Of a DNA stretch of 64,000 bases, positions 1 to 64,000 are shown one piece after another. A model generated the notes under the pieces. It was not told the DNA's origin. It made no database searches and was given only the letters and a program-made list of their open reading frames with translations. Numbering within the stretch: the first letter of the stretch is position 1; each line of letters starts with the position of its first letter. The stretch lies in the NCBI GenBank assembly GCA_937992055.1, contig CALKLQ010000055.1, positions 362-64,361 on the forward strand. Direction: 5' to 3'. The DNA comes from an uncultured Clostridia bacterium. GTDB taxonomy: Bacteria > Bacillota > Clostridia > Christensenellales > UBA1242. Both the position numbers and the translations under genes were made by a program.

Positions 1-404
1 AACGTGGTATCACACAAATTTATAATGTCTTTCGCCTGTAATAACTCAGCATTTTCTAACTTTAATTGGTAGCCCAAAAACGAAATATACTTATTTTGAT
101 ATAAATAATTTAATTTGTCTTGCTTCATAACGCGTAATGTGACTTTTATATCCTTTTTCATTGGTGGTAATTTCGCCCCAACACCGCCTAATTCTGTTCC
201 CGTTATTTTTTTATTCGTAACGACGGGAAAATATATTGTTACAAGTTCTGTTGCACTATAAATCTTGTATTCCATTTTCGGAAAAGTCGATTTAATATCA
301 TATACTATAAATTCACTGATATTTGTTTCACTCGAAGCTTCACCGCACCCGCTTAATAACGATATAACACATAACAAAACAACTATGAGCTTACTATATT
401 TCAT
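1..404 (-). CDS. putative lipoprotein (partial; 3' end lies beyond the left edge of the window)
   Basis: Absent from the supplied ORF track because it runs off the edge. My translation of the reverse strand from ATG at 404 gives MKYSKLIVVLLCVISLLSGCGEASSETNISEF..., open down to position 3 with no stop. It has a hydrophobic signal peptide followed by lipobox LLSG-C. The RBS is weak. Confidence 0.6.
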   Translation of the reverse strand, partial: MKYSKLIVVLLCVISLLSGCGEASSETNISEFIVYDIKSTFPKMEYKIYSATELVTIYFPVVTNKKITGTELGGVGAKLPPMKKDIKVTLRVMKQDKLNYLYQNKYISFLGYQLKLENAELLQAKDIINLCDTT

Positions 405-716
405 TAAACAAATTTTCACACTTAATGAATATGAAAATATTATTAAAAATAGAATATAAAAAAACTTCACCGATTTTCAAATAAGACTTTTTTATCTACT
501 TTTGCCTTTATGGCACAATTATGTGAAAATAAAAAATCGCCATTTTCCTTTATTTAAGGTTACATAGCGATTTTCAAAACTAGTGTAAAAAATAATACAT
601 TTTTTACACTCTATTTGTGTCAACTAACAACTAAGTCTTTTTTTTGATTTTCCCCATTTGATTTTGCGACAACTTTTTGATTTCGCGATCGCGCTTTTGA
701 CTTTGCGGAAATCAAA

Positions 717-1047
717 TTAAAACATTGCTATTGGTAAGGCAGGATCAAAATTTGTATCTATTTCTACAACTTTGGCAGTTCCATTGTGTTTTATATCACA
801 AACTGAGTTAATCCACCTTATGAAATCTTCTGATCCTGTTTCACAAATAAATCTTTTTTCAGTTTCATGCCAGTGCCAACATCCACTTTGCTCATTTATA
901 CGACCAATCAAAGAATTTTTGAACACACTCCTTTAAATTATCAAAAATTTCTTTAGGAATCTCTATAATATCCACATTTCCAATAACTGTCAAACTGTCA
1001 GTTGCATAATCATATTCGTAATCATAAGCAATATTAATTTTTTCCAT
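717..1047 (-). pseudogene. frameshifted small hypothetical gene (ORFs 892..1047 and 717..926 overlap in different frames)
   Basis: GGAGG RBS then ATG at 1047 (MEKINIAYDYEYDY...KECVQKFFDWSYK*). The second ORF has only a GTG start, no RBS, and continues ...FKNSLIGRINEQSGCWHWHETEKRF... The frames switch around an A5 run (gttcaaaaattc). Most simply one gene of about 115 codons broken by a 1-nt indel. Confidence 0.4.
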
Positions 1048-1192
1048 TTCCCCTCCAAAAAGGCTTCTCTTACAACACACTTGTCCATAATGAATGAAAA
1101 GTAGCGTAGAAAACGCCGAAAAGGGTAGCAGTCGTACGCAGGATTTGAACTTATTTTATTCTATTTTTTAAAATGAAAGATATACTGTAAAT

Positions 1193-1483
1193 ATGAAAGA
1201 ACTTAATAAAACCAAAAAAAATGATTATAAGTTTTTGTTTGTATTGCAATATATAATATCTGCATTGCATTTAATATCTTTTTATTGTTTCGGCGCTTAC
1301 TTATTGGCGTTGGTTTGCGGTGCGCTTTTTGTGGTTTTTTCTGTGTGTCTTGCTATAATATTATTTAAAGATAAACAATATTTAATTTTGTTATTCGTAA
1401 TTGTTTTAATCGTTGTTTATATTTATAGTACTTTTTTTAGTGCAATGTATTTTTCATTAAAATACGGAATATGGAAAGATTAA
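1193..1483 (+). CDS. small integral membrane protein, hypothetical
   Basis: 96-aa ORF with three long hydrophobic stretches (FLFVLQYIISALHLISFYCF, YLLALVCGALFVVFSVCLAIILF, LILLFVIVLIVVYIYSTFF). No recognisable family. Confidence 0.45.
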   Translation: MKELNKTKKNDYKFLFVLQYIISALHLISFYCFGAYLLALVCGALFVVFSVCLAIILFKDKQYLILLFVIVLIVVYIYSTFFSAMYFSLKYGIWKD

Positions 1484-1526
1484 AAAATGTCGCATTTCAT
1501 CTTTCGACAAAATACGACATTATTCT

Positions 1527-1602
1527 TGGAGCTGATGACGGGAATCGAACCCGTGACCTCCGCCTTACCAAGGCGACGCTCTACCGACTGAGCCACATCA
1601 GC
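1527..1602 (-). tRNA. tRNA-Thr (anticodon GGU), CCA encoded
   Basis: Hand-folded cloverleaf. Acceptor GCTGATG/CATCAGC, D stem GCTC/GAGC, anticodon stem TCGCC/GGCGG with loop TTGGTAA (anticodon GGT), T arm ACGGG-TTCGATT-CCCGT, then T-CCA. 76 nt. Confidence 0.92.
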
Positions 1603-1734
1603 ATAAGCCCCATATGGGGCTATTTTAAGAAACAAACATGATTTAAATCATCTAATTAAAACATAAGCAATATTTTTTTATCTAGTGACTTAAGGCTTAT
1701 ATTTTAATATATTATTTATTTAATTTCAAGTAAA

Positions 1735-4700
1735 TTACATAACTTCTGTATTAGAAACTTGCGTGTCAGTTTCTACCGGCATTACATTTCTATATCTTTT
1801 AAGCCCAGTACCTGCCGGAATCAATTTTCCAATGATGACATTTTCCTTTAAGCCCAGCAAATTATCAGTTTTACCTTTGATTGCAGCATCGGTTAAAACT
1901 CTAGAAGTTTCTTGGAAAGATGCAGCGGACAAGAAGGAATCTGTAGTAAGAGAAGCTTTTGTAATTCCTAAAAGAACCCTCTTCGCAGTGGCAGGCATTC
2001 CACCTTCTGAAAGAATGCGTTCGTTTTCATCTTCATATGCAAACACATCGCAAACCTCTCCTGGAAGTAGCTTTGTATCTCCAGAACTTTCAATTTTTAC
2101 CTTTTTAAGCATTTGACGTATTATAACTTCTATATGTTTATCATTAATTTTAACGTCTTGAGCTCTATAAACTGAGATAACTTCTCTTAAAAGATAATCT
2201 TGCAAACCTTTAAGGCCTCTTGTTCTCAAAAGGTCAGATGGATTGATTGAACCTTCTGTAAGCTGAGAACCAGGTTCCACTGTATCCCCATTCTTAACTT
2301 TTAAGAACGCAGGTTTCTTAATAATATATTCCGCTTCGTTGTCGCTATTAATTACAGTAATAGTAAATTCTTTTGCCTCTTCTTTTATTTTTACTTTACC
2401 AGCTACTTCGGAGAGTCTTGCCTCACCTTTTGGTTTTCTAGCTTCAAATATTTCTTCCACACGAGGCAAACCTTTTGTGATATCTGAAGCTACAGCAGCA
2501 CCACCAGTATGGAAGGTTCTCATAGTAAGCTGGGTTCCAGGCTCACCAATACTTTGGGCAGCAATAATACCAACCGCCTCACCAATTGGAACAACCTCTT
2601 TTCCAGACATGTTTCTTCCATAGCATTTAGCACAAACACCATGTCTTGATCTACAAGAAAGAAGGGATCTGATTTGAACATTTTTAATTCCAGCATTTGC
2701 AATTTGTTTAGCTTGTTCAGGAAGAATCATGGTATTTGCTTGCACAATAACTTGCTTTGTTGCAGGATCAACAATATCTTCAACTGAATATCTTCCACTA
2801 ATTCTTTCCTCAAGTTTTTCAATTAAAACATTGTCAACAACAAGGTCTGAGACAACGATTCCTTTAACCTTTTCTCCCCTTGTTTCGAAACAATCTTCCT
2901 CTGTTACGACAACTTCATGTGAAATATCAACAAGTCTTCTTGTCAAATAACCTGAGTCCGCAGTTTTCAAAGCGGTATCAGCAAGACCTTTTCTTCCACC
3001 ACGGGATGAGATAAAGTATTCAAGAGGATTCAAACCTCTAGAGAAGTTTGATTTTACAGGAATATCAACTTTTTGTCCAGATGCGTTAGACATAATTCCA
3101 CGCATACCAGAAATACCATTAAGTTGGACATTATTACCTCTCGCCCCAGAAGAAACCATCATTTTGATTGGGTTTGAATCATCTAGATAATCTAAAACTG
3201 CATTTTGGACTTGTTGAGTTGCATTGTTCCAAATTTGAATATTTGCAGTTAGTTTTTCGTCAAGAGTGATAAGTCCTCTTTGCAACATCTTTTCATTTTC
3301 TAAAACTGCTTTTTCAGCTTCTTGTAAAATTTCTTGTTTTTTAGGAGGTTCCTCCATGTCAAATACGTTGATAGTTAAAGAACCTATAGTTGAATACTTA
3401 TAACCTAAAGCCTTCAGGTTATCAACAACAATGGCACAACGAGTTGTTCCCAAATTATCAAAAGATTTGCTTGTAATATTTTTAAGGTCTTTTTTAATTA
3501 CTGGATGATTTATTTCCAGTTTGCAATAATTTTCAGGATTAGACCTGTCAATAAGTCCCAAATCTTGTGGAATAGCGGTATTGAAAATTAATCTTCCAAT
3601 GCTTGTTTTAATTCTGTCTGTATAAAGAACTCCATCTACCTCTTTTGAGCGTCTTACAACAATCTCTGCTTGTATGTCAACCTCACCAGTTTGGTAAGCA
3701 ATCATAGCTTCATCTTCGTTAGCAAAAATCGTTCCTTCGCCTTTTGCACCTTTTTTAATGGTGGTCAAATAATAACAACCAATAACAATATCTTGAGAGG
3801 CGTTTACAATAGGTTCACCGTCAGAAAGTTTTAAAATGTTATTGCTAGCCAACATCAAGGTTCTAGCCTCTGCTCTAGCATCAATTGAAAGAGGAACGTG
3901 AATAGGCATTTGGTCACCATCGAAATCGGCGTTAAATCCAGAACAAACTGATGGATGCAATTTAATTGCCTTTCCTTCTACCAAAACAGGTTCAAAAGCT
4001 TGGATAGAAAGTCTATGCAAAGAAGGAGCACGGTTCAAAAGAACAGGATGGTCTTTAATAACTTCAGCCAAAACGTCCCAAACGATAGGTTTTTCTCTTT
4101 CAATAAGTCTTTTTGCGCTTTTAATATTATGTGATTGATTTAATTCAACCAAGCGTTTAATAATAAAAGGTTTAAAAAGCTCAAGCGCCATCTCTTTTGG
4201 AACACCGCATTGATACATTTTAAGTTCTGGACCAACAACGATAACTGAACGACCTGAATAGTCAACTCTTTTCCCTAAAAGGTTTTGTCTAAATCTACCC
4301 TGTTTTCCAACAAGCATAGCTGTTAAAGATTTCAAATCTCTAGATTTTGAGCCTTGTATAGCTTTGCCACGTTTACCATTATCAATAAGAGCATCCACAG
4401 CTTCCTGAAGCATTCTTTTTTCATTTCTAACAATAACATCTGGAGCACCTAGCTCAATCAATTTTTTAAGACGATTATTTCTATTTATAACCCTTCTATA
4501 TAAATCATTCAAATCGCTTGTAGCAAAACGACCACCATCAAGTTGAACCATAGGTCTGAGCTCTGGAGGTAGAACTGGAATAACATCCAAAATCATCCAC
4601 TCAGGTTTGTTTTTACTCAAAAGAAAGGCTTCAACAATTTCCAACTTTTTAATTGCTTTAATTCTCTTTTGTCCTTTAGCGGTCAAGAGTATTTTCTTTA

Positions 4701-5274
4701 ATTCCTCACTCTCTTTAGCCAAATCAACTTCAGATAGAAGTCTTTTAATAGCCTCTCCACCCATGCCAGCAACAAAAGCGTTTGAGCCATACTTTTCAAC
4801 AGCCTCTCTATACTCTTTGTCTGAAATGATTTGCTTATAAGTAAATTCAGTGTTTTTGGGGTCAAGCACTATATAATTTACATAATAAACAACTTGTTCT
4901 AAGTTCTTTGGGGTCAAATCTAAGAGAGTACCAATTCTTGATGGTATACTTCTGAAGAACCAAATGTGAGAAACTGGAGCAGCAAGTTCAATATGCCCCA
5001 TTCTTTCTCTTCTAACCTTACTTCTTGTAACTTCGACACCACATTTATCACAAACCACGCCCTTGTAACGGATTCTTTTATACTTTCCGCAATGGCACTC
5101 CCAGTCTTTTCTTGGTCCAAAAATTCTTTCACAAAACAAACCATCTTTTTCCGGTTTTTGGGTACGATAGTTGATTGTTTCAGGTTTTGTAACCTCACCA
5201 TAAGACCATTCTCTAATTTTTTCAGGTGATGCGATTCCAATTTTTATAGAATCGAAATTGTTTAACTCAAACAT
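1735..5274 (-). CDS. rpoC: DNA-directed RNA polymerase subunit beta'
   Basis: 1179 aa. N-terminal zinc motif [23 protein letters not shown], catalytic NADFDGDQM motif, and a conserved C-terminal trigger-loop region. AGGAG-type RBS 15 nt after the rpoB stop. Confidence 0.98.
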
Positions 5275-5289
5275 TTGCTTCTCCTATTT

Positions 5290-8200
5290 TTACTCATCAA
5301 AATCTTCAAATTCATCAAACATTCCACTTGTATCAAAAGTAGGAAGTTCTTCTTGCAATTCATTTTGCATATTTTCTTGGTCAGATTTGTTTTCAGTTGG
5401 CAAATCAAAGTCCAAAGAAATATCTTTAAGTTCCTCTTCGACCTCTCTAGAAAGAGAAACATCATGTTCATCCATAGAAAGTTCTTGAATAGAAACTTCT
5501 TGTTTATTTTCAGTAAGAATTTTAATATCAAGACCCAAAGACTGCAATTCTTTAACCAAAACTTTAAATGATTCTGGAATTCCAGGTTCTGCGATTGGTT
5601 GACCTTTGACAATAGCCTCAAACGTTTTCATTCTTCCAACAACGTCGTCTGATTTAACTGTTAAAATTTCTTGTAATACACTAGAAGCGCCATAAGCCTC
5701 AAGAGCCCAAACCTCCATTTCACCAAATCTTTGTCCACCAAACATGGCTTTACCACCAAGAGGTTGTTGGGTAACAAGAGAATAAGGACCAATGCTTCTA
5801 GCATGCATTTTAGAGTCAACCATGTGGTCAAGTTTTAACATATATTTATAACCAACGGTTGCAGGATTGTGGAATGGTTCGCCTGTTCTTCCATCATAAA
5901 GTTGAATTTTTCCGTCTTCTGGGAAATTGTTTTCTACCAAAAGTTTTTTAATTGATTGAGCGTCTGCGCCATCAAATACTGGAGTTGCAACTTTCCAGCC
6001 CAGGCTTCCTGCCACCAATCCCAAGTGAACTTCCAAAACCTGTCCAACGTTCATACGAGAAGGAATGCCAAGTGGGTTAAGAACAATGTCAAGAGGTCTA
6101 CCATTAGCCATAAACGGCATATCTGCTTCAGGAAGTATTCTTGAAACGACACCCTTGTTACCATGACGTCCAGCCATTTTATCACCAACGCTAAGCTTTC
6201 TTCTTTGCGCCACATATACTTTGACCATCATATTTACGCCTGGGTCAAGTTCATCTTTATTTTTTCTGCTAAAGACTTGAACGTCAACAACCACACCACC
6301 TCTACCATGTTGAACACGAAGAGATGTATCTCTAACCTCTCTGGCCTTTTCACCAAAGATGGCTCTTAACAAACGTTCTTCTGGAGTGAGTTCAGTTTCA
6401 CCTTTTGGAGTTACCTTTCCAACAAGAATATCACCAGGTCTAACCTCTGCTCCTACCCTAATAATACCATTTTCATCAAGGTTTTTAAGGGCATCTTCAC
6501 CAAGATTTGGAATATCTCTAGTAATTTCCTCATCACCAAGTTTAGTTGTTCTACATTTCATTTCTTCTACACGAAGAGTAATAGAGGTATAAATATCTTC
6601 TTTTACTATTCTTTCACTAATTAAAATAGCGTCTTCGAAGTTATACCCTTCCCAGTTCATATATCCTATAAGGACATTTTTTCCTAGAGCAAGTTCACCA
6701 TTTTGAGTTGAAAACCCGTCAACAAGAACATCGCCCTTTTTAACTTTTTCACCTTTAACAACGCAAGGTTTTTGGTTTATACAAGTATCTGCATTTGTCT
6801 TTGCAAATTTAGTTGTGTAATAAACATCCTCGCCAGTGTTAGTTTTTACTCTAACTTCGGAAGCACTGACATAGCTTACTTCACCATCATTTTTTGCAAG
6901 AATCATTGCGCCACAATCATGTGCGATAACAGCTTCCATGCCGGTTCCAACAATTGGGGCTTCTGGACGTAAAACAGGAACCGCCTGTCTTTGCATGTTT
7001 GCGCCCATCAAGGCACGGGCAGAATCGTTATTGCCCACAAAAGGAATCAAAGATGTCGCAGCAGAAATAAATTGACGTGGAGAAACATCCATATAATCAA
7101 TATAAGAGGCAGGAACTTCAACAATTGAGTTTTTATATCTACAAATAACTCTCTTATTAACAAACCTTCCCTCTTCATCAAGAGGTTCTACGGCTTGTGC
7201 AATATAAGCCTCATCTTCAATATCAGCCATGTAATATTGATAGGTGTTTAAAACCTTTCCTGTTGCTTTATCGACCGGTCTATATGGAGTTTCCAAAAAT
7301 CCATATTCATTAATTTTTGAATAATTAGCAAGGGTACTAATAAGACCAATGCTTTGACCTTCAGGCGTCTCAATAGCACATATTCTTCCATAATGTGTAT
7401 AGTGAATATCACGAACTTCGGCACTTGCTCTTTCCTTCTTAACACCACCAGGACCAACAGCAGAGATTTTTCTCTTTTGGGTTAAACCAGAAAGAGGATT
7501 AATTTGGTCCATAAGTTGTGAAAGTTGAGAGGAAGCGATAAAATCTTTTAAGGCTTTATTTATAGGTCTAGGGTTGATAATTTGTGAAGGTGTGACCTCA
7601 CTAAATTCTTTACCCTGCAAAGTCTCTTTTATATTAGAAGCAAGTTTATTAACACCAGAACGGAAGGCACTTGCTAAAAGTTCACCAACAGAAGCAATTC
7701 TTCTATTAGATAAATGGTCAATATTATCAATTTCACCAAAACCAGCAAGGATATCAAGATAATAACTGATAGTTGCAAGGATATCATCCATTGTTAAAGT
7801 TGTTATCATGAGTTGTCTTGCATTTTCTTTTATTGCTTGAAGCCTTTTTTCTTTAGTTTTATTTTCCTTCAAAATTTGAACTAATGTTGGATAATATACC
7901 TCTTCCAAAACTCCAAGTTCTGCCTCATCACAAGGGAAAACACTAGAAAGTTTAACACGATTGTTTCCACGAACAAGATGCTTTTTGCCTTGCGCACTTA
8001 CCCAAACTTCGTTTATGCCAGCATCTTGAATTTGTCTTGCAACATCTTTGGAAATAACATCGCCAGCTTTTACAACAACTTCACCTTCAATCACTATATT
8101 TTCAAAGCTTTTTTGTCCCATAATTCTATTTGCGATTGAAAGTTTTTTGTTTAATTTATATCTTCCCACACGGCTTAAATTGTAATATTGGTCTGAGAAA

Positions 8201-8979
8201 AAGAATAAGTTCAAATAATTTCTAGTTGATTCGGCTGATGGAACATCGGTTGGTCTTGTTTTTCTTGCAAATTCTAACAGAGCTTCTTCCTGTGTGTTTT
8301 GAGGCTCTTTGTCAAGAACGTTTTTAACATATTCATTATCGCCAAAAAGTTTTAAAATTTCTTCACGAGTAAAACCAAAACATTTCAAGAAAAGACCAAG
8401 GGTAATTTTGCTACCCCTATCCAAAACAACTTTTAATATTTCATTTGCACCCTGTTCAATTTCAATCCACATTCCTCTTGTAGGAATAAGTTGGGCGCGA
8501 AGGGTGGAATTATTTTCCTTTTCTCTTGTAAAATACGCACTAGGGGAACGAACAACTTGACTTACAACTACCCTTTCAATTCCATTAAACACAAAAGAAC
8601 CCTCATTTGTCATGAAAGGAATATCACCCAAGAAAACTTCTTGTTCAACCGCCTCGCCAGTTTCTTCAACAACAAAACGGGCTTTAACCTTGAGAGGCAC
8701 GGTGTAAGAAGCCCCCCTTCTTTTGCATTCTTTAATAGAATATTTTGGAGGTGTAGATAAATCTATACCAGTGATATATAATTTTGCCTTTCCACTATAA
8801 TCACTGATAGGAGAAAATTCCTCAAGAACTCTTTTGATTCCATCATCGAGGAATTCTTTATATGCATTCTTTTGAATTTCCAACAAGTCTGGTATTGGAA
8901 GAATGTCATCAAGTTTAGAAAATGAATATCTTGTGTTTTTACCAGATTTGATTTTCTTTAAGCATGAAACTTCTTGCAT
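5290..8979 (-). CDS. rpoB: DNA-directed RNA polymerase subunit beta
   Basis: 1229 aa with conserved blocks ([43 protein letters not shown]). Canonical rpoB-rpoC order. Acidic C-terminal tail. Confidence 0.98.
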
Positions 8980-9114
8980 CTTTCGTTCTCCTTAAAATTG
9001 ATATAAAAAGTGCTAAAAAGCAAAAAATGATAGAGCAAAACAAAATTGCCCTTTTCACTTTTTGCCTAATTTAAAGAATTCAATATTACCACTTTTTTTG
9101 ATTATAACCAAATT

Positions 9115-9143
9115 ATTTTATCATGTTATTGCCCTATTGTCAA
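9115..9143 (-). promoter_or_regulatory. sigma-A type promoter for rpoBC (TTGACA-17-TAAAAT)
   Basis: On the minus strand TTGACA (9143..9138), an exactly 17-nt spacer, then TAAAAT (9120..9115), about 135 nt upstream of the rpoB ATG. Sequence match only. Confidence 0.5.
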
Positions 9144-9365
9144 CAGTTTAAACATTTTTTTTGAAAGTTATCTTATCTTTTTTCTTTGATAAGAGAATAT
9201 CACAAAAACATAAAAATGTCAACTTTGAAAATAAAATTTACATAAACAAATAAATCATTAGCAAAACAAACTTAAATAATAATGAAAAGATAAAACTCTT
9301 TATGAATATTACAAAAAACATTTTAATATTAATTAAAAGTCTAAACACTACTATAAATCAAACTT

Positions 9366-9405
9366 TATTTTTAAGAAAAGTGCACTTGCAATTTGCAAAT
9401 GCACT
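9366..9405 (-). terminator. rho-independent terminator after the 3277-aa gene
   Basis: Arms 9379..9390 (agtgcacttgca) and 9394..9405 (tgcaaatgcact) form a 12-bp stem with one mismatch and a 3-nt loop. The stem starts at the TAG stop and is followed on the minus strand by TTTCTTAAAAA. Confidence 0.55.
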
Positions 9406-12400
9406 AGTCTTTTACCTCTTTGATTCCATTTATTTTGTTCATAATTGTTGCCTTATCTAACTCAGTCCCCACCCCCATATCAATTTTTTTGAAATAAACT
9501 TTTTCAGAATCATTTTGATTTTGAGAGATATCAACATAAGCCCCATTAAAATAATATCTTAAAGCAAAATTATTGTTGTCATCTTCTAAAGAAATCGTTC
9601 CAAAATTATCTTTTCTTGTCAAATATCCTAAATCTTGTGATGTGATATCCAAATCAAATTCCCCACCAAAGAAATAGCCATAATTTAATATATACTCTTC
9701 GTTATAACCTTTAAGATCTCTCATATTCATTTTAAACTGAGCCAAACTGTAGCAGTTTTCAAATTCCAAGGAGATTTCTTTATCATTAATAAATTTTCCT
9801 ACAAATCCTCCAAGATATGCGTTGAAATTGCCACCATAAATGTCACTTGAAACATTTAAAAGCCCGTCAACGAAACAATTTGAAAACTTAAAAGTTGGTG
9901 TGTTATCATTCACTTCAATTTCACCTATTAGTCCTCCTGCAATTGAGCTATTGACATCATCGTTTTTAACAACAACTTTACCTTTTTCAAAATATGAATT
10001 GTTTATTATAGAGTATGATGTTTCATCACTTGAAGGCCAAGCATTTAAGAAACCATGTTTATTATAAGACAAATTTGCACTTGGAGTAATACATATTCGA
10101 CCTACAAGCCCACCAGCGATTTCGACACTGCTTAAATCTGAACTAAAATAGCATTTGTCAATTTCTCCTCCAATCATTTCACCAACTAAGCCACCTACAA
10201 CGCCTATAGTACTTGATTGAATAGTTGCATCAACACTTATATTTTCCAGCCTTCCTTCACCACTTTCTCTAATCGCACTTTCAATGTTTAAGTCTGTTCC
10301 AAACAGACCAACAACTCCACCTATAGCATATGGGACAAAAGGAATGGTTTTGAAAAGTCCAGAAATTTCATAATTTGAGGTAATGGAAATATCTTTTAAA
10401 GTTCCAAAACACTCACCAGCAATTATTCCACCATAAACAGCTGGTTGAACAAATTGACCATCAATAAGTTCCAGGTCAATGTTTTGTATAACAACGCCAT
10501 TGCCAACACCACCAAACAAAAGTCCAGCAAATTCAGCCATAGATGCAATTTTTCCATTAATATTTACAAAACTCACATCTCCTTCACCAGCAAGAACACC
10601 TGCAACACTTCCAGAATAAGAGAGAGTTGTTAAACTTAAAGATGAATGGGTTTTATTAAAGAAGTAACTAGAGATTGTTGCATTATCATCTTTTTTATTT
10701 TGCAAAACAGCTTCGCTTCTAAATGTGGCATTCGCAGAAATAGAGGAATTAATATTATAAATTTTATAATTTCCAATAGCTCGTCCAACAACACCGCCAA
10801 CAATATTTTTACCAAGCACCACAATGGCCTTTCCATCAGTTGTTGTACCTTCTACATCAACATTAAATAGGTATCCTGAGTCTAAGGTTCCAGATAAAGC
10901 ACCCACACAATTAGCATTAGGCAAATTGATATATTTTGGAACGAGTATTAAATTTTTAATACTCCCCACTTCACTAGAACCATTGCCTATTCTTGAAAAT
11001 AGTCCAGCAGAAGTTAGTGAGGAAAGCTCATCTATTACATATCCCTCTATTCTCATTCCATTGCCCTCTATATCACCTATAAAGGTGGTATTGTATAAGC
11101 TTGTTGAATAAAGGCCTTCTTGCTCATAATTGATGTTGGTTACTAATCTATAATAGTTAGAATTTAAATTTCCAATATTAGATTTTAATATTTTATTTTC
11201 AAATTCATATGCAGACATGATTATATATGGATTAAATACACTGCCTTGAGAATAATCACCGTTATTTTTATACGCATAGGTAATCTCACCGGTCTCTTCA
11301 TCAATATAGGTGTTCTCCATATCTAAAATTTGAGAAGATTCTACAATAACATTAGGAGAAATAAGCTCCGGTCTTCCTATATAGAAGGTTTTATTTTCAT
11401 TATTAAATTGACCTTGATAACTATTTTGTGGGAAGAACCAAATTCCCTTTGTAATTTCTCCATTTTGAGAAAAGGCAAAAGTTGAAAAGTTTTCCTCATT
11501 TGAGAAATCAGATATTTTAAATTCTGTCAAACCTTGAATAAATTTATTGCTTGTATTGATTGACATATTTAATTCAGTATCCGCCAAATAGTATGAATTT
11601 GAAATTTGTCCAGATGCATTGTCATAAACAAAGCCATAGCTTTCTTGTGAATTTGACTTAAGCATACATGTTGAAAAAGTGTTAAAAATGCTTCCATTAT
11701 TAACAAAAACAAATCCCGAATTTTTTGAAGAACTTAATATAGGAATATCACTATAAGAGTTTTGAATTTTTCCATTATTTTCATAAACAAATCCCGCAAC
11801 CTCGGTTGAGGAACGAACCACACTACTAGTATCATTTGCATAAATAGTGGTAATAAAGCCTGAATGTATTCCGCTTATATAGCTGTTTAAAATTTTACCT
11901 TTTCCATTTTCGTTTGTTGCGTTATATACAACAAAGCCTGCCGTTTTATTTGTTCCCTCATTTGATGTATTAACAATAAGCGATTCATTTACATAACAGC
12001 TTGAAATATTCCCCTCATTATATCCCACGAACCCTGCCAAATTCGATGAGGCAGTCAAATTAACGCAAACTCTAGAATTTGTAATATAACCACTGTTCAA
12101 ACCTACAAGTCCGGCAACATAATTAGATGAACCCGCTTCTATGAAAGACACTTTAACATTTGCGTCAATAACTTCCACGCTACAGTTAGTAACAACACCT
12201 GCATTTTCGCCGGCTAATATGCCCACATAGTTTGTTCCGCCACTTTGAGATATACTAAATCGTAAACTATTATCTATTTTAATATTTAAATTTCTGACAA
12301 TAGATTTCTCTGCAATTTTGCTAAATATTCCTATTCTATCTAAATTTTCAAAAGATAAATTAGACGAAATAATTATTTGTTTATCATTTCCATCAAACCC

Positions 12401-15400
12401 TGCAATTTCAGCCGAAATTGGTTTGAAATCTGAAGGCAAGGTTAAATCATTTAGCAAAATGTAATAGCCTCCTTCCTCCATTGCAATAAAATCTTCATAA
12501 TTATTTACCGGAGTTGGGGCATCTATTGAGCTAAATTGATATATATTAAAAGCCCACTCTTCAGTTCGATTATAATACGCATCTGCATTTTCTTCAAAAG
12601 CTTTATGTTGAGGTTTGCCTCTTAAATATTCAAAGCCATATTTTACCCTAAATTTATAAGCAGGATTATCTGAAGAATGAATTTGAAGTGGTGAGAAAAT
12701 ATAACCCGTGCTCTGTCTTCCAGTTATAATGAAATAGCCTGAAGATGCCTGTGCACTAACACCATTATCTGTTATTCTAGTCCACATATTTTCTGCATAA
12801 CTATATGTTCCATTATCATTTAGACTACCAATTTGATACTCCCATATAGCATTTTTATTGATTGAATTTTCAAATTCTTGCTTTGATGCCAAAACATCTT
12901 GCAAAGAAGGAACAAATTCTGAATTTATTGAATTTTGCAATTTGGTTTCAAGCACATAAGTATTTCCTAATGCAACACTTGTTTTTCCTTCATAAACATT
13001 ATTAACCAAGTATCCACCAGATAAAAGTGCTATATCCACAACCACAAAATTTAGCGTATATGGAACACTTGTAACTGTTTGAGAATCAACCCTTTTTGTT
13101 CCATAAATTGAAAGTTGCCCTAAAACCCCCTCAAGATTTGTTGGATAAACAACATCTGTTGAAGCAATATGAAGTTTTTTGTTCTTCAAGTCTACATTTA
13201 CAATATCTTTTGAACTGTTCATTACAATTTCGTCTTCCAAGTAACCTTCGGAAGAAACTGTAAAGTCATAGGTTTGACCTTTTACAAGATAAACCTTTTT
13301 ATCTTGACCATCATTGAATAGCTGTTTGTTTAAAATTTCAAAACTAACATCAATTGTGTATTTAATTGTAATATTTCTTGTTTGCTTTAAAATAAGACCG
13401 CTCTCATCAAAAGTTTCAACAACAAATTCAATTTTATCTCCGTTATAACAATTAGCCCTGCTAGCATCATATTTAATCAAAATTTCATTGTCTAAATCTA
13501 AAATCTGCGACCTTGAAAGTCTGATTCCATTAGGCAAAATTATTGCTCCAGATTTTACCAGACCATCCTCGTCAATCCATGACATAATTGCATTAAGTTG
13601 AGAGTTGTCACTGTTCCATTTTATTTCAGCATAATCAAACTCTGAATTTAAAGGAGCAAATTCAATCTTTAAGAAATTAGGGTCATTTGGAGATAAATAA
13701 TTATTTGTAGAATTTCCACCACCTATTTGTAAATTACCTTCTTTATCAAATAATTCATATGAATTAATTAATATTTTTTCTAAAGATTGTTTAGTTAAGT
13801 TAACTTCTAAACCATATTCACAATTATTTTTTGCTCTAAAATTTATGAAATATTGACCTTTATAATTTTCATTAAAATTATCATTAAATTTTGCTTCATA
13901 AAAATAATTTATTTTATTTAATTTTAAAATTTCATTTAAATTAATAATTTCATTATTATCATTTTTTAATTCAAATTGTATTTCTTTTTTATAGACCTGT
14001 TTAAATAGGTCATAAATATTAATAATCTGTGAATTATAATACACTTCTGGGGCATTATCTAAATTAATTTCACTTAAAAACAATTTTCCATTATCAGTAA
14101 ACAAATATATTTCTCTTGAAATATCATCACTTGTTAAAGTTAAAATAAATTTTGATTTTTCTTTATAATTATTCGCCACAGAAATTTCATATTTTCTATT
14201 TTTTTCTGTCACATTAAAATAATTATCTTTTTTATAATTTTCATCAACTTTAACACTGAAAATATCTAGATTTTCATTAAAGTCATCGGTTAACACCTCT
14301 ACTTCAATTTCAAAAGTGTCGTTAGGTTCGATATTGTTAAACGCTTCGACTTTGCTTGTAATCTTTTCTGCGCCCTTTTTGTGTTCAACGTTAAATATTA
14401 AATTATTATCATAAAGTTTTTCATTACTATAATAATTGTTATTGAAAAATACGCTATATTTGGCATTGAGTGAAAAATTTTGCATTCCAGCATCACCTAT
14501 TGCCTCCAACAAATACAAATTTTCCCCAATCTTGTTAAACTGAACATGGGCAGAATCATTTTGTGAATCGTCAAAGATTACAATTTCATTGCCTGAAATA
14601 ATTTCAATGGAATAACCATTTAAAACAACCTCACTTGCCTTGGTTTGCAAAGTTACAGGAAGATTTTGTCCCTCATAAATTGTAATTGTCTTTCCTATAG
14701 TCAAAAGGTTGTCTTGTGTTTGAGAAGAGGTCAAATATAAACTATAATCGTCTATTTTTCTAACAACATAGACAAGAACATCTACACTATTTTTTTGATT
14801 TAAGTTTGAAACCACTTTAATTCTTACAATCCCAGTTCCATTTATAGAAAGCAATCCATTGTTCGTTATACTAACTATATTTTTGTCAAAAGAAATTAAC
14901 GTTACCTCGCCATCTACACTAAAAGGCAGTTCTTGGATATTTAAATTATTTAATTTTTCCTGATCTATAGAATTTTTAGCTTGATAATAATAAGCATAAG
15001 CCATTTTAGGTGCATCAGCATTGTCACAATTTAAAGCATAAGGAGTTTTCCCATTAATTGTAACATGTTCAACTAACAACTGAGTGTCTTGCATCTCAAA
15101 TTTTTCTTGATAAAATCTATCTGCACCGCCTAATAATAAATCTCCATAATAATTATCATAATTAGAAGCTGTATTAGGCTCCACATATTCTCTAGTAATG
15201 TAAGTTTCTGACTTTAACGTTGCGTCTTCAATTTCGCCACCATTCTCATTTGTTCCAAAAACTTGAACTTTAGGATTTTTAGAAACTATATAAGGATCAT
15301 CATCTGTTCCATTGCCAGTTATATTTAAACCAAAGTTCTTAGAATAAATCAAGCTTAAATCATTTCCCAAAGATGTTGCATCATCAATATTTTGTAATAC

Positions 15401-18400
15401 GCTATTAATAATGCTAGCATTATTTTCACTAAAAGCAACCAAACCGGCCAAATAGGCATCTTTTGAAGCATCTGTCACTTCGCCCAAACTTTTAACTTTT
15501 ACCCTGCTTACTATTCTGTCTAACTTACCACTATTAATTCCTAATATACCGCCTAAATAGTTATATGCCTGATTTGCCACCTCTATTTTTCCAAGTACTT
15601 TCAAATAATTTGAATAATTTTTTTCGTCCAACACATCTGCTTGAGCAAATATATTTCCATCAGAGCTGTTTTGACCAGCAATTGCGCCAATTGCAAAGCA
15701 GGTATTTTCCGCAGAATTTGGTACATTCTTTTCACCAATTACACTGATATTAGTTATTATATAATAATTCTCATTGTTATAAAGCTTAGTATAAAAATTT
15801 TCAACTCTTTCAATATTTCCATTGTTTTTTCCCGCAACACCGCCAATATAACTTCGAGTTTGCTTTCCTTGCATAGCATAAGAAACTTTTAAAACTGAAT
15901 CTTGCAAAGAGAAAAGGTTAAAATTATTATATTCATATTGTTTTTCTAAATATTGATAATTTCCTCCAATATTTGTTTGAATTTTACCGTTATTTTCGCC
16001 AACAATTCCACCTATCAAGAGCTCGTTTGAGGTTGAAACTTTTACATTACTATTTAATAATTCAACATGAATGTTTTGAATTTCGCCATTATTTTCCCCT
16101 GCTAAAAATCCTATTTTAGCCTTGTTTTTTAGTTCAATTTCAATTTTACCACTCAAAGTTAAATTAGAAATTTTTCCTTCTTTTGCAATTTTAGTAAAAA
16201 GACCACCATATGAAGTTCCATCAATCTCTTTAGAATTGTTTATATTCAGGCCAACTATTGAACCTTGTCCAAGACCATTGATTGAACCACTAAATTCACC
16301 CAATGGAGCAAAATTTATTGCACTTAAATCTATTTTAGAAGTAATCAAATAGTGCTTATCAAGTCCAAATTTAGAAATATTTAAAAGCTCTTCCGCAGTT
16401 GAAATTATAAAAGGTGCATTTTCACTTCCATCTCCTACAATCACAGGTATTTTTAACGAGTTATTAGGATTTTCTATACTATTAGAAATGCTACTTTTAG
16501 GAATTATAATTAAATTACCGGTTCCGCCGCCATTATTAGAATATGAAAGTCTTACACCATTATTATTTAGTGATTCTATTCCAACAATGTTTGAAGATGA
16601 ATTTGAAGTTGGCTCAAATATAAATATTAAATCTTTATGCACTGCATCAAGTGGAAGAATATAGGTATACAAATCTACATTTTGATGAGTTGGAGAAAGA
16701 TATATTTGTTGTAAATAATTTGAGAGTCTAACCTCACTTACTTGAATATATTTTTGAGGAACAATCTTAAATGCTGCCGTATAGTTTTCATTAAAGTAAT
16801 TTACATTGGCATATATATAAAATTCTTCTGGCAAATCTTTTCCTGAATAATTCAATATAAACTCACCAGAGCTTAAGTTATAAGAACCAAGATTGTTTAT
16901 GTATAATATCTTTTCACCTACATTATAATTAGAAGGTTTAGATGCTGATAACTCTATAGTAATATTGGTATCGTTTAATAATTCAATATCTTTTGTTAAA
17001 GAAAATAGTTTATTATCCGTTTTTGATAAATCTTTGTAATAGTATCCTAAGTCGCCTTCACTATAAAGTGCAATTGACTTTTTTTCAAATTCCACACCTT
17101 CAAGAGGAACATAAGCCCTAACATTTAAGCTTCCTTCGAAATAATTTTCGTTATAATTTTCTTGGTTTACATCTGGAACTTCTAACACAAAATCATTAAC
17201 AACTTTAACTAAAATAGAATAATCTAAGACCTTTCCTTTAAATCCAGCTTTATCACATGCAATTGTGACAAACAAATTTTTTTCATCAAGTTCAATTTTA
17301 GCCCCTTCATCTTGCGCTTTAGAAAAATTTAAAGAGTATAACAATGGATTGGAAAGATTATAATTTTCTGGCTCAGTTTTTAAAATCAATTGTAAATTAG
17401 CATTATATGAATCATTTTCTAATGACAATCTAACATCAACATCAGTCAGGTTGTCACCCAAATAAGTTTTATCAGACAAATACGATGAATTACTTTCGTC
17501 AACATCAAGTTTTAATGCCTGTAATTTTTCAATTACTGTTACCATAAAATCTCTAAAAACACCATTAGGAAGAACAATTCTCCAAGTGCTCTCTCCAGCT
17601 TTTTTAGGTATAAAATTTAAAACCATATGTTTGTTAGAATTTATAATTTCATCTTGCAACTGATTAATTTCTATTGTGTCTGCTTGATTTGATAAGCAGT
17701 AGATTGAGCAGTTTTCAATGAACGCATTTTGGTCGTTAACATAAAATCCTTTAAAGACCTTAGGACCTTCTTCTAAGCTAATAAAAAGTCCATCTTTTGA
17801 ATTATATTTATCTTGTAAAGCCAAGGCGTTAGCACCTGTTTTAACTATATATGAGATTGAGGTAGAAATTTCATCTTGGTTATTTATTCCTTGCTGCTCG
17901 CCCCAAATTAAGTTAAAACTCAAGGTGATTTTTTTCCCATTAGTTTGTTTTATTCCTCTAGCTATCACAGGGAAAGAGGTATTTGTTATTTGCGCAGTAT
18001 TTTCATTTTCAAAAATCGAAATGCCTGCAAGTGTAAAATTAATATAATCATTAACATTTCCACTAAGGCCTTCTTCCAAAGTTGCAACAACCTCTATTTT
18101 ATCAAAAATAGAGTTATATGGGAAAATTGAGATGTTTTGAACCGACTTGACGGTTGAATAGGCACCATCAAACAACACTTGTTCAAACGGCAAATCAGAA
18201 TCATTTAAACGAATCTCGTTTGGAGCCTGCTCAACGATCAAATCAAAAGTTCTATAAACCGCATATTCTTCAAAACCATAATAATATATCTTAAATTCAA
18301 TTGTTGTCTTTCCACTATTTAAACTTTGAAGGTCAAAATCAAAGATAATATTGTTGTTTTCAAGATAGGATTTAGATATATCAAACTCAGAACACTGTAC

Positions 18401-19237
18401 AACGGAATTTGAAATAACCTTTCTTTCAATTCTAATTTTTGAATTATCTCCGCTTTTTATAACATTTTTCAAGGTTTTTCTAGCGAATTCTTTTCTATTT
18501 GAAATGAAATATAAATCTTTATATTGCGTTGAAATGGAATTTTGTTCTTTTGAATAAAGATGTTCATTTTCTTCATAAATTTCAACACTGGAAATTTCAT
18601 CAATAATTTGGACATCAAAATCTATTGTTTTTTGTAAAAATGGTGATTTTGCAGTAATAGTAACAGAATCTGTATCTATAGTTTTAGGGTCTATTTCTGA
18701 TATTTTGTTTCCTGAGCCATCATAAAACTCAATTTGTGTTTGAGAAGTATTATGAGGAGTAAAATTGAAAAAGCTAGATGAAAGAATTAGTTTTTTAGGG
18801 TAGTTGTCACCTTTTACCGCAAACAAGTTCATGTCATCTTTAAGAGAGAAATCTTCTACAGCTAAAGATATTTTTATTTCTATCTCAAAATTTTTTCCTC
18901 CCTCTATTGTTGTAACCTTTAAAAAGCAGGTTCCAAAAGCCAAGGCTTGTATTTTTACGGTAGAGGTCATTTGTTTTTCATTATAATCTATTATCTGGGC
19001 AGAGATTATATTAGAGCTTGGGCTCAAAAATAGTTTACCACTTGCTCCTTTTGGCATATCTGCAACAGAGAACTCTAAATCAGCACTCTCTCCAACAGCG
19101 AGCGAAATAGAATTGTCTACAAGTCCACTGCCACTTGCAGATATTTTCACATTCTCATATGATTTTGTGCAAGCAGAGAAAAACAGGCCAGTAAAAGCTA
19201 AAATCATTCCCATCAAACAAATATAAATCTTTTTCAT
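9404..19237 (-). CDS. giant surface lipoprotein with Ig-like modules and GLUG-type repeats (3277 aa)
   Basis: Uninterrupted 9.8-kb ORF. N-terminus MKKIYICLMGMILAFTGLFFSAC is a signal peptide plus lipobox. N-terminal beta-rich Ig-like modules. Repeated module openers (APFIISTAEELLNI..., NPYIIMSAYEFENK...), each followed by many G-[GA]-[ILF]-[VA]-G-x-N-x-G-x-I-x-N repeats (GGIVGENNGKIQT, AGLVGLNSGYITNS, AGFVGYNEGNISSC). AGGAGA RBS 18 nt after the upstream giant gene, so probably co-transcribed. Confidence 0.85.
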   Translation of the reverse strand: MKKIYICLMGMILAFTGLFFSACTKSYENVKISASGSGLVDNSISLAVGESADLEFSVADMPKGASGKLFLSPSSNIISAQIIDYNEKQMTSTVKIQALAFGTCFLKVTTIEGGKNFEIEIKISLAVEDFSLKDDMNLFAVKGDNYPKKLILSSSFFNFTPHNTSQTQIEFYDGSGNKISEIDPKTIDTDSVTITAKSPFLQKTIDFDVQIIDEISSVEIYEENEHLYSKEQNSISTQYKDLYFISNRKEFARKTLKNVIKSGDNSKIRIERKVISNSVVQCSEFDISKSYLENNNIIFDFDLQSLNSGKTTIEFKIYYYGFEEYAVYRTFDLIVEQAPNEIRLNDSDLPFEQVLFDGAYSTVKSVQNISIFPYNSIFDKIEVVATLEEGLSGNVNDYINFTLAGISIFENENTAQITNTSFPVIARGIKQTNGKKITLSFNLIWGEQQGINNQDEISTSISYIVKTGANALALQDKYNSKDGLFISLEEGPKVFKGFYVNDQNAFIENCSIYCLSNQADTIEINQLQDEIINSNKHMVLNFIPKKAGESTWRIVLPNGVFRDFMVTVIEKLQALKLDVDESNSSYLSDKTYLGDNLTDVDVRLSLENDSYNANLQLILKTEPENYNLSNPLLYSLNFSKAQDEGAKIELDEKNLFVTIACDKAGFKGKVLDYSILVKVVNDFVLEVPDVNQENYNENYFEGSLNVRAYVPLEGVEFEKKSIALYSEGDLGYYYKDLSKTDNKLFSLTKDIELLNDTNITIELSASKPSNYNVGEKILYINNLGSYNLSSGEFILNYSGKDLPEEFYIYANVNYFNENYTAAFKIVPQKYIQVSEVRLSNYLQQIYLSPTHQNVDLYTYILPLDAVHKDLIFIFEPTSNSSSNIVGIESLNNNGVRLSYSNNGGGTGNLIIIPKSSISNSIENPNNSLKIPVIVGDGSENAPFIISTAEELLNISKFGLDKHYLITSKIDLSAINFAPLGEFSGSINGLGQGSIVGLNINNSKEIDGTSYGGLFTKIAKEGKISNLTLSGKIEIELKNKAKIGFLAGENNGEIQNIHVELLNSNVKVSTSNELLIGGIVGENNGKIQTNIGGNYQYLEKQYEYNNFNLFSLQDSVLKVSYAMQGKQTRSYIGGVAGKNNGNIERVENFYTKLYNNENYYIITNISVIGEKNVPNSAENTCFAIGAIAGQNSSDGNIFAQADVLDEKNYSNYLKVLGKIEVANQAYNYLGGILGINSGKLDRIVSRVKVKSLGEVTDASKDAYLAGLVAFSENNASIINSVLQNIDDATSLGNDLSLIYSKNFGLNITGNGTDDDPYIVSKNPKVQVFGTNENGGEIEDATLKSETYITREYVEPNTASNYDNYYGDLLLGGADRFYQEKFEMQDTQLLVEHVTINGKTPYALNCDNADAPKMAYAYYYQAKNSIDQEKLNNLNIQELPFSVDGEVTLISFDKNIVSITNNGLLSINGTGIVRIKVVSNLNQKNSVDVLVYVVRKIDDYSLYLTSSQTQDNLLTIGKTITIYEGQNLPVTLQTKASEVVLNGYSIEIISGNEIVIFDDSQNDSAHVQFNKIGENLYLLEAIGDAGMQNFSLNAKYSVFFNNNYYSNEKLYDNNLIFNVEHKKGAEKITSKVEAFNNIEPNDTFEIEVEVLTDDFNENLDIFSVKVDENYKKDNYFNVTEKNRKYEISVANNYKEKSKFILTLTSDDISREIYLFTDNGKLFLSEINLDNAPEVYYNSQIINIYDLFKQVYKKEIQFELKNDNNEIINLNEILKLNKINYFYEAKFNDNFNENYKGQYFINFRAKNNCEYGLEVNLTKQSLEKILINSYELFDKEGNLQIGGGNSTNNYLSPNDPNFLKIEFAPLNSEFDYAEIKWNSDNSQLNAIMSWIDEDGLVKSGAIILPNGIRLSRSQILDLDNEILIKYDASRANCYNGDKIEFVVETFDESGLILKQTRNITIKYTIDVSFEILNKQLFNDGQDKKVYLVKGQTYDFTVSSEGYLEDEIVMNSSKDIVNVDLKNKKLHIASTDVVYPTNLEGVLGQLSIYGTKRVDSQTVTSVPYTLNFVVVDIALLSGGYLVNNVYEGKTSVALGNTYVLETKLQNSINSEFVPSLQDVLASKQEFENSINKNAIWEYQIGSLNDNGTYSYAENMWTRITDNGVSAQASSGYFIITGRQSTGYIFSPLQIHSSDNPAYKFRVKYGFEYLRGKPQHKAFEENADAYYNRTEEWAFNIYQFSSIDAPTPVNNYEDFIAMEEGGYYILLNDLTLPSDFKPISAEIAGFDGNDKQIIISSNLSFENLDRIGIFSKIAEKSIVRNLNIKIDNSLRFSISQSGGTNYVGILAGENAGVVTNCSVEVIDANVKVSFIEAGSSNYVAGLVGLNSGYITNSRVCVNLTASSNLAGFVGYNEGNISSCYVNESLIVNTSNEGTNKTAGFVVYNATNENGKGKILNSYISGIHSGFITTIYANDTSSVVRSSTEVAGFVYENNGKIQNSYSDIPILSSSKNSGFVFVNNGSIFNTFSTCMLKSNSQESYGFVYDNASGQISNSYYLADTELNMSINTSNKFIQGLTEFKISDFSNEENFSTFAFSQNGEITKGIWFFPQNSYQGQFNNENKTFYIGRPELISPNVIVESSQILDMENTYIDEETGEITYAYKNNGDYSQGSVFNPYIIMSAYEFENKILKSNIGNLNSNYYRLVTNINYEQEGLYSTSLYNTTFIGDIEGNGMRIEGYVIDELSSLTSAGLFSRIGNGSSEVGSIKNLILVPKYINLPNANCVGALSGTLDSGYLFNVDVEGTTTDGKAIVVLGKNIVGGVVGRAIGNYKIYNINSSISANATFRSEAVLQNKKDDNATISSYFFNKTHSSLSLTTLSYSGSVAGVLAGEGDVSFVNINGKIASMAEFAGLLFGGVGNGVVIQNIDLELIDGQFVQPAVYGGIIAGECFGTLKDISITSNYEISGLFKTIPFVPYAIGGVVGLFGTDLNIESAIRESGEGRLENISVDATIQSSTIGVVGGLVGEMIGGEIDKCYFSSDLSSVEIAGGLVGRICITPSANLSYNKHGFLNAWPSSDETSYSIINNSYFEKGKVVVKNDDVNSSIAGGLIGEIEVNDNTPTFKFSNCFVDGLLNVSSDIYGGNFNAYLGGFVGKFINDKEISLEFENCYSLAQFKMNMRDLKGYNEEYILNYGYFFGGEFDLDITSQDLGYLTRKDNFGTISLEDDNNNFALRYYFNGAYVDISQNQNDSEKVYFKKIDMGVGTELDKATIMNKINGIKEVKD

Positions 19238-19255
19238 ATTTTCTCCTAAATTTAA

Positions 19256-22200
19256 TTAAGCCACGGTGTAATTTAAATAAGCCGAATATATTTTGTCCCC
19301 AACTTTATACCTTACTAAAGCGGTGAAAGTTCCTTCCACTGAAGAATCAAAACCTTCTATCATATCCAGACTTACTTCCACCTCTTTAATACCATTATCG
19401 TAATATTTAAAGGTCATATTTTCAGTTGAAATTGTTTCTCCTACAAGATAATTCCTTTTATACTCACCTGTCAAAATAGCAGAGTTAACGCTATAGGTAA
19501 ATTTTTGTGTGTAAATTACACCATTATTTTCATGACTCACCCATGCTGTAAATGTGCCTACACTTGAAGAAGAGAAATTAATAATTTGATATTCGGCAGT
19601 TGTAAGTTCTCTTTTGTTGCCTTCGCTGTCAATAAAGTAAACAACCGCATCTAACTCTTCACCCATAAGATATTCAGATTTATTTAAATCTACTTGAAGA
19701 GTGTTAACATACAACATTATGTCTGAATTTGTAGGATTGATAAACCTTATAACATTTCCTGAAGATTTACCTTCCCCTGCTTTGATCTGTCCGCTTTGAT
19801 TGTAACTATAAGTTGTTTCGCCTTCTTTGTAGACAATTTGGTTTAAAATACTACTACTAATTGCCCCAGCATTTCCGCCTATTCCACTCAAGTTGGTGTT
19901 TTTATCTTTGCCACTATTGCCTGCAGTAATGTTTCCTGAATTACTTGCTACCTTAATACTACCAAGTTTAGTCATATCCTCCAAAGTCAATTGTCCATTT
20001 TTATAAACTTTCCCGGTTAAATAATTAAAGCAAACTATACCAGAAGCATCTCCTCCGTTTCCAGCAATCATAGACACATGGCTTGAATCACCGCCATTTC
20101 CAGCAATAACATTTCCGGTATTTTGGCAACCATACAAAAGCGCATTCTCTTCTGAAATATAATTTAAATTGGCAAAATTCAAACTTTCATCGTCAATATC
20201 ATAAACCATTGCATTGTAAACACAAATTCCGGATGAATTACCTCCATTTTCAGAGTTAAATATTATATCACCTTCAATAAAACCATTGCCACCCTTTCCA
20301 GCTCTAATAGTTCCTGTATTACATGCGTTTTTAATATTACCAGCATTGTAAACTGCGATTCCGGCAGCATCACCGCCTTGTTTAGAATAAATGATTTCGT
20401 TTATTTCGCTTCCTTCAAATATTATATAACCATCTTGACCATTGCCAGCATTTATATTGCCTCTATTGTAAGTCTCTTTTGCAATTCCATCATCTAATAT
20501 GTTTCCAAAATTATAAACACATATTCCGCCTGCATCAGACAAGGAGGTAACAGTAGCTTGATTGGTACAATTTATAATATCACCTCTATTAATAATGCAG
20601 ATTCCTCCAGCAAGCTCAACTTTTGCATCATTTTTGATTGTTGCAGTAGTTTTAGTAACACAATTTTTAATTGTTCCATAATTAACCATAGCATATGAGG
20701 TTTGAGATAAAGATCCATCAATCTTAAGGTCTGTTAAGGTGCCATAGTTATATTTTATAAAACCAGCATAAGCTTCTTGTGCCCCCTCTTCATTAGGTGC
20801 AACAGCAAACATAATACTGCTATCAAGTCCCATTTTAGAACCATCAAGAGTTCCATAGAAATAATCTAAAACAAAATCATCTTCATTTTTTTCAACTGTA
20901 ATATTCTCTGTCAATGAGTAAACATAATTTACCCTGTCATCACAAACATTGACTAAATCTACAAAGTCTTTAAAGTTATTACTTTTTACTTTAAAAGGCT
21001 TATTTGCCGTTCCTAAGCCGTCAAAAGGTGCCTCTTTTTCAAACAAAATTAAATTGTTTAAAAGATTGTACGCTTTATATTTAGCCATGTAAAGTTGCTT
21101 ATACAAATTGCTTTGAATAGTAGAACCATTTTTTAAACTGCAACCCCTAATTGTTCCGCCTTCTCCAAGTTTGTTAGTAAATAAATCTGTACCCTTTTCA
21201 ATTTTTGCATCTAATGATGTAATTTCGCAATAAATATTTAAATTTTTAACTGCACCATTTATTTCTTCAAAAAGGAAAATATTTCTACCACTAGCGCTAT
21301 AATGAATGATTTTTCCATTTCCATCAATAATACAATCTTTTGGGACAATCATTCCATCTATTAATTTTAATGGAGATTCGGTTGAGCCAAAATCATTTTG
21401 TATTTGAATGGTAGTAAAGTTTTGATAATTATCGTTGGCGTCTTTATTATAGACATCAAATAAACTTAGCGCCAGTGAAAGCTCACTTAGACTTTCCACC
21501 TTGCAAACTTCGTTTTCAATGTTTAACGCCGATGTGCTGAAACCTATAGGATTTGCCCCATCTATTTGAACATTTAATTCATTAAGAGCACTTGAACTAC
21601 CAGCTGAACCAAAACAATCGTATTGTTTAAAGTTAAAATCAAAAGAACATTTTATAATCCAATCAACTAGACTAGTTCCTACTGACTCACCTAAAAACCA
21701 ATGAAAGTTTTTCTTGAAATTTTGTGAATTTCCTCCGTCTCCTCCGTTTGTGGAGCCTAAGCCACCCTTTCCGCCAGAAGCCCGAATTGCACCATTATAA
21801 TTGCTATCAATGACCTTACCATCATTAACTCTTTGTCCAGATTCACCTCTAGTTGCAACAAATCCATTATTAGTTTGCAAACTTAAATAAGAATTTGATA
21901 ATGCCTCCGCAGTGTTTCCATGATATCCATTTCCACCAGCTCCGCCGCCACCTCCAGCATAACCGACATTACAATTAGAAATAACATTACTCAAAACTCC
22001 AGAACCAAATGCCAATTTCCCAGCAATTGACATAGCAGATCCAACATTCATGACACCATTACCGCCTTGTCCACCTCTGCCACCTTGTCCAGCCATTCCA
22101 GGTTTTTGATATCTTTCAAACAAGTAATTGCTACTTAAATCATTTACTTTAATATTAGAAATTCCAGCGACTTTTCCAACAACAACTGATCCGCCATTGC

Positions 22201-25200
22201 CACCGGCACCGCCGCCACCTCCAGCACCTGCTGGAGCTATTTCGTAGTCAAAAGCACTCATTTTAAAATCAGCAAAACCACCACTGCCGCCAGCGCCGCC
22301 ATTTCCGCCATTGCCACCACGTCCAGAAATGATAATTCCAAAATTACCTCCAGAAATGTCAAGGGTTTTATCTTCAGCTGTAATAAGTCCAACTACTCCA
22401 CCTATAACACTAGCATTTCCGCCATGACCTCCATTGCCGCCATCTGTGCCATCCTCAGCGTAAATTCCATTTTCTAAGTTTGCATCTTTTCCATGAGTAC
22501 CAGTTCCACCATCTCTACCATTGCCACCATCAGCACCTACAAAACTTCCAAAACTAAAACAATTAATTATGTTTCCTGTGGTTTTGCCAGCAATTCCTGC
22601 AAGATAGTTTGCGGAAATACCATCTTGACCTAATTCAATTCCGTTACGTCCTTTTGTTCCAAACAAAAGCATATTGTTAGTTGAATTAGATATTTGACCA
22701 TTATTTGTTTGAACCAAGCCGGTAACAAAATGCTTATCTGAATCACTTATGGCACCTTCAATTGTTTCGCCTTTAACTTTTGTTTTGTAGTTTCCAATTG
22801 CTCCAAAAGTAGTCACATTATTAATTTTTCCTTCATTTGTATTGCAAAGAGGTGAAGCATCTGATGAACCATAATTTAAATTGTGTATTTTAAGACCTTC
22901 TATCTCCCCATCAACACTTATTTCTTTTAATAAGGAAATTTGGTTTTGAGTTTCGAAACCTATTAATGAATCATTACCAAATAACAAACCTGCATAAATA
23001 TTCTCTGAATTGTCAAAGGTGTCAATACCTCCTAAAGAATAATAATTTTTGTCTAGTAAAATAGACTTATTTTCTTTAAGTGCAACTAATAATTGTTCCT
23101 CATTTTGAATTAGTAATGGATTGTCCTTGCTTCCATCTCCAATACTAGAAGCAATTGAATTTTCATTATCTGAAACAACAAAATCTTTGTAGCTATAATT
23201 TATTTTATTAGAAATTAAGTTATGCTCAACTTGAAGATAAGTAATTGCATCATCTGACAAATACTCTTTAAGCTTTTCTAAATCAATTTCAGAACTTCCG
23301 TCTCCAATAGAAGAATTTGCCTCTTCCTCATAAATAGCTGCGCCAGATTCACTAGTATTTTTCTTATATTCTAAAATGAAATCTTCCCTAACACCAAAAT
23401 CAACTGTCATATTTGCATTAACTAAACTTGTCCAAGAATTGAGTCTTTCATCATTGGATAAAATACCATTTACGGGAACTTTTTCAGTTATATCTTTTGT
23501 ATATCTAAAATATTTACTCTCTGCATAAACCTGACTTCGATTTTCGTTATTATACACATAATTATACATAAGAGTTGCATCTGATATGGACCATTGCTTA
23601 TAAGGTTGAATTTGGATATAAATAGGACCTGTTTTAGCGGGAACAATTTGTTGGTTGTAAATTTCAACTTTTACAATTTTTTGCCCATCAGTAGATTCAA
23701 CACTACCATTATTGTAACAATTTTCAATATTAAAATTGTTCGCAATAGCGTTTGAAATACCAAAATTATCGGTTTTGGCAAAAGTTATTGCAAGTTTCCT
23801 TTGAAGTGAATCAATAGTTTGAATTGGTGTTGCTGCACCCTCATATGCAGAATTTATACTAACATTTTTTAAACTAGTATAACATTTTTCTGAACCAGCA
23901 CTCAAATCTAACCCAGTGTAATACAATACGTCCTCATCACTAACATAAATTTGTTTATTTTCAGAATATGTTTTTATTCCATTATTTAAATCTGATCCGC
24001 TATATTCTTCAACAATAGTATCAAAATCTTGAACTTTAGAAGTAACAAAACCAAAATTTGTACAATTATCAAAGTTAGACATTTTGCCCATATCCTCAAC
24101 TCGAGCAGTAATTCCAGCTGAATAAGCATTTGAAATACATTCTGAACCAGCTATAATAGTTCCTTGATTTTCACAATTAGAAACATGACAACCCTTTTGC
24201 AAGCCAAATAATCCACCAGCATAGCAAACTATGTTATTTTCTGCATCTTTATTATTACTTGTGGAAATAACAGAAGCACTACTTACTACATTTTCTACCT
24301 CTGAATTTAAGATTTCACCAGCAATTCCAGCTGCGTATGTTATTTTTGAACCTTCTACCTTAACATTAAAACCAAGATTTTTAACATTCCTCAAATATAC
24401 ATCGTTTAGCTTTCCAGCAAGAGCACCAACATAACAACTATTTGTTTCACTATTAACAATTAAATTTCCTTCGCTTATTATTAGATTTGAAACCTTAGAA
24501 TTTGTAATAGACTCAAATATTCCATAATACTCATCATTTATTTTAAATGAATTAGAATTTGAACCTATCTTAATTCCAGAAATAAACTGATTATTTCCGT
24601 CTAAATTTATTCTTGTGACCTCTTTTATAGCTTCAAAGTTAGAATTATCATATTCTTTAAAGTCTGAATCATTAACTAATCCCATAGCATCTGTAACTTT
24701 TATATTGTTAATCAAAACGATATTTTTGCAATTATCTAACCCATTCAAACTTTGCATTGTGGATGTGCTCGCAAGTCTAAATATTCCAATATTTCCCACT
24801 AAAATTTGATTTTGATTATTAAAACCTTCAATTTTTAAGTAGTTATAATCATCAGAAGCATAACTATTTCCAAAACTTGGATATCCATAGTTCGTAAGAC
24901 CATTGAATACAAAATTATCACTTATATAGCTTGCATAATTAATTTTGTTAGAGCTATTTTTAAACAAGTCAAGATTCATCAAATAATTTTTTGAAAGCAG
25001 TATTGAACATTCTTCAAAACCTTTGTTCATTTGTGAAGTTATAAGTCTAATAGCATTTGTATTATCTGAAACACCAGTTGCATAAACATCATAAAAACAT
25101 GTTTTATCCGCTCCAGCACCAAAAACAAAGCCATTATTGATTACATTATTTTCTTCTACATAATTTCCAGAGTTACTTACTTGAGCAACAGAAAAACAAG

Positions 25201-28200
25201 ATCTAACATTTCCAAGAGGCAGTTCGTCTTCTCCAACCCTTTTAACGGCATCTTTATTAAATGCATATACACTTCCATTTGGAGAATTAATCACACCACT
25301 AGAATAACTATTTGCAATATATCCATGATTAACTGCAACAAATCCTGAAGTTATACATTCATTAACAATAACAATTCCATCTTTTTCAGTTGTAACGGTT
25401 TTTGCAATATTTACTAATTCTACTTCTGTGAGTGAATCACTAATTAAACCAGTGTTAATTCCTACAAGTCCGCCAAAAAACCTTGAATTTGCATATATTT
25501 TTGCTCTTGAGTCATATTTTTCATCTGTTCCATTAGCCTGTTCTTGTGGTTGTCCCTTAATTGCACAAGCAAAAACAATACCATTATTAACCGCAGAAAG
25601 AGGTGCGTATATCTTTTCATACTCGGCAATAATGACCTCATTTTCGTCCCTTACAATATATTTTTTACTTCCTTCTCCAACATCTACTCCATCATAGGTA
25701 TCTGGCATATAAATTTGAGAAGAAACAAGTATTGAAATTCCTGAAACAAAACTATTTTGTGGTATTTCATCAAAAATTCTTCCATTTTGATTATCAATAG
25801 AGATTGTGAATCCATCACCTACTAAAGCGAAATTTTTACTTTCAACATTGCCATAATTATTAAGATTAAAACTTTCACCACTAAATGAAATATCTTTTGT
25901 TAATCTAAAGAAAATTTTACCACCTGAAGAAATTGTATTGTCTTCTTTAGATTCAGTAAAGCTATTCCATGAATTACCAATCTCAACTGGTCTAAGTTTG
26001 TGCCCAAAGTCACTACAAGAATCATCTAGTTCAATGTTAATAAGGTTATCTATTCCATAAATTTTTTCTAAAACACTTGAATATTTCAAGTTTGTAGAGA
26101 GCACTATCTCTTGATTAAATTCATTTAAATTCGAATCGGTACTAAGCGTCACTTGAGAGCAATAATAATTTCCAAATGATTCTTTGCCATAGGCACCATT
26201 TCCCACTAGAGCTCTAACATGATTTTTGGTCACATCTGGTAATTTTGTCTGTTCAATTGTTGTTAAAACAATGTTATTAATAAGGTTTGCATTACTGCTT
26301 CCTAATCCAACAACCCCACCAGCAAATATTTCTACTCCCAATAGTGAATCTACCTGCTGAGTAATATTTCCATATAATATATTATTGTTTATAGAAACAC
26401 CTTTTCCTGAAACAATGTTAGAAACACCTACATATCCTTTGCAATATCCTATAATTCCACCAAGTTTGTATTCTTGATCTGTGTAAGTTTTATAAGTCAA
26501 ATCATTTGCAAAATAACTTTCGCTTATTTCAATAGAATTTTGATCTGTATTGTCTGAACCCGCTATAGCCCCACCAAAACTAAGTTTGCCTTTAAATTTT
26601 GTCACATCAAATTTAGAAAATGAATAACAATTTTTTATGATTGATTTTGTTTCTACCTGATTTTCAATATAATCAAATAATCCTACTAAACCACCAAAAT
26701 TACCTTGTGAAGCGTTGTCTGATGATATATTAAAATCAAAACTTTTCATAAAAATAAGGTTATTTAAATTCAAATTTTTTCTAGCGCATCCCACAACGCC
26801 ACCCAAATTTATGTCTTTTTTGGTTGAAATATTGCCTTGTTTATACGCTGAAACCTTTATTTTTGATGCTGTAACACTGCCTTCAGAAAGTGCCACAATA
26901 CCGCCCAAATTGCAATTTCCAGTTGAATTTGAATCTGAATATTCAATACAATTTGATATTTCAAAATGATTATTGCTATTTTCATTATTTTTAATAGAAA
27001 TTGAGTTTTTGATTAAACCAACCAATCCTCCCAGATTGCTATTTTCAAATGAACCCAAAACGACTAAATTACTCTTTCCTATTGCGGTAAAACCATTGAT
27101 ATTAAAAGTTGACATGGATAACTTTCCTGCAATACTTCCAATATTTATATTTTGTTTAGGGTTTTCATTTGTAGAGTTATTAGCAACAAATATTTTTGTT
27201 TCACCATTAATTATAGGTTTATTATCGCTTTGTTCATCTTGTAATTCATATTCAAATTTTACAATTCCACTTTCTGAACTTCCAACAATAAGACCGCTAT
27301 TTACCTCACTGTTTTCAAATTGAATGTTGGTTGGATTAACGTTAATTCCATAATCTTTATTTCGATTATTGATAACAATATTTTTAATATTAGTTGTCCT
27401 AGAACCACCAATTTTTGCAACAATAAGTGCGGAATTTAATGTTTTAGAATTTTTCAAACAACCTTGTGTAACCATATCTCTACCAAGATTATTATTAATA
27501 TCAATTGTGTCAAACAAGCTATTTTCCGCCTCACCAACTACAAGTGCAGCGTTATTGTTAACCGTATCTATGTAACAATTTTCAATAATTAAATTTTTAA
27601 ATACAACACCTTGAGCAGAGTTAACTAAAATAGCGGAAGCCGTTTCTGCATCATCTTGATTATTTACATGGCAATCAAGCATAATAAAGTCACTAAACAC
27701 AGCACCATTGGATGCATTGTTAATCATGGCATCGGAAATATTTAAATTTTTAAGGCCAAAAAGAGGTCTGCCATCTTGTGGATATAAAGGATTGGTTCTT
27801 TCTGGCATGTAACCTTTTAACACACCTCTAAAATTTTTAATATCGAGCTTTTCTATGTCACTACAATCAACATAAACCTTTTCACCCTTTTCTGATAGTC
27901 CCGTACCTATGATAATAAAAGTCTTGTCAGGATATTTTTCCATCAAATACAAATCACTTGAGGTGCGAATATAATATACCGAACTAGAAACAGTGAACAC
28001 AATTCTAGGAAGTAACCAGTTTGTGTTTCTTTCCCATTTTTCTAAATCCCAGTTATTATTCCTAAATGCAACATCAATGTAATTTCCATCTACTGATGGG
28101 TTGGTAATGCTATTGAACGACTCTAATTTACTACCTATTTTCTTTGATTCTTCACCAGTTTTAAGATAAATCGAACGATTTGGCTCATAAACCTTACCAT

Positions 28201-31200
28201 CTACCTTAAAATTGCTGATTACAAAGTTCAAGATTCTATTTCTATCATCACTAAAATTATCCTCAGTCAATGACATTAAAGCAACCTCTTTATCGTAGTT
28301 ATCCGCATTTACAAACTCGCCATTGTAAAATGTTGAAGCATAATAGTCATAGACATTTTTTAATGTATAAAAATCTCCATTATCAATTAAAGAATTATCA
28401 GAATATTCTCTATTAAAGAAATTTACCGCATTTGCACCGTTAATTATTATAGTTGATATTGAATTTTCTTCATTAATTGATTCACCAATATATTCAACAA
28501 AACCAAAAAGTCCTCCAGCAAGACCATCGTTTTTAGTTGAGTACACATCACCAAATGCATAAACTTGGTCAAAGTAATTTCTTCCCAAATTTTTAGGAGA
28601 GTTGTTTAAATAAACAAAATCACCTATTCCGCCAACTAAACCTCCAACAAATTTTGCGTTGGCATACACATTAGCTCTACTATAAGAATTAGATATATTT
28701 CCACTAAAGGTTTGTCCTATAAGTCCACCAACAAACAAAGGAGAATAGCTTTCCGTTGATGAAGCTACAAATAAATCTAAATAACCTTTATTGTCTGAAT
28801 ATTTATTGTAATACGAGGAAACGTTGTTTTCTATTAAATCTTGAATTTCCCTACTGTGTTCAATTTTAGATTGTGTTACATCTCCAAAATTTTCACCAAT
28901 AATTCCACCCGCAGCAAATTTATAAGCAATAATCTTTTGAGTAAAATCATTATTTGTACGTGAAATTTCAACAGATAAATCTCTACATGCGCTATTTAAT
29001 CCTAAATATCCAAGCACACCACCTGCGGTTCCACCTTTAATTTGGAAGGCTCCAGCAGTTTTTAATGATGCAATTTGAGAAAAGCTCATAATTCTGTCGG
29101 ATGAATAAACCGAGTCAGCAAAAAAATCTGTCGAATATATGTCCACAATTCCGGCAATTCCACCAACATAGCTAAGCGCACCATTATCAATCTGGGAGCT
29201 CTCTGCAAATCTTACATAAGGTTGACGTTCAATATTGTCATTATAGAAATCTGCAGTAACATGTAAATCTGAAACTGAAAGATTAATCAAAGATGAATTT
29301 CCTCTTGCAAAACCTACAATTCCACCCACAACATTTTGTCCTAAAATATTCCCTGACAAACCATAAACTGCGGAAAGTTTTACATTAACTATTTTACTAT
29401 CGCTAAGTATTCCAGCAACTGCACCAACATTTTGAATATTTCCAGCACTGATTCCTATTATTGTAATATTAGTGTTTTTAAAAATAGCATTATTTTCTAT
29501 TTTTGAGAATAAACCAAAACTAATTTGTTGTAAGTTTGCAGGAGCGACCAACTCTAGATTTTCAATATTTAAGTTATTGCCCTCAAAAGTTCCGCCGTAT
29601 AAAGTCATGTTTGATGATGAAAGTTTGCCATTTTCCTGCTCACCAGATATCTTGGAAAGGTCAATATCATCTATCAATCTATAATTTCCAAACACGGTGT
29701 TATTTGAAAGATTATAATATTCTTTTATTGCAGAAGAATTGCTATTTCCAAAAACTTCATTAAACTCATCTGCGCTCTTGATTAATATTGGATTTTTTGA
29801 AGAACCATATTCATAGCCTTCTTCATAAACAAATGTAAAATCACTGCCATCATCGTTTGAAACGATATATCTTGAAGATACGGCAATTTCATTGGCTGAT
29901 ATAAGTTCTGGACCTCTAGAAGAAGTCATGGTCCAAACACCATCTTGTGAATTCACAGAAGCGAAAGAAAAACCATAAAAAATGTCTGAGGAAACAAGTG
30001 TTTCTACTCTTAAAACACCTGAAGAATAGGTTTGTTCCATATCTGACGCTGATGAATCTGAAGATTTTGGATTATAATAGTAGCTATTTGTAATGTTACC
30101 TGTGTTCAATAGGTTTCCATAATCATCTACACCACTAAAATCCATTTGTGTTGTCTTACTATTTTCAATTAATGAAGATGAATAACATTGCTCAATATTT
30201 CCGCTATTTACATATACAAATCCAGCACTATTTCTTCCACTTGTGTTAGAAACATCTCTAAGCATAATATTGCTATAACAATTAGAAATGTTTGAATTAT
30301 TGTTAAAAGCAAAACCTGCTCCTATACTATTGGTCGAAATTGCGGTTCCTGTGGCTTTAAGTTCTTGATAATCAGAATAAGCTCCTTTTGCATAAGAAAG
30401 TGAAATGTCACCGCTTGTGTTATATCCTACAAAGCCCGCAGAAATAGTATCCAACCCAGCAGTTGAATTGTTTTTTATGTCAATTTTGTTAGCGAAAGAA
30501 CTTGAAATTTTGCCATTATTTGTATACACAAAACCAGCAATATTGCCTTGAGCACTCAATGTAAAATTGTCAAGTTCGTGAACGCCTTGTGAAAGTGCAC
30601 TAATCGAAGTTGCACGTGCAACCTCAAATTCTTCGCCACCCACTCTGCTGTTTGTAATAACTCCATTATTGTTTAAAACAAATCCAGCAAGAGTACTATT
30701 TATTCCACTTCCTATTTGACCAATATTATAATTCAAGTTCAAACCTATATCGCCAGAAGGTCTAGGAAGGTTTGAATTTGTTTCTATCGCAAGAACATGG
30801 CAATTGGTTATTATTCCTGTATTTGAAAGAGCAAAACCAGCAAGTTCTATAGTTTTGAAAATTGAGGTGTCTATAACCAAATTATTCAAGTGATAATAAT
30901 TTACCGTTACGTTTTTAAGTGTAGTATTAGAAGTTACAGTCGAAAACAATGCTAGTTGAATAGAGGAGCTCTCTCTTTGAGCCATATCAAAACTTCTAAT
31001 GGTAATAACTCTATTATTACCATCAAAGCTATTGATTTTAGTGGTATCAAAAGGTGTATGCAAGGTGAGCTCCAAATCATTCATCAAGATATAATCTTGG
31101 GCTTGGGTTTCATTTGCAATTGCATAGAAATCTTCTGCAGTGCTTATTTGCACTGGCTTATCTTCATCAGTATAAGTGCTAATTTTGATAATAAAATTAA

Positions 31201-34200
31201 AGGAAATTTCATGCTTAATGCCATCTGGTGTTAAGTATGCAAAGACAAATTTCATTGCTTGTTCACCAGTAGAAAATGCCTTAATTTTTAAAGTTGTACC
31301 AAAAATAGTTTCACTTGTTAATCCATCCCCAGAATAAATAAAGTTGAAGTGTGGGTTAGAAATTACATTTCCATCTTGACTTAAAACTTTAGTTGAAGAG
31401 CCATCAGAATTCACATAATATAAATTATTTAAAAAGTTTTTATATTTTACATTTTCATTATCATTTTCATGATAGTTTAATATATATTGCCTATCTGAAT
31501 TAGGAATTTCTTCCCTAAACAAGTAATTGTGATCATTGAAGGTTGAAACAAGTCTATTTAAAGAATCTATAGCCTCAAGAATACTATCATCTAAAATATT
31601 AGAATCATCCCATTTGGTTGTTTCAAACTTGAAATCTAAATTTTTTTCAATGCCAACATAAGCGTTTAGAACATCGGTATTGTTATCTAGTGTAATATTG
31701 TCCACTAAAAAGTCGACTACAACAACTTTGACACTAGAGGAAGCTTCAACCAAGTTCCCATCTATTACTTTAGAAACAATAGCTTTAACATAAAAGATAG
31801 GTTCTTGCATATTTAAAAATTTTGCATCTTCAGAAATATATAGTTTGCATGTATAGATTTTTACATTTCTGTCATTATCGATAGTTGATGTAATTTCACC
31901 TAAAGAAATTCCATAAAGTTCACCATATCCTTCAGCAAATGTAGTCAAACTAGAAATTTCTTGGTCTTTCTGAACTATTGCCTGCAAAGTTGCACTAGTT
32001 CCCTTTGCCATCACAATTTGTTCTTCATCATTTATAGTAAGCTTTGCCTCAGTTACCGGTCTGCTAACCACATTAAAAGTAGATTCTTTAATAATATCAC
32101 CAGAAGATTTAACAATTCTTGTTTTGAGGGTAAATAAAGTATCAACTTTGACAGTTGAAGGAATTGTCATCAAAACAAAATAGGTTCCAATATTATCAGT
32201 TCCAAAATTTTGTTTTAAAATTCTTATCCCGTTTTCTATTCTTACAAAACCAGTGTTTTCTCTCAAATATCCCTGGTTGTTTTCTTTTAAAAGTTGTAAA
32301 AATATTTTGTTTGAATCTACAGAATTGCTTGTAATTTCTACATATTCAAAGCTAGCTTGATGTGGATAAACATTAATCTTTAACAAGCTACTTTGACCAG
32401 GAGAAATAACATTATTAGGCTCATTAGTAAAAATGTAACCGCTTTCTTTTTCCCAGTTTACATAAGCATGACTAGAAAATGTCAATTTTTCTATAATCAA
32501 CGAATCTATTACAACTTTAACATCATCACAAACCTCGTTTACGCTTTTTGCACTCACATTTATTTTAAGTTCCAAACTACCAAAGTCAAGAGAATAAAAG
32601 TCTTGAAGCATTATAAGTCTTGTTTTAAATGTAATTTTAAAATAATCGAAGTTTTCTAATTCATCGTAATTCTTTTCAGTCCAAACTCCATCTTCCAAAA
32701 CCTCATAACTTTTAATTACAGAAGAGATTTTCCCATTTTCACCTTCAAACATTGCATTGTAAGGGGTGTCATAATCTAGCATGGTTGAACCATTTTTATC
32801 AGATATTAAAATATCAATATTATCATTTTTATCATCTGTATATAGCACACTTTCAAAAATTATTTCATCTTTTGGCAGGAAATGAGAAAAGTCATGATAA
32901 TTTATTTCAATAGAATCAGCACCCAAAAAGGTTGAAACAACAAAATAATGTGCAAATTTCTGTCTTAACAGTCCATTAACATAAGAATTTTCATTTTCCA
33001 AAACAAGATTAACATCAAATCTAACTGATTTTTCTTCAAAATTTGTAGTATCTATTACATGTTGATTGCCATTTGAAATTACAAAATTTTTAACAGAATC
33101 TTCAAAAACCACTTTTTGATTTTGATTTGTTTTTAATTTAATTACCTTTCCTAAAGCTATTCTTTGCTCATCAATGGATGATAAAACATTATCTGTTGAA
33201 TTCTTTTTAATTTTAATTGCAGAATTATCATTTAAAACTTCACCATTATAAAGTATCTCAAAATTTGATATGTTATATATTATTTTTAAAGCATATTCTG
33301 TTTGTAAACTAAAATCGTATTTTGAGAAGATAGAAACTTTAACTTCTCCACATTTTTCTAATATTATAGAATTATTAGTTATAGCTAACGCTTTTCCATC
33401 TCCATCAGTTACAACCACTCTTAATCCATTAATATTTTCTTTTCCAAATAATTTAGAAAAAGATATCGTATTCCAACTTCTAATAACACTATCCTCACTT
33501 GAAGTTGTCGTAATATCGCTTTCTTTTTCATAAAACATTAGAACAGCAAATTTATTTTCCTCATCCACCAAAACTTGGTTAGAATTTACAATCTTCAAAG
33601 AGTCAATTTTTTCAGCTTCATTTTGTAAAATTGTTGAAAGATAAGGATAACCCTCATTTTTATTTGCACTCGCCTTCCAAACCGAATTAGAACCAAATGA
33701 CAGTTTCCCATTATAATAACTTGCAAAATCATTTTGGAAAATATTTTTTCCATCTTTAAAATATTTTCCTGAACCATTTATGAATTTATAATATTGATTA
33801 TCATCATCAACTTCAAATAAGTAACAATCTTTAATATCTTGGCTAGAAATTTCACCATCATTTTTCCACTGTTCATCGGTTAAATTCGCTGAATTTGTTT
33901 TTGCAAAGCAATTAAAGATTCTCCCACTATTTTCTCCAGCTAATGCGGAAATAGTTACACCAATTAAACAATCTAGATCATGATAATTATAGCAATATGA
34001 ATTTGAAAGAACGGCATTAATAGCATTTTTACCTACCAAACCACCAACAATTGTGCCATTTAAAGATGCAACTGAATCATAAAATCTATAAAATTCTACC
34101 TGACATAGATTAATTTCTCCAAAATTTTCACCAGCGATACCACCAACAATACCATTGGAATTAATTTGCCCATAAAAACTACTTGATATGATTTGTCCAT

Positions 34201-37200
34201 AATTTTGAGCCACAATTCCACCTGAAATAGAAGAATTGTCAGTTAATGTGCTTGGCTTAAATTCATTATCTTGTAAATATGTATCGATGACAACATTTTT
34301 AATTGTTCCATAATTAATATTAGCAACAAAACCACGACCAGAAACCTCACCTAATATAATCAAATCTTGCACAATAGCACTTGAGTTTAGCGTGTTAAAA
34401 ATGGTTTTAGTAGTTGTAATAGTTTTTGGCGACTGCCCTTCCAAACAACCATAAAGTCCACCACTAAAATTTTCAATTTTCCAGCCATTTGATATTGTTA
34501 CATCTTGCATCAAAGTATAATGAAGAGAGGTGTCTTTTATTTCATTTAAATCATTTATTCTAATTGAGGTTGTTCTAGATTTTCCATCTGCAACAATAAT
34601 TCTAATTTTTTTAGCCACATCTAAGTTGTCATTCAAAATAGGCTGACCTTTTTCATCAGTTGTGTAAGCATCTTGTGGGGCAACAATCACATATCCAGAA
34701 CCACCATTTTTTGCCCTGATTAATCCAGTATTTGCGTCTACAGAAATAAAGTCTGAAGAAGTTGAAAGGTCTGGAACTATACTAAAAACTAAATTTTTAT
34801 TAAAAGCAGATAAATTTTCAACACTTGCATCAATCTTGAATGACGAATTTTTATTAAGTTCAAGATAAATACCTTCTTCTTCATCAACATTATTTAATCT
34901 AATGCCATTTACCCTTTCAGCATTTCTTGAAAGCACTCTAACAACAACATTTTTTTCCAATCCAAATTCATTAGCTTTAAAGATAAAATAACCGTCGTTA
35001 CTATAATCACCTTTTTCATTTGTCAAAGTATTGGCAACAACAGAAAGGATACCAGTTTGTTCATCAAAGTTCCAAGAAAAATAATCTCCATTATTTCCAA
35101 GCCCGCTAGTGCTGCATACAATTTTGTTATACGTTGCCGGCAATTTATTTTCATTTACAAGAATTTTAACAGAGGTTTTTGACAAATTTTGGTTGAAGTA
35201 ACCAACCGAATCAAGAGCAAACAAATCAATAGTTGAAACAGATGAAGTAAAAGAAACTATAGGATTATAAATTTCCACAAAGAAATATTTGGTAACAAAT
35301 TTGTCGTTTACAAAAGTATAACTATATTCATCATCTTCCCTGACAAGTTCGCTTCCCTTGAGCACCACTTCAACCCATATCTTTCCTTCCTCCACTCCAG
35401 AAAGTTGGGAAAAGATTTGTAAGTTATTTAAATTTAAAAGATTTGTGAGTTCACTAAAATTACCAGTTGGAATTTGATTGTCAAAAGTTTCATATTCTAA
35501 ATCATCACTCTTCTTCTCCATAAATTTATATGAAACTTCAAAGCTTGCGCCTTTAGCATCAAAACTTATATTTGAAGAGTTTCCATTAGTAATTGCAAGG
35601 GCAAACTCTGAACCCAAAACATTGTCATATTTCAAATAGCCAATCGAATCATTATTTTGTGGTGTTTGAGTAATGATTGTCACATCATCAGAAAGAGGAA
35701 CAACAAGTTCTACAGGGGCAAATATTCTTCGACCATTTCCATATGAAATCTCAATTGAGCCCATCTGATTTTGTTTGGTTGCGTTTGATTTTAAATCAAC
35801 TTTAAAAATTTGTCCAATCACTTTGTTTTCAGAATCTAGCACTTCTGAAACTTGAATGACATCACCAAAAGAAACACCTTCACCCTTAACAATAAAATTC
35901 TCTTTCTTTACATTTGCAGGCTCAACATAAAAGAAAATAGTTTCTGTTGTTTGTTTTGAATTATCAAGATAAAAATGTGGCTCATCTATCTGAACATTAT
36001 CTCCAGCATAAAACTTAAGAGAATTTGCACCTTCGTACAAATTTAACATTAGTGTGCATTCAATCACATTTTCAGTTCCTGAATAAAAGTCGGCAGAAAA
36101 GGATGATGTAATTAAAAGTTCAACCTTTTCATTTGAAGATTTTTTAGCTCTTACATAGAAACCATTGTCACCCTCAATTATGTAGTGGTTGTTCTCATCT
36201 TTTTCCAACCTATTTCCATGATTGTCAAAAAGTTCTATTTTATCAAGATTTTCAGATGTTCCACTTAAATAAAGTGTTTTATATTTTTCCAACACAGTTG
36301 TTGGAAGTGTTTGCAATTCAACATACCTTCCATAAGCATTTACATAGTTTGTATAAACGTCCATCTCAACCACGCCTTTGTTTGAAATAGTTTGTCCATC
36401 AACAACTATGCTTTTTACTATGTCATAAGAAAAAATTTGTGTCTTAAATTCCTGTGTGGAATATAGATAATTATAACCATCATATTTCAAATCAAAATAC
36501 AAATAGCAATCATCTCCAACCCTTGTTCCAGAAGTAATCAACACATCTAGTTTTATAGTATTGGCAGTTTTTGTGTAAGTTTTTTTAACAATAGTTGCAA
36601 GAGTGTCATTTGTCAGCCTTGGTTCTATTATTATTTCTTTGTCCGCATATGTAAGCTCTAAACTTACTAAAGCTTGTGCAAATCCCTCATCATTGTGAGC
36701 AAGATAGATTGATTCGCCGCTTTTTAAATCTATGGCATCTTGTGTTTGTTGATAAGAAAGTTTAAAATCATCACTTGTAAAATCAAACTTGGTCAAAACA
36801 TCAAAATCAAGATTTAATGGAGCAATCTCTCTATTTGTGGAAGTGACAACAATGGATATAGTTTTTAAACTTTGTGGGATATCTTCATCAATTTCTAAAT
36901 AATAATTATCATTTTCTTTTAAAAGCGCTATTCCATCTTGAGAATTCAATAAATTTAATTCAACATCTTTTTGTTTTGTATTTGAAGGATTAAAATTGAC
37001 ATATTTAGAAACATCAATTAAATTTTTTTCACCCTTAATAACATAGGGTTGAACTGCAAGTTTTTGTGTAAGACTCGTAACGGGTTGAACAACATCAACA
37101 TGTATCTTTGTGGAAATATTATTTTCAAGAGTTTGAACTTTTACATCTAAAGAGCATTGAACCAAGCCCTTAATTTTAACTTCTGTTTTTCCATCACCCA

Positions 37201-37492
37201 AATAATTTGTTTCAACGATACTAACCTTGTTTGAATCTGGTGAAAAGAAAACTGAAGATAAAACCTTTTTACTTCCAGAAACCGTTGCAACAACTGAAAC
37301 CGTATCATCTTGGGTTTCGCCAAGAAAAATTGTCACATTAGATTTATCAACAGTAAGTTTCATGTTTTTATAAGGGTCAGTGCAAGCAACCAATAAACTA
37401 GAAAAAGCAAAAAACATGGCAAATAAAATTACCATTAAAATTTTTGATTTTATCCCCTCAAAATTTTTTTTCATCATTCCTCCAAAATTCAA
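19256..37492 (-). CDS. giant surface lipoprotein with Ig-like modules, GLUG-type repeats and a poly-Gly block (about 6070 aa)
   Basis: Uninterrupted 18.2-kb ORF. The track start at 37492 is TTG. ATG ATG at 37477/37474 sits right after GGAGGA, so the exact start is uncertain within about 18 nt. Signal peptide plus lipobox ...FFAFSSLLVAC. At least four blocks of GLUG-like repeats (VGGIAGENFGEINLC, AGFVYTNNGKISSS, GGIVGFARGNSSL...). Gly-rich block GGNGGNGGAGGSGG...GAGGGGGAGGNGG. Two C-terminal Ig-like domains (EYLMGEELD...GTFTAWV..., NYLVGETIS...GTFTALV...). Confidence 0.85.
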   Translation of the reverse strand: MNFGGMMKKNFEGIKSKILMVILFAMFFAFSSLLVACTDPYKNMKLTVDKSNVTIFLGETQDDTVSVVATVSGSKKVLSSVFFSPDSNKVSIVETNYLGDGKTEVKIKGLVQCSLDVKVQTLENNISTKIHVDVVQPVTSLTQKLAVQPYVIKGEKNLIDVSKYVNFNPSNTKQKDVELNLLNSQDGIALLKENDNYYLEIDEDIPQSLKTISIVVTSTNREIAPLNLDFDVLTKFDFTSDDFKLSYQQTQDAIDLKSGESIYLAHNDEGFAQALVSLELTYADKEIIIEPRLTNDTLATIVKKTYTKTANTIKLDVLITSGTRVGDDCYLYFDLKYDGYNYLYSTQEFKTQIFSYDIVKSIVVDGQTISNKGVVEMDVYTNYVNAYGRYVELQTLPTTVLEKYKTLYLSGTSENLDKIELFDNHGNRLEKDENNHYIIEGDNGFYVRAKKSSNEKVELLITSSFSADFYSGTENVIECTLMLNLYEGANSLKFYAGDNVQIDEPHFYLDNSKQTTETIFFYVEPANVKKENFIVKGEGVSFGDVIQVSEVLDSENKVIGQIFKVDLKSNATKQNQMGSIEISYGNGRRIFAPVELVVPLSDDVTIITQTPQNNDSIGYLKYDNVLGSEFALAITNGNSSNISFDAKGASFEVSYKFMEKKSDDLEYETFDNQIPTGNFSELTNLLNLNNLQIFSQLSGVEEGKIWVEVVLKGSELVREDDEYSYTFVNDKFVTKYFFVEIYNPIVSFTSSVSTIDLFALDSVGYFNQNLSKTSVKILVNENKLPATYNKIVCSTSGLGNNGDYFSWNFDEQTGILSVVANTLTNEKGDYSNDGYFIFKANEFGLEKNVVVRVLSRNAERVNGIRLNNVDEEEGIYLELNKNSSFKIDASVENLSAFNKNLVFSIVPDLSTSSDFISVDANTGLIRAKNGGSGYVIVAPQDAYTTDEKGQPILNDNLDVAKKIRIIVADGKSRTTSIRINDLNEIKDTSLHYTLMQDVTISNGWKIENFSGGLYGCLEGQSPKTITTTKTIFNTLNSSAIVQDLIILGEVSGRGFVANINYGTIKNVVIDTYLQDNEFKPSTLTDNSSISGGIVAQNYGQIISSSFYGQINSNGIVGGIAGENFGEINLCQVEFYRFYDSVASLNGTIVGGLVGKNAINAVLSNSYCYNYHDLDCLIGVTISALAGENSGRIFNCFAKTNSANLTDEQWKNDGEISSQDIKDCYLFEVDDDNQYYKFINGSGKYFKDGKNIFQNDFASYYNGKLSFGSNSVWKASANKNEGYPYLSTILQNEAEKIDSLKIVNSNQVLVDEENKFAVLMFYEKESDITTTSSEDSVIRSWNTISFSKLFGKENINGLRVVVTDGDGKALAITNNSIILEKCGEVKVSIFSKYDFSLQTEYALKIIYNISNFEILYNGEVLNDNSAIKIKKNSTDNVLSSIDEQRIALGKVIKLKTNQNQKVVFEDSVKNFVISNGNQHVIDTTNFEEKSVRFDVNLVLENENSYVNGLLRQKFAHYFVVSTFLGADSIEINYHDFSHFLPKDEIIFESVLYTDDKNDNIDILISDKNGSTMLDYDTPYNAMFEGENGKISSVIKSYEVLEDGVWTEKNYDELENFDYFKITFKTRLIMLQDFYSLDFGSLELKINVSAKSVNEVCDDVKVVIDSLIIEKLTFSSHAYVNWEKESGYIFTNEPNNVISPGQSSLLKINVYPHQASFEYVEITSNSVDSNKIFLQLLKENNQGYLRENTGFVRIENGIRILKQNFGTDNIGTYFVLMTIPSTVKVDTLFTLKTRIVKSSGDIIKESTFNVVSRPVTEAKLTINDEEQIVMAKGTSATLQAIVQKDQEISSLTTFAEGYGELYGISLGEITSTIDNDRNVKIYTCKLYISEDAKFLNMQEPIFYVKAIVSKVIDGNLVEASSSVKVVVVDFLVDNITLDNNTDVLNAYVGIEKNLDFKFETTKWDDSNILDDSILEAIDSLNRLVSTFNDHNYLFREEIPNSDRQYILNYHENDNENVKYKNFLNNLYYVNSDGSSTKVLSQDGNVISNPHFNFIYSGDGLTSETIFGTTLKIKAFSTGEQAMKFVFAYLTPDGIKHEISFNFIIKISTYTDEDKPVQISTAEDFYAIANETQAQDYILMNDLELTLHTPFDTTKINSFDGNNRVITIRSFDMAQRESSSIQLALFSTVTSNTTLKNVTVNYYHLNNLVIDTSIFKTIELAGFALSNTGIITNCHVLAIETNSNLPRPSGDIGLNLNYNIGQIGSGINSTLAGFVLNNNGVITNSRVGGEEFEVARATSISALSQGVHELDNFTLSAQGNIAGFVYTNNGKISSSFANKIDIKNNSTAGLDTISAGFVGYNTSGDISLSYAKGAYSDYQELKATGTAISTNSIGAGFAFNNNSNISNCYSNIMLRDVSNTSGRNSAGFVYVNSGNIEQCYSSSLIENSKTTQMDFSGVDDYGNLLNTGNITNSYYYNPKSSDSSASDMEQTYSSGVLRVETLVSSDIFYGFSFASVNSQDGVWTMTSSRGPELISANEIAVSSRYIVSNDDGSDFTFVYEEGYEYGSSKNPILIKSADEFNEVFGNSNSSAIKEYYNLSNNTVFGNYRLIDDIDLSKISGEQENGKLSSSNMTLYGGTFEGNNLNIENLELVAPANLQQISFGLFSKIENNAIFKNTNITIIGISAGNIQNVGAVAGILSDSKIVNVKLSAVYGLSGNILGQNVVGGIVGFARGNSSLINLSVSDLHVTADFYNDNIERQPYVRFAESSQIDNGALSYVGGIAGIVDIYSTDFFADSVYSSDRIMSFSQIASLKTAGAFQIKGGTAGGVLGYLGLNSACRDLSVEISRTNNDFTQKIIAYKFAAGGIIGENFGDVTQSKIEHSREIQDLIENNVSSYYNKYSDNKGYLDLFVASSTESYSPLFVGGLIGQTFSGNISNSYSRANVYANAKFVGGLVGGIGDFVYLNNSPKNLGRNYFDQVYAFGDVYSTKNDGLAGGLFGFVEYIGESINEENSISTIIINGANAVNFFNREYSDNSLIDNGDFYTLKNVYDYYASTFYNGEFVNADNYDKEVALMSLTEDNFSDDRNRILNFVISNFKVDGKVYEPNRSIYLKTGEESKKIGSKLESFNSITNPSVDGNYIDVAFRNNNWDLEKWERNTNWLLPRIVFTVSSSVYYIRTSSDLYLMEKYPDKTFIIIGTGLSEKGEKVYVDCSDIEKLDIKNFRGVLKGYMPERTNPLYPQDGRPLFGLKNLNISDAMINNASNGAVFSDFIMLDCHVNNQDDAETASAILVNSAQGVVFKNLIIENCYIDTVNNNAALVVGEAENSLFDTIDINNNLGRDMVTQGCLKNSKTLNSALIVAKIGGSRTTNIKNIVINNRNKDYGINVNPTNIQFENSEVNSGLIVGSSESGIVKFEYELQDEQSDNKPIINGETKIFVANNSTNENPKQNINIGSIAGKLSMSTFNINGFTAIGKSNLVVLGSFENSNLGGLVGLIKNSISIKNNENSNNHFEISNCIEYSDSNSTGNCNLGGIVALSEGSVTASKIKVSAYKQGNISTKKDINLGGVVGCARKNLNLNNLIFMKSFDFNISSDNASQGNFGGLVGLFDYIENQVETKSIIKNCYSFSKFDVTKFKGKLSFGGAIAGSDNTDQNSIEISESYFANDLTYKTYTDQEYKLGGIIGYCKGYVGVSNIVSGKGVSINNNILYGNITQQVDSLLGVEIFAGGVVGLGSSNANLINNIVLTTIEQTKLPDVTKNHVRALVGNGAYGKESFGNYYCSQVTLSTDSNLNEFNQEIVLSTNLKYSSVLEKIYGIDNLINIELDDSCSDFGHKLRPVEIGNSWNSFTESKEDNTISSGGKIFFRLTKDISFSGESFNLNNYGNVESKNFALVGDGFTISIDNQNGRIFDEIPQNSFVSGISILVSSQIYMPDTYDGVDVGEGSKKYIVRDENEVIIAEYEKIYAPLSAVNNGIVFACAIKGQPQEQANGTDEKYDSRAKIYANSRFFGGLVGINTGLISDSLTEVELVNIAKTVTTEKDGIVIVNECITSGFVAVNHGYIANSYSSGVINSPNGSVYAFNKDAVKRVGEDELPLGNVRSCFSVAQVSNSGNYVEENNVINNGFVFGAGADKTCFYDVYATGVSDNTNAIRLITSQMNKGFEECSILLSKNYLMNLDLFKNSSNKINYASYISDNFVFNGLTNYGYPSFGNSYASDDYNYLKIEGFNNQNQILVGNIGIFRLASTSTMQSLNGLDNCKNIVLINNIKVTDAMGLVNDSDFKEYDNSNFEAIKEVTRINLDGNNQFISGIKIGSNSNSFKINDEYYGIFESITNSKVSNLIISEGNLIVNSETNSCYVGALAGKLNDVYLRNVKNLGFNVKVEGSKITYAAGIAGEILNSEVENVVSSASVISTSNNKDAENNIVCYAGGLFGLQKGCHVSNCENQGTIIAGSECISNAYSAGITARVEDMGKMSNFDNCTNFGFVTSKVQDFDTIVEEYSGSDLNNGIKTYSENKQIYVSDEDVLYYTGLDLSAGSEKCYTSLKNVSINSAYEGAATPIQTIDSLQRKLAITFAKTDNFGISNAIANNFNIENCYNNGSVESTDGQKIVKVEIYNQQIVPAKTGPIYIQIQPYKQWSISDATLMYNYVYNNENRSQVYAESKYFRYTKDITEKVPVNGILSNDERLNSWTSLVNANMTVDFGVREDFILEYKKNTSESGAAIYEEEANSSIGDGSSEIDLEKLKEYLSDDAITYLQVEHNLISNKINYSYKDFVVSDNENSIASSIGDGSKDNPLLIQNEEQLLVALKENKSILLDKNYYSLGGIDTFDNSENIYAGLLFGNDSLIGFETQNQISLLKEISVDGEIEGLKIHNLNYGSSDASPLCNTNEGKINNVTTFGAIGNYKTKVKGETIEGAISDSDKHFVTGLVQTNNGQISNSTNNMLLFGTKGRNGIELGQDGISANYLAGIAGKTTGNIINCFSFGSFVGADGGNGRDGGTGTHGKDANLENGIYAEDGTDGGNGGHGGNASVIGGVVGLITAEDKTLDISGGNFGIIISGRGGNGGNGGAGGSGGFADFKMSAFDYEIAPAGAGGGGGAGGNGGSVVVGKVAGISNIKVNDLSSNYLFERYQKPGMAGQGGRGGQGGNGVMNVGSAMSIAGKLAFGSGVLSNVISNCNVGYAGGGGGAGGNGYHGNTAEALSNSYLSLQTNNGFVATRGESGQRVNDGKVIDSNYNGAIRASGGKGGLGSTNGGDGGNSQNFKKNFHWFLGESVGTSLVDWIIKCSFDFNFKQYDCFGSAGSSSALNELNVQIDGANPIGFSTSALNIENEVCKVESLSELSLALSLFDVYNKDANDNYQNFTTIQIQNDFGSTESPLKLIDGMIVPKDCIIDGNGKIIHYSASGRNIFLFEEINGAVKNLNIYCEITSLDAKIEKGTDLFTNKLGEGGTIRGCSLKNGSTIQSNLYKQLYMAKYKAYNLLNNLILFEKEAPFDGLGTANKPFKVKSNNFKDFVDLVNVCDDRVNYVYSLTENITVEKNEDDFVLDYFYGTLDGSKMGLDSSIMFAVAPNEEGAQEAYAGFIKYNYGTLTDLKIDGSLSQTSYAMVNYGTIKNCVTKTTATIKNDAKVELAGGICIINRGDIINCTNQATVTSLSDAGGICVYNFGNILDDGIAKETYNRGNINAGNGQDGYIIFEGSEINEIIYSKQGGDAAGIAVYNAGNIKNACNTGTIRAGKGGNGFIEGDIIFNSENGGNSSGICVYNAMVYDIDDESLNFANLNYISEENALLYGCQNTGNVIAGNGGDSSHVSMIAGNGGDASGIVCFNYLTGKVYKNGQLTLEDMTKLGSIKVASNSGNITAGNSGKDKNTNLSGIGGNAGAISSSILNQIVYKEGETTYSYNQSGQIKAGEGKSSGNVIRFINPTNSDIMLYVNTLQVDLNKSEYLMGEELDAVVYFIDSEGNKRELTTAEYQIINFSSSSVGTFTAWVSHENNGVIYTQKFTYSVNSAILTGEYKRNYLVGETISTENMTFKYYDNGIKEVEVSLDMIEGFDSSVEGTFTALVRYKVGDKIYSAYLNYTVA

Positions 37493-37528
37493 ACACCTTT
37501 AATTTAGTGTAAAGAATAATTAAAAATA

Positions 37529-37550
37529 TATACTCTCTAAAGAGAGTATA
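37529..37550. promoter_or_regulatory. 22-bp perfect palindrome overlapping the -10 box (operator candidate)
   Basis: tatactctct-aa-agagagtata. The 10-nt arms are exact reverse complements. The right arm contains the -10 hexamer of the giant-operon promoter. Confidence 0.45.
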
Positions 37551-37573
37551 AATAAATTTAAAATTCAAGTCAA
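37545..37573 (-). promoter_or_regulatory. sigma-A type promoter for the giant-gene operon (TTGACT-17-TATACT)
   Basis: Minus strand: TTGACT (37573..37568), a 17-nt spacer, then TATACT (37550..37545), roughly 55-70 nt upstream of the candidate start codons. Confidence 0.5.
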
Positions 37574-37642
37574 ATTATTTGGATATAAATATAATAATAT
37601 TTCTACAATAATTATTGCAAAATAAATATTTGAAATTAATAT

Positions 37643-37671
37643 TTGACATTTTTTTATTTTCTTGTTATTTT
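37643..37671 (+). promoter_or_regulatory. candidate promoter for the ttcA-like gene (TTGACA-17-TATTTT)
   Basis: TTGACA at 37643..37648, a 17-nt spacer, and a weak -10 TATTTT at 37666..37671. Divergent from the giant-operon promoter. Confidence 0.35.
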
Positions 37672-37689
37672 CAAAAAAAAAGGAAAAAA

Positions 37690-38379
37690 ATGAGAAAATT
37701 AGAAAGCAAAACACAAAAAGCAATAAATGACTTTAATTTAATTGAAGATGGAGATAAAATTGCAATAGGATTATCTGGTGGAAAGGATAGTTTAATATTA
37801 TTAAAAATTTTATCAAATCTTAAAAAATATTATAAAAAAAAATTTGAAATAATAGCAGTAAGCGTAGATATTTCAAATGGAAAATTAGATTTTTCAAATA
37901 TAAAAGAATTTTGCGAAAAAATTCAAGTTCCTTTTTATATAGCAAATTCAGATATTCAAAACATTGTTTTTAACATTAGAAATGAAAAAAATCCATGTTC
38001 GCTTTGCGCCAATCTCCGCAGAGGAATATTAAACAGTAAAGCAAAAGAATTAGGATGTAACAAGGTTGCCCTCGCCCACCATTATGACGATTTAATTGAA
38101 ACCTTTTTTCTAAACATGTTGTTTGAAGGAAGACTTTCAACTTTTAAGCCAAAAACCTATCTTTCAAGGGTTGAAATCGAGGTTATTCGTCCCTTAATTT
38201 ATATTTCTGAAAAAGAAATCATACTTTTTTCTAAAGATTTACCAATCTTAAAAAACCCTTGTCCTGCAAACCACAAAACCCAAAGAGAAAAAATGAAATC
38301 TTTAATTTTTGAAATGGAAAAATTTCAGCCTGAAATTAAAAAAAGAATTTTTAATATAATAAAAAATAGTATATTTTAA
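37690..38379 (+). CDS. ttcA: PP-loop ATPase, tRNA 2-thiocytidine synthetase TtcA-like
   Basis: SGGKDS PP-loop, CSLCANLRRG motif and a C-terminal CPANH. Start moved to ATG 37690 (MRKLESK..., AAAGGA RBS). The track start 37615 is a TTG in a low-complexity leader. Confidence 0.8.
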   Translation: MRKLESKTQKAINDFNLIEDGDKIAIGLSGGKDSLILLKILSNLKKYYKKKFEIIAVSVDISNGKLDFSNIKEFCEKIQVPFYIANSDIQNIVFNIRNEKNPCSLCANLRRGILNSKAKELGCNKVALAHHYDDLIETFFLNMLFEGRLSTFKPKTYLSRVEIEVIRPLIYISEKEIILFSKDLPILKNPCPANHKTQREKMKSLIFEMEKFQPEIKKRIFNIIKNSIF

Positions 38380-38437
38380 TTTTGTTTTATTTATTTTAGC
38401 ATTTGTTTATTAAAAAAAATAAAAAATTAAATATTTT

Positions 38438-38704
38438 TTAATTATTTTTAGTCATTGTTTTATATTTTTCTGCCGTAAATTTTCCACCTCTAATGTGTTT
38501 TTGTGAAAAATTATATTTTAATATTTTTTTTACTTTTAAATACATGAAAAAATTAATCTTTTTTAGTCTTTTTGACAAATCGTTATGAACCGTGCTTTTA
38601 GAAATATCAAATATTTGAGCACATTTTCTAACCGTGTCATGCGTTTTTATTACATGCCTTGCAAGTGTAAGTGTACGTTTTTTGATATAGTCTTCCATAT
38701 CCAC
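38438..38704 (-). CDS. spoIIID: SpoIIID-family transcriptional regulator
   Basis: 88 aa. DYIKKRTLTLARHVIKTHDTVRKCAQIFDISKSTVHNDLSKRL...HIRGG matches the recalled B. subtilis SpoIIID pattern (DYIKER...VSKSTVHKDLTERL...HLRGG). Confidence 0.8.
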   Translation of the reverse strand: MDMEDYIKKRTLTLARHVIKTHDTVRKCAQIFDISKSTVHNDLSKRLKKINFFMYLKVKKILKYNFSQKHIRGGKFTAEKYKTMTKNN

Positions 38705-38880
38705 CTCTTGCTAAAATATATGTCGCAATGTGACAGAATATGTCTAATAAGATATCTTAAGCACACTTTGGATATTAAACACAAAATGTGATTAATTTGG
38801 TTATGAATTTTTATTTTTAGAACAACAACTCACTATTTATTTTTATTAATTTTTCAACTATTTTAAATCAGAAATCTGCC

Positions 38881-38923
38881 TAATAAAAAAATGCACCATA
38901 AAGAAACCTTTAAGATGCATTTT
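38881..38923 (-). terminator. candidate rho-independent terminator after aspS
   Basis: 8-bp stem aaaatgca (38888..38895) / tgcatttt (38916..38923) with a large 20-nt loop. On the minus strand it is followed by TTTTTTATTA. The large loop lowers confidence. Confidence 0.35.
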
Positions 38924-38993
38924 AAACTAACTTTTACGTTTTATAAACGTCTATCTTTCTAAGATATTATCACAGCTAAATAGAACTATAAAG

Positions 38994-40751
38994 TTATTCT
39001 TTTTTTAAACAGATTCCTAGTTCATCCAACTGTTTTTTATCCACCATATTTGGTGCTCCCATCATTAAATCTTGGGCATTTTTGTTTAGTGGAAAAGCAA
39101 TAACATCACGTATTACATTAGTGTCAAGTAAAAGCATAACCACCCTATCAAAGCCAAAAGCAAGTCCAGCATGAGGAGGTGCTCCATAAGAAAAGGCATT
39201 GTATAAAGCTGGGAACTTTCCCTCTACAACTTCTTTAGAATATCCCGCCATTTCAAAAACTTTTAGCATTATGTCTGGCTCATGATTTCTCACCGCCCCA
39301 CTAGCAAGTTCTATTCCATTGAGAACCAAATCATATTGATATGCAACAATTTCAAGAGGATCTTTTTTTAATACCGCCTCCATTCCGCCCTGAGGCATTG
39401 AGAAAGGATTATGTGAAAACTCAAGTTTATTCTCTTCATCATTCCACTCAAAAAATGGAAAATCAACTATCCAACAAAAATGGAACTTGTTTTTATCAAT
39501 AAGTTGCAATCTCTCACCAAGTTCATTCCTAAGGCTTCCAGTCAATTTTATTGCCCTTTGCCTTTTTACATCAGCAATTAAAAATATAACATCATCTTTT
39601 TTTGCACTAGTCAAACTAAGAAGCTCTTGCTTTTCTTGTTCAGATAAAAACTTAACAACCGAACCAGAAAGCTCCTCTCCAACCTTTATATAAGCAAGTC
39701 CCTTACCCTCATTCTTAATTATAAATTTAGTTAAATCATCAAAAAAGCTTCGTGGTTTTTCACAAGCTTTTGCACAAATTGCAAAAATGTATGAGTTTTT
39801 AAAGGCATTAAATTCAGTTTTTTCAAAAACCCTTGTCACATCATGACATAAAAGTGGATTTCTTAAATCTGGCTTATCTGTACAATACTTTTGCATTGAT
39901 TCCTTAAAGGTTATTCTTTCAAAAGGGGCTTTAGTTATCTCTTTGTCTGAGTTATTTTTCATAATGTTATAAAGAACATTTTCAACCACTTCAAAAACAT
40001 CTTCCTGGGTAGCAAAAGCCATTTCCATATCCATTTGATAAAACTCGCCCGGACTTCTATCCGCCCTTGCATCCTCGTCCCTAAAGCATGGTGCAATTTG
40101 AAAATATTTATCAAAACCACTTATCATTAAGAGCTGTTTAAATTGCTGAGGAGCCTGAGGAAGAGCAAAAAAGTTTCCAGGATTTAATCTACTGGGAACA
40201 AGAAAATCTCTTGCTCCCTCTGGAGAAGATGAGGTTAGTATAGGAGTTTGGACCTCTGTAAACCCCTTATCATGCATCATACATCTAACCTGATGCAAAA
40301 TTTTTGAGCGGACAACAATTCTTTCATGATTTTCCTGATTTCTTAGATCCAAAAATCTATACTTAAGCCTCAATTCCTCCCTTGTTGTCTGACTTTCATC
40401 GATTTCAAAAGGCAAAACATTTTTACAGGTAGATAAAACCTTTATTTTTTCAACATCAATTTCAATTTCACCGGTTTTCATCTTCAAGTTTTTACTCTGT
40501 CTTTCAATAACATTTCCTTCAACAGAAATCACACTTTCCCTAGTAATTCCCTCGATCATACTTTCATCTTTAAACAATGCTTGGGTAACACCGTAGTGAT
40601 CTCTAATCGTAACAAAGGCAATTGAGCCCAATTTTCTAATTGCCCCAACCCAACCAGACAAAATCACATGTTTTCCAACATCATTAATTGTAAGTTCACC
40701 ACAAGTGTGGGTCCTGTAACAATTTTTATGTGCCAATTCAAATTCTTCCAT
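38994..40751 (-). CDS. aspS: aspartate--tRNA ligase (bacterial type)
   Basis: 585 aa. YRTHTCGEL N-terminus, LRLKYRFLDLR, FFALPQAPQQFKQLLMISGFDKYFQIAPCFRDEDARADR (class II motif 2 region), and GLAFGFDRVVMLL (motif 3). Confidence 0.95.
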   Translation of the reverse strand: MEEFELAHKNCYRTHTCGELTINDVGKHVILSGWVGAIRKLGSIAFVTIRDHYGVTQALFKDESMIEGITRESVISVEGNVIERQSKNLKMKTGEIEIDVEKIKVLSTCKNVLPFEIDESQTTREELRLKYRFLDLRNQENHERIVVRSKILHQVRCMMHDKGFTEVQTPILTSSSPEGARDFLVPSRLNPGNFFALPQAPQQFKQLLMISGFDKYFQIAPCFRDEDARADRSPGEFYQMDMEMAFATQEDVFEVVENVLYNIMKNNSDKEITKAPFERITFKESMQKYCTDKPDLRNPLLCHDVTRVFEKTEFNAFKNSYIFAICAKACEKPRSFFDDLTKFIIKNEGKGLAYIKVGEELSGSVVKFLSEQEKQELLSLTSAKKDDVIFLIADVKRQRAIKLTGSLRNELGERLQLIDKNKFHFCWIVDFPFFEWNDEENKLEFSHNPFSMPQGGMEAVLKKDPLEIVAYQYDLVLNGIELASGAVRNHEPDIMLKVFEMAGYSKEVVEGKFPALYNAFSYGAPPHAGLAFGFDRVVMLLLDTNVIRDVIAFPLNKNAQDLMMGAPNMVDKKQLDELGICLKKE

Positions 40752-40892
40752 TTTTTCTCCTAATAAAATACATAATAAAATGATAGTATTAAAATGTTAA
40801 AAAGTCAAGTAATAATGAATTTTGCGACAACATGATTTTTCCTTGTGTTTTTTTAATAAGAAAGCTAAAATAAATTTAAAAAAGGAGGCTTA

Positions 40893-42134
40893 ATGAATAA
40901 TTTAGAAAATTTAAAAAACAAGGATATTGAAGTTTATAATGCAATAAAACAGGAACTTGCACGACAGCAAGATACTTTGGAACTAATTGCAAGCGAAAAT
41001 TTTGTTTCTGAAGCTGTTTTAGAAACTGCTGGAAGTATTTTCACAAACAAATATGCAGAAGGCTATAGTGGAAAAAGATATTATGGCGGATGTAAAAATA
41101 TTGACACGGTTGAAACGCTTGCAATTGAAAGATTAAAAAAGCTTTTTGGAGCGGAACATGCAAATGTTCAACCTCATAGTGGAGCAAACGCAAATATAGC
41201 AGTTTACTTTGCGCTTTTAAATGTTGGAGATACAATCATGGGCATGAATCTTTCTTGCGGAGGTCACCTAACCCATGGTAGTCCGGTCAACATTAGTGGA
41301 AAATATTTTAATATAATACCTTATGGAGTCGATGAAAACGGGTTTATTGATTATGAGGAAGTTAGAAAATTAGCACTAGAAAACAGACCAAAATTAATTG
41401 TTGCGGGAGCAAGCGCCTATCCAAGAGAGATAGACTTTAAAAAATTCAAAGAAATAGCAGATGAAATTGGAGCCTATCTCATGGTTGACATGGCTCACAT
41501 CGCGGGTCTAGTTGCCGCAGGATTGCACCAAAGCCCAATCCCTTATGCCGATGTTGTAACAAGTACCACTCATAAGACCCTTCGTGGACCAAGAGGCGGA
41601 ATAATATTATGTAAAGAAAAATATGCAAAACAAATTGACAAGGCGGTATTTCCAGGAACTCAAGGCGGACCTTTAGAACATATCATCGCGGCAAAAGCCG
41701 TGGCTTTTAAAGAGGCTTTGAGTGAGGACTTCAAATTATATCAAAAACAAATTGTTAAAAATGCCAAAGCCCTTTCTTTATCGCTTTTAAATAAAGGTTT
41801 TAAACTAGTTTCTGGCGGAACAGATAACCATCTTATTTTAATTGACCTTTCAGAATCAGAAATAACCGGAAAAGAATTTGAGCATATGTTGGAAGAGATT
41901 GGAATTACAACTAATAAAAATTCTATTCCAAATGAAAAGAGAAGTCCTTTTATCACCAGCGGAATCAGAATAGGGACCCCAAATATCACCACTCGCGGAA
42001 TGAAAGAAACTGACATGGAAGAAATAGCGGATATAATGTTTGAAGTATTTAATGGAAATAAAGATATAGAAACTTTAAAACAACGGGTGTCCATACTTTG
42101 CAGAAAATATCCCATTTATAAAGATTTATTTTAA
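40893..42134 (+). CDS. glyA: serine hydroxymethyltransferase
   Basis: 413 aa. [28 protein letters not shown], and the PLP-lysine region [24 protein letters not shown]. Confidence 0.95.
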
Positions 42135-42246
42135 AAATTAATTAAATTATAAAATCATAATTTATTTAATTAAATCTAACATAAAATATAAAAATGCAAA
42201 AATAATTAAATTTTTGCATTTTTTTAAATTAATAATATAAAATATT

Positions 42247-43557
42247 TCAATTTTTCATTTCAAATTCCAACTCTTCTTCGTCCTCTAAATTATAATCTTT
42301 CACAACACCATGTTCTATTGGCGCCCAGGTAACCTCTTTATTAAATGCCGCTTTAAAAGCATGCGAAAGATAAAGCATTGCAAAATAAGGATTTAAAAGT
42401 ATTATTTTAACAGAATTCAAAACTCCAAATTTCATTTTTTTCTTTTCAACAACAATTTGCAAAAAGGTGTAAAAACACAAAAACAAATATGTTATTAAAA
42501 ATACCAACAAAAAGCATTTAAAAGAATAAGCCACATAAGAAGCACGTGTAATAAGTCCATATATAGAAATAGAAATCATAGCAATACTATAACAAATTAT
42601 TGAGGCTATTGCGATAATATTAGGCACTACACCTAAAACAATATCCATTTTACCCGCTTTATTTTCATCTTTAGAAAATATTTTTTTTGCAATGTCACCA
42701 GCATAAAGTTTTCTGCTTTGCATAAAACCCTTAATCCATCTTACCCTTTGTTTATTTAAAGTTTTTAAGTTGGTAGGTTGTTCGTCATAAAACATGGCTG
42801 AAGGCACATATTCAGAGCGAATATTATTCAAACAACAATATAGCGAAAGTTCATAATCTTCAGTTAGAGTATGAAATGGCCAACCTTTAAAGCTTTCAAT
42901 GATTTGACCATCTAAAAAAAGTCCGGTACCACTTACTATTATATTTTTTGTAAGTTTTGTTCTAGCCTTATTTTGAAATGTATTAATTCCAGAAAAGGTA
43001 AGAGCGGAGCAATCTGCGACCCAATTTCCAGGTTGATTTAATGTGTTTCTATACCCCATTCCAAGACGAACCCCGTTTTGAAAAGCCTTGTTCATTTCTT
43101 CAATAAAGTTATCACATAACACATTATCCGCATCTAAAATCATATAAGCATCGTAAGATTTTCCTTTTTTAATTATGTCTTTTACTGCTTCATCCAAAGC
43201 AAAACCTTTGCCAACATTTTCCAAATGTTGTCTTACAAAAACATTGTAACCAAAACTTTTTACAATCTGAACCGTTTTATCATTTTCATCTTCAACAATA
43301 ATATATGGGTCAATCAATTTGGAAGGATAACCTTGCTTTTTAATCGAGTCTAAAAGTCTTTTAATCACCTTACTTTCATTTCTTGCAGCAATTAAAATTG
43401 CAAATTTGGCTCTTTTATTGGTTTGTGGCTGCACAATGTCTTTTGCAAATCCAAAACAGACATATATCACCCTATAAAACCCAACCAAAAACAAAAGCAA
43501 AAGTGCTCCTAACATAATTTTGTTTACAATTTCAATTGCAACCATTCTTATCTCCAA
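42247..43557 (-). CDS. membrane-bound processive family-2 glycosyltransferase
   Basis: 436 aa. N-terminal TM segment, GT2 core (ILIAARNES..., ILDADNV, TEDYELS), the Q-R-V-R-W motif (KQRVRWIKG) and C-terminal TM helices. Confidence 0.75.
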   Translation of the reverse strand: MEIRMVAIEIVNKIMLGALLLLFLVGFYRVIYVCFGFAKDIVQPQTNKRAKFAILIAARNESKVIKRLLDSIKKQGYPSKLIDPYIIVEDENDKTVQIVKSFGYNVFVRQHLENVGKGFALDEAVKDIIKKGKSYDAYMILDADNVLCDNFIEEMNKAFQNGVRLGMGYRNTLNQPGNWVADCSALTFSGINTFQNKARTKLTKNIIVSGTGLFLDGQIIESFKGWPFHTLTEDYELSLYCCLNNIRSEYVPSAMFYDEQPTNLKTLNKQRVRWIKGFMQSRKLYAGDIAKKIFSKDENKAGKMDIVLGVVPNIIAIASIICYSIAMISISIYGLITRASYVAYSFKCFLLVFLITYLFLCFYTFLQIVVEKKKMKFGVLNSVKIILLNPYFAMLYLSHAFKAAFNKEVTWAPIEHGVVKDYNLEDEEELEFEMKN

Positions 43558-43775
43558 AAATGTAAAACTTCATGTGAAGTATTTTCCATTTAAGTATAAT
43601 TTATAATAAATTTTAAGTCAACGACATTTATCGACAAATTTATTTTTTTAACAAGGACCAATTCAATATTTAAAATTCATTTAATAATTTTTATCAAGTT
43701 TTTAAACTAAGTTTTCAACAAAAAAAATTTCAAAACAGATTTTTAATCAATTTTGAAATTTTTATCATTGTTTAT

Positions 43776-45140
43776 TTAAAAATCACAATTTCCTGGAGTT
43801 CTGAAATATGGAAGCACATCTCTAATATTATCCACTCCAGTAACAAGCATAATGAGCCTTTCAAATCCCATACCAAATCCAGAGTGAAAGCATCCGCCAT
43901 ATCTTCTAAGGTCTTTATACCAATTTATTGTTTGAGGGATGTGGCAAGCCTTCATTCTTTCTTCAAGAAGATCTAATCTAACCTCTCTCTCACTTCCACC
44001 CATAAGTTCTCCGCTATTTGGAACAATCAAGTCAACAGCCGCCACGGTTTTATTGTCATCATTGAGTTTCATATAAAATGCCTTTGCTTCTTTTGGCCAA
44101 TCTTTAATAAAAACTGGAGATTTAAAATGCTTTTCTGTTAAAAATTTTTCATGTTCTCTTCCGATATCCTCACCATATGCCGCTTTTAATTTAAATTCAT
44201 CATTATGCTTTTCTAAAATTTCCACCGCTTGTTTATAACTTATTACTGGGAAGTTGCCTTTTTCAATGTTGTTTAATCTTTCCATAAGACCATTACTTAT
44301 AAACTTATCAAAAAACTCAAGTTCCTCTTTTGCGGTTGTTTTAATCTCTTTAATTATATTAACTAAAAAGTCTTCCTCTATTTTAATCAATTCATCCAAA
44401 TGACAAAAAGCTATTTCTGGCTCTATCATCCAAAATTCAGCCGCATGGGTTTTAGTATTTGAATTTTCTGCTCTAAAAGTTGGACCAAAAGTATAAATCT
44501 TTTTAAATGCCATTGCGAACGTTTCGCCCTCGAGTTGACCTGTTACAGCTAAAAACGCTTTTTTGCCAAAAAAGTCATCGTTATAATTTAATTGTTCATT
44601 CCCTTTTTTATCATTTAATAATGTGGTAACTTGAAAAGTATTTCCAGCGCCTTCACCATCATTTGCGGTTAGTATTGGAGTGTGAACATAAGTATATCCT
44701 CTTGAATTAAAATAATTGTGAATAGCATAAGCAAGTTTACTTCTAACCTTAAAAATTGCCTGATATAAATTTGTTCTCATTCTAAGATGAGCCACCTCTC
44801 TTAAAAATTCAGTGGTATGTCTTTTGGGTTGTATAGGAAAATCTTCATCACAATCTGCAACCAACTCCACTTGTTTTGCCAAAAGTTCCATTTTGCTTTT
44901 ATCATTAAAAGCATGCTCAAGTTTGCCACTTACACAAATAGCACTTCCCACCTTAATATTTTGAACTTCATCAAAATTTTTAGTTTTTAAATCATAAACA
45001 ACTTGCAAAACTCCAAATTTTGTTCCATCATATAAATCAATAAAACCCATCTCTTTTTGTTTTCTGTGGTTTCTAACCCATCCACAAACAGAAATTTCGC
45101 TATCAATAAGCTTTTCTGAAATATCTTTTAAGTCTATCAT
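43776..45140 (-). CDS. asnS: asparagine--tRNA ligase
   Basis: 454 aa. OB-fold N-terminus, FRAENSNTKTHAAEFWMIEPEIAF (AsnRS signature) and a C-terminal GFGMGFERL. Confidence 0.93.
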   Translation of the reverse strand: MIDLKDISEKLIDSEISVCGWVRNHRKQKEMGFIDLYDGTKFGVLQVVYDLKTKNFDEVQNIKVGSAICVSGKLEHAFNDKSKMELLAKQVELVADCDEDFPIQPKRHTTEFLREVAHLRMRTNLYQAIFKVRSKLAYAIHNYFNSRGYTYVHTPILTANDGEGAGNTFQVTTLLNDKKGNEQLNYNDDFFGKKAFLAVTGQLEGETFAMAFKKIYTFGPTFRAENSNTKTHAAEFWMIEPEIAFCHLDELIKIEEDFLVNIIKEIKTTAKEELEFFDKFISNGLMERLNNIEKGNFPVISYKQAVEILEKHNDEFKLKAAYGEDIGREHEKFLTEKHFKSPVFIKDWPKEAKAFYMKLNDDNKTVAAVDLIVPNSGELMGGSEREVRLDLLEERMKACHIPQTINWYKDLRRYGGCFHSGFGMGFERLIMLVTGVDNIRDVLPYFRTPGNCDF

Positions 45141-45303
45141 TTTTAGCTCCTTTAAATTTATTCTTATAAACTTATATGTACAAATAACTCTATTAAGTTT
45201 TCACAATAAAAATTTTTGAATACACATATAGTAATTTAATTACATATTAATATAGGTATTTAAACACTTTAAAATTATTTTGTCAATTATTTGTCATAAA
45301 CAC

Positions 45304-45332
45304 TTGCAAATTAACTTATGTTATGTTAATAT
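45304..45332 (+). promoter_or_regulatory. promoter for tRNA-Leu (TTGCAA-17-TAATAT)
   Basis: TTGCAA at 45304..45309, a 17-nt spacer, and TAATAT at 45327..45332, which is 15 nt before the mature tRNA 5' end. Confidence 0.5.
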
Positions 45333-45347
45333 TTAAAAGCACAAAAT

Positions 45348-45433
45348 GCCGAAGTGGTGGAATGGCAGACGCGTCGGACTCAAAATCCGATGTTGGCAAC
45401 AACGTGCGGGTTCAAGTCCCGCCTTCGGCACCA
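45348..45433 (+). tRNA. tRNA-Leu (anticodon CAA), CCA encoded
   Basis: Acceptor GCCGAAG/CTTCGGC, anticodon stem TCGGA/TCCGA with loop CTCAAAA, long variable arm (tgttggcaacaacgt), T arm GCGGG-TTCAAGT-CCCGC, then A-CCA. Confidence 0.92.
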
Positions 45434-45445
45434 AGCACTAAATCG

Positions 45446-45484
45446 CTGAATGTTAGATAAATTCTGATGTTCAGTATTTTTTTT
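45446..45484 (+). terminator. rho-independent terminator after tRNA-Leu
   Basis: 11-bp stem ctgaatgttag / ctgatgttcag (three G-U pairs), a 7-nt loop, then TATTTTTTTTA. Confidence 0.5.
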
Positions 45485-45510
45485 ATTTAGCATCTTTTTC
45501 CTTGTAACAT

Positions 45511-46401
45511 TTACCTCATCAAATATAATTTAGCTAATATTGCTAATCCTTTTTCTTTTTCAGATTTTATAATTTCTCCTTTACTTATCATTCGGTTTAA
45601 TGCTTTGTCGATTAGTAAAGCATCTTGTTTGTTTATATCACTTCTGCCCAAAATTGCAGAAATTGGTACATTATTAACTTCTTCATTATTAAAGGATAGT
45701 TCTTTTAACTTATCAACATTTTCCTTTACTAATTTTACCATTGCAAGAAAAGTTGTTGATGGATTTTTGATATTTAAACACTTTGAAATAGTAGTTGTAA
45801 TTTCCAAATAATTATCATAATCTCTCATACTTGCTAAAATATGATTATTGTTTAGTAAATCTGAAATATTTTTAAAAGTTTCTTTGATATATTTTATCTC
45901 TTCAGGAAGAAATAACAAACTCATTGCTTGATATGTTAGATTTGGAACTTTAAAATCTTTTTCAACTTCTTTGCAAAAATTAACAAATTCATCGGTCAAG
46001 CCAGAATATTCTTTGAATTCTAAGCTTTCTAGTTCTCCATACAATCTTCTTAATAATTCTTCATCATCTTGTCCAGAAATAGAATTATGGCTCAACTGAA
46101 TTGCTAATGCTTGCTCTTTCGATAATCTATCTTTGCATAACATAACTTCAATTTCTTCAAGTCCAGCATCAATAGATGCTATAACTCTATGATTACCAGA
46201 TAAAACTTCTATTTCTTTATTTTTATTGTAAAAACAAAACGGAACAGAAGTTAGTTGTCCATCTTTTTTAATATTGGCAACTAATTTTTGATATTCTTCT
46301 GGTTTCATATATCTCGCATTTACTTCAAGTAATTTAATATCTTTGGGATTTATTTTTATAATTTCTGTTTCCATAACTCCAATCCTTCCTTTAATCTCCA
46401 T
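45511..46401 (-). CDS. ParB-like nuclease domain protein
   Basis: The N-terminus (INPKDIKLLEVNARYMKPEEYQKLVANIKKDGQLTSVP...VLSGNHRVIASIDAGLEEIEVML) matches the ParB/Srx N-terminal domain pattern. An alternative start at 46374 (METEII...) is possible. Overlaps the upstream gene. Confidence 0.7.
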   Translation of the reverse strand: MEIKGRIGVMETEIIKINPKDIKLLEVNARYMKPEEYQKLVANIKKDGQLTSVPFCFYNKNKEIEVLSGNHRVIASIDAGLEEIEVMLCKDRLSKEQALAIQLSHNSISGQDDEELLRRLYGELESLEFKEYSGLTDEFVNFCKEVEKDFKVPNLTYQAMSLLFLPEEIKYIKETFKNISDLLNNNHILASMRDYDNYLEITTTISKCLNIKNPSTTFLAMVKLVKENVDKLKELSFNNEEVNNVPISAILGRSDINKQDALLIDKALNRMISKGEIIKSEKEKGLAILAKLYLMR

Positions 46402-47567
46402 TTTCCCAATCGTGATACATAAGTTAAATTATAACTTCCATCTTGCATTTGATTTCTATCTTGTAAAGTGAATAAATCTCTATATTTTACAGATGACATA
46501 TTTTTAGTGAATACATTAGTAAAGACTGTTTTAATTTCTCTATTTGATAATCTTTCTGCTAACAATTTAACTTCTTTGCTTAAGACACAATACAAAACGA
46601 GCTTGCTCAATTTTTTTATATTTGAATTAGAGAAGTCTGATAATAAATAAATACAAGGTTGTTCTATCTCTTTTGGTGGCTTATTTCTGTAATCAGTTGT
46701 TAAACCAAAAACTCCAAATAATTTATTATTAGAAAATACTCCATAACAGGCTTTTGGAATTCCTAAATAGTGTATTTGTTTACTTAAATATTTTTGTCTT
46801 AAAGAATTAAATTGTGTTAAAGTCAATTGTTTAATTTCAACTCTTTCTATATTTTCATCTTCAATAATGTTAAACGATTTTTGAATTATGATTGAATTCG
46901 TCTTGTTTGATATTAGTTTTGATTTTATATTGATGTTAGAGTATATATTTAAATTTTTAGACTTTAAAATTTGATTTTGCTTTGTGAATGTTAAATCATT
47001 TTTAGATATAATAACAAAAGTAATATTTAAATCATACATTAGCTCAATTAATTTATCTTTTACAAAATTATGACTTCTGTTATCTACAATTAACAAATCT
47101 TTATCAGATATATATTTTATAAATTCTTCCAATTTAACATCTTTAAACTCTTTTATTTGTAAAGGTATTATGTTGATTTGACTTTTAATTTCACTTATTA
47201 ACTTGTTTTTATTTTTAACAACATTATTATAAATCCTAACATTGTGTTCGTTGTTTTCCCTTGGTTTATAATTCTTATAAATTACTGACATTGCAAGTTT
47301 TTCAATTTCGCTTATTTCACAATTTGTATCTAATTTAAAATCCTTATAAATTTCTTCACTTAATTTTAAATCAGAATTATAACTGAAATATTTACCAATT
47401 AAAACATTGCAAAAATCATCATCGCCACCAATAATTGGTGACGATGTTCGATTATATATTAACTTTTCTAATTCTAAATTTTCTGACCCATAAACATAAA
47501 TTTGTTTATATTCTTTTTGTTTAATTATATCAAAAATGTAATTGTTCACTATTGTTTTTGTTCTCAT
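46356..47567 (-). CDS. hypothetical protein (403 aa), phage-island associated
   Basis: Long ORF in operon-like overlap with both neighbours (38 nt and 46 nt). No motif I can name. The C-terminal third is (HYLGIPKACYGVF...LFGVFGL...IYLLSDF). Confidence 0.6.
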   Translation of the reverse strand: MRTKTIVNNYIFDIIKQKEYKQIYVYGSENLELEKLIYNRTSSPIIGGDDDFCNVLIGKYFSYNSDLKLSEEIYKDFKLDTNCEISEIEKLAMSVIYKNYKPRENNEHNVRIYNNVVKNKNKLISEIKSQINIIPLQIKEFKDVKLEEFIKYISDKDLLIVDNRSHNFVKDKLIELMYDLNITFVIISKNDLTFTKQNQILKSKNLNIYSNINIKSKLISNKTNSIIIQKSFNIIEDENIERVEIKQLTLTQFNSLRQKYLSKQIHYLGIPKACYGVFSNNKLFGVFGLTTDYRNKPPKEIEQPCIYLLSDFSNSNIKKLSKLVLYCVLSKEVKLLAERLSNREIKTVFTNVFTKNMSSVKYRDLFTLQDRNQMQDGSYNLTYVSRLGKWRLKEGLELWKQKL

Positions 47568-47919
47568 TTTCTAATTCTTCTACTTTTATTCCTAAATTAT
47601 CTTCAAACCATTTTGCCACAATTCTTCTGTGACAAAAAGTTTTTCCTTGTTTAATATCTGACCATTTTTCGTAACATAATAAAACAGCATTATCTCCAAG
47701 TTCCTGATATACTTCTTGTGGATTAAGTATGTTTAAAACATTTTCATAATACAACTTTGTATAAAATTCTTCATCTTCTATTTTAATAATTTCAGCTGGT
47801 GGAGCGAGCAATTTAAACTCTTCACCTTTCCAAAACCTATTAAATCTTGCAATAGACACAAATTTGTATCCTTTATCTTTAGGATAACTTTTAATTTGTC
47901 CAAAATAACCTGTAAACAT
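47530..47919 (-). CDS. DUF488-like protein
   Basis: Start set to ATG 47919 (AAGAGGTG RBS 6 nt upstream). The track start 47943 is TTG. MFTGYFGQIK...VSIARFNRFWKG...LAPP...VLLCYEKW...FCHRRIVAKWFEDNLGIKVEEL matches the recalled phage and Firmicute DUF488 pattern (LLC-x-E...CHRxxVAxWL). Confidence 0.55.
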   Translation of the reverse strand: MFTGYFGQIKSYPKDKGYKFVSIARFNRFWKGEEFKLLAPPAEIIKIEDEEFYTKLYYENVLNILNPQEVYQELGDNAVLLCYEKWSDIKQGKTFCHRRIVAKWFEDNLGIKVEELENENKNNSEQLHF

Positions 47920-47939
47920 AAAGCACCTCTTATTTTTCT

Positions 47940-48113
47940 TCAAACATTTTTTAATGTTTTTAAACGGCCATTGCGTGGCTCTGGCTTTCCAAAGTAGTCC
48001 TCACCCTTTTTTTGCAAAGTGTGAGGCGCATAACAATATTTGCATCTATGACTGCATCCTATATAAATATTAAGTGCATAAGGACTATATTCTCTTGCCA
48101 TTCCACATGGCAT
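47940..48113 (-). pseudogene. remnant of the 5' end of the radical SAM gene (copy a)
   Basis: 57-codon ORF MPCGMAREYSPYALNIYIGCSHRCKYCYAPHTLQKKGEDYFGKPEPR-NGRLKTLKNV*. The first 47 residues come from a 141-nt block identical to 50057..50197 inside the intact gene. Homology then ends. Confidence 0.8.
47971..48111. repeat. 141-nt repeat R1, copy a (identical to 50057..50197)
   Basis: Base-by-base comparison of the two stretches (ttgcgtggctctggctttcc...ttccacatggc) shows no mismatch by eye. Confidence 0.85.
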
Positions 48114-48190
48114 GAAGATAAATCAAATTTTACATATCAATTTGAAAACGATTATAAAATTTCAACATTTGTTGCTGTCACATAAATTGT
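48103..48190. repeat. 88-nt repeat R2, copy a (87/88 identical to 51058..51145)
   Basis: ccacatggcatgaagataaatcaaatttTacatatcaatttgaaaacgattataaaatttcaacatttgttgctgtcacataaattgt, with a single T/C difference. Covers the last 13 codons of the 104/105-aa genes, the spacer and the start of the radical SAM remnant. Confidence 0.85.
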
Positions 48191-48466
48191 GGTATCCTGA
48201 TCATCATCAAGAATGATTTCAATCATATTTCTCTGCCCTTTTACTTTCCAAATATTTAAAATATATTCGTCAATTTTGTTTAAAGGCTTTGAACATTTAA
48301 CATCTCTCACTTTAGAAAATTTTATCTCAATAGTTTTTTGCTGTTCATCAAAGTAAGGACTTGCTTCAAGTCTAAAACTAAACTCTTTTTCTTTTTCATT
48401 GTAATAAAGATTACTAATTTTACTATCATGAAAATTATAATTTTTAACAAAAATATTTAATGTCAT
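48152..48466 (-). CDS. small FHD-motif protein, immunity-like (104 aa)
   Basis: AGGAG RBS. Paralog of 51107..51424, with shared NFHD...FILNIW-VKGQ-NMIEII-DDD--TTIYVTATNVEIL. No signal peptide or TM segment. Confidence 0.7.
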   Translation of the reverse strand: MTLNIFVKNYNFHDSKISNLYYNEKEKEFSFRLEASPYFDEQQKTIEIKFSKVRDVKCSKPLNKIDEYILNIWKVKGQRNMIEIILDDDQDTTIYVTATNVEIL

Positions 48467-48633
48467 TTTACTCCTATTGCCAATAAACTTTACTATATAT
48501 CACTAACAATAAAATTTTTACAAAAGAACTCAATAAAAAACCAATCTGAAACATGTTTATCACGTCTTTTTTAACCCAATTATCTAATCCAAATAACACA
48601 CTGAATTTTTTACTTGATTAATATACTTTATTT

Positions 48634-48873
48634 TCAAAAAATCAATTGAATTTTCATCTTTAATAATATGTTCATATCTGCATAAGACAACAGTTGTGAA
48701 ACATCATTGAATTCAATTATGTATCCCTTTAAATTTTTGTTATCTTTTTCTAGTTCTTCAATTTGCCACTCGCAATATTCAAAATAAATTCTTAAATGAT
48801 TTTCTTTTTTAACAAATTTAATATCTTTTATAATTTCATCGTGTAAGAAGTAACTTCTTTCAAATTCTTTTAT
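48634..48873 (-). pseudogene. degraded FHD-motif gene lacking an in-frame start
   Basis: My translation gives an 82-aa open frame ...AIKEFERSYFLHDEIIKDIKFVKKENHLRIYFEYCEWQIEELEKDNKNLKGYIIEFNDV...* with no in-frame ATG near its 5' end. An AGGAG followed by ATG CCA TAA lies one frame off at its 5' end, consistent with a 1-nt indel. Confidence 0.4.
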
Positions 48874-48886
48874 GGCATTTGTGCTC

Positions 48887-49303
48887 CTAATTTTTTATTT
48901 GATAGCTCAACTTTTTACTGACAATATATGTTGAATTAACTTTCTTTAAATTTAAATCGTCCTCAATGTTATCAACATCCTTGACAAAAACAAAACTATT
49001 ATTTTTTAGATATATATTTCCTCCAAAAATTAAGCTATCAAAATTTTTTAAAACTGGTTTTATTACAGCTTTTGAAATAAGCTCAAACTTTAGTTTAATG
49101 GTTCCACACCAACATCCCTCTATCACCATAATAATTTCTGCTTTGTCATCACTTGGATGTGTCCAGCCATTTGAAGAATAAGAGCCTGAAACATAGTTTA
49201 TTGACTTTATCACACCATCGTGAAAATAGCCTGCTTCATCAAGAAAACTCTTTAATTCTTCTTTATTGTTTATATTTGTATACATATTTTTCTCCAAATT
49301 CAT
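48887..49303 (-). CDS. small FHD-motif protein, immunity-like (138 aa)
   Basis: ORF with an N-terminal ...LDEAGYFHDGVIKSINY... motif shared with the 104/105-aa proteins. No signal peptide or TM segment. Confidence 0.6.
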   Translation of the reverse strand: MNLEKNMYTNINNKEELKSFLDEAGYFHDGVIKSINYVSGSYSSNGWTHPSDDKAEIIMVIEGCWCGTIKLKFELISKAVIKPVLKNFDSLIFGGNIYLKNNSFVFVKDVDNIEDDLNLKKVNSTYIVSKKLSYQIKN

Positions 49304-49380
49304 TCTAATGCTTATTTTAAAATCATCTATTCAATATCTTATGATAATGGACCTTTCCTCTCCATCCTAGCATAAATTTT

Positions 49381-50214
49381 TTAATTGGATATTTCATCAA
49401 ATAAGCTTATTTGTTCGCTTGGCTTTATTCTCACAACATATTCATCTGGATTTTTTTCTTGTGGAGTGAGAACAACATTTGGAGCGAGTTTACGCAGACA
49501 AAACTTATAATATACTTGCTTGCCAGTTGGACGAAGCAAATCTACACAATCTTGCAAATATTTTGCCCAGTCTTGCCACTTATCTTCACGTTTATAGTTA
49601 TTTATTTTTCCAATCTTATAATGATCAACGCAGTCCAATTCAAGTGTCCTGCGAATAAGACCCAAACTTTCTTCTGGTTCAATTGTCGGCTCAAAACTTG
49701 CAAAAGTCTTTATTCCATGGTCATGCAATATTTTCAATGTTTCTAATCTATCTTGTGGCAAACTCGCATTTGGCTCCCAAAGTTTGCTTTTTTCTTCATC
49801 CAAAAATGTCAGTGTTGTGCCAATTGTAATACGGTCACCAAACTCTTTAAAAACATCCAAATCCCGCAGCATTTTCTTGCCACCCTTGGAAAGTATAGCA
49901 ACAGGCACGTTAAATGAGTTCAGCATTTTCAAAACTTCTCTAACCGTCTGTCCATCATCTGCACTATCACAATAACAGTCACCAACAAAAGATAAAAGCA
50001 CTTGCTCGGTGTATGTATTTTTTTTCAAGTCTTTTTCTAAAATTTTCAAAATATTTTTGCGTGGCTCTGGCTTTCCAAAGTAGTCCTCACCCTTTTTTTG
50101 CAAAGTGTGAGGCGCATAACAATATTTGCATCTATGACTGCATCCTATATAAATATTAAGTGCATAAGGACTATATTCTCTTGCCATTCCACATGGCCTG
50201 TAAATAACACTCAT
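49381..50214 (-). CDS. radical SAM protein, SPL/COG1533-like
   Basis: NIYIGCSHRCKYCYAP is a CxxxCxxC cluster in the context typical of the DNA-photolyase-like radical SAM group. Start set to ATG 50214 (MSVIYRPCGMAREY...). The 39 upstream codons of the track ORF are low complexity and overlap another small ORF. Confidence 0.75.
   Translation of the reverse strand: MSVIYRPCGMAREYSPYALNIYIGCSHRCKYCYAPHTLQKKGEDYFGKPEPRKNILKILEKDLKKNTYTEQVLLSFVGDCYCDSADDGQTVREVLKMLNSFNVPVAILSKGGKKMLRDLDVFKEFGDRITIGTTLTFLDEEKSKLWEPNASLPQDRLETLKILHDHGIKTFASFEPTIEPEESLGLIRRTLELDCVDHYKIGKINNYKREDKWQDWAKYLQDCVDLLRPTGKQVYYKFCLRKLAPNVVLTPQEKNPDEYVVRIKPSEQISLFDEISN
50057..50197. repeat. 141-nt repeat R1, copy b (inside the intact radical SAM gene)
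   Basis: Identical to 47971..48111. Confidence 0.85.
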
Positions 50215-50248
50215 GCGAATATTATAGCATAAAAGGCCATAATTTTTA

Positions 50249-50383
50249 TTAATATAATACATCAAATTTAATATTTTTATAATCAAACTGCAATTCATCG
50301 TAGTCATCATTATCCAAAATGATATAAGCATTATATTTGTTTATTTTTAAATCCAAAACAAATTGGTTATAAATGAGAGGCAT
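50249..50383 (-). CDS. 44-aa acidic ORF following the toxin stub (possible immunity remnant)
   Basis: MPLIYNQFVLDLKINKYNAYIILDNDDYDELQFDYKNIKFDVLY*, starting 8 nt after the stub's stop. Too short to be sure it is expressed. Confidence 0.25.
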   Translation of the reverse strand: MPLIYNQFVLDLKINKYNAYIILDNDDYDELQFDYKNIKFDVLY

Positions 50384-50391
50384 TACTTTCC

Positions 50392-50493
50392 TTAGGACAT
50401 TGATTTCCGTACTTTGTCTAAATATTCATCCCATCTACCTGTCGAATTTGGATTCTCCGCGTGATAATGATCAGTTCCACTTATAGCAATTAG
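50392..50493 (-). pseudogene. C-terminal stub of a third toxin-like module
   Basis: The frame opens right after the stop of the 127-aa gene: LIAISGTDHYHAENPNSTGRWDEYLDKVRKSMS*. It aligns with LSGNKGKDHYHWRNPNSKNDKDFYLDRYG of the intact copy. No start codon or leader. Confidence 0.55.
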
Positions 50494-50501
50494 CTAGTTT
50501 T

Positions 50502-50885
50502 TTATTTAAGTTTTTCGATTTCTTCTTTGCTTAGTTTTTCCCATTTTATTGGGAAATTGTGATAATTCAAGAATATCGTTTGATTTTTTCTCCACTTACA
50601 TTTTTCTGTTTTATTTTTTACCTTTAAAATTTTGAAGTAAAACTCATAATATTCTTCATAATCTGGATCATTTAATTCTAAATCATTATCTGAATCACCG
50701 TATCCCTCAAACTCGACATACAAAATTGTTCCATCTTTGAATTCAAGTTGCTGATACTTTGGCCACTTCCCTAAAGCGCCTAGAAATTCTATATAATAGC
50801 CGATTATATTACCTTCATACGGATTCCACCAAATCGCCTTTTCCCCATTATCGTAAATCCACTCATTTTTTTTATTTAACCTCAT
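50502..50885 (-). CDS. small acidic hypothetical protein, immunity-like (127 aa)
   Basis: GGAGAG RBS. No signal peptide or TM segment. Acidic stretch GYGDSDNDLELNDPDYEEYYEF. Preceded by a 14-codon orphan tail (YHVVPAPPNGWDLN*). Confidence 0.55.
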   Translation of the reverse strand: MRLNKKNEWIYDNGEKAIWWNPYEGNIIGYYIEFLGALGKWPKYQQLEFKDGTILYVEFEGYGDSDNDLELNDPDYEEYYEFYFKILKVKNKTEKCKWRKNQTIFLNYHNFPIKWEKLSKEEIEKLK

Positions 50886-50954
50886 AGTTCTCTCCTTTAA
50901 TTAAGATCCCATCCATTTGGAGGTGCGGGAACAACATGATATCAATAACTGCCT

Positions 50955-51068
50955 TCATGAAATCATTTTGCAAAGTGTGGGCGCATGACAATATCTGCAT
51001 CTATGACTGCATTCTATATTAATATTAAGCCCATAAGAACTAAATTCTCTCGCCATGCCACATGGCAT
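50955..51068 (-). pseudogene. degenerate remnant of the 5' end of the radical SAM gene (copy c)
   Basis: MPCGMAREFSSYGLNINIECSHRCRYCHAPTLCKMIS*. Diverged and frameshifted relative to the intact MSVIYRPCGMAREYSPYALNIYIGCSHRCKYCYAPHTL. Confidence 0.7.
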
Positions 51069-51145
51069 GAAGATAAATCAAATTTCACATATCAATTTGA
51101 AAACGATTATAAAATTTCAACATTTGTTGCTGTCACATAAATTGT
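51058..51145. repeat. 88-nt repeat R2, copy c
   Basis: 87/88 identical to 48103..48190. Confidence 0.85.
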
Positions 51146-51424
51146 TGTACATTCATCATCATCAAAAATTATTTCAATCATATTTGCTTGACCTTTTACA
51201 TTCCAAATATTCAAAATAAAATCATCAAGATCTGTAAGTTCCTTTTTGCATTTTATATCTATTACGTTATAAAATTTTATAATATAGCATTTGCTTGTTT
51301 CAAATCCAGAAACTTGGTTTGTAAATAATGTAAAAGTTAGTTCATTATCCTTTTTATTAAAAATAAAATTATTTGCTCTACAATCATGAAAATTATTCTC
51401 TTTAACAAATTTTCTTAGTTTCAT
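51107..51424 (-). CDS. small FHD-motif protein, immunity-like (105 aa)
   Basis: AAGGAG RBS. Paralog of 48152..48466. Lies directly downstream of the nonsense-mutated toxin-like gene. Confidence 0.7.
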   Translation of the reverse strand: MKLRKFVKENNFHDCRANNFIFNKKDNELTFTLFTNQVSGFETSKCYIIKFYNVIDIKCKKELTDLDDFILNIWNVKGQANMIEIIFDDDECTTIYVTATNVEIL

Positions 51425-51464
51425 TTTTTATCTCCTTTTAAGCCTAATAAATTTAATAGTTCTT

Positions 51465-51743
51465 CTAATGTAAGAGCACTTCAGGGCTATGCCTAGGTGC
51501 TGGATTTCCATTTTTATCTAAATAATAATCATTATTGCCGGTTTTATTTGGATTTGTCATGTGATAATGTTCAGGATCACCATTTCTTGCAGGATCCTTT
51601 CGAAATATTCGATTTGTTTTGTTGTCTCTATACTCTCTATGTCCATGCTCTCTTTGCCCTGGTCTTGACGTATCGCTAAATCTGCTTCCGCGAAAAGATC
51701 CACCACCGCCACCGCCAAAAAGTTATATATTAAATTTACTCAT
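51465..51743 (-). pseudogene. toxin-like gene copy 2, inactivated by an in-frame TAA at codon 7
   Basis: GGAGGGAG RBS then ATG AGT AAA TTT AAT ATA TAA CTT TTT GGC GGT GGC... The intact copy has ...TTA CAA CTT TTT GGC GGT GGC... The rest of the frame is open: LFGGGGGGSFRGSRF...DPEHYHMTNPNKTGNNDYYLDKNGNPAPRHSPEVLLH*. Confidence 0.7.
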
Positions 51744-51795
51744 ACTCCCTCCTCTAATCGTTCCACTTTTTGTGATTACAGGGGGATATTTTTAA
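51702..51795. repeat. 94-nt repeat R3, copy 2 (about 84 percent identical to 52851..52944)
   Basis: Hand alignment gives 79/94 matches. Covers the leader codons, the RBS and a relic of the last ~17 codons of the ParB-DUF4417 gene. Confidence 0.75.
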
Positions 51796-51798
51796 TAC

Positions 51799-52539
51799 TT
51801 ATCTTTCTCCTTTTGACATATTATCTATATAAAATTTGTAATAGTGAGAATCTATATATGTTATTTTATCAAGTTGAAATGAAACTTTATCTGATTTAAA
51901 TTTAATTGAATTTGTGGTTTCAATCCATCCAGCTTCAACGTCGTCAAAAGTTGTTATTATTGTTACTTCCCCGTTATTTTCTTTCAACGAAACAATTTCC
52001 CATTGATCATTATCAATATTTTTACCATAATATTCATTTACATTAAAAAATTTTATTATTAAATCCAAATCATTTTTGCTGGATATTGAAATTTTTTTAT
52101 TTTGAATCCAATTGTGAAAAAATATATGCATAGTTAATACTTTATCTTCGTTGTTGTATTGTAATCCGTAATTAGTTGACATTTCAAAATTTACATTATT
52201 CACATAAGACGAATCTTTCTTAAGAATATATTCTTTATCATCGTACAATAATTCAATATTGGGAAAATTTTGCTCGTTGAATTGCAACAAATCGCTCTTT
52301 CTCAATTTTGAATTTTTATTTTTCTTTAAAACTTTTAAAACCCTAAAACCAACATAAAATTTTTCTTTAAACACAAAAATTCTTTCAAAAATTGCATGCA
52401 CAATTTCATTATTATTTACAATAACATAAATAAATTTAAAGTTTTTGTCATTTTTTTCTTTTCTACAAATAAAATTATAAATTTTAGAATTTTTATCTAG
52501 TTTATTAATTTCTTTTAAAGTTAAATCTTTTATAATCAT
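51799..52539 (-). CDS. hypothetical protein (246 aa), candidate cognate immunity of the intact toxin-like gene
   Basis: Its ATG overlaps the upstream stop (ATGA at 52536..52539), suggesting translational coupling. No signal peptide or TM segment. The C-terminal half (MHIFFHNWIQNKKISI...EVTIITTFDD) loosely resembles the FHD-motif proteins. Confidence 0.6.
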   Translation of the reverse strand: MIIKDLTLKEINKLDKNSKIYNFICRKEKNDKNFKFIYVIVNNNEIVHAIFERIFVFKEKFYVGFRVLKVLKKNKNSKLRKSDLLQFNEQNFPNIELLYDDKEYILKKDSSYVNNVNFEMSTNYGLQYNNEDKVLTMHIFFHNWIQNKKISISSKNDLDLIIKFFNVNEYYGKNIDNDQWEIVSLKENNGEVTIITTFDDVEAGWIETTNSIKFKSDKVSFQLDKITYIDSHYYKFYIDNMSKGER

Positions 52540-52892
52540 TTTTTCGACCCTCCATATAAATGTGATCCTTTTGAATTTTTTTCTGTAGGATGTCCATATC
52601 TATCTAAATAAAAATCTTTATCGTTTTTACTATTAGGATTTCTCCAATGATAATGATCTTTGCCTTTGTTTCCTGATAGACCTTGTCGCCCTTTATGAAA
52701 TTCTACTTTATCTCCAGTTTTAGGATTATGATATTCCTTTACGTGTGGTGGTTTTCTTGGGTCTGTCACATCTCTCCAACCATTCCGTTCTAAATCTCGC
52801 GGGTTTTTGGGTAAACTATTGTAACTGTATTTAGTATACATGCCACTTGAACCACCGCCACCGCCAAAAAGTTGTAAGTTAAATTTAAACAT
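52536..52892 (-). CDS. small toxin-like protein with a Prp-type N-terminal leader (118 aa)
   Basis: AGGAGG RBS 5 nt before ATG 52892. The track start 52919 lies inside the upstream gene. MFKFNLQLFGGGGGSSGMYTKY...GDKVEFHKGRQGLSGNKGKDHYHWRNPNSKNDKDFYLDRYGHPTEKNSKGSHLYGGSKK. The start overlaps the ParB-DUF4417 stop by 8 nt. Confidence 0.7.
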   Translation of the reverse strand: MFKFNLQLFGGGGGSSGMYTKYSYNSLPKNPRDLERNGWRDVTDPRKPPHVKEYHNPKTGDKVEFHKGRQGLSGNKGKDHYHWRNPNSKNDKDFYLDRYGHPTEKNSKGSHLYGGSKK

Positions 52893-52944
52893 AATTCCTC
52901 CTAAAATCGTTCCACTCATTGTGATTGTAAGGGAATATTTTTAA
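52851..52944. repeat. 94-nt repeat R3, copy 1
   Basis: See 51702..51795. Confidence 0.75.
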
Positions 52945-53934
52945 ATTTCCACCCATTTTTGGAAATGGTTTATCATAACATATGATAGCACTTGGTTTTA
53001 CAATTTCCAACATTTTGTTATATCCTTTCATAAATTCCTCTTCAATTTTTTGCTTCCCAAAAGTTGCGACTGCAACAACACTTCCTTCTTCTACACCATC
53101 AAAACAAAATTCAAAGCTTTTTTCATCACTCCACTCAATCGTTGGAATAACCCTCAACCCTAAACTTTGCCAATATGCTCCACACCAACGATTTTTGAAA
53201 GTGTTTTTTATTTGCAAAGAAATTGACATATCTGTATACAAACTATAATCTGGCGTTAATAGGCAATAATATTGTTTTAATTTGTTAACTGCCAAATCTG
53301 GGTGTGAATACACATAATCAAATTTGTAGTCATATGTAAAAAATTGTATTGTTTTATCCATATTTTTAAAGTCGTTATATTTTGTGTTTGAAAAGTTCAT
53401 TAGTTTAATTTTTTCCAAATTAATGTCTTGCTTTTTGACAAGTGGCATTTGATATTTCCCAACCATTTCAAACTCATTTCTTGCAAGTTTTTGCTTATGT
53501 CTTGCAAGATAATCTCTAAAACTATCATTATCTATATTTAAATTTTCAAGTTTAGCGGTATTAACACCAAAACTTTCAAAATTGAAATTTTGCAGTTTTT
53601 TCAACTCTTGCAATAAAATGCCATCATCAAATCCCGTTTCCAAATTTACTGCGTTATGGGCAATCACATATGCTTGACGCTCTTCATCTGTCAAATGGTC
53701 AAGACGTACACATGGCAGTTTTTTAAGCCCCAACAATTTTGCGGCTTCAACTCTGCCATTTCCTTCCAAAACAACATTATCTTCGCCAGCTATGCCTAGT
53801 GGGTCATTAAAGCCAAATTCTTCAATTGAATTTGCAATGTGTCGTATCTGTTCTTTAGTATGAATTTTAGAGTTGTTTTCAAAATGCGTCAGTTCTGAAA
53901 TATCTACATAATCAATTTTTAAATCTTCTTTCAT
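52885..53934 (-). CDS. ParB-like nuclease domain / DUF4417 fusion protein
   Basis: Start set to ATG 53934 (AGGAGA RBS; MKEDLKIDYVDISELTHFENNSKIH...). The N-terminal ParB-like domain has NVVLEGNGRVEAAKLLGLKKLPCV. The C-terminal region FFTYDYKFDYVY...LTPDYSLYTDMSISLQIKNTFKNRWCGAYWQSLGLRVIPTIEWSDEKSFEFCFDG matches the recalled DUF4417 pattern. Confidence 0.7.
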   Translation of the reverse strand: MKEDLKIDYVDISELTHFENNSKIHTKEQIRHIANSIEEFGFNDPLGIAGEDNVVLEGNGRVEAAKLLGLKKLPCVRLDHLTDEERQAYVIAHNAVNLETGFDDGILLQELKKLQNFNFESFGVNTAKLENLNIDNDSFRDYLARHKQKLARNEFEMVGKYQMPLVKKQDINLEKIKLMNFSNTKYNDFKNMDKTIQFFTYDYKFDYVYSHPDLAVNKLKQYYCLLTPDYSLYTDMSISLQIKNTFKNRWCGAYWQSLGLRVIPTIEWSDEKSFEFCFDGVEEGSVVAVATFGKQKIEEEFMKGYNKMLEIVKPSAIICYDKPFPKMGGNLKIFPYNHNEWNDFRRNYV

Positions 53935-54380
53935 CTTTTTCTCCTTATTTCTGGCGTAAGCCTTAAATCTTTTAAAATCTTTTCCAGATGTTTGTTGCAA
54001 TCTAATAAAATTTTGTAGTGTTCATTTTCTTTAACAACAACTTTTGGAGTTTTCCCATCATTTGAAATTCCTGTAACAATTCTAATGTATCTTTCAGGAT
54101 TTTCATTCCATTTTTTCCAAGCCCTATCTCGCATAACTTTTAATTGACAATATTGCCAAATCAATTCAACATCAGACTCAGTTAGACAGTATTTAATACT
54201 TTTCTGTAATTGATTTACAATGCTTTTATAAACAATTTTTTCTTCGTCGGATAAATATTCCGGAACCTTCAAAATTTCATTATTCTGATTAATTCTTTCT
54301 TGTTCATATTTTTGCCACTGTAGATTCATCTCTTCTTTTCGTGTCTTTTCTTTCTTTTCATATTCTTCATCAAAAAACAT
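53931..54380 (-). CDS. phage terminase small subunit, P27 family-like
   Basis: Start set to ATG 54380 (AAAGGAGAAAAA RBS; the track start is TTG). VPEYLSDEEKIVYKSIVNQL...SDVELIWQYCQL...LLDCNKHLEKILKDLRLTPEIRRK fits the recalled P27-family layout ending in L-[GR]-L-T-P-x-x-R. Confidence 0.6.
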   Translation of the reverse strand: MFFDEEYEKKEKTRKEEMNLQWQKYEQERINQNNEILKVPEYLSDEEKIVYKSIVNQLQKSIKYCLTESDVELIWQYCQLKVMRDRAWKKWNENPERYIRIVTGISNDGKTPKVVVKENEHYKILLDCNKHLEKILKDLRLTPEIRRKR

Positions 54381-54660
54381 TTTTTCTCCTTTTATAATAC
54401 AAAAGGTTGAAAAGACAATTCGTCTTCTCAACCTTAATTTTATTTTATCTTATCATACAAATCATCAAAACTGCAAGAAAGTATGCCAACTTTTAATTTA
54501 ACTAATCATTTTCTGACTTTTATAAATTTAAATATAACTCTACTGTAATTTCTAAATATTGTATATCAAAAGCAATTCATTAATAAACAAGGAAAATTAA
54601 ATTAATCTATCTAAATTTAAGTTAGTTCGATATTTTGTTTATTATTCATATTCATTGCAA

Positions 54661-55380
54661 TCAATTTTTTAATTCTTTTACTTTTCCGTTTTTTATAGAA
54701 TATAATTCGCCATAATATTCAACATTGTTATTATCTAATAATATATATGAGCCGTTTGTCATACCAATAAATTCTTTTTCTTTTGAAAGTGGTAAAACAT
54801 AATCATTTATTACATCAATTTCCTCACAAGCAATTTGATATGTTTTTGTTTTGCCATCAAAATGTGGAATAATAATTTTACTAAAAAATCCCAAACCCTC
54901 AAGCCATCTAGGTTGGTCCAAATCACTATTTTCTTCAGGAAAATTAGCTACAGTCTTACACAAATTCATTGTACCAGCTGAAATACTAATCACTAAGCCT
55001 TTAAAATTTGTTAAAATTTCTTTCAAATGAATATGCTTAAAAAATTCAAGTTCGCACAAACATTTCCCACCACTTAAAATAATTAGATCTGCATCTTGCA
55101 ATATTTCTTTTGCAAAATTAAGATTTCTGCTGTCTAGTAAAATATTCTCTTTAAAGTGCAACCCTGTTTTATGAAAACTTTCACTCATCGACACAAATTT
55201 AATTTCATTTTCATCGAAGTTGTTAGGATCATTTGAAACATAAACAAACTTGTCATATTTTTTTATAAATTTCTTTATATTAGTCAGAATTTTATTTTTG
55301 TCTTCTATTGGAATAGAATGTCTTATATTATTTTCATCTTTATAATTTGTTTCTAATTGGCTTGTCAATATAAATGCCAT
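54661..55380 (-). CDS. peptidase S51 (dipeptidase E-like) family protein
   Basis: 239 aa. ADLIILSGGK and VISISAGTMN (nucleophile-elbow-like Ser) spaced as in S51 or class I amidotransferase-like folds. Confidence 0.55.
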   Translation of the reverse strand: MAFILTSQLETNYKDENNIRHSIPIEDKNKILTNIKKFIKKYDKFVYVSNDPNNFDENEIKFVSMSESFHKTGLHFKENILLDSRNLNFAKEILQDADLIILSGGKCLCELEFFKHIHLKEILTNFKGLVISISAGTMNLCKTVANFPEENSDLDQPRWLEGLGFFSKIIIPHFDGKTKTYQIACEEIDVINDYVLPLSKEKEFIGMTNGSYILLDNNNVEYYGELYSIKNGKVKELKN

Positions 55381-55394
55381 TTTTAATCTCCCAT

Positions 55395-56084
55395 TTACAT
55401 TTGTTTAGAAATTTTTAGTAGTTTATCTTTGTTTGCTTGGTTATAAAGTTCTTTTGTTTCAAAGTGCATAGCCACTAATTTTGAGGTATTTTCAAACTTT
55501 TTAATTTGCTCATAATCAATATGTGATTTAGGATAATTAGATATTTCAACATATATTTTTTTATAATTTTTATCATTATTTATTTTTTTAATATAATCCA
55601 AATCACGAGTATCACCACTATAATAATATTTGCCTTGCTCATCTTGAAATTCCACGCCAAAACACTCCAAATCAGGTGTGTGCAGAGTTTTCTTTGCTTT
55701 TATTATAATATTTTCAAATTTAATTTTGTTTGATGTGCTAAATTTATAATATTTTTTGTCTATGCCCATCATTTGAAGAAGTTTGTTTAAATGATTTATA
55801 AATGTTTTGCTATTAGCTAAAATTATCGGTGTTTTCTTAAAAACAATGCCGCATTGCCAAATCAGTGCGCCCAATCCAGATATATGGTCAGCATGGGTAT
55901 GGGTTATCACAATATAAATATTGTTTGTCTTATCACTCAACACTTTATTTTTTAACAATTTTTGCACGCAATTATAATTAGGGTCAATGACAACAAAATT
56001 ATTTTTTTCTATAAGCGCAGCACAATTAGGATAAAAATCTGAGTTTAAAGCTCCCCCAATTCCATAAAAAACCAAATCTTTCAT
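55395..56084 (-). CDS. MBL-fold metallo-hydrolase
   Basis: 229 aa. THTHADHISG (HxHxDH) plus downstream His/Asp (HTPD, YSGDT). Confidence 0.75.
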   Translation of the reverse strand: MKDLVFYGIGGALNSDFYPNCAALIEKNNFVVIDPNYNCVQKLLKNKVLSDKTNNIYIVITHTHADHISGLGALIWQCGIVFKKTPIILANSKTFINHLNKLLQMMGIDKKYYKFSTSNKIKFENIIIKAKKTLHTPDLECFGVEFQDEQGKYYYSGDTRDLDYIKKINNDKNYKKIYVEISNYPKSHIDYEQIKKFENTSKLVAMHFETKELYNQANKDKLLKISKQM

Positions 56085-56292
56085 AACTCTCAGCCCCTTC
56101 TTTATTATATATTACACAAAAAAAGCACATTATATCAAATATTTTAAACCTTTAATCATTTCAAAATTATTATTTCATTTTTCTCTATTAAATGCTAACA
56201 AAAAGCAGAGTTTGAATATCAAAAATGTGTATTGACTCAGTTTTCTTAATATGATATAATTTATGTATATAATTTAAAAAATGGAGATAATA

Positions 56293-56508
56293 ATGACAAA
56301 TAAAAGTATGAACGATGACACTGCTAGAGTTGCCGAAGGCCTAAAAAAGTATAAAAACGAAAAGGTTACAATTCTTGTTAAGGATAATCATGTCGAAAAC
56401 AAATCAAGTATCTTAGAAGACGACACTGCTAGAGTTGCCGAAGGTTTAAAAAAATACAAAAATGAAAAGGTTACTCTTCTTATTAATGATAACACCCCTA
56501 CTTTATAA
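56293..56508 (+). CDS. small hypothetical protein with an internal 35-aa duplication
   Basis: GGAGA RBS then ATG 56293 (the track start 56281 contains the RBS). DDTARVAEGLKKYKNEKVT-[IL]-L occurs twice, 35 residues apart. Confidence 0.5.
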   Translation: MTNKSMNDDTARVAEGLKKYKNEKVTILVKDNHVENKSSILEDDTARVAEGLKKYKNEKVTLLINDNTPTL

Positions 56509-56515
56509 TCTTTCC

Positions 56516-56544
56516 CCGCTTGCAAAAATGCAAGTGGTTTTTTT
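56516..56544 (+). terminator. rho-independent terminator
   Basis: ccgcttgca-aaaa-tgcaagtgg forms a 9-bp stem with one G-U pair, followed by TTTTTTT. Begins 8 nt after the stop at 56508. Confidence 0.65.
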
Positions 56545-56758
56545 ATGCTATAAAAATATAAAACTTTGCCTATTAAATTACGTTATCGCGGAAAACTTAT
56601 TCAAGCTTATTTAATAAAAAGATTTGAGCACATAAAATACTAAAACAACAATTAAGCACTCAAACTTTTAGTTTATGAGAAAAATCTTGAAAAAAAACAC
56701 CTTTGCAAAAGTTTCATAATGAAATCAATTGCAATGGTGTTTTTAAATTTAATAATTC

Positions 56759-57232
56759 TTATAAATTGTTCTCCATTCCCTTTTGTGCGTTTAAATTACG
56801 CGAAAAACTTCTGCAAACATTTTTCAAGATTTCTTGTGCCCTTTCTTCTGAAAGGTCAGAACTAACTTTTTCAATCATTTCTGCAAAATTAGAAAGTTGT
56901 TCTTCATCTAGTTTTACCCCTCTTAATTCACCACATAGATGATGAGGTTTTCTATAACGATTGTTTCTTCTAACTTTGTTAACAAAAAATCCATGTTCAA
57001 CCAACTTGTTTATCAAGATTTCACGAACAGCAAATTTTGTGGTTGGAATGGTTTTTAATTTATTTCCAACTTTTTTAACTAGAACAAAATTTGGCAATTT
57101 AGATGTTTCTAATTCAATTATATCTCCATAAACATCTTTTTTTGCGTGAACAACATTATATACCTTCACAATTCTTAAATCTTCAACTTTAGTCACTTTC
57201 TTCTCCTTTTTTGCTTTTGTAATGCAAAGCAT
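56759..57232 (-). CDS. hypothetical protein (157 aa)
   Basis: ORF with a basic central stretch (KVRRNNRYRKPHH). No family recognised. Confidence 0.45.
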   Translation of the reverse strand: MLCITKAKKEKKVTKVEDLRIVKVYNVVHAKKDVYGDIIELETSKLPNFVLVKKVGNKLKTIPTTKFAVREILINKLVEHGFFVNKVRRNNRYRKPHHLCGELRGVKLDEEQLSNFAEMIEKVSSDLSEERAQEILKNVCRSFSRNLNAQKGMENNL

Positions 57233-57433
57233 ATAATTTTAAACAACTTTATTTAAAATGTCAATATCAATACTAAAAGTAACTTTTTATATTAATTAAA
57301 TTAAAAAAATTTCATTTAAAACTAAATTTATAGTTTAATAAACTATCTTTAAAAAACAATTAAAAAGAACCTTAAAAATAAATATTTCAAAGATTAATAA
57401 AAAATTGTCAAAAGCTCCATTAACAAATTAAAT

Positions 57434-58870
57434 TTAAATTTCATGTAGCTTTACATTTAGCAATTCATTTTTTATTTTTTTAAGTTTATCAGAAAGATTT
57501 ACCACATAAGTATGTGGGTTTACTAATCTCAACGCCTCTTCCCACAGGGTATTAAGTTCAGATTGAACCTTTTGGCGGGTTTGAGAAATACTTGGAATTT
57601 TATATATAATCTCTCCATTTTCCATCATTTTCTTGCGCAAATTGATTACTTTATAATCCTCAACATCTTTTGTTACCCAACTGTTATCTGGATGAGTTAA
57701 AGTGAGTTTACCTTTAGGCAATTCTTCATCGTAAACGCAAAGTAAATCATTTATAAGTTTTCCATCTCTATTGTAAATACGATAAATCTTTTTAAAATGT
57801 GGATTGGTTATCTTTTCAACATTGTCAGAAATTTTTATTTTTGGAACAATCTCATTGTTTTTTTCAATTGCAACAAGTTTATAAACTCCACCAAAAACTG
57901 GATTAGATTTACTTGTAATCAGATTTTCGCCCACTCCAAAGCTATCAATTGGAGCATTTTGCTCTATTAATGATGCAATAACATATTCATCTAAAGAGTT
58001 TGAAGTTACAATTTTTGTATCTTTCAAGCCTGCTTCATCCAACATTTTTCTTGACACCTTAGACAAATATGCCAAATCTCCACTATCGATTCTAATTCCA
58101 GCAAGTGTCTTGTTTTTTGGTTTTAGAACCTCGTTGTTAACCTTTATAGCATTTGGGATTCCACTATTTAAAGTATTATAAGTATCAACCAAAAAGGTAC
58201 TTGAGTTAGGAAAGCTTTCCGCATATGCTTTAAAAGCCTCATACTCGCTATCAAAACTTTGAATAAAGCTATGACCCATTGTGCCTAAAACGGGCACATT
58301 ATATTTTTTTCCTGTTTGGGTACATGCTGTGCCGTTTGCACCAGCTATGTATGCCGCCAAAGCCCCGTCTACAGCGGCAGATTCTCCTTGTGCTCTTCTG
58401 CTTCCAAATTCCATAACAGTTCTACCTTTAGCACTTCTAACAATTCTACTTGCCTTGGTCGTTATCAAACTATTATGATTAAAAAATATCAAAAGCGCGG
58501 TTTCAACAAGTTGAGCTTCAAGAAGGGGCGCCTTAATAGTAATCACTGGCTCATTTGGAAAAACTATGGTCCCATCTTCAACCGCCCACATGTCACCTGT
58601 GAATTTTATATTTTTTAATCTCTTTAAATAAGCTTCACTAAACAAATTTAAACTTTTCAAATAATCAATATCACTTTCAGAAAAGTGAAATTGTGACAAA
58701 TATTCAACACATTTATTTACCCCATTAGCAATTACAAAACTGCCACCATCAGGCACTTTTCTAAAAAACAAATCAAAATATGCGATATTATTATCAATTT
58801 TTTTATCAAAATATCCCTGTCCCATTGTTAACTCGTAAAAATCCATTACTAAATTATTAAATTCTTCCAT
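57434..58870 (-). CDS. pncB: nicotinate phosphoribosyltransferase
   Basis: 478 aa. N-terminal DFYELTMGQGYF, GTMGHSFIQSF and IRIDSGDLAYLS blocks typical of NAPRTase. Confidence 0.9.
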   Translation of the reverse strand: MEEFNNLVMDFYELTMGQGYFDKKIDNNIAYFDLFFRKVPDGGSFVIANGVNKCVEYLSQFHFSESDIDYLKSLNLFSEAYLKRLKNIKFTGDMWAVEDGTIVFPNEPVITIKAPLLEAQLVETALLIFFNHNSLITTKASRIVRSAKGRTVMEFGSRRAQGESAAVDGALAAYIAGANGTACTQTGKKYNVPVLGTMGHSFIQSFDSEYEAFKAYAESFPNSSTFLVDTYNTLNSGIPNAIKVNNEVLKPKNKTLAGIRIDSGDLAYLSKVSRKMLDEAGLKDTKIVTSNSLDEYVIASLIEQNAPIDSFGVGENLITSKSNPVFGGVYKLVAIEKNNEIVPKIKISDNVEKITNPHFKKIYRIYNRDGKLINDLLCVYDEELPKGKLTLTHPDNSWVTKDVEDYKVINLRKKMMENGEIIYKIPSISQTRQKVQSELNTLWEEALRLVNPHTYVVNLSDKLKKIKNELLNVKLHEI

Positions 58871-58911
58871 ATCATACTCCTATTTTTTTGTTTTTGAAAG
58901 CGACAATTATC

Positions 58912-59439
58912 TTATTTGCATTCAGTTATTACTCGCTTATTTAATATTTTTTCAATATCCTCTCTTGCTTCCGGCATAATAAATTTTTTATATTTTTCAT
59001 ATTCTTGTCGTATGTTTGTTCCGTGGACATTAATTGCATCTCTATCTATTGGGACAAACGTACACTGCGGAAAAAATTTATTAAGTTCCCTATAGCTTTC
59101 ATCTGCATATTTGTAATTAACCTCATATGGAACGCTTTTCCAAAATAATTTTGCGTAATCACTCATAAAATCTTTTGAGTTAACAATCTTTGACTCATCT
59201 ATCAGTGCAAAATGGATTTTTTTATTGTTTTTATAATGTCTTTTAAACCAATTGAGCCTTTGATTTGAATTGAAATAAGGGAAATTTGCCTCTTCACATT
59301 GTTTTTTACTTTTTTCAGGATTATCGGAAACGACAACAACACATTCATCACATTGTTTTAATACTTTATCAATAATGCTTAAATGCCCCATATGAGGTGG
59401 AAGAAATTTTCCAACAAATGCTCCTATTTTCTTAGCCAT
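58912..59439 (-). CDS. nicotinamide/nicotinate mononucleotide adenylyltransferase-like nucleotidyltransferase
   Basis: 175 aa. GKFLPPHMGHLS is a (H/T)xGH motif, and the C-terminal VHGTNIRQ is an ISxTxIR-like motif. Lies inside the NAD operon. Confidence 0.7.
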   Translation of the reverse strand: MAKKIGAFVGKFLPPHMGHLSIIDKVLKQCDECVVVVSDNPEKSKKQCEEANFPYFNSNQRLNWFKRHYKNNKKIHFALIDESKIVNSKDFMSDYAKLFWKSVPYEVNYKYADESYRELNKFFPQCTFVPIDRDAINVHGTNIRQEYEKYKKFIMPEAREDIEKILNKRVITECK

Positions 59440-60025
59440 TTTTAACCTCCAAAAATTTATTCTTATAGTAAAATAACTTTAATTGCAAGGCGCTTTGAAG
59501 TCCAAAATTGTGGTTGTCTACAAAGTTTAAAATATAATTTAATTCTATTTGGAAATAAGTTATATCCTCATCCACTTCCAGTTTTTGTTTTTTATCTAAC
59601 AAGACCTCCGCCTCAAAACATTCCACGGACTCGTCGCTAATACCCGCGCTTGTAAAACTATTTGCTTGAACTTTCTTCAAATTAATCACACTTGCACCTA
59701 TTTCCTCCTCTAATTCTCTCTTTACTGCCATGATAGGTTCTTCATTTTCCTCTACTAGTCCCGCTGGCAAGCCAAAAATATAATCATTTATTGCATACCT
59801 AAATTCCTTAATAACCACAAGGTAAATTTTATTATTTTTTTTGATATAAGGCAGAATTCTAACCGCGTCAACTATATCTTTAGATTTTGATTCCAAAGTT
59901 TGAAATTTTCTTCTTGAGGCAAAATAGTATTCTTTTTGTCTATTTTCATCCAAAATATATGTATATTTGTACAAATTTAAATATTTAACATTTGTAAGTT
60001 TTTTTATATTCACTAACTTTTTCAT
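59432..60025 (-). CDS. Nudix hydrolase (ADP-ribose pyrophosphatase-like)
   Basis: Intact Nudix box G-LVEEN-E-EPIMAVK-RELEEEIG. Overlaps both neighbours. Confidence 0.8.
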   Translation of the reverse strand: MKKLVNIKKLTNVKYLNLYKYTYILDENRQKEYYFASRRKFQTLESKSKDIVDAVRILPYIKKNNKIYLVVIKEFRYAINDYIFGLPAGLVEENEEPIMAVKRELEEEIGASVINLKKVQANSFTSAGISDESVECFEAEVLLDKKQKLEVDEDITYFQIELNYILNFVDNHNFGLQSALQLKLFYYKNKFLEVKNG

Positions 60026-60600
60026 AATATCTTCTCGAATTTATCAAAATTTTGAATTAATGCGCCCATTTTTTTCATATTCATAAGGGCTTTTTTATGA
60101 AGAATTTCTGCATTGTGATTCTCACTATTAAAGGTGTAGCAAGCGTTTTCATAAACAATTACTTTTGTAAAAAGATTGTTAGATTTAATATAATTAAGAT
60201 AACTTGACACAAAATTGATAACACAAATATCTGTGCAACATCCACATACAAAAACGTTGTCAAAATTGTTATTATTTATTAACCTTTTAAACTCTGGCGT
60301 TATAAAACCATTTGTTGTGTTTTTGTCTATAATATGGTCAAATAACTTTTCATATCTTTTCAGTTCAGGGATCAACTCACTTTCCTCACTACTCTTTATG
60401 CAATGAGGCGGGAAATCCTTAAATTCCTCATCAAAGACTTCATGGCAGTCTTTAAAAGCCACTACTTTATAATTGTTTTGTTTAGCTTTATTTATAGCAT
60501 TAACAATAGTAGGGGTAATTTTATTAATATTTTTATCTGCCAATGCCCCAAAATTAACAAAACCATTGACCATATCAATTACAACTAATAAATTTTTCAT
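60022..60600 (-). CDS. pncA: isochorismatase-family cysteine hydrolase, nicotinamidase-like
   Basis: 192 aa. LLVVIDMVNGF and VFVCGCCTDICV (catalytic Cys context). First gene of the operon with pncB. AAGGAG RBS. Confidence 0.75.
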   Translation of the reverse strand: MKNLLVVIDMVNGFVNFGALADKNINKITPTIVNAINKAKQNNYKVVAFKDCHEVFDEEFKDFPPHCIKSSEESELIPELKRYEKLFDHIIDKNTTNGFITPEFKRLINNNNFDNVFVCGCCTDICVINFVSSYLNYIKSNNLFTKVIVYENACYTFNSENHNAEILHKKALMNMKKMGALIQNFDKFEKIL

Positions 60601-61060
60601 TTAAATTTCTCCTTATAAATTAAAATTTGATTTTTTTATACAAAGTTGAAAACAAGTCATTTGCAGCTGGCACAATAAATAAAATTATTGATTTAACGTT
60701 TATAACACAAAATAAAACTAAAATTTTTTAAACCTAGAATTGCCCATATTGTTCAAAGAATCTATAATCAATTTTTACAACGAAGCAATATAAATCATAC
60801 TTATAAATCTATAACATCTCGTTTAGTTTGTGAGATATATAAAAATATAATTCACTTAAACAAAAAGTCTTCTGCTGCATTTGATTTTAAATTTGCGAAT
60901 CTTGCAAACCAATAATGATATTTATAAAATTCAAAAAAATTAATTATTTACCAGGCAATTCCTTAAATGCCTTGAATATCATACTCATTATGCTCAACAT
61001 TAGTCCTCAACCTTTAATTGATTACTAAAATTATTACCTCCCTTTTTTGTTATTTTCATT

Positions 61061-61073
61061 ATGATAATATCAT
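61061..61073. promoter_or_regulatory. perfect palindrome ATGATA-A-TATCAT (operator candidate 1)
   Basis: Read directly. The arms atgata / tatcat are exact reverse complements. Confidence 0.4.
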
Positions 61074-61109
61074 ATTAAAATTATATTGTCAATAAATTTT
61101 ATAAACTTG

Positions 61110-61140
61110 TTGACATTTTTTTATTAGTCTGATATTATCA
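61110..61140 (+). promoter_or_regulatory. promoter TTGACA-17-TATTAT with overlapping palindrome TGATA-T-TATCA (operator candidate 2)
   Basis: TTGACA at 61110..61115, a 17-nt spacer, and TATTAT at 61133..61138. The palindrome at 61130..61140 covers the -10 box. Lies 30 nt upstream of the GTG start of the prs-like gene. Confidence 0.5.
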
Positions 61141-61170
61141 CAATGAAAATATATTGTAGGAGAGAAAAAA

Positions 61171-61980
61171 GTGTTAATTAACAAACGTGAGTTTACTCCA
61201 AAAAGATTTTCTAGCGGTGAATTGAAGTTATTAAAAAGCCAACTTGATGAATTTATAAAACAAAATAGAGTTGAAATTTTGTATGAAAACGATTTTAATA
61301 TTTTTGAACTTTTTTTAATAATTGATTATTATAAGAAAAAAAAGGTCAATATAGATTTAATTTTAAGCTATCTTCCCTATCAAAGAATGGAACATAAAGG
61401 AAGAGATGAGTTGGACACTGTTAGTTATGTCGCAAATTTGTTTAATAGCTTTAACTTAGATTCTATAACCTTATGCGAACCTCATTGTGATATAAATTGC
61501 TTTATGAACTCCAAAAAAATAAGTTTTATACATGAATTAAAAGCTAAAATTTTTAAAGAAATTAATTTTGATTTAAAAAATGACTATGTCGTATTAACTG
61601 ATAAAGGCGGTTACAAAAAATATAAAAATATAGCTCAAAACATGGTATACTTTAACAAGGAAAGAGATTTCCAAACCGGGCTTATAATTAATCAAAATAT
61701 AGTTGGAAAAATTGATGTAAGTAAAAAAATCTTAATTATAGATGACATAATTTCCACGGGAGATACAATTGTCAATATTATACAATATTTAACTACACTT
61801 GGAGCCAAAGAAATTTACATCTTTTCCGCACATTTAGAAAACAATAAGTTTAATAAACGAATAGAGGAATTTTTTAATGTTAAAAAAATATTTGCAACAA
61901 ATAGCTTAAAAAAACAAGGTACTAAAAAAATTAAATTATATGACATAAGGAAGATTATTTATGGAAACAAAGATTATTAA
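61171..61980 (+). CDS. ribose-phosphate pyrophosphokinase-like phosphoribosyltransferase
   Basis: GTG start after an AGGAGA RBS. 269 aa. PRPP-binding loop ILIIDDIISTGDTIV. The upstream LPYQRMEH resembles the Prs [FY]ARQDR region but is divergent. Confidence 0.6.
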   Translation: MLINKREFTPKRFSSGELKLLKSQLDEFIKQNRVEILYENDFNIFELFLIIDYYKKKKVNIDLILSYLPYQRMEHKGRDELDTVSYVANLFNSFNLDSITLCEPHCDINCFMNSKKISFIHELKAKIFKEINFDLKNDYVVLTDKGGYKKYKNIAQNMVYFNKERDFQTGLIINQNIVGKIDVSKKILIIDDIISTGDTIVNIIQYLTTLGAKEIYIFSAHLENNKFNKRIEEFFNVKKIFATNSLKKQGTKKIKLYDIRKIIYGNKDY

Positions 61981-62707
61981 TAAATTGATTGATTGGATAA
62001 AAGATTATGTTAACTCTGTAAATGCAAAAGGTGTTGTTATTGGAATGAGCGGAGGAAAAGATAGTTTAGTAGTTGCAAAATTATGCATAATGGCGTTAGG
62101 CAATGACAATGTTTATGGGCTCATCTTGCCAAATGGAGAAATGAGCGATATACAGGATGCCATTAAGTCTTGTGAGTTATTAAATTTAAAATATAGCATT
62201 ATAAACATACAAAACGCTTTTAATAGTATTATTGAAAATGTAAGCAACATTTTGCCAGGAAAATCTTTGTCTAGCATAACTACACTTAATACAGCGCCAA
62301 GACTTAGAATGACAACCCTCTATGCCCTTGCTGGAAGTTTAAACTATTTAGTTGTAAACACCTCAAATTTGAGTGAAACTATGATAGGATATTGTACAAA
62401 ATGGGGTGATAATGTTGGAGACTTTGCACCAATTGCAAATTTTACTAAGACTGAGGTTTGCGAGATGGGTTTAATGCTTGGCTTGCCAAATGAACTCGTC
62501 AATAAAACTCCAAGTGATGGATTATCCGGAATGAGTGATGAAACAAAATTGGGATTTTCGTACGAAGAACTGGATAATTTTATAAGAACTGGTAAAAAAG
62601 CTTCTAATTTTGATAAAATCAATAGATTATATAATACAACAAAGCACAAACGCGACCAAATTAACAAGTTCCAAAATAGTTTTATTAATTATTTTGAATT
62701 AAATTAA
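61961..62707 (+). CDS. nadE: NH3-dependent NAD+ synthetase
   Basis: 248 aa. VVIGMSGGKDSLVVAKL PP-loop, TSNLSETMIGYCTKWGD, and DGLSGMSDETKLGFSYEELD. Confidence 0.9.
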   Translation: METKIINKLIDWIKDYVNSVNAKGVVIGMSGGKDSLVVAKLCIMALGNDNVYGLILPNGEMSDIQDAIKSCELLNLKYSIINIQNAFNSIIENVSNILPGKSLSSITTLNTAPRLRMTTLYALAGSLNYLVVNTSNLSETMIGYCTKWGDNVGDFAPIANFTKTEVCEMGLMLGLPNELVNKTPSDGLSGMSDETKLGFSYEELDNFIRTGKKASNFDKINRLYNTTKHKRDQINKFQNSFINYFELN

Positions 62708-62725
62708 AATACAAAGGAGAAAAAA

Positions 62726-63478
62726 TTGAAGGATTTTTATGGATATTTATCTCGAATGGAAAATTCCATTCAAGACAAGTTATTTTTTATTGACAAAGTA
62801 AATTTAGATGACTATGATTTTGTTATCGATTTTGGATGTGCAAATGGCAAACTTATTTCAAATCTCATTGAAATATATCCAAACCTTAATTTTATTGGTT
62901 ATGATAAAAATGAAAAAATGCTAGAACAAGCCAACAAAAGCATAAACAACAAAAATGTTTCTTTTGTTAGTTCCCTTGATTTCATATCTATGTCAAATTT
63001 AAAATTTGTGCTTATTTTTAGTTCGGTACTACATGAAATTGAGGAGAATGAACTTCAAGACATAATAGATTTAATGAAAAAGTCGTCTTGCATTATAATA
63101 CGTGATATGTATTTTGACGATTCTAAAGATTTCAAAATAGATATAAACAAAATAATTCCTTCCACAAAACAAGATAAATATTTTGTAGATTTTGAATTGA
63201 AATATGGCAAAATCAATAATCTTAAAAGATTATATCACTATTTTCTTAAATATACTTATACTTCCAATTGGGAAAGTGAATTGTTAGAAAATTATTTTAG
63301 CGTTCAATATGATACAATAATAAAACAATTGAATAATTTTAAAATTATTTACGATGAAAAGTTTACTCTACCATTCAAGCAAAAAGAGGTCTTATTGAAT
63401 TTCAATTATAATTTAGATAAACCAACACATAGAAAATTAATAATTAAAAAAATGGAGAATGAAAATGCTAAGCAATGA
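62726..63478 (+). CDS. class I SAM-dependent methyltransferase
   Basis: Motif I VIDFGCANGKL, then IGYDKNEKM and VLIFSSVLHEI. Embedded in the NAD cluster. Ends in TGA, overlapping the next start. Confidence 0.65.
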   Translation: MKDFYGYLSRMENSIQDKLFFIDKVNLDDYDFVIDFGCANGKLISNLIEIYPNLNFIGYDKNEKMLEQANKSINNKNVSFVSSLDFISMSNLKFVLIFSSVLHEIEENELQDIIDLMKKSSCIIIRDMYFDDSKDFKIDINKIIPSTKQDKYFVDFELKYGKINNLKRLYHYFLKYTYTSNWESELLENYFSVQYDTIIKQLNNFKIIYDEKFTLPFKQKEVLLNFNYNLDKPTHRKLIIKKMENENAKQ

Positions 63479-64000
63479 AGATGAAAAATTTTTAGAACTT
63501 TATAGTGACAGCGAATATGAAAAGCCAAGTGTAACCGTTGATGCAGTTGTATTTAGAATAAAAAGTATCGCAAATTCCAATTATCGAAAACTACCTGAAA
63601 AAAAACTTCAAGTTTTTTTAACTCAAAGGCAATATCCTCCTTTTAAAGGAAGCTACTCAATTATTGGAACCTTTATTGACCTAAAACACGAACTTAGTGA
63701 TACAATGAAACTTTGCGTTAAAAAAAAGGTTGGTCTTAAAAATTTTTACAGTGAACAACTTTTCACTTTTGGCGATAGAGCTAGAGACCCAAGGTCAAGA
63801 ATTTTAAGTGTAAGCTATCTTCTTTTAACCGATTGCAATGAAAAACTTATTAATGGAGAATGGTTTGATGTAAACTTAAAAGAAGTCATTTCAAAAATTG
63901 AAAAGATTGAAAATGGATACATCATTTCAAAAACATTTCAATTAGATTTAGTGGGAGAAAATACAAAACTTACTAATATAATTGAATTAAATGTAAAAAA
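63465..64000 (+). CDS. NrtR-like Nudix-related regulator (partial; 3' end beyond the window)
   Basis: Absent from the ORF track because there is no stop in the window. My translation from ATG 63465 gives MLSNEDEKFLELYSDSEYEKPSVTVDAVVFRIK...LQVFLTQRQYPPFKGSYSIIGTFIDLKHELSDTMKLCVKKKVGL...EQLFTFGDRARDPRSRILSVSYLLL. This follows the NrtR/ADPRase layout, but the Nudix box is degenerate (KLCVKKK in place of RExxEE), as in non-catalytic NrtR regulators. Confidence 0.6.
   Translation, partial: MLSNEDEKFLELYSDSEYEKPSVTVDAVVFRIKSIANSNYRKLPEKKLQVFLTQRQYPPFKGSYSIIGTFIDLKHELSDTMKLCVKKKVGLKNFYSEQLFTFGDRARDPRSRILSVSYLLLTDCNEKLINGEWFDVNLKEVISKIEKIENGYIISKTFQLDLVGENTKLTNIIELNVK

Follow-up and report, generated by a model that had tools for sequence, protein, structure and literature searches.

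What are the two giant genes that stand in front of rpoB-rpoC in an uncultured Clostridia bacterium of the family UBA1242, and what might their products do? UBA1242 is a widespread uncultured family of the animal and human gut whose way of life is essentially unknown, and the two genes together make up ~3% of a ~1-Mb genome, as two proteins nameless in databases. The sequence analysed, called the window below, comprises 64,000 nt of contig CALKLQ010000055.1 (GCA_937992055.1), positions 362-64,361 of the forward strand.

Integrity of the locus and lipoprotein signals

The ORF listing, the translation and the NCBIfam models agree with the preliminary description of two unbroken giant reading frames of ~6070 and 3277 aa before rpoBC. 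These genes, A and B, lie in tandem on the minus strand and occupy 28 kb. The locus presents the following features.

37545..37573, minus strand: promoter-like site TTGACT-17-TATACT upstream of A (10/12 consensus positions)
37529..37550, minus strand: inverted repeat TATACTCTCT-TTAG-AGAGAGTATA, overlapping the -10 hexamer of the promoter-like site and flagged as terminator-like
19256..37474, minus strand: gene A, ~6,072 aa if read from the second ATG (6,078 aa for the mechanical ORF, which starts at TTG 37492)
37382..37474, minus strand: predicted signal peptide of A with the lipobox LLVA-C (Cys37 counted from the TTG), the sole hydrophobic segment of A
19238..19255, minus strand: A-B spacer, 18 nt, holding the AGGAG ribosome-binding site for B
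9404..19237, minus strand: gene B, 3,277 aa from its ATG
19169..19237, minus strand: predicted signal peptide of B with the lipobox FFSA-C (Cys23)
9379..9405, minus strand: intrinsic-terminator-like hairpin, 12-bp stem and T-run, overlapping the B stop codon
9115..9222, minus strand: two rpoB promoter-like sites, TTGACA-17-TATTCT and, with an extended -10 TG, TTGACA-17-TAAAAT
5290..8979, minus strand: rpoB (NCBIfam equivalog), downstream neighbour of A-B
1735..5274, minus strand: rpoC (NCBIfam equivalog), downstream neighbour of A-B

The second ATG, at 37474, is the probable start of A because GGAGGA is found just 5' of it, and the 18-nt gap with a ribosome-binding site between the two genes is present as described earlier. 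A single promoter and a terminator had also been proposed. The promoter-like site is there but constitutes weak evidence, because sites of this kind are common in the AT-rich stretch (7 observed vs 2.9 expected); the terminator part of the claim held, with 2 terminator-like hairpins followed by a T-run against 0.1 expected. The inverted repeat at 37529..37550 could be a candidate operator or a 5'-leader hairpin, and the two promoter-like sites at 9115..9222 point to a transcription of rpoBC independent of A-B. The only Rfam matches in the window were two tRNAs, with none in the leaders of A and rpoB. A and B have a G+C content of 28-34%, in line with their flanks, which makes a foreign origin of the two genes unlikely.

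Open frames of 18.2 kb and 9.8 kb in DNA of 30% G+C cannot have arisen by chance. No tandem or dispersed DNA repeats longer than ~48 nt were detected within the 28 kb of A-B; the two genes show only 24-27% identity to each other and contain no near-identical repeats. The exact B protein is encoded by at least four independent metagenome contigs, each with an A-type gene upstream and rpoB downstream. A mis-assembly of A and B is therefore unlikely. It might still be argued that the giant frames are assembly chimeras or decaying, unexpressed pseudogenes, given that one low-quality assembly (L090) breaks B into pieces of 1,894 and 1,369 aa. This break, however, results from three indels clustered in ~60 nt of a contig whose identity elsewhere is 99.66%, and looks like sequencing error. 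Together with the recurrence of the same B on independent contigs, the intact orthologues in several species, the dN/dS far under 1 and the absence of long repeats, this makes the chimera or pseudogene explanation extremely improbable. Repeat-driven mis-assembly in particular was ruled out by the repeat scans, the at least four identical B contigs and the indel analysis of L090.

The translated N-termini read MMKKNFEGIKSKILMVILFAMFFAFSSLLVA-C for A and MKKIYICLMGMILAFTGLFFSA-C for B. A lipoprotein signal was defined as a positively charged n-region followed by a hydrophobic h-region and a lipobox, [LVI][ASTVI][GAS]-C. Both proteins carry such a signal, A with KK..K.K and then ILMVILFAMFFAFSSLLVA-C, B with MKK and then IYICLMGMILAFTGLFFSA-C. 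The lipobox is kept in all 11 first homologues and in ~119-122 of the 123 full-length representatives, including six A-type proteins; the regular expression itself matched 119/123, and three of the four misses still present xYGC or xCGC. Neither A nor B has another hydrophobic segment, an LPxTG motif (LP.[TSA]G) or a C-terminal hydrophobic segment. The signal peptide and lipobox announced for both products are thus borne out across relatives, and the two are predicted lipoproteins. The 64-kb window holds neither lgt nor lspA.

Domain architecture and fold

B is the better modelled of the two proteins and divides into the following regions.

16448..19168, minus strand: N-terminal Ig-like array of B, ~8 predicted beta-sandwich domains, residues 24-930 (AF2, Foldseek)
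15368..16435, minus strand: beta-helix module 1 of B, residues 935-1290, opening with APFIISTAEELL (motif count, family HMM)
12548..15367, minus strand: middle beta-rich region of B, residues 1291-2230, fold inferred (weak Big_2 match, E 0.066)
11399..12538, minus strand: beta-helix module 2 of B, residues 2234-2613, right-handed beta-helices by AF2 and Foldseek
9788..11260, minus strand: beta-helix module 3 of B, residues 2660-3150, opening with NPYIIMSAYEF (family HMM, AF2, Foldseek)
9407..9787, minus strand: C-terminal tail of B, residues 3151-3277, poorly conserved (mean identity to the family 0.14-0.26)

The AF2 model of residues 24-935 of B is all-beta, with a mean pLDDT of 72, and resolves into tandem beta-sandwich domains of ~100 aa. 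Foldseek returned 410 PDB matches at E<=1e-3 for this model, all of them tandem Ig arrays, among which titin I65-70, gp210, contactins, cadherins and the S-layer proteins SbsB, SbsC, Sap and EA1. The model thus supports the N-terminal Ig-like run proposed earlier, directly for B and by extension for A. At the sequence level, the Big-type Pfam families stay below the mark in both proteins: Big_2 reaches E 0.066, Big_8 E 3.8, and Big_3 19.4 bits in two stretches of the A C-terminus against a cut-off of 21.2.

A presents the same plan, lengthened at its C-terminus.

34583..37381, minus strand: N-terminal Ig-like beta-sandwich array of A, residues ~38-970, Ig fold presumed from the B counterpart
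33623..34555, minus strand: beta-helix module 1 of A, residues ~980-1290, with GGIVAQNYGQI-type coils (motif count, family HMM)
31193..33622, minus strand: middle beta-rich region of A, residues 1291-2100 (sequence character, collinearity with B)
29915..31174, minus strand: beta-helix module 2 of A, residues 2107-2526, opening with KPVQISTAEDFYAI (family HMM mod2, i-E 6.6e-23 and 2.8e-32)
28493..29821, minus strand: beta-helix module 3 of A, residues 2558-3000, opening with NPILIKSADEFNEV (family HMM mod3, i-E 2.3e-30)
19718..28045, minus strand: A-specific C-terminal extension, residues ~3150-5925 (weak family HMM matches)
21713..22540, minus strand: glycine-rich GGNGG/GGAGG stretch within the extension, residues ~4985-5260, repeat family D1
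19259..19705, minus strand: C-terminal pair of Big_3-like Ig domains of A, residues ~5930-6078 (sub-threshold Pfam Big_3)

Residues 17-313 and 739-1101 of A are collinear with 2-298 and 706-1086 of B, and residues 2094-2956 of A are 27% identical to 2226-3048 of B. These alignments present A as a distant collinear paralogue of B to which a ~3,000-aa extension, apparently of degenerate solenoid modules, has been joined; the middle region of A (1291-2100) presumably holds more Ig-like domains. Weak HMM matches place at least five degenerate modules in the extension, at ~3450-3750, 3860-4226, 4266-4600, 4783-5300 and 5347-5900. A word-indexed homology search with residues 3101-6078 of A retrieved a same-species fragment only, which is no proof of uniqueness, because the Gly/Asn-rich sequence probably flooded the candidates. 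By tblastn, orthologous extensions are present in four other lineages (L081, L087, L091 and L092), in which the A orthologues have identities of 66% (L081), ~32% (L087) and 29-37% (L091, L092). The collinear paralogy of A and B and the conserved pairing of the two genes were missed in the preliminary description.

The repeated units described earlier, each with a set opening segment and GLUG-type repeats, were recovered in part. The motifs hold loosely: the strict unit-opening expression matches twice per protein, while A has 15 and B has 9 occurrences of GG[ILFVM][VAIL]G, and family HMMs delimit three helix modules in B and at least eight in A. As to GLUG, the fold stood and the Pfam assignment did not. 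The AF2 model of the B helix modules (pLDDT 82.3, pTM 0.82) is predicted to be a right-handed beta-helix of GLUG type; Foldseek matched it with probability 1.0 to 3n6z, a 'putative IgA1 protease', with 0.6-0.84 to 7uvk/7uvl (7uvl 0.84), and also to 6xjb. We take 3n6z and the IgA1 proteases to be GLUG carriers. Pfam GLUG (PF07581), in contrast, gave at best 18.1 bits on A and B against a gathering score of 20.5, with sub-threshold matches in 5 of 10 segments; of 10 family members, however, 4 do contain it (best E 2.6e-8), and one relative, P0004, has a precomputed PF07581 match.

Other database searches gave little. Whole or halved A and B had no Pfam match at E<=0.01, and at E<=10 their 10 segments yielded only sub-threshold GLUG, Big_2 and Big_3 besides noise. 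No meaningful NCBIfam match was obtained for either protein, and no PDB sequence at E<=1 for B and both halves of A. Several protein classes were ruled out on motif tests, namely IgA proteases (no HExxH in A or B, and no Pfam or NCBIfam peptidase family), sortase-anchored adhesins or SRRPs (no LPXTG, with ttcA, aspS and rpoB as neighbours in the window), RTX/T1SS proteins (one GGxGxD in A, zero in B, no repeat blocks) and polymorphic toxins (the variable B tail is directly followed by the terminator and rpoB, and A ends in Big_3-like Ig domains). With its single GGxGxD match, the glycine-rich stretch of A is not an RTX repeat region.

Family, synteny and selection in UBA1242

A profile search recovered 1,779 representative relatives at E<=1e-30, nearly all nameless lipoproteins of 3.1-3.9 thousand aa. 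The median length is 3,435 aa and the median identity 29%; length, architecture and position are conserved across the family. This family is without a database name, and the Pfam and NCBIfam models miss it entirely. The earlier guess of a streamlined genome fits, because the relatives belong, like the organism itself, to the GTDB family UBA1242, which comprises genome-reduced uncultured gut Clostridia with genomes of ~1 Mb or smaller (PMC8035907, PMC12306168). UBA1242 is without standard transporters (PMC12306168), and dependence on partner or other cells has been proposed for it (PMC12306168, PMC13155120).

The position beside rpoBC, previously thought unusual, is not an oddity of this genome but a lineage trait, as 50 of the 71 related species carry a B-type gene immediately upstream of rpoB. 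In the other 21 the giant is missing at the rpoB site, and BspA-type LRR or DUF285 surface proteins are found in the slot. The A+B pair occurs in five lineages (the window, L081, L087, L091 and L092), twice away from rpoB. In other branches a DUF87/TraG-like membrane ATPase immediately precedes the B-type gene; it was sought in the window and is absent there.

Compared with the same sister genome, amino acid identity is 73% for B and 66% for the A extension, against 96% for rpoB. The corresponding dN/dS values are 0.13, 0.21 and 0.03. A and B evolve 8-11 times faster than rpoB, and with dN/dS well under 1 they are under overall purifying selection.

Possible functions and known systems

The reading that we favour, and hold to be somewhat probable, is that A and B are lipid-anchored surface fibres or adhesins of this genome-reduced gut Clostridium. 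Both would be exported by Sec, receive a lipid on the N-terminal cysteine and stay fixed at the outside of the cytoplasmic membrane, from where a stalk of ~8 Ig-like beta-sandwich domains would lead the protein through and past the wall. Rigid right-handed GLUG-type beta-helix modules would then alternate with further beta-sandwich spacers, three modules in B and, in A, the same three followed by the ~3,000-aa extension with at least five more, ending in the two Big_3-like Ig domains. Such an Ig stalk combined with beta-helix modules would give fibres of ~100 nm or longer. The faces of the beta-helices would serve for binding, with glycans or proteins as the probable targets, be they on host mucus, on particles or on other cells; the fast sequence change would reflect surface exposure, and A and B may act together. 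Adhesion to host or particles, advanced in the preliminary description, is something that we still only infer, and neither A nor B showed a binding domain whose ligand is known. An adhesin role also gives no reason for the conserved linkage to rpoBC.

As a more tentative possibility, A and B may be the attachment organ of obligately partner-dependent epibionts. Fibres of at least 100 nm would tether the cell to gut microbes or host cells, A and B would build one heteromeric apparatus, and the DUF87/TraG-like ATPase of the other branches would take part in assembly or transfer. Such a life may be likened to that proposed for Patescibacteria.

The two proteins could alternatively form a structural envelope coat, like an S-layer or a spore coat, indispensable to each cell and encoded by core genes beside rpoBC and not serving adhesion. 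Sporulation genes are reported for UBA1242 (PMC12306168), the family is conserved in length (median 3,435 aa), in architecture and in position, selection is purifying overall, and the tandem Ig arrays resemble SbsB, SbsC, Sap and EA1. These Ig-array matches are generic, however, and no SLH, CWB2 or other wall-anchoring or lattice-forming domain was matched by Pfam in A or B, even at E<=10. The replacement of the gene by other surface proteins in 21 of 71 species, and a divergence as fast as a median identity of 29%, more typical of exposed interaction proteins, make the coat doubtful. Catalytic roles have less in their favour. Many glycan lyases and hydrolases are built on a right-handed beta-helix, and the Foldseek list of the B helix model consists mostly of beta-helix CAZymes and phage depolymerases (PL6 8bwk and 5gkd, E ~6e-4, GH28, GH55, tailspikes), so that A and B might be cell-bound, multi-catalytic glycan degraders (polysaccharide lyases, glycoside hydrolases or depolymerases) with Ig spacers. 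This likeness is at the level of the fold; at the level of sequence, no CAZyme was matched in Pfam, NCBIfam or the PDB. The lowest-E matches, to PL6 alginate lyases, have probability <=0.54 and TM <=0.16, the CAZyme matches as a group <=0.54-0.72 and TM <=0.19, and the sole match of probability 1.0 is the non-catalytic GLUG helix 3n6z. What is invariant in the helix modules is nearly always G, N, P or F, and the few conserved charges fall in the cap motifs FDGNG, DIDY and EGNG; the conserved residues thus look structural and not like a charged groove. Considering also that UBA1242 is reportedly without sugar transporters and complete glycolysis (PMC12306168), we regard an enzymatic function as unlikely. 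An IgA1-protease-like (M26) or other host-protein-cleaving factor of the virulence type is very improbable: A and B do resemble 3n6z and the N-terminal beta-helix of IgA1 protease (7uvk, 7uvl, 6xjb), and Peptidase_M26_N and GLUG faintly match a relative of 5,663 aa, but the likeness is confined to the non-catalytic helix, no peptidase domain is present, and the missing catalytic motif largely refutes this explanation.

The striking constancy of the family in length, architecture, lipid anchor and chromosomal position makes A and B the most obvious candidates for the contact of UBA1242 with its surroundings. They offer handles for antibody- or FISH-guided cell enrichment and for glycan- or cell-binding assays on single helix modules, and as fast-evolving genes beside the universal marker rpoB they are usable for strain typing. 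The family deserves a curated profile.

Among known systems, the GLUG proteins (the N-terminal domain of IgA1 proteases from streptococci and Gemella, 6xjb and 7uvk, and BACOVA_03286, 3n6z) share with A and B an N-terminal cap followed by a right-handed beta-helix of GG[ILV][VA]G-x-N-x-G-x-I coils. A and B differ from the GLUG IgA1 proteases by lacking the M26 peptidase domain and HExxH, by their own sub-threshold GLUG, by several helix modules set between long Ig arrays, and by a lipid anchor in place of LPXTG or an N-terminal TM segment. The adhesins L. reuteri SRRP (5nxk/5ny0), Hbp (1wxr) and Ag43 (7koh), which carry a beta-solenoid adhesive surface on a long stalk, have the solenoid in common with A and B. 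The Foldseek matches to SRRP, autotransporter and TpsA-type adhesins are nevertheless weak (probability 0.04-0.35), and A and B are without serine-rich repeats, nearby accessory Sec genes, LPXTG and an outer-membrane translocator.

Ebh, SiiE and the LapA/MpIBP-type proteins, giant adhesins from Firmicutes and Gram-negatives, are multi-thousand-residue arrays of Ig-like beads that project a binding region from the cell, and A and B resemble them as giant beads-on-a-string arrays. Ebh, SiiE and the LapA type consist of near-identical tandem repeats anchored by a C-terminal TM segment, LPXTG or a T1SS retention module, whereas A and B are free of near-identical repeats and have their lipid anchor at the N-terminus.

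The giants of Omnitrophota, ultra-small bacteria living as episymbionts or predators, are likewise beta-helix-rich and come from small-genome, probably partner-dependent bacteria; they exceed 30,000 aa and include many TM regions, SecA-like and other enzymatic domains and antiparallel beta-helices, none of which is found in A or B (bioRxiv 10.1101/2023.11.21.568195). Predicted proteins reach 85,804 aa, so that the ~6,070 aa of A, earlier ranked among the largest bacterial products, are far from the record (bioRxiv 10.1101/2023.11.21.568195). Like A and B, Giant1-5 of Apilactobacillus kunkeei lie one after another in the small (~1-1.5 Mb) genome of a host-associated Firmicute, several percent of which they fill; their extracellular products, of 3,000-8,000 aa, are elongated and fast-evolving and include beta-solenoid domains (PMC12863079). 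No sequence relationship between them and A or B was detected. Giant1-4 carry one N-terminal SRRP-like solenoid (PMC12863079), whereas A and B carry several GLUG-type helices along the chain, and unlike Giant1-5, A and B have an N-terminal lipobox anchor and form an ancient, family-wide pair that is often linked to rpoBC.

Integrity and lipoprotein signals of the two giant genes

We examined the two giant open reading frames, A and B, both encoded on the minus strand:
19256..37492, minus strand: ORF A, 6,078 aa counted from TTG
9404..19237, minus strand: ORF B, 3,277 aa

Translated from the TTG, A begins with LNFGGMMKKNF. Because a GGAGGA box directly precedes the two ATG codons of this gene, the second ATG, at 37474, is most likely the true start, giving about 6,072 aa, in agreement with the size of about 6070 aa in the preliminary description. 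The 18-nt gap between A and B contains an AGGAG box. The signal of A ends with FSSLLVA-C and that of B with TGLFFSA-C. Both are classical lipoprotein N-termini, as had been claimed, and they are the sole strongly hydrophobic segments of either protein.

Across the 28 kb of A and B, no tandem or dispersed DNA repeat longer than about 48 nt was found, and A and B share only 24-27% identity; the usual source of mis-assembly in giant repeat genes is thus missing. At least four metagenome contigs, independent of one another and drawn from different samples, encode the exact B protein, and all of them have an A-type gene (a relative of A) upstream and rpoB downstream. Compared with the sister genome L081, the amino-acid identity is 73% for B, 66% for the C-terminal half of A and 96% for rpoB, with dN/dS values of 0.13, 0.21 and 0.03, respectively, which are approximate as dS is near saturation. 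A and B are kept by purifying selection, and the proteins diverge 8-11 times faster than RpoB. Together with the independent contigs and the lack of long repeats, this leaves an artefact or a pseudogene a practically negligible explanation, and the two uninterrupted giant ORFs of the preliminary description are confirmed.

In one public assembly of the same species (L090, SRR31464221), three indels around 6100-6160 split B into ORFs of 1,894 and 1,369 aa. Since they cluster in about 60 nt of a contig otherwise 99.66% identical, the split is most likely a sequencing error; strain-level inactivation of B is a possible alternative.

Domain content and predicted folds

Sequence searches of A and B gave no match in Pfam at E≤0.01, in NCBIfam, or in the PDB at E≤1. 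At E≤10 Pfam returned only sub-threshold hits, to GLUG (best 18.1 bits versus 20.5 required), Big_3 (19.4 versus 21.2) and Big_2. The structure of B 2215-3200, predicted from an alignment of ten family members, is an all-beta solenoid (pLDDT 82.3, pTM 0.82), for which Foldseek against the PDB retrieved right-handed parallel beta-helices. The sole match of probability 1.0 is 3n6z, a "putative IgA1 protease" (BACOVA_03286), followed by the IgA1 proteases 7uvk, 7uvl and 6xjb and, more weakly, by PL6 lyases, GH28 and GH55 enzymes, phage tailspikes, SRRP binding regions and autotransporter passengers. Of the 10 relatives in the alignment, 4 contain Pfam GLUG (best E 2.6e-8), and a precomputed GLUG match exists for the relative P0004. 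The GLUG repeats proposed from the sequence are therefore right at the family level, while the window's own sequence stays below threshold.

The model of B 24-935 is a string of beta-sandwiches (pLDDT 72) matching titin, gp210, contactins, cadherins and bacterial S-layer Ig arrays, which bears out the N-terminal Ig-like run described earlier. HMMs built from the family alignment place the helix modules as follows:
B, residues 935-1290; 2234-2613; 2660-3150: the three helix modules
A, residues ~980-1290; 2107-2526; 2558-3000: the first three helix modules

A is collinear with B across its first ~3,050 residues. Its extension of ~3,000 residues holds at least five further degenerate solenoid modules and a glycine-rich GGNGG stretch, and its very C-terminal end two Big_3-like domains (sub-threshold in Pfam).

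Linkage to rpoBC, family size and host lineage

The genes downstream of B were confirmed as rpoB and rpoC by NCBIfam equivalogs. A hairpin with a 12-bp stem and a T-run overlaps the B stop codon, and two good promoter-like sites lie between B and rpoB; this strong terminator and the separate rpoB promoters argue against simple co-transcription of A-B with rpoBC. Upstream of A there is a TTGACT-17-TATACT site in an AT-rich spacer where promoter-like sites are frequent, so that it is weak evidence for a promoter. Two further elements were noted:
37529-37550, minus strand: perfect 9-10-bp inverted repeat TATACTCTCT..AGAGAGTATA overlapping the -10 hexamer upstream of A, which could be an operator or leader hairpin controlling the giant operon
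9032-9052, minus strand: a further terminator-like hairpin (AGGGCAATTTTGTTTTGCTCT and a T-run) that the rpoB leader carries downstream of both rpoB promoter-like sites, with no Rfam match, which may be a transcription attenuator for rpoBC

We considered the 71 GTDB species representatives whose sequence extends 3 kb or more upstream of rpoB. In 50 of them a B-type gene stops 180-1,100 nt short of rpoB, with a median identity to B of only 29%. The site beside rpoBC is thus an old, conserved lineage trait and not the anomaly of one genome, and calling it unusual was an overstatement. In species without the giant, BspA-type LRR or DUF285 surface-type proteins, or unrelated genes, fill the site, which behaves like a replaceable surface-protein slot. 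BspA-type leucine-rich-repeat or DUF285/LRR proteins lie immediately upstream of rpoB at L012 5852-9481, L033 8361-9683 and L041 112-2508.

The tandem pair of an A-type (~5,500-6,070 aa) and a B-type protein (~3,200-3,350 aa) adjoins rpoB in the window, L081 and L087, and lies at other chromosomal sites in L091 and L092. The upstream giants of these last two loci are collinear with A, part of its extension included, and share 37% identity with A versus 26% with B, which indicates that the A/B duplication is ancient and that the pair was held together even after relocation. In a second arrangement, seen in more distant relatives, a small PRC-barrel-like gene is followed by one for a DUF87/P-loop_TraG (HerA/FtsK/VirB4-like) membrane ATPase of ~900 aa (L082 6971-9634; L083 7265-9991; L093 917-3646). 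The ATPase gene stands 10-370 nt before a B-type gene (~3,500 aa) on the same strand, and rpoBC comes next. This ATPase, which has no homologue within the 64-kb window, may be a dedicated partner of the B-type giant. Another organism has a different giant-surface-protein locus, unlinked to rpoB, where a 5,663-aa relative with faint Peptidase_M26_N and GLUG matches (L085 10001-26992) is followed by He_PIG/Ig-domain proteins of 820 and 1,083 aa (28754-34965).

The ribosomal-protein/RNA-polymerase superoperon is broken up in this genome: rplKAJL is found nowhere in the 64 kb, and rpoC is followed by tRNA-Thr(GGT) (1527-1602) and short unannotated ORFs (1-1700) in place of the usual rpsL-rpsG-fusA. 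A family-2 glycosyltransferase (42247-43557, minus strand), encoded between glyA and asnS some 5 kb upstream of A, resembles the PgaC/IcaA/EpsU exopolysaccharide synthases and may add to a surface polysaccharide. A phage-like cluster (45348-54431) adjoins tRNA-Leu(CAA) (45348-45433) and probably represents a remnant prophage or a satellite that integrated at this tRNA. It includes:
45511-46401: ParB-like protein
46356-47567: phage GNAT-like domain protein
52885-54000: DUF4417
53931-54431: Terminase_4, small terminase subunit

A word-indexed search with B gave only 11 relatives, all metagenomic and nameless. At E≤1e-3, an exhaustive search with a profile of the two helix modules at the C-terminal end retrieved 34,038 proteins, of which 1,779 remained at E≤1e-30. 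Nearly all of the best 150 are 3,043-4,060 aa long (median 3,435), and the matched region occupies the same relative place in them; a few are A-type proteins of 5,000-5,900 aa. The single name recorded in the family is "hypothetical protein", and a lipobox stands at the start of ~119-122 of the 123 representatives that are full-length.

The nearest RpoB sequences (72-87% identity) come from uncultured gut Clostridia (Christensenellales, Ca. Caccovivens, Ca. Caccopulliclostridium, UBA11517, UMGS and HGM MAGs). According to Gilroy et al., Caccovivens (= UBA11517) and Caccopulliclostridium belong to GTDB family UBA1242, and their type genomes measure 1.0-1.1 Mb at a G+C content of 34-35% (PMC8035907). 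For UBA1242, Begmatov et al. report genomes that are mostly <1 Mb and devoid of standard transporters and of many biosynthetic pathways, and they suggest that its members live as obligate symbionts or parasites (PMC12306168). If the host belongs to UBA1242, as its RpoB neighbours suggest, A and B would make up roughly 3% of the genome.

Proposed function and comparison with known systems

Considering the lipobox, the Ig-like stalk, the several rigid beta-helix modules and the lack of a catalytic signature, and given that the genes evolve fast yet under constraint and are core to a gut lineage that depends on partners, A and B are somewhat more probably than otherwise lipid-anchored surface fibres that would bind something outside the cell. 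Lipidation, surface exposure, length and binding are all deductions; taking ~4 nm for each Ig domain and ~0.48 nm for each helix coil, the fibre would lie in the 100-nm range in the case of B and be longer in that of A. The adhesion role first suggested holds as probable, and it gives no account of why a giant gene stays beside rpoBC. An obligatory envelope or coat layer is unlikely. An array of glycan-degrading enzymes is quite unlikely: the helix residues invariant across the family are nearly always G, N, P or F, and such charges as are conserved sit in cap motifs. The motif search of A and B returned no HExxH, LPxTG or RTX block, and the absence of HExxH makes an IgA-protease-like factor very improbable. 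The surface fibres would matter more if they served UBA1242 as its means of attachment in an epibiotic way of life.

A and B represent a new, large, unannotated family of paired giant surface lipoproteins within the known class of giant bacterial surface/adhesin proteins. Placing A among the largest bacterial products was too strong, since Omnitrophota giants, which A and B do not resemble, exceed 30,000 aa (bioRxiv 10.1101/2023.11.21.568195). Structurally, A and B are closest to the GLUG beta-helices of IgA1-protease-like proteins. In biological terms their nearest analogue is Giant1-5 of Apilactobacillus kunkeei, a cluster of adjacent genes for proteins of 3,000-8,000 aa with beta-solenoid domains, occupying 6% of a 1.5-Mb genome (PMC12863079). 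Unlike both, A and B combine an N-terminal lipid anchor, several helix modules among Ig arrays, no near-identical repeats, an ancient conserved A and B pairing and a family-wide linkage to rpoBC.

Follow-up and report, generated by a model that had tools for sequence, protein, structure and literature searches.

A prophage-remnant array of leader-tagged putative toxins and immunity genes behind a DUF4417 gene in a human-gut bacterium

What are the small, repeated genes that follow a terminase-like gene in a prophage remnant of an uncultured human-gut bacterium, and does their arrangement point to competition between cells? We analyzed a 64,000-nucleotide stretch of this DNA (the window), for which a preliminary description had read three related modules downstream of terS and a ParB-DUF4417 gene, each with a partner gene, and had likened them to polymorphic toxin-immunity loci.

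Array layout and toxin copies

The features of the array, all on the minus strand, are as follows in reading direction.

53931..54431, minus: terS-like gene (166 aa; Pfam Terminase_4, E = 4.6e-06)
52885..54000, minus: ParB-N + DUF4417 gene (Pfam DUF4417, E = 4.2e-55; weak ParB_N match; PHROG 940)
52536..52892, minus: Tox1, intact 118-aa putative toxin (toxin family profile, E = 5.6e-35)
51799..52539, minus: Imm1, 246-aa partner of Tox1 (immunity profile match in C-terminal half)
51702..51795, minus: junction block, last ~55 nt of DUF4417 plus cassette 2 leader codons (repeat D4)
51465..51743, minus: Tox2, displaced toxin pseudogene (toxin profile, E = 4e-17)
51107..51424, minus: Imm2, 105-aa immunity-family protein (immunity profile)
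50955..51068, minus: radical-SAM 5'-end fragment (repeat D1, 89% identical; translation matches the radical-SAM gene start)
50502..50885, minus: 127-aa ORF (sole match phrog_34919, 3.4e-06, a PHROG whose function is not known)
50370..50481 (approximate, two frames), minus: Tox3, start-less frameshifted stub with DHYH…YLD core (toxin profile, E = 1.9e-09; repeat D3)
50249..50383, minus: 44-aa ORF (weak match to the C-terminal end of the immunity profile)
49381..50214, minus: intact radical-SAM gene (Pfam Radical_SAM, E = 3e-12)
48887..49303, minus: 138-aa ORF with FHDG motif (weak immunity profile match)
48691..48873, minus: truncated immunity-family relic (profile positions 3-63, E = 2.3e-10 window-wide)
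48152..48466, minus: Imm4, orphan 104-aa immunity-family protein (immunity profile; 56% identical to Imm2)
47940..48113, minus: second radical-SAM 5'-end fragment (repeats D1 and D2, 89-90% identical)

The terS-like gene is the immediate upstream neighbor of the ParB-N + DUF4417 gene, which starts at 53934 in database gene calls, giving 349 aa, and whose DUF4417 part was modeled by AF2 with a pLDDT of 90.5. The island lacks terL, portal, and capsid genes. When every stop-to-stop ORF in the window was searched with the toxin family profile, hits fell in exactly the three places of the proposed modules, and the E values listed above put these three copies far beyond chance; the second frame of Tox3 matched at E = 0.034.

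The first copy is intact, as had been described. The Tox1 N terminus reads MFKFNLQLFGGGGGSS, its ATG has AGGAGG 7 nt upstream, its start overlaps the end of the DUF4417 gene by 8 nt, and its stop shares an ATGA overlap with the start of Imm1 (52892..52536 into 52539..51799). Residues 1 to 9 (MFKFNLQLF) resemble a Prp propeptide, residues 10 to 17 (GGGGGSSG) are a Gly-rich leader, and residues ~22 to 114 form the DHYH toxin domain, with AF2 pLDDT of >90. Tox1 retains all of the invariant family residues (G74, H80, H82, N85, P86, and H111) and the near-invariant ones, and only three close homologues were found among 5.8 billion proteins. The in-frame stop reported for the second copy is a TAA at codon 7 (51725-51723), where CAA is expected; the N-terminal half of the Tox2 toxin domain has diverged, and Imm2, the 105-aa ORF, follows. 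The start-less stub, Tox3, likewise precedes the 44-aa ORF. As far as sequence can tell, the window holds a small, unnamed putative toxin in three copies, one intact and two decayed, together with partner genes.

The homology blocks noted earlier at the cassette junctions are of two kinds. On the DUF4417/leader side, positions 51702-51795 and 52851-52944 are 84% identical. On the other side, an immunity gene 3' end joined to 100-190 nt from the start of the radical-SAM gene occurs three times (47933-48121, 50019-50207, and 50980-51068; 89-90% identical). The intact radical-SAM gene, whose start (MSVIYRPCGMAREY…) we placed from the homologue in locus L082, bounds the cassette site as its conserved right flank; the fragment at 50955..51068 marks a right-hand cassette boundary, and that at 47940..48113 marks the array end. 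A second human-gut metagenome contig has identical gene order and called ORF lengths up to approximately window position 50250, which is that contig's extent.

Toxin tips, immunity partners, and cassette swapping

The toxin domain, with the signature …GKDHYHxxNP…YLDxxGxP…SH, occurs in 522 protein clusters and is C-terminal in all of them. The preliminary description had allowed for the 118-aa family being a phage structural protein; we found it instead at the tips of Rhs, LXG/WXG100+PT-TG, PT-HINT, C39+Rhs, MuF2 (Phage_min_cap2), and portal-fused proteins. In L001, the domain forms an orphan Rhs cassette beside a homologous partner, and the toxin and immunity pair is joined to MuF2 in a viral contig (L015). 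Pfam, NCBIfam, PHROG, and PADLOC contain no model for the domain, which is predicted to be mostly beta; Foldseek against the PDB gave no significant match for the modeled toxin fold (best E = 0.34) and no His-Me finger. Domain searches agreed with the earlier statement that the toxin candidates carry none of the known trafficking domains. These sequence comparisons support the ~90-residue DHYH domain as a widespread, unnamed polymorphic toxin tip.

A loose likeness to EndoVII/HNH nucleases had also been proposed, and it survives only in part. The three invariant His residues in a [D]H-x-H…N…H pattern, together with a sub-threshold Imm50 hit of the partner (E = 0.018), suggest a metal-dependent HNH/EndoVII-like nuclease, but model and fold searches did not recover one, and the Tox-HNH-EHHH and Ntox24 Pfam models matched none of 51 toxin members, even at E = 5. 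T4 EndoVII has a DHDH…N pattern, which the [D]H, H, N, H of the window toxin resembles. The same residues fit the "[ED]H, H, H" description of Tox-HNH-EHHH, which, like Ntox24, is listed with Imm50 (Zhang et al. 2012, PMC3482391), and the delivery repertoire listed for Ntox24 (Rhs, HINT, WXG/LXG, and MuF) is that of the DHYH domain.

The claim of a partner after each copy was borne out more widely: a partner of one conserved family adjoins 54 of 60 complete toxin copies in species-representative genomes. Five to six members or fragments of this immunity family lie in the window. We ran the immunity profile in a 7-sequence test and window-wide, with E values in that order of 1.7e-07 and 8e-05 for Imm1, 1.6e-10 and 7e-08 for Imm2, and 6.6e-14 and 4e-11 for Imm4. 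The Imm1 match covers the C-terminal half (51874-52191) and leaves the N-terminal ~110 aa outside the family; Imm1 is the predicted cognate immunity protein of Tox1. Imm4 and Imm2 are paralogues within the one family, and the FxKxxxFHD motif of Imm2 recurs in the protein partnered with the L001 Rhs-orphan toxin. The degraded relic seen earlier is the truncated family gene at 48691..48873. Weak matching at profile positions 70-111 (p about 3e-5 in the 7-sequence test; E = 0.12 window-wide) makes the 44-aa ORF a probable C-terminal fragment of an immunity-family gene, while the 138-aa ORF (E = 0.0012 and 0.37, respectively) is at most a distant relative. The 127-aa ORF did not match the profile in the 7-sequence test and may represent an orphaned immunity gene from a different family.

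Relatives of the locus have exchanged cassettes in the manner predicted, with C terminus and partner swapped and leader and flanks fixed. In the nearest relative, L082 (DUF4417 81% identical), terS, ParB-DUF4417, the leader (MKFNSQFFGGGG), and the radical-SAM flank are all retained, and both the C terminus and the partner differ from those of the window. At three further loci (L007, L048, and L074), DUF4417 or its 3' fragments precede toxins that are unrelated yet bear the same leader, and profile-profile comparison found the C termini of these swapped loci mutually unrelated. The toxin-tip fusions, the recurrent partner, and the swapping in L082 uphold the polymorphic toxin-immunity architecture first proposed.

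The leader and DUF4417

Gene context indicates that the short leader is a tag of general use, linked to the DUF4417 gene upstream of it. Its consensus is an N-terminal, Gly-rich GG[R/G]G-x-S-S-G, with the GGRG core right after the start codon in 61 of 89 distinct contexts and otherwise after an x(L/I)Qx(F/H) motif. Every leader-bearing short toxin has a DUF4417 gene as its immediate upstream neighbor and in most cases overlaps the stop codon of that gene. In the toxin-selected loci, nearly all DUF4417 genes with an intact 3' end have a leader ORF next downstream, overlapping or abutting the stop. That the toxin gene usually overlaps the DUF4417 stop or begins within a few bases of it is suggestive of translational coupling. 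Of 79 phage loci sampled solely for their DUF4417 gene, 63 had one to four small leader ORFs just downstream (105 in 199 kb, versus 9 in 1247 kb elsewhere), counts that are not independent events since many of these loci are interrelated.

The phage leader ORFs, zero to four per phage, start with MGGRGASSG… or …NLQxF-GGRG…. They occur in phage A25 and in pneumococcal phage MM1, where the leader is internal, and where checked, the gene order is DUF4417, leader ORFs, terS, terL, and portal. Their C termini include an ADP-ribosyltransferase (ART; ADPrib_exo_Tox, 2.4e-15) and a deamidase (Gln_amidase/Tox-PL1, 2.2e-11), and this cargo overlaps the cargo list of polyvalent proteins (PMC5512222). Inspection by eye also showed JAB-like HxH…S..D motifs in leader ORF sequences. 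The pairing of DUF4417 with a leader-tagged small toxin, present also in many phages, is previously undescribed. The preliminary description had overlooked the tie between leader and DUF4417.

MFKFNLQLF may be a Prp-type propeptide with a putative cleavage site. The published Prp motif, MLxx(D/N)LQ(F/L)F'A(S/H)KK, is that of ribosomal protein L27 and is also used by phage 80alpha capsid and scaffold proteins (PMC9405229). The window prefix KFNLQLF fits its P side and the 80alpha scaffold KFNLQFF'A; however, P1' is Gly rather than the usual Ala or Ser, a Gly-rich tract replaces A(S/H)KK, and most family members begin MGGRG… without the prefix.

Delivery and competing explanations

We favor, at a probability of about 0.7, a prophage-remnant polymorphic toxin-immunity array whose leader-tagged toxins undergo DUF4417-dependent loading for transfer. 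Tox1 would be the live toxin of the current cassette and Imm1 its immunity protein. Newer cassettes would have recombined in through the DUF4417 3' end plus leader on one arm and the radical-SAM gene 5' end on the other, displacing Tox2/Imm2, Tox3 and its immunity fragment, the relic, and Imm4 downstream, with the orphan immunity genes then retained. A short Gly-rich leader would take the place of a large trafficking domain as the constant part. Cleavage of the nine-residue propeptide may leave a Gly-Gly N terminus, as Met removal would in MGGRG… forms, and DUF4417 may recognize or process this N terminus and load the small protein to travel with the element's DNA, most likely in the virion, as is thought of MuF- and portal-fused toxins. 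The immunity protein would protect the producer cell and lysogenic kin. Such loading and cotransfer is the likeliest delivery route that we can infer. The DUF4417-toxin-immunity trio also occurs where capsid genes are not nearby (defense island L007, chromosomal sites of L009, and the relaxase-bearing integrative element of L011-L013), so virion loading cannot be the whole story.

Short N-terminal tags steer small effectors to a delivery machine in the T4 capsid-targeting sequences (internal proteins and Alt), and dedicated upstream genes do so for diverse effectors in the T6SS adaptors (DUF4123, DUF1795, and DUF2169); neither has any sequence relationship to the leader or DUF4417. A close comparison is with MuF toxins, also phage-borne and encoded beside terS, terL, and portal, with swappable C termini and a small downstream immunity gene (Zhang et al. 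2012, PMC3482391; Jamet et al. 2017, PMC5576092). The identical DHYH toxin and immunity pair sits on MuF2 in L015, and Tox-PL1 and ART cargo is shared, but the window toxins lack a MuF domain; their constant part is an 8- to 17-residue leader on a separate protein, genetically coupled to DUF4417, in a trio found also outside phages. Rhs and LXG (T7SS) loci have the identical toxin and immunity families (L001, P0006, and P0007) and the same cassette displacement, homology to the constant gene 3' end, and orphan immunity arrays. Unlike those loci, the window lacks a YD shell and any LXG or WXG100 domain, its constant gene, DUF4417, is a separate, unfused ORF, and its second homology arm lies in the downstream radical-SAM gene.

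The toxin might instead stay in the cell, within a three-part toxin-antitoxin or abortive-infection module for defense or addiction in which DUF4417 senses or regulates and the partner serves as antitoxin. We consider this unlikely, though it has the most to recommend it among the alternatives: the proteins have the small size and single domain usual in toxin-antitoxin systems, the toxin showed neither a secretion signal nor a known trafficking domain, some trios lie in defense islands beside type I restriction-modification, GmrSD, and AAA_21 genes or on integrative elements, and some polymorphic-toxin domains such as Ntox24 also work in toxin-antitoxin systems (Zhang et al. 2012, PMC3482391). 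Yet Rhs, LXG, PT-HINT, MuF2, and portal proteins end in the same domain, and some leader-bearing forms keep an apparent PT-TG-like pre-toxin segment (by comparison with the P0007 PT-TG region). Displaced cassette arrays with orphan immunity genes are a usual mark of loci for competition between cells, and phage leader ORFs that encode ART or deamidase domains adjoin one another, partnerless, by packaging genes. That duplications of one accessory cassette left a dead array in which no copy, Tox1 included, still works seems improbable. Tox2 and Tox3 are clearly broken, the island has lost its terL, portal, and capsid genes, and Tox1 has few close homologues; against this stand the conserved residues of Tox1, its good Shine-Dalgarno sequence and coupled overlaps on both sides, the intact Imm1, Imm2, and Imm4, and the repeated layout in the second gut contig within its extent.

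Two further explanations start from the leader itself. The NLQLF motif agrees with the 80alpha capsid and scaffold proteins, and the genes adjoin terS, terL, and portal, as would suit head assembly or structural proteins with a Prp-type N terminus and no toxin function. This is very improbable given C-terminal domains that are enzymatic and mutually unrelated (ART, Tox-PL1, JAB-like, and DHYH), the presence of the DHYH domain on bacterial Rhs and LXG toxins with a cognate partner, and the variable number of leader ORFs per phage. Still less probable is a bacteriocin-type double-glycine export signal cut by a C39-peptidase ABC transporter, which the GG at the leader's end and the C39 domain of one long family member (P0074) might bring to mind. 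The GG directly follows the initiator Met in most members, which therefore lack the 15- to 30-residue leader; an LSxxELxxIxGG-like consensus is not present, and no C39 ABC transporter was found near any locus examined.

The toxin-immunity array and its two protein families

The array and the genes that precede it lie on the minus strand, in the order terS-like gene, ParB-N+DUF4417 gene, and toxin and immunity genes. The genes that the analysis turns on are as follows:

54431..53931, minus strand, terS-like gene
54000 or 53934..52885, minus strand, ParB-N+DUF4417 gene
52892..52536, minus strand, Tox1, the intact 118-aa toxin, start MFKFNLQLFGGGGGSSG
51743..51465, minus strand, Tox2, the displaced toxin copy, with TAA in place of CAA at codon 7

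The Tox1 ATG has an AGGAGG 7 nt upstream and lies within the last codons of DUF4417, an overlap of 8 nt. The stop codon of Tox1 shares an ATGA with the start codon of the 246-aa ORF behind it (Imm1), and the coordinates and overlap confirm the coupled 118-aa and 246-aa ORFs of the preliminary description. When a toxin family profile was run against every stop-to-stop ORF in the window, it matched exactly three sites (E = 5.6e-35, 4e-17, and 1.9e-09), the same three related modules that had been picked out by eye. The third copy (Tox3), previously described as a start-less C-terminal stub, does lack a start and is also frameshifted. We rejected recoding of the Tox2 TAA as Gln, because the window contains very long ORFs in the standard code and Tox2 is otherwise degenerate, and we treat Tox2 as a pseudogene. 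The displaced or orphan items in the window are the Tox2 pseudogene, the Tox3 stub, and an orphan 104-aa immunity ORF (Imm4). The suspected homology blocks at the cassette junctions are real: the final ~55 nt of DUF4417 and the leader codons occur again upstream of Tox2 (84% identical), and the partner-gene 3' end together with the first 100 to 190 nt of the radical-SAM gene is present in three copies (89 to 90% identical). A second human-gut metagenome contig has identical gene order and ORF lengths up to its end, at about window position 50250.

Word-indexed searching yielded just three close relatives of Tox1, and an exhaustive profile search recovered 522 clusters with its C-terminal domain, the DHYH toxin domain, at E <= 1e-3 (396 at E <= 1e-10). 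Its position is C-terminal throughout, in proteins of 100 to 1900 aa, and the long proteins that it tips bear RHS repeats, PT-HINT, WXG100 with PT-TG (LXG type), C39 with RHS, or a phage portal. On one viral contig (L015), it is carried by a MuF2 (Phage_min_cap2) protein, and the genes behind that protein encode the partner, a scaffold, and a capsid protein. The closest relative (P0004, contig L001) is a frameshifted orphan cassette behind an ~1970-aa Rhs protein, with remnants of an Rhs core upstream. Judged by these homologies, the small Tox1 protein carries a genuine toxin tip, and we predict that it is toxic.

Neither Tox1 nor any of the partner ORFs had a usable match in Pfam, PHROGs, PADLOC, or NCBIfam. 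Pfam searches with 51 toxin family members at E values up to 5 returned noise, with no match to Tox-HNH-EHHH/EndoVII or Ntox24, and the toxin profile gave chance ribosomal matches only among PDB sequences. The AlphaFold model of Tox1 has a pLDDT of 86 overall and >90 across the domain; Foldseek found no significant match for it in the PDB (best E = 0.34) and no His-Me finger, and the top match was a chain of a CDI complex at a probability of 0.35. Six toxin residues are invariant (G74, H80, H82, N85, P86, and H111) and ten nearly so (D79, Y81, D93, Y95, L96, D97, G100, P102, S107, and S110). The [ED]H, H, H residues of Tox-HNH-EHHH/HNH-EndoVII are present as the nearly invariant D79 and H80, H82, and H111, and T4 endonuclease VII carries DHDH...N. 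Because of this Tox-EHHH-like pattern and the likeness to T4 endonuclease VII, we favor Tox1 being a metal-dependent nuclease. Tox-EHHH (HNH/EndoVII fold) has been described by a "[D]H, H, ...H"-type pattern and listed as paired with Imm50 (Zhang et al. 2012). The HNH/EndoVII resemblance first suggested for this protein holds for the conserved residue pattern and does not extend to the Pfam family model or to the fold found by Foldseek.

The ORF behind the toxin is homologous in very different contexts and begins with the pattern M-x-[LI]-x-x-F-x-x-x-[YN]-x-[FL]-H-D-[SGC]. Species-representative genomes were scanned for toxin copies with a narrow toxin alignment, and this partner family adjoined 54 of the 60 complete copies. 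A profile built from 52 toxin-adjacent partners was then searched across the window.

Window-wide matches to the immunity profile
104-aa ORF (Imm4), E = 4e-11
48691-48873, truncated immunity relic, E = 2e-10
105-aa ORF (Imm2), E = 7e-08
246-aa ORF (Imm1), C-terminal half, E = 8e-05
44-aa ORF, E = 0.12, weak (p ~ 3e-5 in a 7-sequence test)
138-aa ORF, E = 0.37, marginal
127-aa ORF, no match

For the partner family, Pfam gave nothing beyond sub-threshold Imm50 and DUF6258 matches, and the single Imm50 match (E = 0.018, 15.6 bits) was below the cutoff of 27.1. The partner is, by its conservation and position, an immunity family predicted to neutralize the toxin. The expectation of a small partner gene after each toxin copy is supported, with one family in that place behind almost every copy. 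The small ORFs seen between the modules are a mixed set, in which the 104-aa ORF belongs to the immunity family, the 138-aa ORF is marginal, and the 127-aa ORF does not match.

A glycine-rich leader behind DUF4417

The constant part of Tox1 is a short Gly-rich leader, with no secretion or trafficking domain recognized by Pfam, NCBIfam, PHROG, or PADLOC, in keeping with the first reading of the sequence. Every leader-bearing short toxin that we examined immediately follows a DUF4417 gene and in most cases overlaps its stop; the leaderless short copies are orphan cassettes that sit in Bacillales Rhs or LXG loci. The leader class (MG.G..G.FG.T.G, MSKG.S..F.GT.G, or, in the window's lineage, M.KFNLQLFGG.G.SSG) tracks the DUF4417 subfamily and not the toxin type. 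We propose as a rule that a leader protein starts about -35 to +50 nt from the stop codon of DUF4417, with M-GG[RG]G... or ...(L/I)Qx(F/H)-GG[RG]G... as its N-terminal sequence, and Tox1, with its 8-nt overlap and leader MFKFNLQLFGGGGGSSG, follows this rule.

To guard against selection bias, 80 IMG/VR loci were sampled by DUF4417 alone, of which 79 were usable. Sixty-three of these had one to four leader ORFs <= 2.5 kb downstream of DUF4417 on the same strand, and the first leader ORF began -35 to +50 nt from the DUF4417 stop in 52 of the 63. Overall, there were 105 leader ORFs in 199 kb behind DUF4417 versus 9 in 1247 kb elsewhere. Neither the DHYH toxin nor its partner was found in the sampled loci. 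The C termini of the phage leader ORFs matched ADPrib_exo_Tox (2.4e-15) and the Tox-PL1 glutamine deamidase (2.2e-11), and by eye they included JAB-like HxH...S..D motifs and one HExxH protein. They also include a common 131-aa family, and one phage leader ORF matches an internal segment of a 1879-position PHROG profile. This cargo repertoire resembles those known from MuF fusions and from polyvalent proteins (PMC3482391, PMC5512222).

Two intact phage contigs (L090 and L109) have the order regulator, ParB-DUF4417, leader ORFs, and terS/terL/portal, with no terS identified in L109. Streptococcus phage A25 encodes A25_23, whose true start is MGGRGASSGMSDKG...; this gene overlaps DUF4417 (A25_22) by 35 nt and lies ahead of terS, and each of its relatives, spread over 30 phage records, carries the annotation "hypothetical." The GGRGA motif of pneumococcal phage MM1 comes after an N-terminal domain of ~65 residues that is a separate ORF in other phages. 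This ~65- to 90-residue domain (...F.D.ELY...) between DUF4417 and GGRG is fused to cargo in MM1 ORF29 (L170 1543-2289), forms a separate 89-aa ORF in some phages, and occurs downstream of DUF4417 in L089, L097, L108-L111, L137, and L162. It could be a propeptide or one more component of the DUF4417/leader system. Gene 1 of mycobacteriophage D29 (L167, 392-2097, at the left genome end and annotated "nuclease") is also a DUF4417 homologue, as are genes in hundreds of cluster-A mycobacteriophages and Gordonia phages. The product of the following gene, D29 gp2 (260 aa), lacks the Gly leader, and the DUF4417-leader rule may fail in actinophages.

The GGRG core directly follows the initiator Met in 61 of 89 distinct phage contexts; several further contexts have GTG or TTG starts, and most others have x(L/I)Qx(F/H) immediately before GGRG. 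The Prp protease site is MLxx(D/N)LQ(F/L)F'A(S/H)KK, and the Prp-type site of the phage 80alpha scaffold is KFNLQFF'A (PMC9405229). The window's MFKFNLQLF'GGGGG fits the P side of this site with Gly, not Ala or Ser, at P1', and the prefixes of its relatives are MKFNSQFF'G, MKFVLQLF'G, and MKINIQLF'G. On the simplest reading, one Gly-Gly N terminus would be exposed by two routes, Met removal or Prp cleavage.

In the literature, DUF4417 appears only as a phage-enriched ParB fusion partner with no assigned function (10.1101/2025.10.10.680097). The AF2 model, predicted with database homologues as input, is a confident alpha/beta domain (pLDDT 90.5). Foldseek found no significant match for this model in the PDB, with recurrent weak matches to tRNA-guanine transglycosylase (TGT; probability 0.5 to 0.66), and in BFVD it matched a phage "queuine tRNA-ribosyltransferase" (E = 0.019); a DUF4417 sequence profile found nothing among PDB sequences. 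We take the TGT likeness of the model as a weak lead and not as an assignment. For the constant module of DUF4417 and a short Gly-rich leader, full-text literature searches gave no earlier description, and the association is unmentioned in the MuF-toxin, polyvalent-protein, and S8-PTS papers.

Cassette swapping and a possible delivery role

The nearest relative of the window locus (L082) has a DUF4417 81% identical to the window's and the order terS, ParB-DUF4417, leader ORF, partner, and the same radical-SAM gene. Its leader ORF starts MKFNSQFFGGGGSSSG and has a C terminus (...HGNPKQHPKVPHDHDW) unlike that of Tox1, and its 116-aa partner differs from the window's. The polymorphic toxin-immunity architecture proposed in the preliminary description, and the comparison with related genomes suggested there, are borne out by this locus, with the leader, terS, DUF4417, and radical-SAM gene fixed and the toxin and partner swapped. 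The same leader stands on unrelated C termini behind DUF4417 or DUF4417 3' fragments in further loci, for example:

L007 11147-11434, unrelated leader ORF
L048 1225-1602 and 3571 onward, unrelated leader ORFs
L074 4124-4378, unrelated leader ORF

The DUF4417 3' fragments stand before orphan cassettes in L007 and L048, and hhalign found no relationship among the leader-ORF C termini of these loci. We considered whether the DHYH toxin, the common 131-aa phage cargo ("PHTHHGY"), and the toxin of L082 and L074 ("HGNPKxHP..PHxHxW") belong to a single His-rich superfamily and rejected this because the hhalign probabilities were <2%. L082 has a second DUF4417 gene, which is split and on the opposite strand to the first (12829-15701, minus strand), with a 269-aa ORF behind it, then a His-rich protein of 100 aa (...HKFPHDHYWDY...), and then a pair of paralogous ORFs (148 to 157 aa) that resemble the 116-aa partner, one with a weak Cys_rich_CPCC match. 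This region looks like a second toxin-immunity set.

Measured against the features of polymorphic toxins, comparison of the window with L082 shows a constant N-terminal part with variable C termini, as do L007, L048, and L074; an immunity gene directly downstream is seen in 54 of 60 copies, with Imm1, Imm2, Imm4, and fragments in the window; and displaced or orphan cassettes with junction homology are present in the window. A recognized trafficking domain is absent from Tox1. On these sequence features, the array has the architecture of a polymorphic toxin-immunity locus, built on a toxin and an immunity protein whose families are unannotated. MuF polymorphic toxins have an N-terminal MuF domain (PF04233 or PF06152), whereas Tox1 has no MuF match, although the DHYH domain itself is MuF2-fused in L015. 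Unlike the Ntox24/Imm50 pair, the window toxin has no Ntox24 match, and the lone Imm50 match of the partner is below the cutoff. Double-glycine bacteriocin leaders have 15 to 30 residues ending in GG, whereas here the initiator Met or a prefix of 9 residues is all that precedes GG, and no C39 ABC transporter is present in the window or related loci.

The analysis shows that toxins are paired with immunity genes, that cassettes have been displaced, that leader ORFs are tightly coupled genetically to DUF4417, and that in phages these ORFs stand beside the packaging genes. DUF4417 would act on the leader, and the cargo would exit the cell together with DNA; since MuF2 and portal proteins elsewhere carry this toxin as a fusion, we infer virion loading as the most economical model. 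We tentatively suggest, at a probability of about 0.3, that DUF4417 and the GG[R/G]G leader are an unrecognized, widespread cargo-delivery module in which DUF4417 hands leader-bearing proteins to outgoing DNA or the virion. The leader would be exposed by Met removal or Prp cleavage, and the protein handed over would enter the next cell by injection. The phage cargo would be take-over or anti-defense enzymes (ART, deamidase, and JAB-like), and the window island would have co-opted the module for polymorphic toxins with immunity. DUF4417-toxin-immunity trios also occur beyond phages, in a defense island, at chromosomal sites, and in a relaxase-bearing integrative element, and the window's island has no capsid genes. 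These observations keep alive an intracellular toxin-antitoxin or abortive-infection role for the trio, which we consider unlikely and less probable than delivery. The trio at L007 7976-12442 adjoins AAA_21/SMC_N ATPase, GmrSD, and type I restriction-modification genes, and those of L011-L013 lie in an integrative element that also encodes a type III-like restriction-modification system, an integrase, and a relaxase, so that the carriers are not phages alone. A bolder variant of the delivery reading, in which DUF4417 would attach the cargo to DNA itself through the cargo's free N-terminal glycine, draws only on the weak fold similarity of DUF4417 to TGT/DpdA and on the ParB fusion, and we regard it as very improbable.

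If this interpretation is right, a polymorphic toxin can be reduced to a protein of ~115 residues whose constant part is an 8- to 17-residue tag, and domain-based surveys would miss such tag-only toxins. The analysis brings out two unannotated families, the toxin domain (522 clusters) and its immunity family, and provides a first functional context for DUF4417, which is found in hundreds of phages with sequenced genomes, among them the streptococcal phages A25 and MM1 and mycobacteriophage D29 (as gene 1). It also suggests a link between host Prp processing and phage cargo, one that is directly testable. If DUF4417 loads tagged proteins for co-injection, this would be a general effector route of Gram-positive phages, which could perhaps be exploited to engineer the delivery of cargo.

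Surroundings of the array

Several other regions of the window were noted:

54661-56084, minus strand, directly upstream of terS, MBL-fold gene and S51 peptidase
45511-47943, minus strand, after the array, 137-aa protein (phrog_2450), 403-aa protein, and second ParB-like protein (296 aa)
9404-19237, minus strand, 3277-aa ORF
19256-37492, minus strand, 6078-aa ORF
5290-8979, rpoB
1735-5274, rpoC
57434-63478, flanking the island, NAD-salvage block

The Pfam matches of the MBL-fold gene include PF23023 Anti-Pycsar_Apyc1, a phage anti-defense cyclic-nucleotide phosphodiesterase family. From this match and the position of the MBL-fold and S51 genes upstream of terS, the phage-derived island may reach ~56.1 kb and carry an anti-defense gene. 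The 403-aa protein after the array has GNAT-phage-like and DAM-like-phage1 domains, and the three genes of that region, together with ParB-DUF4417 and radical-SAM, look like a phage DNA-modification module. The two giant ORFs are just upstream of rpoB/rpoC; no Pfam domain was found at E < 1e-5 in the entire 3277-aa ORF or in residues 1 to 3000 of the 6078-aa ORF, and the latter has GGGGGAGGNG-type Gly-rich repeats. The NAD-salvage block, which encodes NAPRTase, CTP_transf_like, NUDIX, isochorismatase, PRPP-synthase-like, and NAD synthase proteins, is probably housekeeping.

Follow-up and report, generated by a model that had tools for sequence, protein, structure and literature searches.

An L27-type leader at the start of a DUF4417-linked putative toxin in a Christensenellales chromosomal island and its relatives in Firmicutes phages

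The internal proteins of phage T4 (IPI-III), whose N-terminal capsid-targeting sequence is removed by the prohead protease gp21, and the Dar proteins of phage P1 are small effectors that lose a short N-terminal peptide to the capsid-maturing protease and are injected with the DNA. MuF toxins are phage-borne polymorphic domains (ART, Tox-PL1/Gln deamidase, nucleases) that are accompanied by small immunity genes and have been proposed to travel in the capsid (PMC3482391; PMC5576092); for phage heads, a comprehensive 2012 toxin survey describes MuF only (PMC3482391). Among the Firmicutes, long L27 and Prp have been reported generally (PMC9405229), and Prp cuts both the L27 extension and the leaders of the 80alpha capsid and scaffold proteins (Wall et al. 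2015; PMC5744158; PMC9405229). The L27 leader has the consensus MLxx(D/N)LQ(F/L)F'A(S/H)KK, and known Prp substrates have small P1'/P2' residues, because the pocket of Prp restricts their size (PMC9405229). Clostridial L27 leaders (MLLMNLQLF'A, MLNMNLQFF'A, MMKMNLQFF'A) are 9 aa long (PMC9405229 Table 2).

The DNA analysed here, a stretch of 64,000 nucleotides (the 64-kb window), belongs to a gut member of the Christensenellales (rpoB 85-87% identical to Christensenellales MAGs), with the locus on the chromosome. The toxin gene (52536-52892, minus strand) encodes 118 aa, comprising a leader, a Gly-rich motif, and a polymorphic-toxin domain of ~95 aa (DHYH..NP..YLD..SH) recognised by profile search and an AF2 model. 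The reverse complement of 52851-52892 has the codons ATG TTT AAA TTT AAC TTA CAA CTT TTT GGC GGT GGC GGT GGT and translates to MFKFNLQLFGGGGG (52892-52851, minus strand), the N-terminus of this protein, which confirmed the MFKFNLQLF-type leader assigned to it in the preliminary description. The ATG at 52892 is preceded, at a distance of 4 nt, by an AGGAGG Shine-Dalgarno sequence. A longer ORF from an ATG at 52919 was rejected, as every homologue begins at the position of 52892. Nine codons (52866-52892, minus strand) form the L27-type (Prp-type) pro-sequence MFKFNLQLF, with a cut predicted after Phe9, and the next eight encode the Gly/Ser-rich stretch GGGGGSSG (52842-52865, minus strand), the predicted mature N-terminus. 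Though this stretch had been described as a Gly linker, it is more than a linker, being the local form of a motif, GGRG[AS]SSG, that is conserved in relatives. By sequence, residues 1-9 copy a Clostridial L27 pro-sequence, residues 10-17 are the Gly-rich motif of the family, and the remainder is a polymorphic-toxin domain. In the AF2 model of the toxin (pLDDT 82.6), residues 1-14 have pLDDT <50 and the leader is predicted to be disordered.

The leader has the length and consensus of the Clostridial L27 pro-sequences (M-x-x-φ-N-L-Q-[LF]-F, then a small residue) and sits at the extreme N-terminus from Met1, within the 8-15-residue range of L27-type extensions. Residues P5-P1 (N-L-Q-L-F) fit (D/N)-L-Q-(F/L)-F, and P7-P6 are K-F, a pair that the 80alpha scaffold protein also has there; six of seven positions are equal between M-F-K-F-N-L-Q-L-F'G-G of the toxin and K-F-N-L-Q-F-F'A of the scaffold. 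Shared with the L27 extension and the 80alpha leaders are the N-terminal position, the 9-aa length, and K-φ-N-L-Q-[LF]-F, together with small P1'/P2' residues, Firmicutes and Synergistetes hosts, and presence on phage proteins. The toxin differs from the known substrates in that the carrier is a small toxin/effector and not a ribosomal or virion structural protein, in the second conserved motif (GGRG[AS]SSG) after the leader, in the DUF4417 linkage, in having a cut that is predicted from sequence, and at P1', where known Prp substrates carry Ala or Ser and the toxin has Gly (P1'/P2' Gly-Gly, that is, small residues). A leader with Gly at P1' was also found on a Phage_capsid protein and on a tail-tube protein, and in one locus (L134) a phage-encoded Peptidase_Prp adjoins leader-bearing capsid and scaffold-position proteins. 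Judging from two lineages, the Synergistales (effector leader ..NLFDLQFF'GGRG, L27 MRINFFDLQFF'A) and the Erysipelotrichaceae (effector leader MLELNIQLF', L27 MKFVLDIQLF'A), the effector leader varies with the L27 leader of its lineage. The host L27 and prp genes are absent from the 64-kb window, and we infer both from taxonomy only. Cleavage of MFKFNLQLF by Prp after Phe9 is likely. It is quite improbable that the leader instead remains uncleaved, as a conserved N-terminal tag for DUF4417 binding, translational coupling, or cassette recombination whose likeness to L27 is convergent; such a tag is at odds with the precise agreement with L27 leaders in K, N, Q, and F, in the length of 9 aa, and in the start at Met1, with the occurrence of the identical leader on capsid proteins, on tail proteins, and next to a phage Prp, and with the taxonomic restriction and lineage co-variation of the leader. 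The other N-terminal types do have in common an aromatic residue with [GS]-[GN]-[TR]-x-G behind it, and 'F-GGRG' may be a variant of a general tag.

A Gly-Gly pair behind a short hydrophobic N-terminus could also point to a class II bacteriocin-type (double-glycine) secretion leader, which a C39-peptidase ABC exporter would cleave behind GG, and a distant relative of the toxin domain (P0075) occurs inside an RHS protein with a Peptidase_C39 domain. Double-glycine leaders follow an LSxxELxxIxGG pattern over 15-30 aa; the would-be leader here is 11 aa long and lacks the pattern, the island has no C39/ABC transporter, and the genes always stand behind DUF4417 in a phage packaging module. This very improbable reading was rejected for the sequence misfit and the missing transporter in the island.

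The toxin had been placed next to terS, a position that needed correction, since the ParB-DUF4417 gene stands between the two and the gene order is terS, ParB-DUF4417, toxin, candidate immunity gene, then decayed extra cassettes. The terminase small subunit gene terS (53931-54431, minus strand) is of the P27 family (Pfam Terminase_4 E 5e-6, TIGR01558 E 1e-8) and has the same position in loci L259, L267, and L281, where syntenic islands were found. The ParB_N + DUF4417 protein (52885-53934, minus strand; 349 aa from ATG, with a mechanical ORF from TTG that extends to 54000) matched Pfam DUF4417 (E 4e-55), ParB_N weakly, and phrog_940 ('nuclease'). Its N-terminal half has a ParB CTPase fold in an AF2 model, and a fold search with the full model returned ParB-domain matches only, none of them for the DUF4417 part. 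DUF4417 lies directly upstream of each small toxin homologue examined. Here the stop of the DUF4417 gene overlaps the toxin start by 8 nt, and the start of a candidate cognate immunity gene (246 aa; 51799-52539, minus strand) overlaps the toxin stop (ATGA); the toxin gene is translationally coupled both to ParB-DUF4417 upstream and to the candidate immunity gene downstream. The 246-aa protein shares 41% identity over 186 aa (E 1e-28) with the 250-aa ORF after toxin P0155 (a 60% identical toxin) in L281 and is also similar to an ORF fragment following P0002. The 246/250-aa neighbour is conserved, tracks the toxin subtype, and matches no known immunity family.

The island backbone (45511-50331, minus strand) is common to related islands, and three of its genes have counterparts in the Christensenella sp. 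MAG that holds L267: a radical-SAM protein (49381-50331, minus strand; 82% identical), a 403-aa phage-GNAT-like protein (46356-47567, minus strand; 68%), and a 296-aa protein (45511-46401, minus strand; 79%). A tRNA search placed a tRNA-Leu gene (45348-45433, plus strand) just outside the island, for whose end no att repeat of at least 14 nt was found, and Pfam searches found no capsid, portal, terL, or integrase gene in the island. The terS without capsid genes and the tRNA-Leu flank might suit a phage satellite (PICI-like) or prophage remnant, although neither integrase nor att repeat was found.

A second, divergent toxin cassette lies further along the island as a pseudogene with one in-frame stop (51465-51743, minus strand; MSKFNI*LFGGGGGG...EHYHMTNPN...DYYLDKNGNP), bearing out the degenerate copy MSKFNI(*)LFGGGGGG of the preliminary description. 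It reads MSKFNI*LFGGGGGGSF..., with a TAA codon (51725-51723) in place of the CAA (Gln) of the intact copy. The two cassettes share a 94-nt direct repeat (51702-51795 and 52851-52944, minus strand; 84% identity), a 'constant region' that takes in the leader, the ribosome-binding site, and, from the DUF4417 gene upstream, the final ~50 nt, present at the pseudogene as a relic of the DUF4417 3' end. This arrangement is as expected for polymorphic-toxin cassette swapping; the inclusion of both the leader and the DUF4417 gene end in the repeat also speaks for an uncleaved tag. The pseudogene is followed by a 105-aa protein of a second immunity-type family (51107-51424, minus strand), 55% identical to an orphan 104-aa immunity-type paralogue (48152-48466, minus strand), which in turn has weak likeness to ORFs after family toxins in L259, L287, and L284 (E 8e-6 to 5e-3). 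Repeat analysis located a third, truncated toxin remnant (50367-50493, minus strand) that reads ..DHYHAENPNSTGRWDEYLDK.. and, past a frameshift, ..NQCPKESNASHL. Spare and orphan cassettes with a shared constant region are a polymorphic-toxin trait, and L287 likewise has them, with DUF4417 fragments. A further decayed immunity-like reading frame was seen at about 48600-48880.

A profile search with the toxin domain recovered 526 cluster representatives, in which the domain occupies the C-terminus of proteins that range from 100 to 1923 aa. Fusion partners include RHS, WXG100/LXG, PT-TG, PT-HINT, Peptidase_C39-RHS, and Phage_portal (the last in P0036), and in one RHS-type locus (L001) the domain is an orphan module. 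The earlier label 'toxin-like' was borne out, as the domain is common to RHS, LXG/WXG, PT-HINT, and portal-fused polymorphic toxins and a conserved candidate immunity gene lies downstream. Neither the toxin nor the 246-aa neighbour matched Pfam, NCBIfam, PHROGs, or PADLOC, and a search of one genome per species for toxin relatives gave no matches. Alignment of the family showed invariant H80, Y81, H82, N85, D97, S110, and H111, and the UniRef name of one member (P0016) is 'HNH/Endo VII superfamil...'. The best structural match to the AF2 model, and the nearest PDB fold by Foldseek, was PT7 (8owu_C; probability 0.96, E 0.16, TM 0.64 over the 76-aa target, 13% identity), like the window toxin a short C-terminal polymorphic-toxin domain. 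PT7 (PDB 8owu, immunity PIM7) is a Mg-dependent non-specific endo-DNase with catalytic Asp/His (bioRxiv 10.1101/2021.10.19.465003). PDB sequence searches with profiles A1 and A3 returned noise only and no sequence-profile match to PT7, and homology to PT7 is unproven. The toxin is probably a metal-dependent DNase, with invariant H-x-H, N, D, and S-H. About 87 of the 94 small stand-alone homologues start with MGxGxxGGFGNTxG or MSKGxSYxYSGTKGH and not with the leader, so that the leader would be dispensable for toxin function as such. The closest homologues do carry it (P0002, P0032, P0155, P0156, P0158, and the variant P0157) and read GGRG[VAT]SSG.

Small leader-bearing phage proteins that are not structural, a search for which had been proposed, turned up repeatedly. 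A scan of viral contigs for K-φ-N-φ-Q-[LF]-F-G-G yielded 57 loci, 26 of them small ORFs with the leader plus GG[RN]G, nearly all of which (24/26) have a DUF4417 ORF ≤939 nt upstream; the corresponding count for leader-bearing small ORFs without GGRG (60-260 aa; scaffold-like, tail-tube) was 0/12. The C-termini behind the leader-GGRG start include Gln_amidase PF15644 (glutamine deamidase), ADPrib_exo_Tox PF03496 (ADP-ribosyltransferase), an HExxH metallopeptidase, and unknown domains. A second sample comprised 80 ParB-DUF4417 viral loci, drawn independently of the leader with an alignment query and not de-replicated; a single-sequence DUF4417 query against the viral contigs found nothing. At least one same-strand ORF starting MGGRG[AS]SSG or M-x-K-φ-N-φ-Q-φ-F-GGRG[AS]SSG occurred in 57 of these 80 loci and, where inspected, the GGRG ORFs sit between DUF4417 and terS/terL. 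The start codon directly precedes GGRG in 83 ORFs and the leader precedes it in 7, an excess of leaderless ORFs that suggests the leader is dispensable for the role of the GGRG end. The leader sits exactly before the Gly-rich end and the leaderless relatives (M-GGRGASSG) begin exactly at the predicted cut, which argues further against an uncleaved tag. One leader-bearing protein (L115, MKINIQLF-GGRGASSGISANGKVYGTEF) is 49% identical to the leaderless protein of Streptococcus phage A25 (M-GGRGASSGMSDKGDKYGTEY). A tblastn search of 50,697 deposited phage genomes with three leader proteins (the window toxin, an unclassified 226-aa protein, and one of metallopeptidase type) gave no match, and the leader is accordingly without an example in a cultured phage.

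A genome scan added ~18 N-terminal occurrences in contigs of Clostridia, Lachnospiraceae, Ruminococcus, Erysipelotrichaceae, Christensenella, and Synergistales, and three more in MAG contigs labelled Bacteroidales, Bacteroidaceae, or Alloprevotella. The Bacteroidota are not listed among the phyla with Prp and long L27, and mis-binning of these three contigs is plausible, if unproven. Matches in other phyla were internal or lacked GGRG[AGST]S, as chance predicts, such that N-terminal occurrences appear nearly confined to Prp-bearing lineages (Firmicutes, Synergistales). Had the leader arisen by chance in an AT-rich start region, as the shortness of the motif might suggest, homologues elsewhere were expected to lack it. 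Most of the distant homologues do have other N-terminal motifs, but the attribution to chance did not hold, since the leader is found both on the closest homologues and on many effectors that are not homologous, at the extreme N-terminus in the closest homologues and in many unrelated small phage proteins. The leader, without exception placed at Met1, is conserved between the two paralogous cassettes and throughout the close homologues, and dozens of unrelated proteins have it as well; no leader- or start-GGRG ORF was found on the opposite strand in 607 kb of DUF4417 loci, and the toxin gene has the only [ND]-φ-Q-x-[FLYM]-[AGS] at an ORF start within the 64-kb window. Chance, the least probable of the explanations and close to negligible, was rejected as contradicted by the recurrence in viral loci, the genome scan, and the close homologues.

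On balance we favour, by a little more than an even chance, the view that the 42 nt are the start of a DUF4417-linked effector toxin that is cut by Prp to expose a Gly-rich end for ParB-DUF4417 or the packaging machinery and is carried by Firmicutes phages and phage-derived islands. The host's essential cysteine protease Prp would likely cut after Phe9 and leave the new N-terminus GGGGGSSG..., and leaderless relatives (M-GGRGASSG...) would gain a like end through ordinary removal of the initiator Met before Gly. The exposed end may be recognised by ParB-DUF4417 or by the DNA-packaging machinery, and the toxin might then accompany packaged DNA in the capsid of a helper phage, invoked since the island encodes terS and lacks capsid genes of its own. 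It would probably kill by metal-dependent DNA cleavage, and the 246-aa neighbour may protect the producer. Such delivery would have parallels in the T4 internal proteins and the MuF toxins. Compared with T4 IPI-III and the P1 Dar proteins, the protease here would be a host ribosomal-maturation enzyme, and packaging is a proposal only. The family resembles the MuF toxins (Zhang et al. 2012, Jamet et al. 2017) in its polymorphic toxin domains and its encoding in the packaging/head module; the toxin differs in having no MuF domain (PF04233/PF06152), in being free-standing after ParB-DUF4417 and upstream of terS and not after the portal, and in an N-terminal module that is a Prp-type leader and/or Gly-rich motif.

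Travel of the toxin with a capsid is only possible. Circumstantial signs for a capsid- or DNA-linked delivery are the genes in the packaging module and the fusion of the toxin domain to Phage_portal in P0036. Against it stand the lack of capsid genes in the island, the presence of the DUF4417-toxin-immunity module, there with other N-termini, on a relaxase/T4SS conjugative or mobilisable element (L284-L286), and the virion of phage Str01, in which the leaderless member APZ81907 is absent from the 12 proteins found by LC-MS/MS. The module was also found in a chromosomal island without phage genes (L287), defence-island-like and beside AAA_21 and GmrSD/HNH genes. These four observations would also suit a leader that is Prp-cleaved on a toxin that is never delivered, with ParB-DUF4417, toxin, and immunity protein forming an intracellular addiction, exclusion, or abortive-infection module in which Prp only matures or times the toxin; the fusion of some DUF4417 proteins to an immunity-like CPCC domain likewise suggests an intracellular partnership. 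We consider such a module somewhat unlikely, as the other settings of the toxin domain (RHS, LXG, PT-HINT, portal fusion) are those typical of polymorphic toxins that are exported, and as spare cassettes together with orphaned immunity genes characteristically mark antagonism between cells. In addition, many GGRG genes of phages are not followed by a gene of immunity size (in A25, terS is next), and neither toxin nor immunity protein has a PADLOC match.

The favoured reading of a delivered, Prp-cut effector can be extended to a proposal that we regard as unlikely: the Prp leader and GGRG[AS]SSG would be the signature of a new class of delivered polymorphic effectors in Firmicutes phages and satellites, matured by Prp, loaded by ParB-DUF4417 onto packaged DNA via the Gly-rich end, and co-injected as toxins or anti-host effectors, with the conjugative DUF4417-toxin modules as the T4SS counterpart. 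If so, recipients that destroy the DNA on entry would be left with the toxin and would never gain the immunity gene. The preliminary description had held that this route was not described for small toxins, in agreement with our literature searches on Prp/L27 with polymorphic toxins, DUF4417, and the motif strings, in which no description of leader-bearing toxins or of the family was found. Should Prp cut the leader, its substrate range would extend past L27 and virion structural proteins, and an essential ribosome-maturation protease that has been proposed as an antibiotic target would also mature the toxins and effectors of mobile elements. By this route, which is open to testing, phages and satellites, and perhaps conjugative elements as well, could bring protein weapons along with their DNA.

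Independent of cleavage, the (leader-)GGRG[AS]SSG starts with interchangeable toxin domains mark a large unannotated family of small proteins, encoded immediately behind ParB-DUF4417 within the packaging modules of many phages of Firmicutes (Streptococcus pyogenes phage A25 among them), and provide a first functional handle on DUF4417. Members from A25 (gp23, YP_009191530) and Str01 (APZ81907), along with phrog_9479, belong to the GGRG[AS]SSG family and lie directly after the DUF4417 gene and before terS; they differ from the window toxin in having no Prp-type leader, a different C-terminal domain, and no immunity gene. The A25 protein is annotated as hypothetical, and its RefSeq start is placed 9 codons too far downstream.

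Minus-strand codons at 52892–52851 (ATG TTT AAA TTT AAC TTA CAA CTT TTT GGC GGT GGC GGT GGT) encode MFKFNLQLFGGGGG, with an AGGAGG ribosome-binding site 5' of the ORF, which ends at 52536 and yields a product of 118 aa. The pseudogene copy of this protein noted in the preliminary description was confirmed at 51743–51465, where MSKFNI*LFGGGGGGSF...EHYHMTNPNKTGNNDYYLDKNGNP... carries a lone in-frame TAA in place of the expected Gln codon. The two copies are linked by a 94-nt repeat (84% identity) containing the leader, the ribosome-binding site, and the final ~50 nt of the upstream gene, and a third, frameshifted toxin remnant occurs at ~50367–50493. No second instance of [ND]-φ-Q-x-[FLYM]-[AGS] (φ, hydrophobic residue) was found at an ORF start anywhere in the 64-kb window. 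Based on the codons and ribosome-binding site, the second copy, the repeat, and this sole ORF-start match, the reported Prp-type leader and Gly run are real. A chance match in an AT-rich start region, the alternative raised initially, is effectively excluded.

The gene resides in a phage-derived island with a minus-strand order of terS (P27 family, 53931–54431), a ParB_N and DUF4417 fusion (52885–53934; 8-nt overlap with the toxin start), the toxin (52536–52892), a 246-aa ORF (51799–52539) whose start overlaps the stop of the toxin, and the pseudogene cassette, accompanied by a 105-aa ORF. Next along the strand are a radical-SAM gene, present as fragments and one complete copy, and more small ORFs, one of which encodes a 104-aa paralogue of the 105-aa protein; the island tail holds a phage-GNAT-like 403-aa protein and a 296-aa protein, with a tRNA-Leu last in the order. 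The island lacks terL, portal, capsid, and integrase genes, and a search for att repeats found none. RpoB is 85–87% identical to its counterparts in Christensenellales/Catabacter MAGs, which places the host among the Clostridia of the gut. The same island backbone recurs in a Christensenella sp. MAG (L267) and in other Clostridia (L259 and L281), in each case with the order terS, ParB-DUF4417, small toxin with leader, and small ORF; in L267 the same leader precedes a quite different toxin. For the radical-SAM gene (49381–50331, minus strand), two 5' fragments (MPCGMAREYSPYALNIYIGCSHRCKYCYAPH...) are duplicated at 47940–48113 and 50955–51068, adjoining immunity-type ORFs (repeats D1 and D2, 89–90% identity), which suggests that the array expanded by recombination events that carried radical-SAM 5' ends with them. 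Elsewhere in the window, two neighbouring giant ORFs (9404–19237 and 19256–37492, minus strand; 3277 and 6078 aa) span 28 kb, and an NAD salvage/biosynthesis cluster (NAPRTase, cytidylyltransferase-like [nadD-type], NUDIX, isochorismatase/PncA-like, PRTase, and NAD synthase) lies just past the island at 57434–62707.

Amongst ~94 stand-alone toxin homologues (≤135 aa), three N-terminal types were distinguished. Type (a), M-x-(K)-I/F-N-L/I-Q-L-F/L-GGRG[AVT]SSG, includes the nearest relatives (53–65% identity) and occurs with terS and ParB-DUF4417 (window, L259, and L281). Type (b), MG-x-G-x-x-GGFGNT-x-G, follows a DUF4417 gene lacking ParB, within a chromosomal island (L086 and L287) that also contains DUF4417 fragments and more cassettes, and type (c), MSKG-x-S-Y-x-Y-SGTKGH, occurs on a relaxase/T4SS element (L284–L286). 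In all readable contexts DUF4417 is immediately upstream of the toxin (stop/start overlap) and a small ORF is downstream, and the three genes therefore constitute a conserved module. Judged from these sequences, the Prp-like leader is the version of the module belonging to the terS/ParB (phage-type) context. Leaderless homologues, proposed earlier as an argument against the leader, do exist as types (b) and (c), but the nearest relatives carry it. A fold search with ParB-DUF4417 returned matches only to ParB, over the N-terminal half.

A toxin-domain profile built from the four first matches retrieved 526 cluster representatives, in which the domain is always C-terminal within proteins of 100 to 1923 aa. 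The N-terminal partners include RHS repeats, WXG100/LXG, PT-TG, PT-HINT, Peptidase_C39-RHS, and Phage_portal (P0036), and in P0004 the domain is an orphan module following a >1900-aa protein at an RHS-type locus, adjoined by an orphan with TEN_YD-shell and Ribonuclease matches. By this partner signature the C-terminal domain is a polymorphic-toxin domain, giving substance to the initial description of the protein as toxin-like. The domain had no match in Pfam or amongst PDB sequences; H80, Y81, H82, N85, D97, S110, and H111 are invariant. Confidence in the AlphaFold model is high (pLDDT 82.6) outside the disordered residues 1–14, and its nearest PDB fold is the PT7 toxin (8owu_C; probability 0.96, TM 0.64 on target, E 0.16). 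As PT7 is a non-specific, Mg-dependent endo-DNase (bioRxiv 10.1101/2021.10.19.465003), DNase activity is plausible for the modelled toxin.

The 246-aa neighbour shares 41% identity (E 1e-28) with the 250-aa ORF after P0155, a 60%-identical toxin. The 104-aa orphan is 55% identical to the 105-aa protein and has a weak likeness to ORFs behind further toxins of this family. Such a pattern would be expected for immunity genes and orphan immunity genes. A 127-aa ORF within the cassette array (50502–50885, minus strand), with a short stretch resembling the 246-aa protein and the L281 250-aa ORF, may be a truncated immunity paralogue. Four DUF4417 proteins (P0349, P0354, P0359, and P0365) possess a C-terminal Cys_rich_CPCC and one more domain; this arrangement resembles the immunity-position ORFs behind the toxin of L267, showing that DUF4417 can occur in fusion with an immunity-like module.

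A degenerate DNA scan of 2.9 million viral contigs for K-φ-N-φ-Q-[LF]-F-G-G identified 57 loci, part of which were capsid, scaffold-position, and tail-tube proteins. At 26 loci, small ORFs with the leader and GG[RN]G[AGS]SS.. had unrelated C-termini, including Papain-fold glutamine deamidase (PF15644), ADP-ribosyltransferase (PF03496), HExxH metallopeptidases, phrog_9479, and several unknown domains. A DUF4417 ORF was located ≤939 nt upstream at 24 of these 26 loci, overlapping in most; of the other two, one had too short an upstream sequence and one had DUF4417 directly downstream. Leader-bearing small ORFs without GGRG (60–260 aa) had an upstream DUF4417 ORF in none of 12 cases. In a leader-independent sample of 80 viral DUF4417 loci (607 kb total, not de-replicated), 57 had one or more ORFs on the same strand as DUF4417 starting with M-GGRG[AS]SSG or leader-GGRG, compared to none on the opposite strand, and in the loci inspected these ORFs lay between DUF4417 and terS/terL. 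M-GGRG[AS]SSG was found on 83 ORFs and leader-GGRG on 7, plus variants of the leader form (e.g., ELHLQFF-GGRG), with both forms mixed in tandem arrays (e.g., L101, L149, and L194). The leader is thus dispensable in the GGRG family, as it is for toxin types (b) and (c), and its role must be that of an addition and not of the core. A cultured-phage member, an ORF between DUF4417 gp22 and terS in Streptococcus pyogenes phage A25, starts MGGRGASSGMSDKG and is 49% identical to a leader-bearing protein (L115) from Phe8 of the latter onward, which indicates that the leader is a module set exactly before the Gly-rich end.

Long L27 proteins follow the consensus MLxx(D/N)LQ(F/L)F'A(S/H)KK (prime, known or predicted cut position), with nine-residue leaders in Clostridia (MLLMNLQLF', MLNMNLQFF', and MMKMNLQFF'), and the Prp pocket accepts only small P1'/P2' residues (PMC9405229). 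The window toxin matches the L27 leader in length, register, and all specific positions, with Gly-Gly behind the Phe. A reading as a double-glycine secretion leader is effectively excluded. The same leader occurs in an F'GG version on a Phage_capsid protein (L118) and a tail-tube protein (L089), and one phage locus (L134, ~5958–8550) encodes a 112-aa Peptidase_Prp homologue, flanked by the portal gene and by a scaffold-position protein with the leader (F'GG), after which comes a capsid protein that also has the leader (F'AE). The motif was already known on non-homologous phage proteins (phage 80 capsid and phi13 tail; PMC5744158). Scanning one genome per species (596 Gb) for the leader ≤8 codons from the start and then GGRG[AGST]S yielded ~18 N-terminal loci, from Clostridia, Lachnospiraceae, Ruminococcus, Erysipelotrichaceae, Christensenella, and Synergistales; both Firmicutes and Synergistetes belong to the phyla in which long L27 and Prp have been reported (PMC9405229). 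Matches in other phyla were internal or without GGRG[AGST]S, at about the number expected by chance. Three leader-GGRG contigs carry a Bacteroidales, Bacteroidaceae, or Alloprevotella bin label; their layout is that typical of Firmicutes phages, and the label may be wrong. Single examples, anecdotal and without statistics, hint that the effector leader varies with the L27 leader of the lineage, and so at co-evolution with host Prp: ..NLFDLQFF'GGRG against L27 MRINFFDLQFF'AHKK in Synergistales (L272), MLELNIQLF' against MKFVLDIQLF' in Erysipelotrichaceae (L232), and M-V-x-NLQFF' against MLNMNLQFF' in Lachnospiraceae (L269/L231). Leaderless relatives begin M-GGRG, and methionine aminopeptidase removes Met before Gly, so that Prp cutting of the leader form would expose the same GGRG... 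end. Removal of residues 1–9 of the toxin by Prp is probable from this sequence evidence, and an uncleaved tag is the less likely reading.

The Prp/L27 system, cutting of the 80alpha capsid and scaffold proteins by Prp, and polymorphic toxins carried by phages (MuF) are already known. [quoted passage not shown] With the parts known and no paper joining them, the system is classified, on its predicted components, as a polymorphic effector system in which both the N-terminal module and the accessory protein are new.

It is possible but uncertain that the exposed Gly-rich end would be bound by ParB-DUF4417 or the packaging machinery and that the toxin would exit the cell together with packaged DNA, as for MuF toxins and for T4 internal proteins, from which the prohead protease removes a capsid-targeting peptide. 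The position in the packaging module and the Phage_portal fusion of the same toxin domain point toward capsid loading, but the island has no capsid genes, such that loading would need a helper phage. That a conjugative element and a chromosomal island also carry the DUF4417 module points away from capsid loading and favours the main rival, in which the module serves addiction, exclusion, or abortive infection within the carrier cell. Likewise, a leaderless family member (APZ81907) is absent from the Str01 virion proteome (12 proteins, stringent cut-offs), though an internal protein of low copy number may have escaped detection.

Several minor observations concern the wider family. The terL Walker A motif GGRGS[TG]KSS imitates the GGRG core and produced false positives (L149, L155, L165, L172, L198, L199, and L217). 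In phage A25 (L289, NC_028697; 2501–2911), RefSeq gp23 (YP_009191530) begins at an internal Met; the first ATG, right behind a stop codon, yields the conserved MGGRGASSG N-terminus, and the RefSeq start is therefore probably 9 codons too far downstream. Lastly, ~505-aa ORFs in four loci (L093, L095, L099, and L128) share the MLKFNLQLFGGG leader, have a Hint_2 domain near the C-terminus, and may represent a further, self-processing toxin type with the leader.
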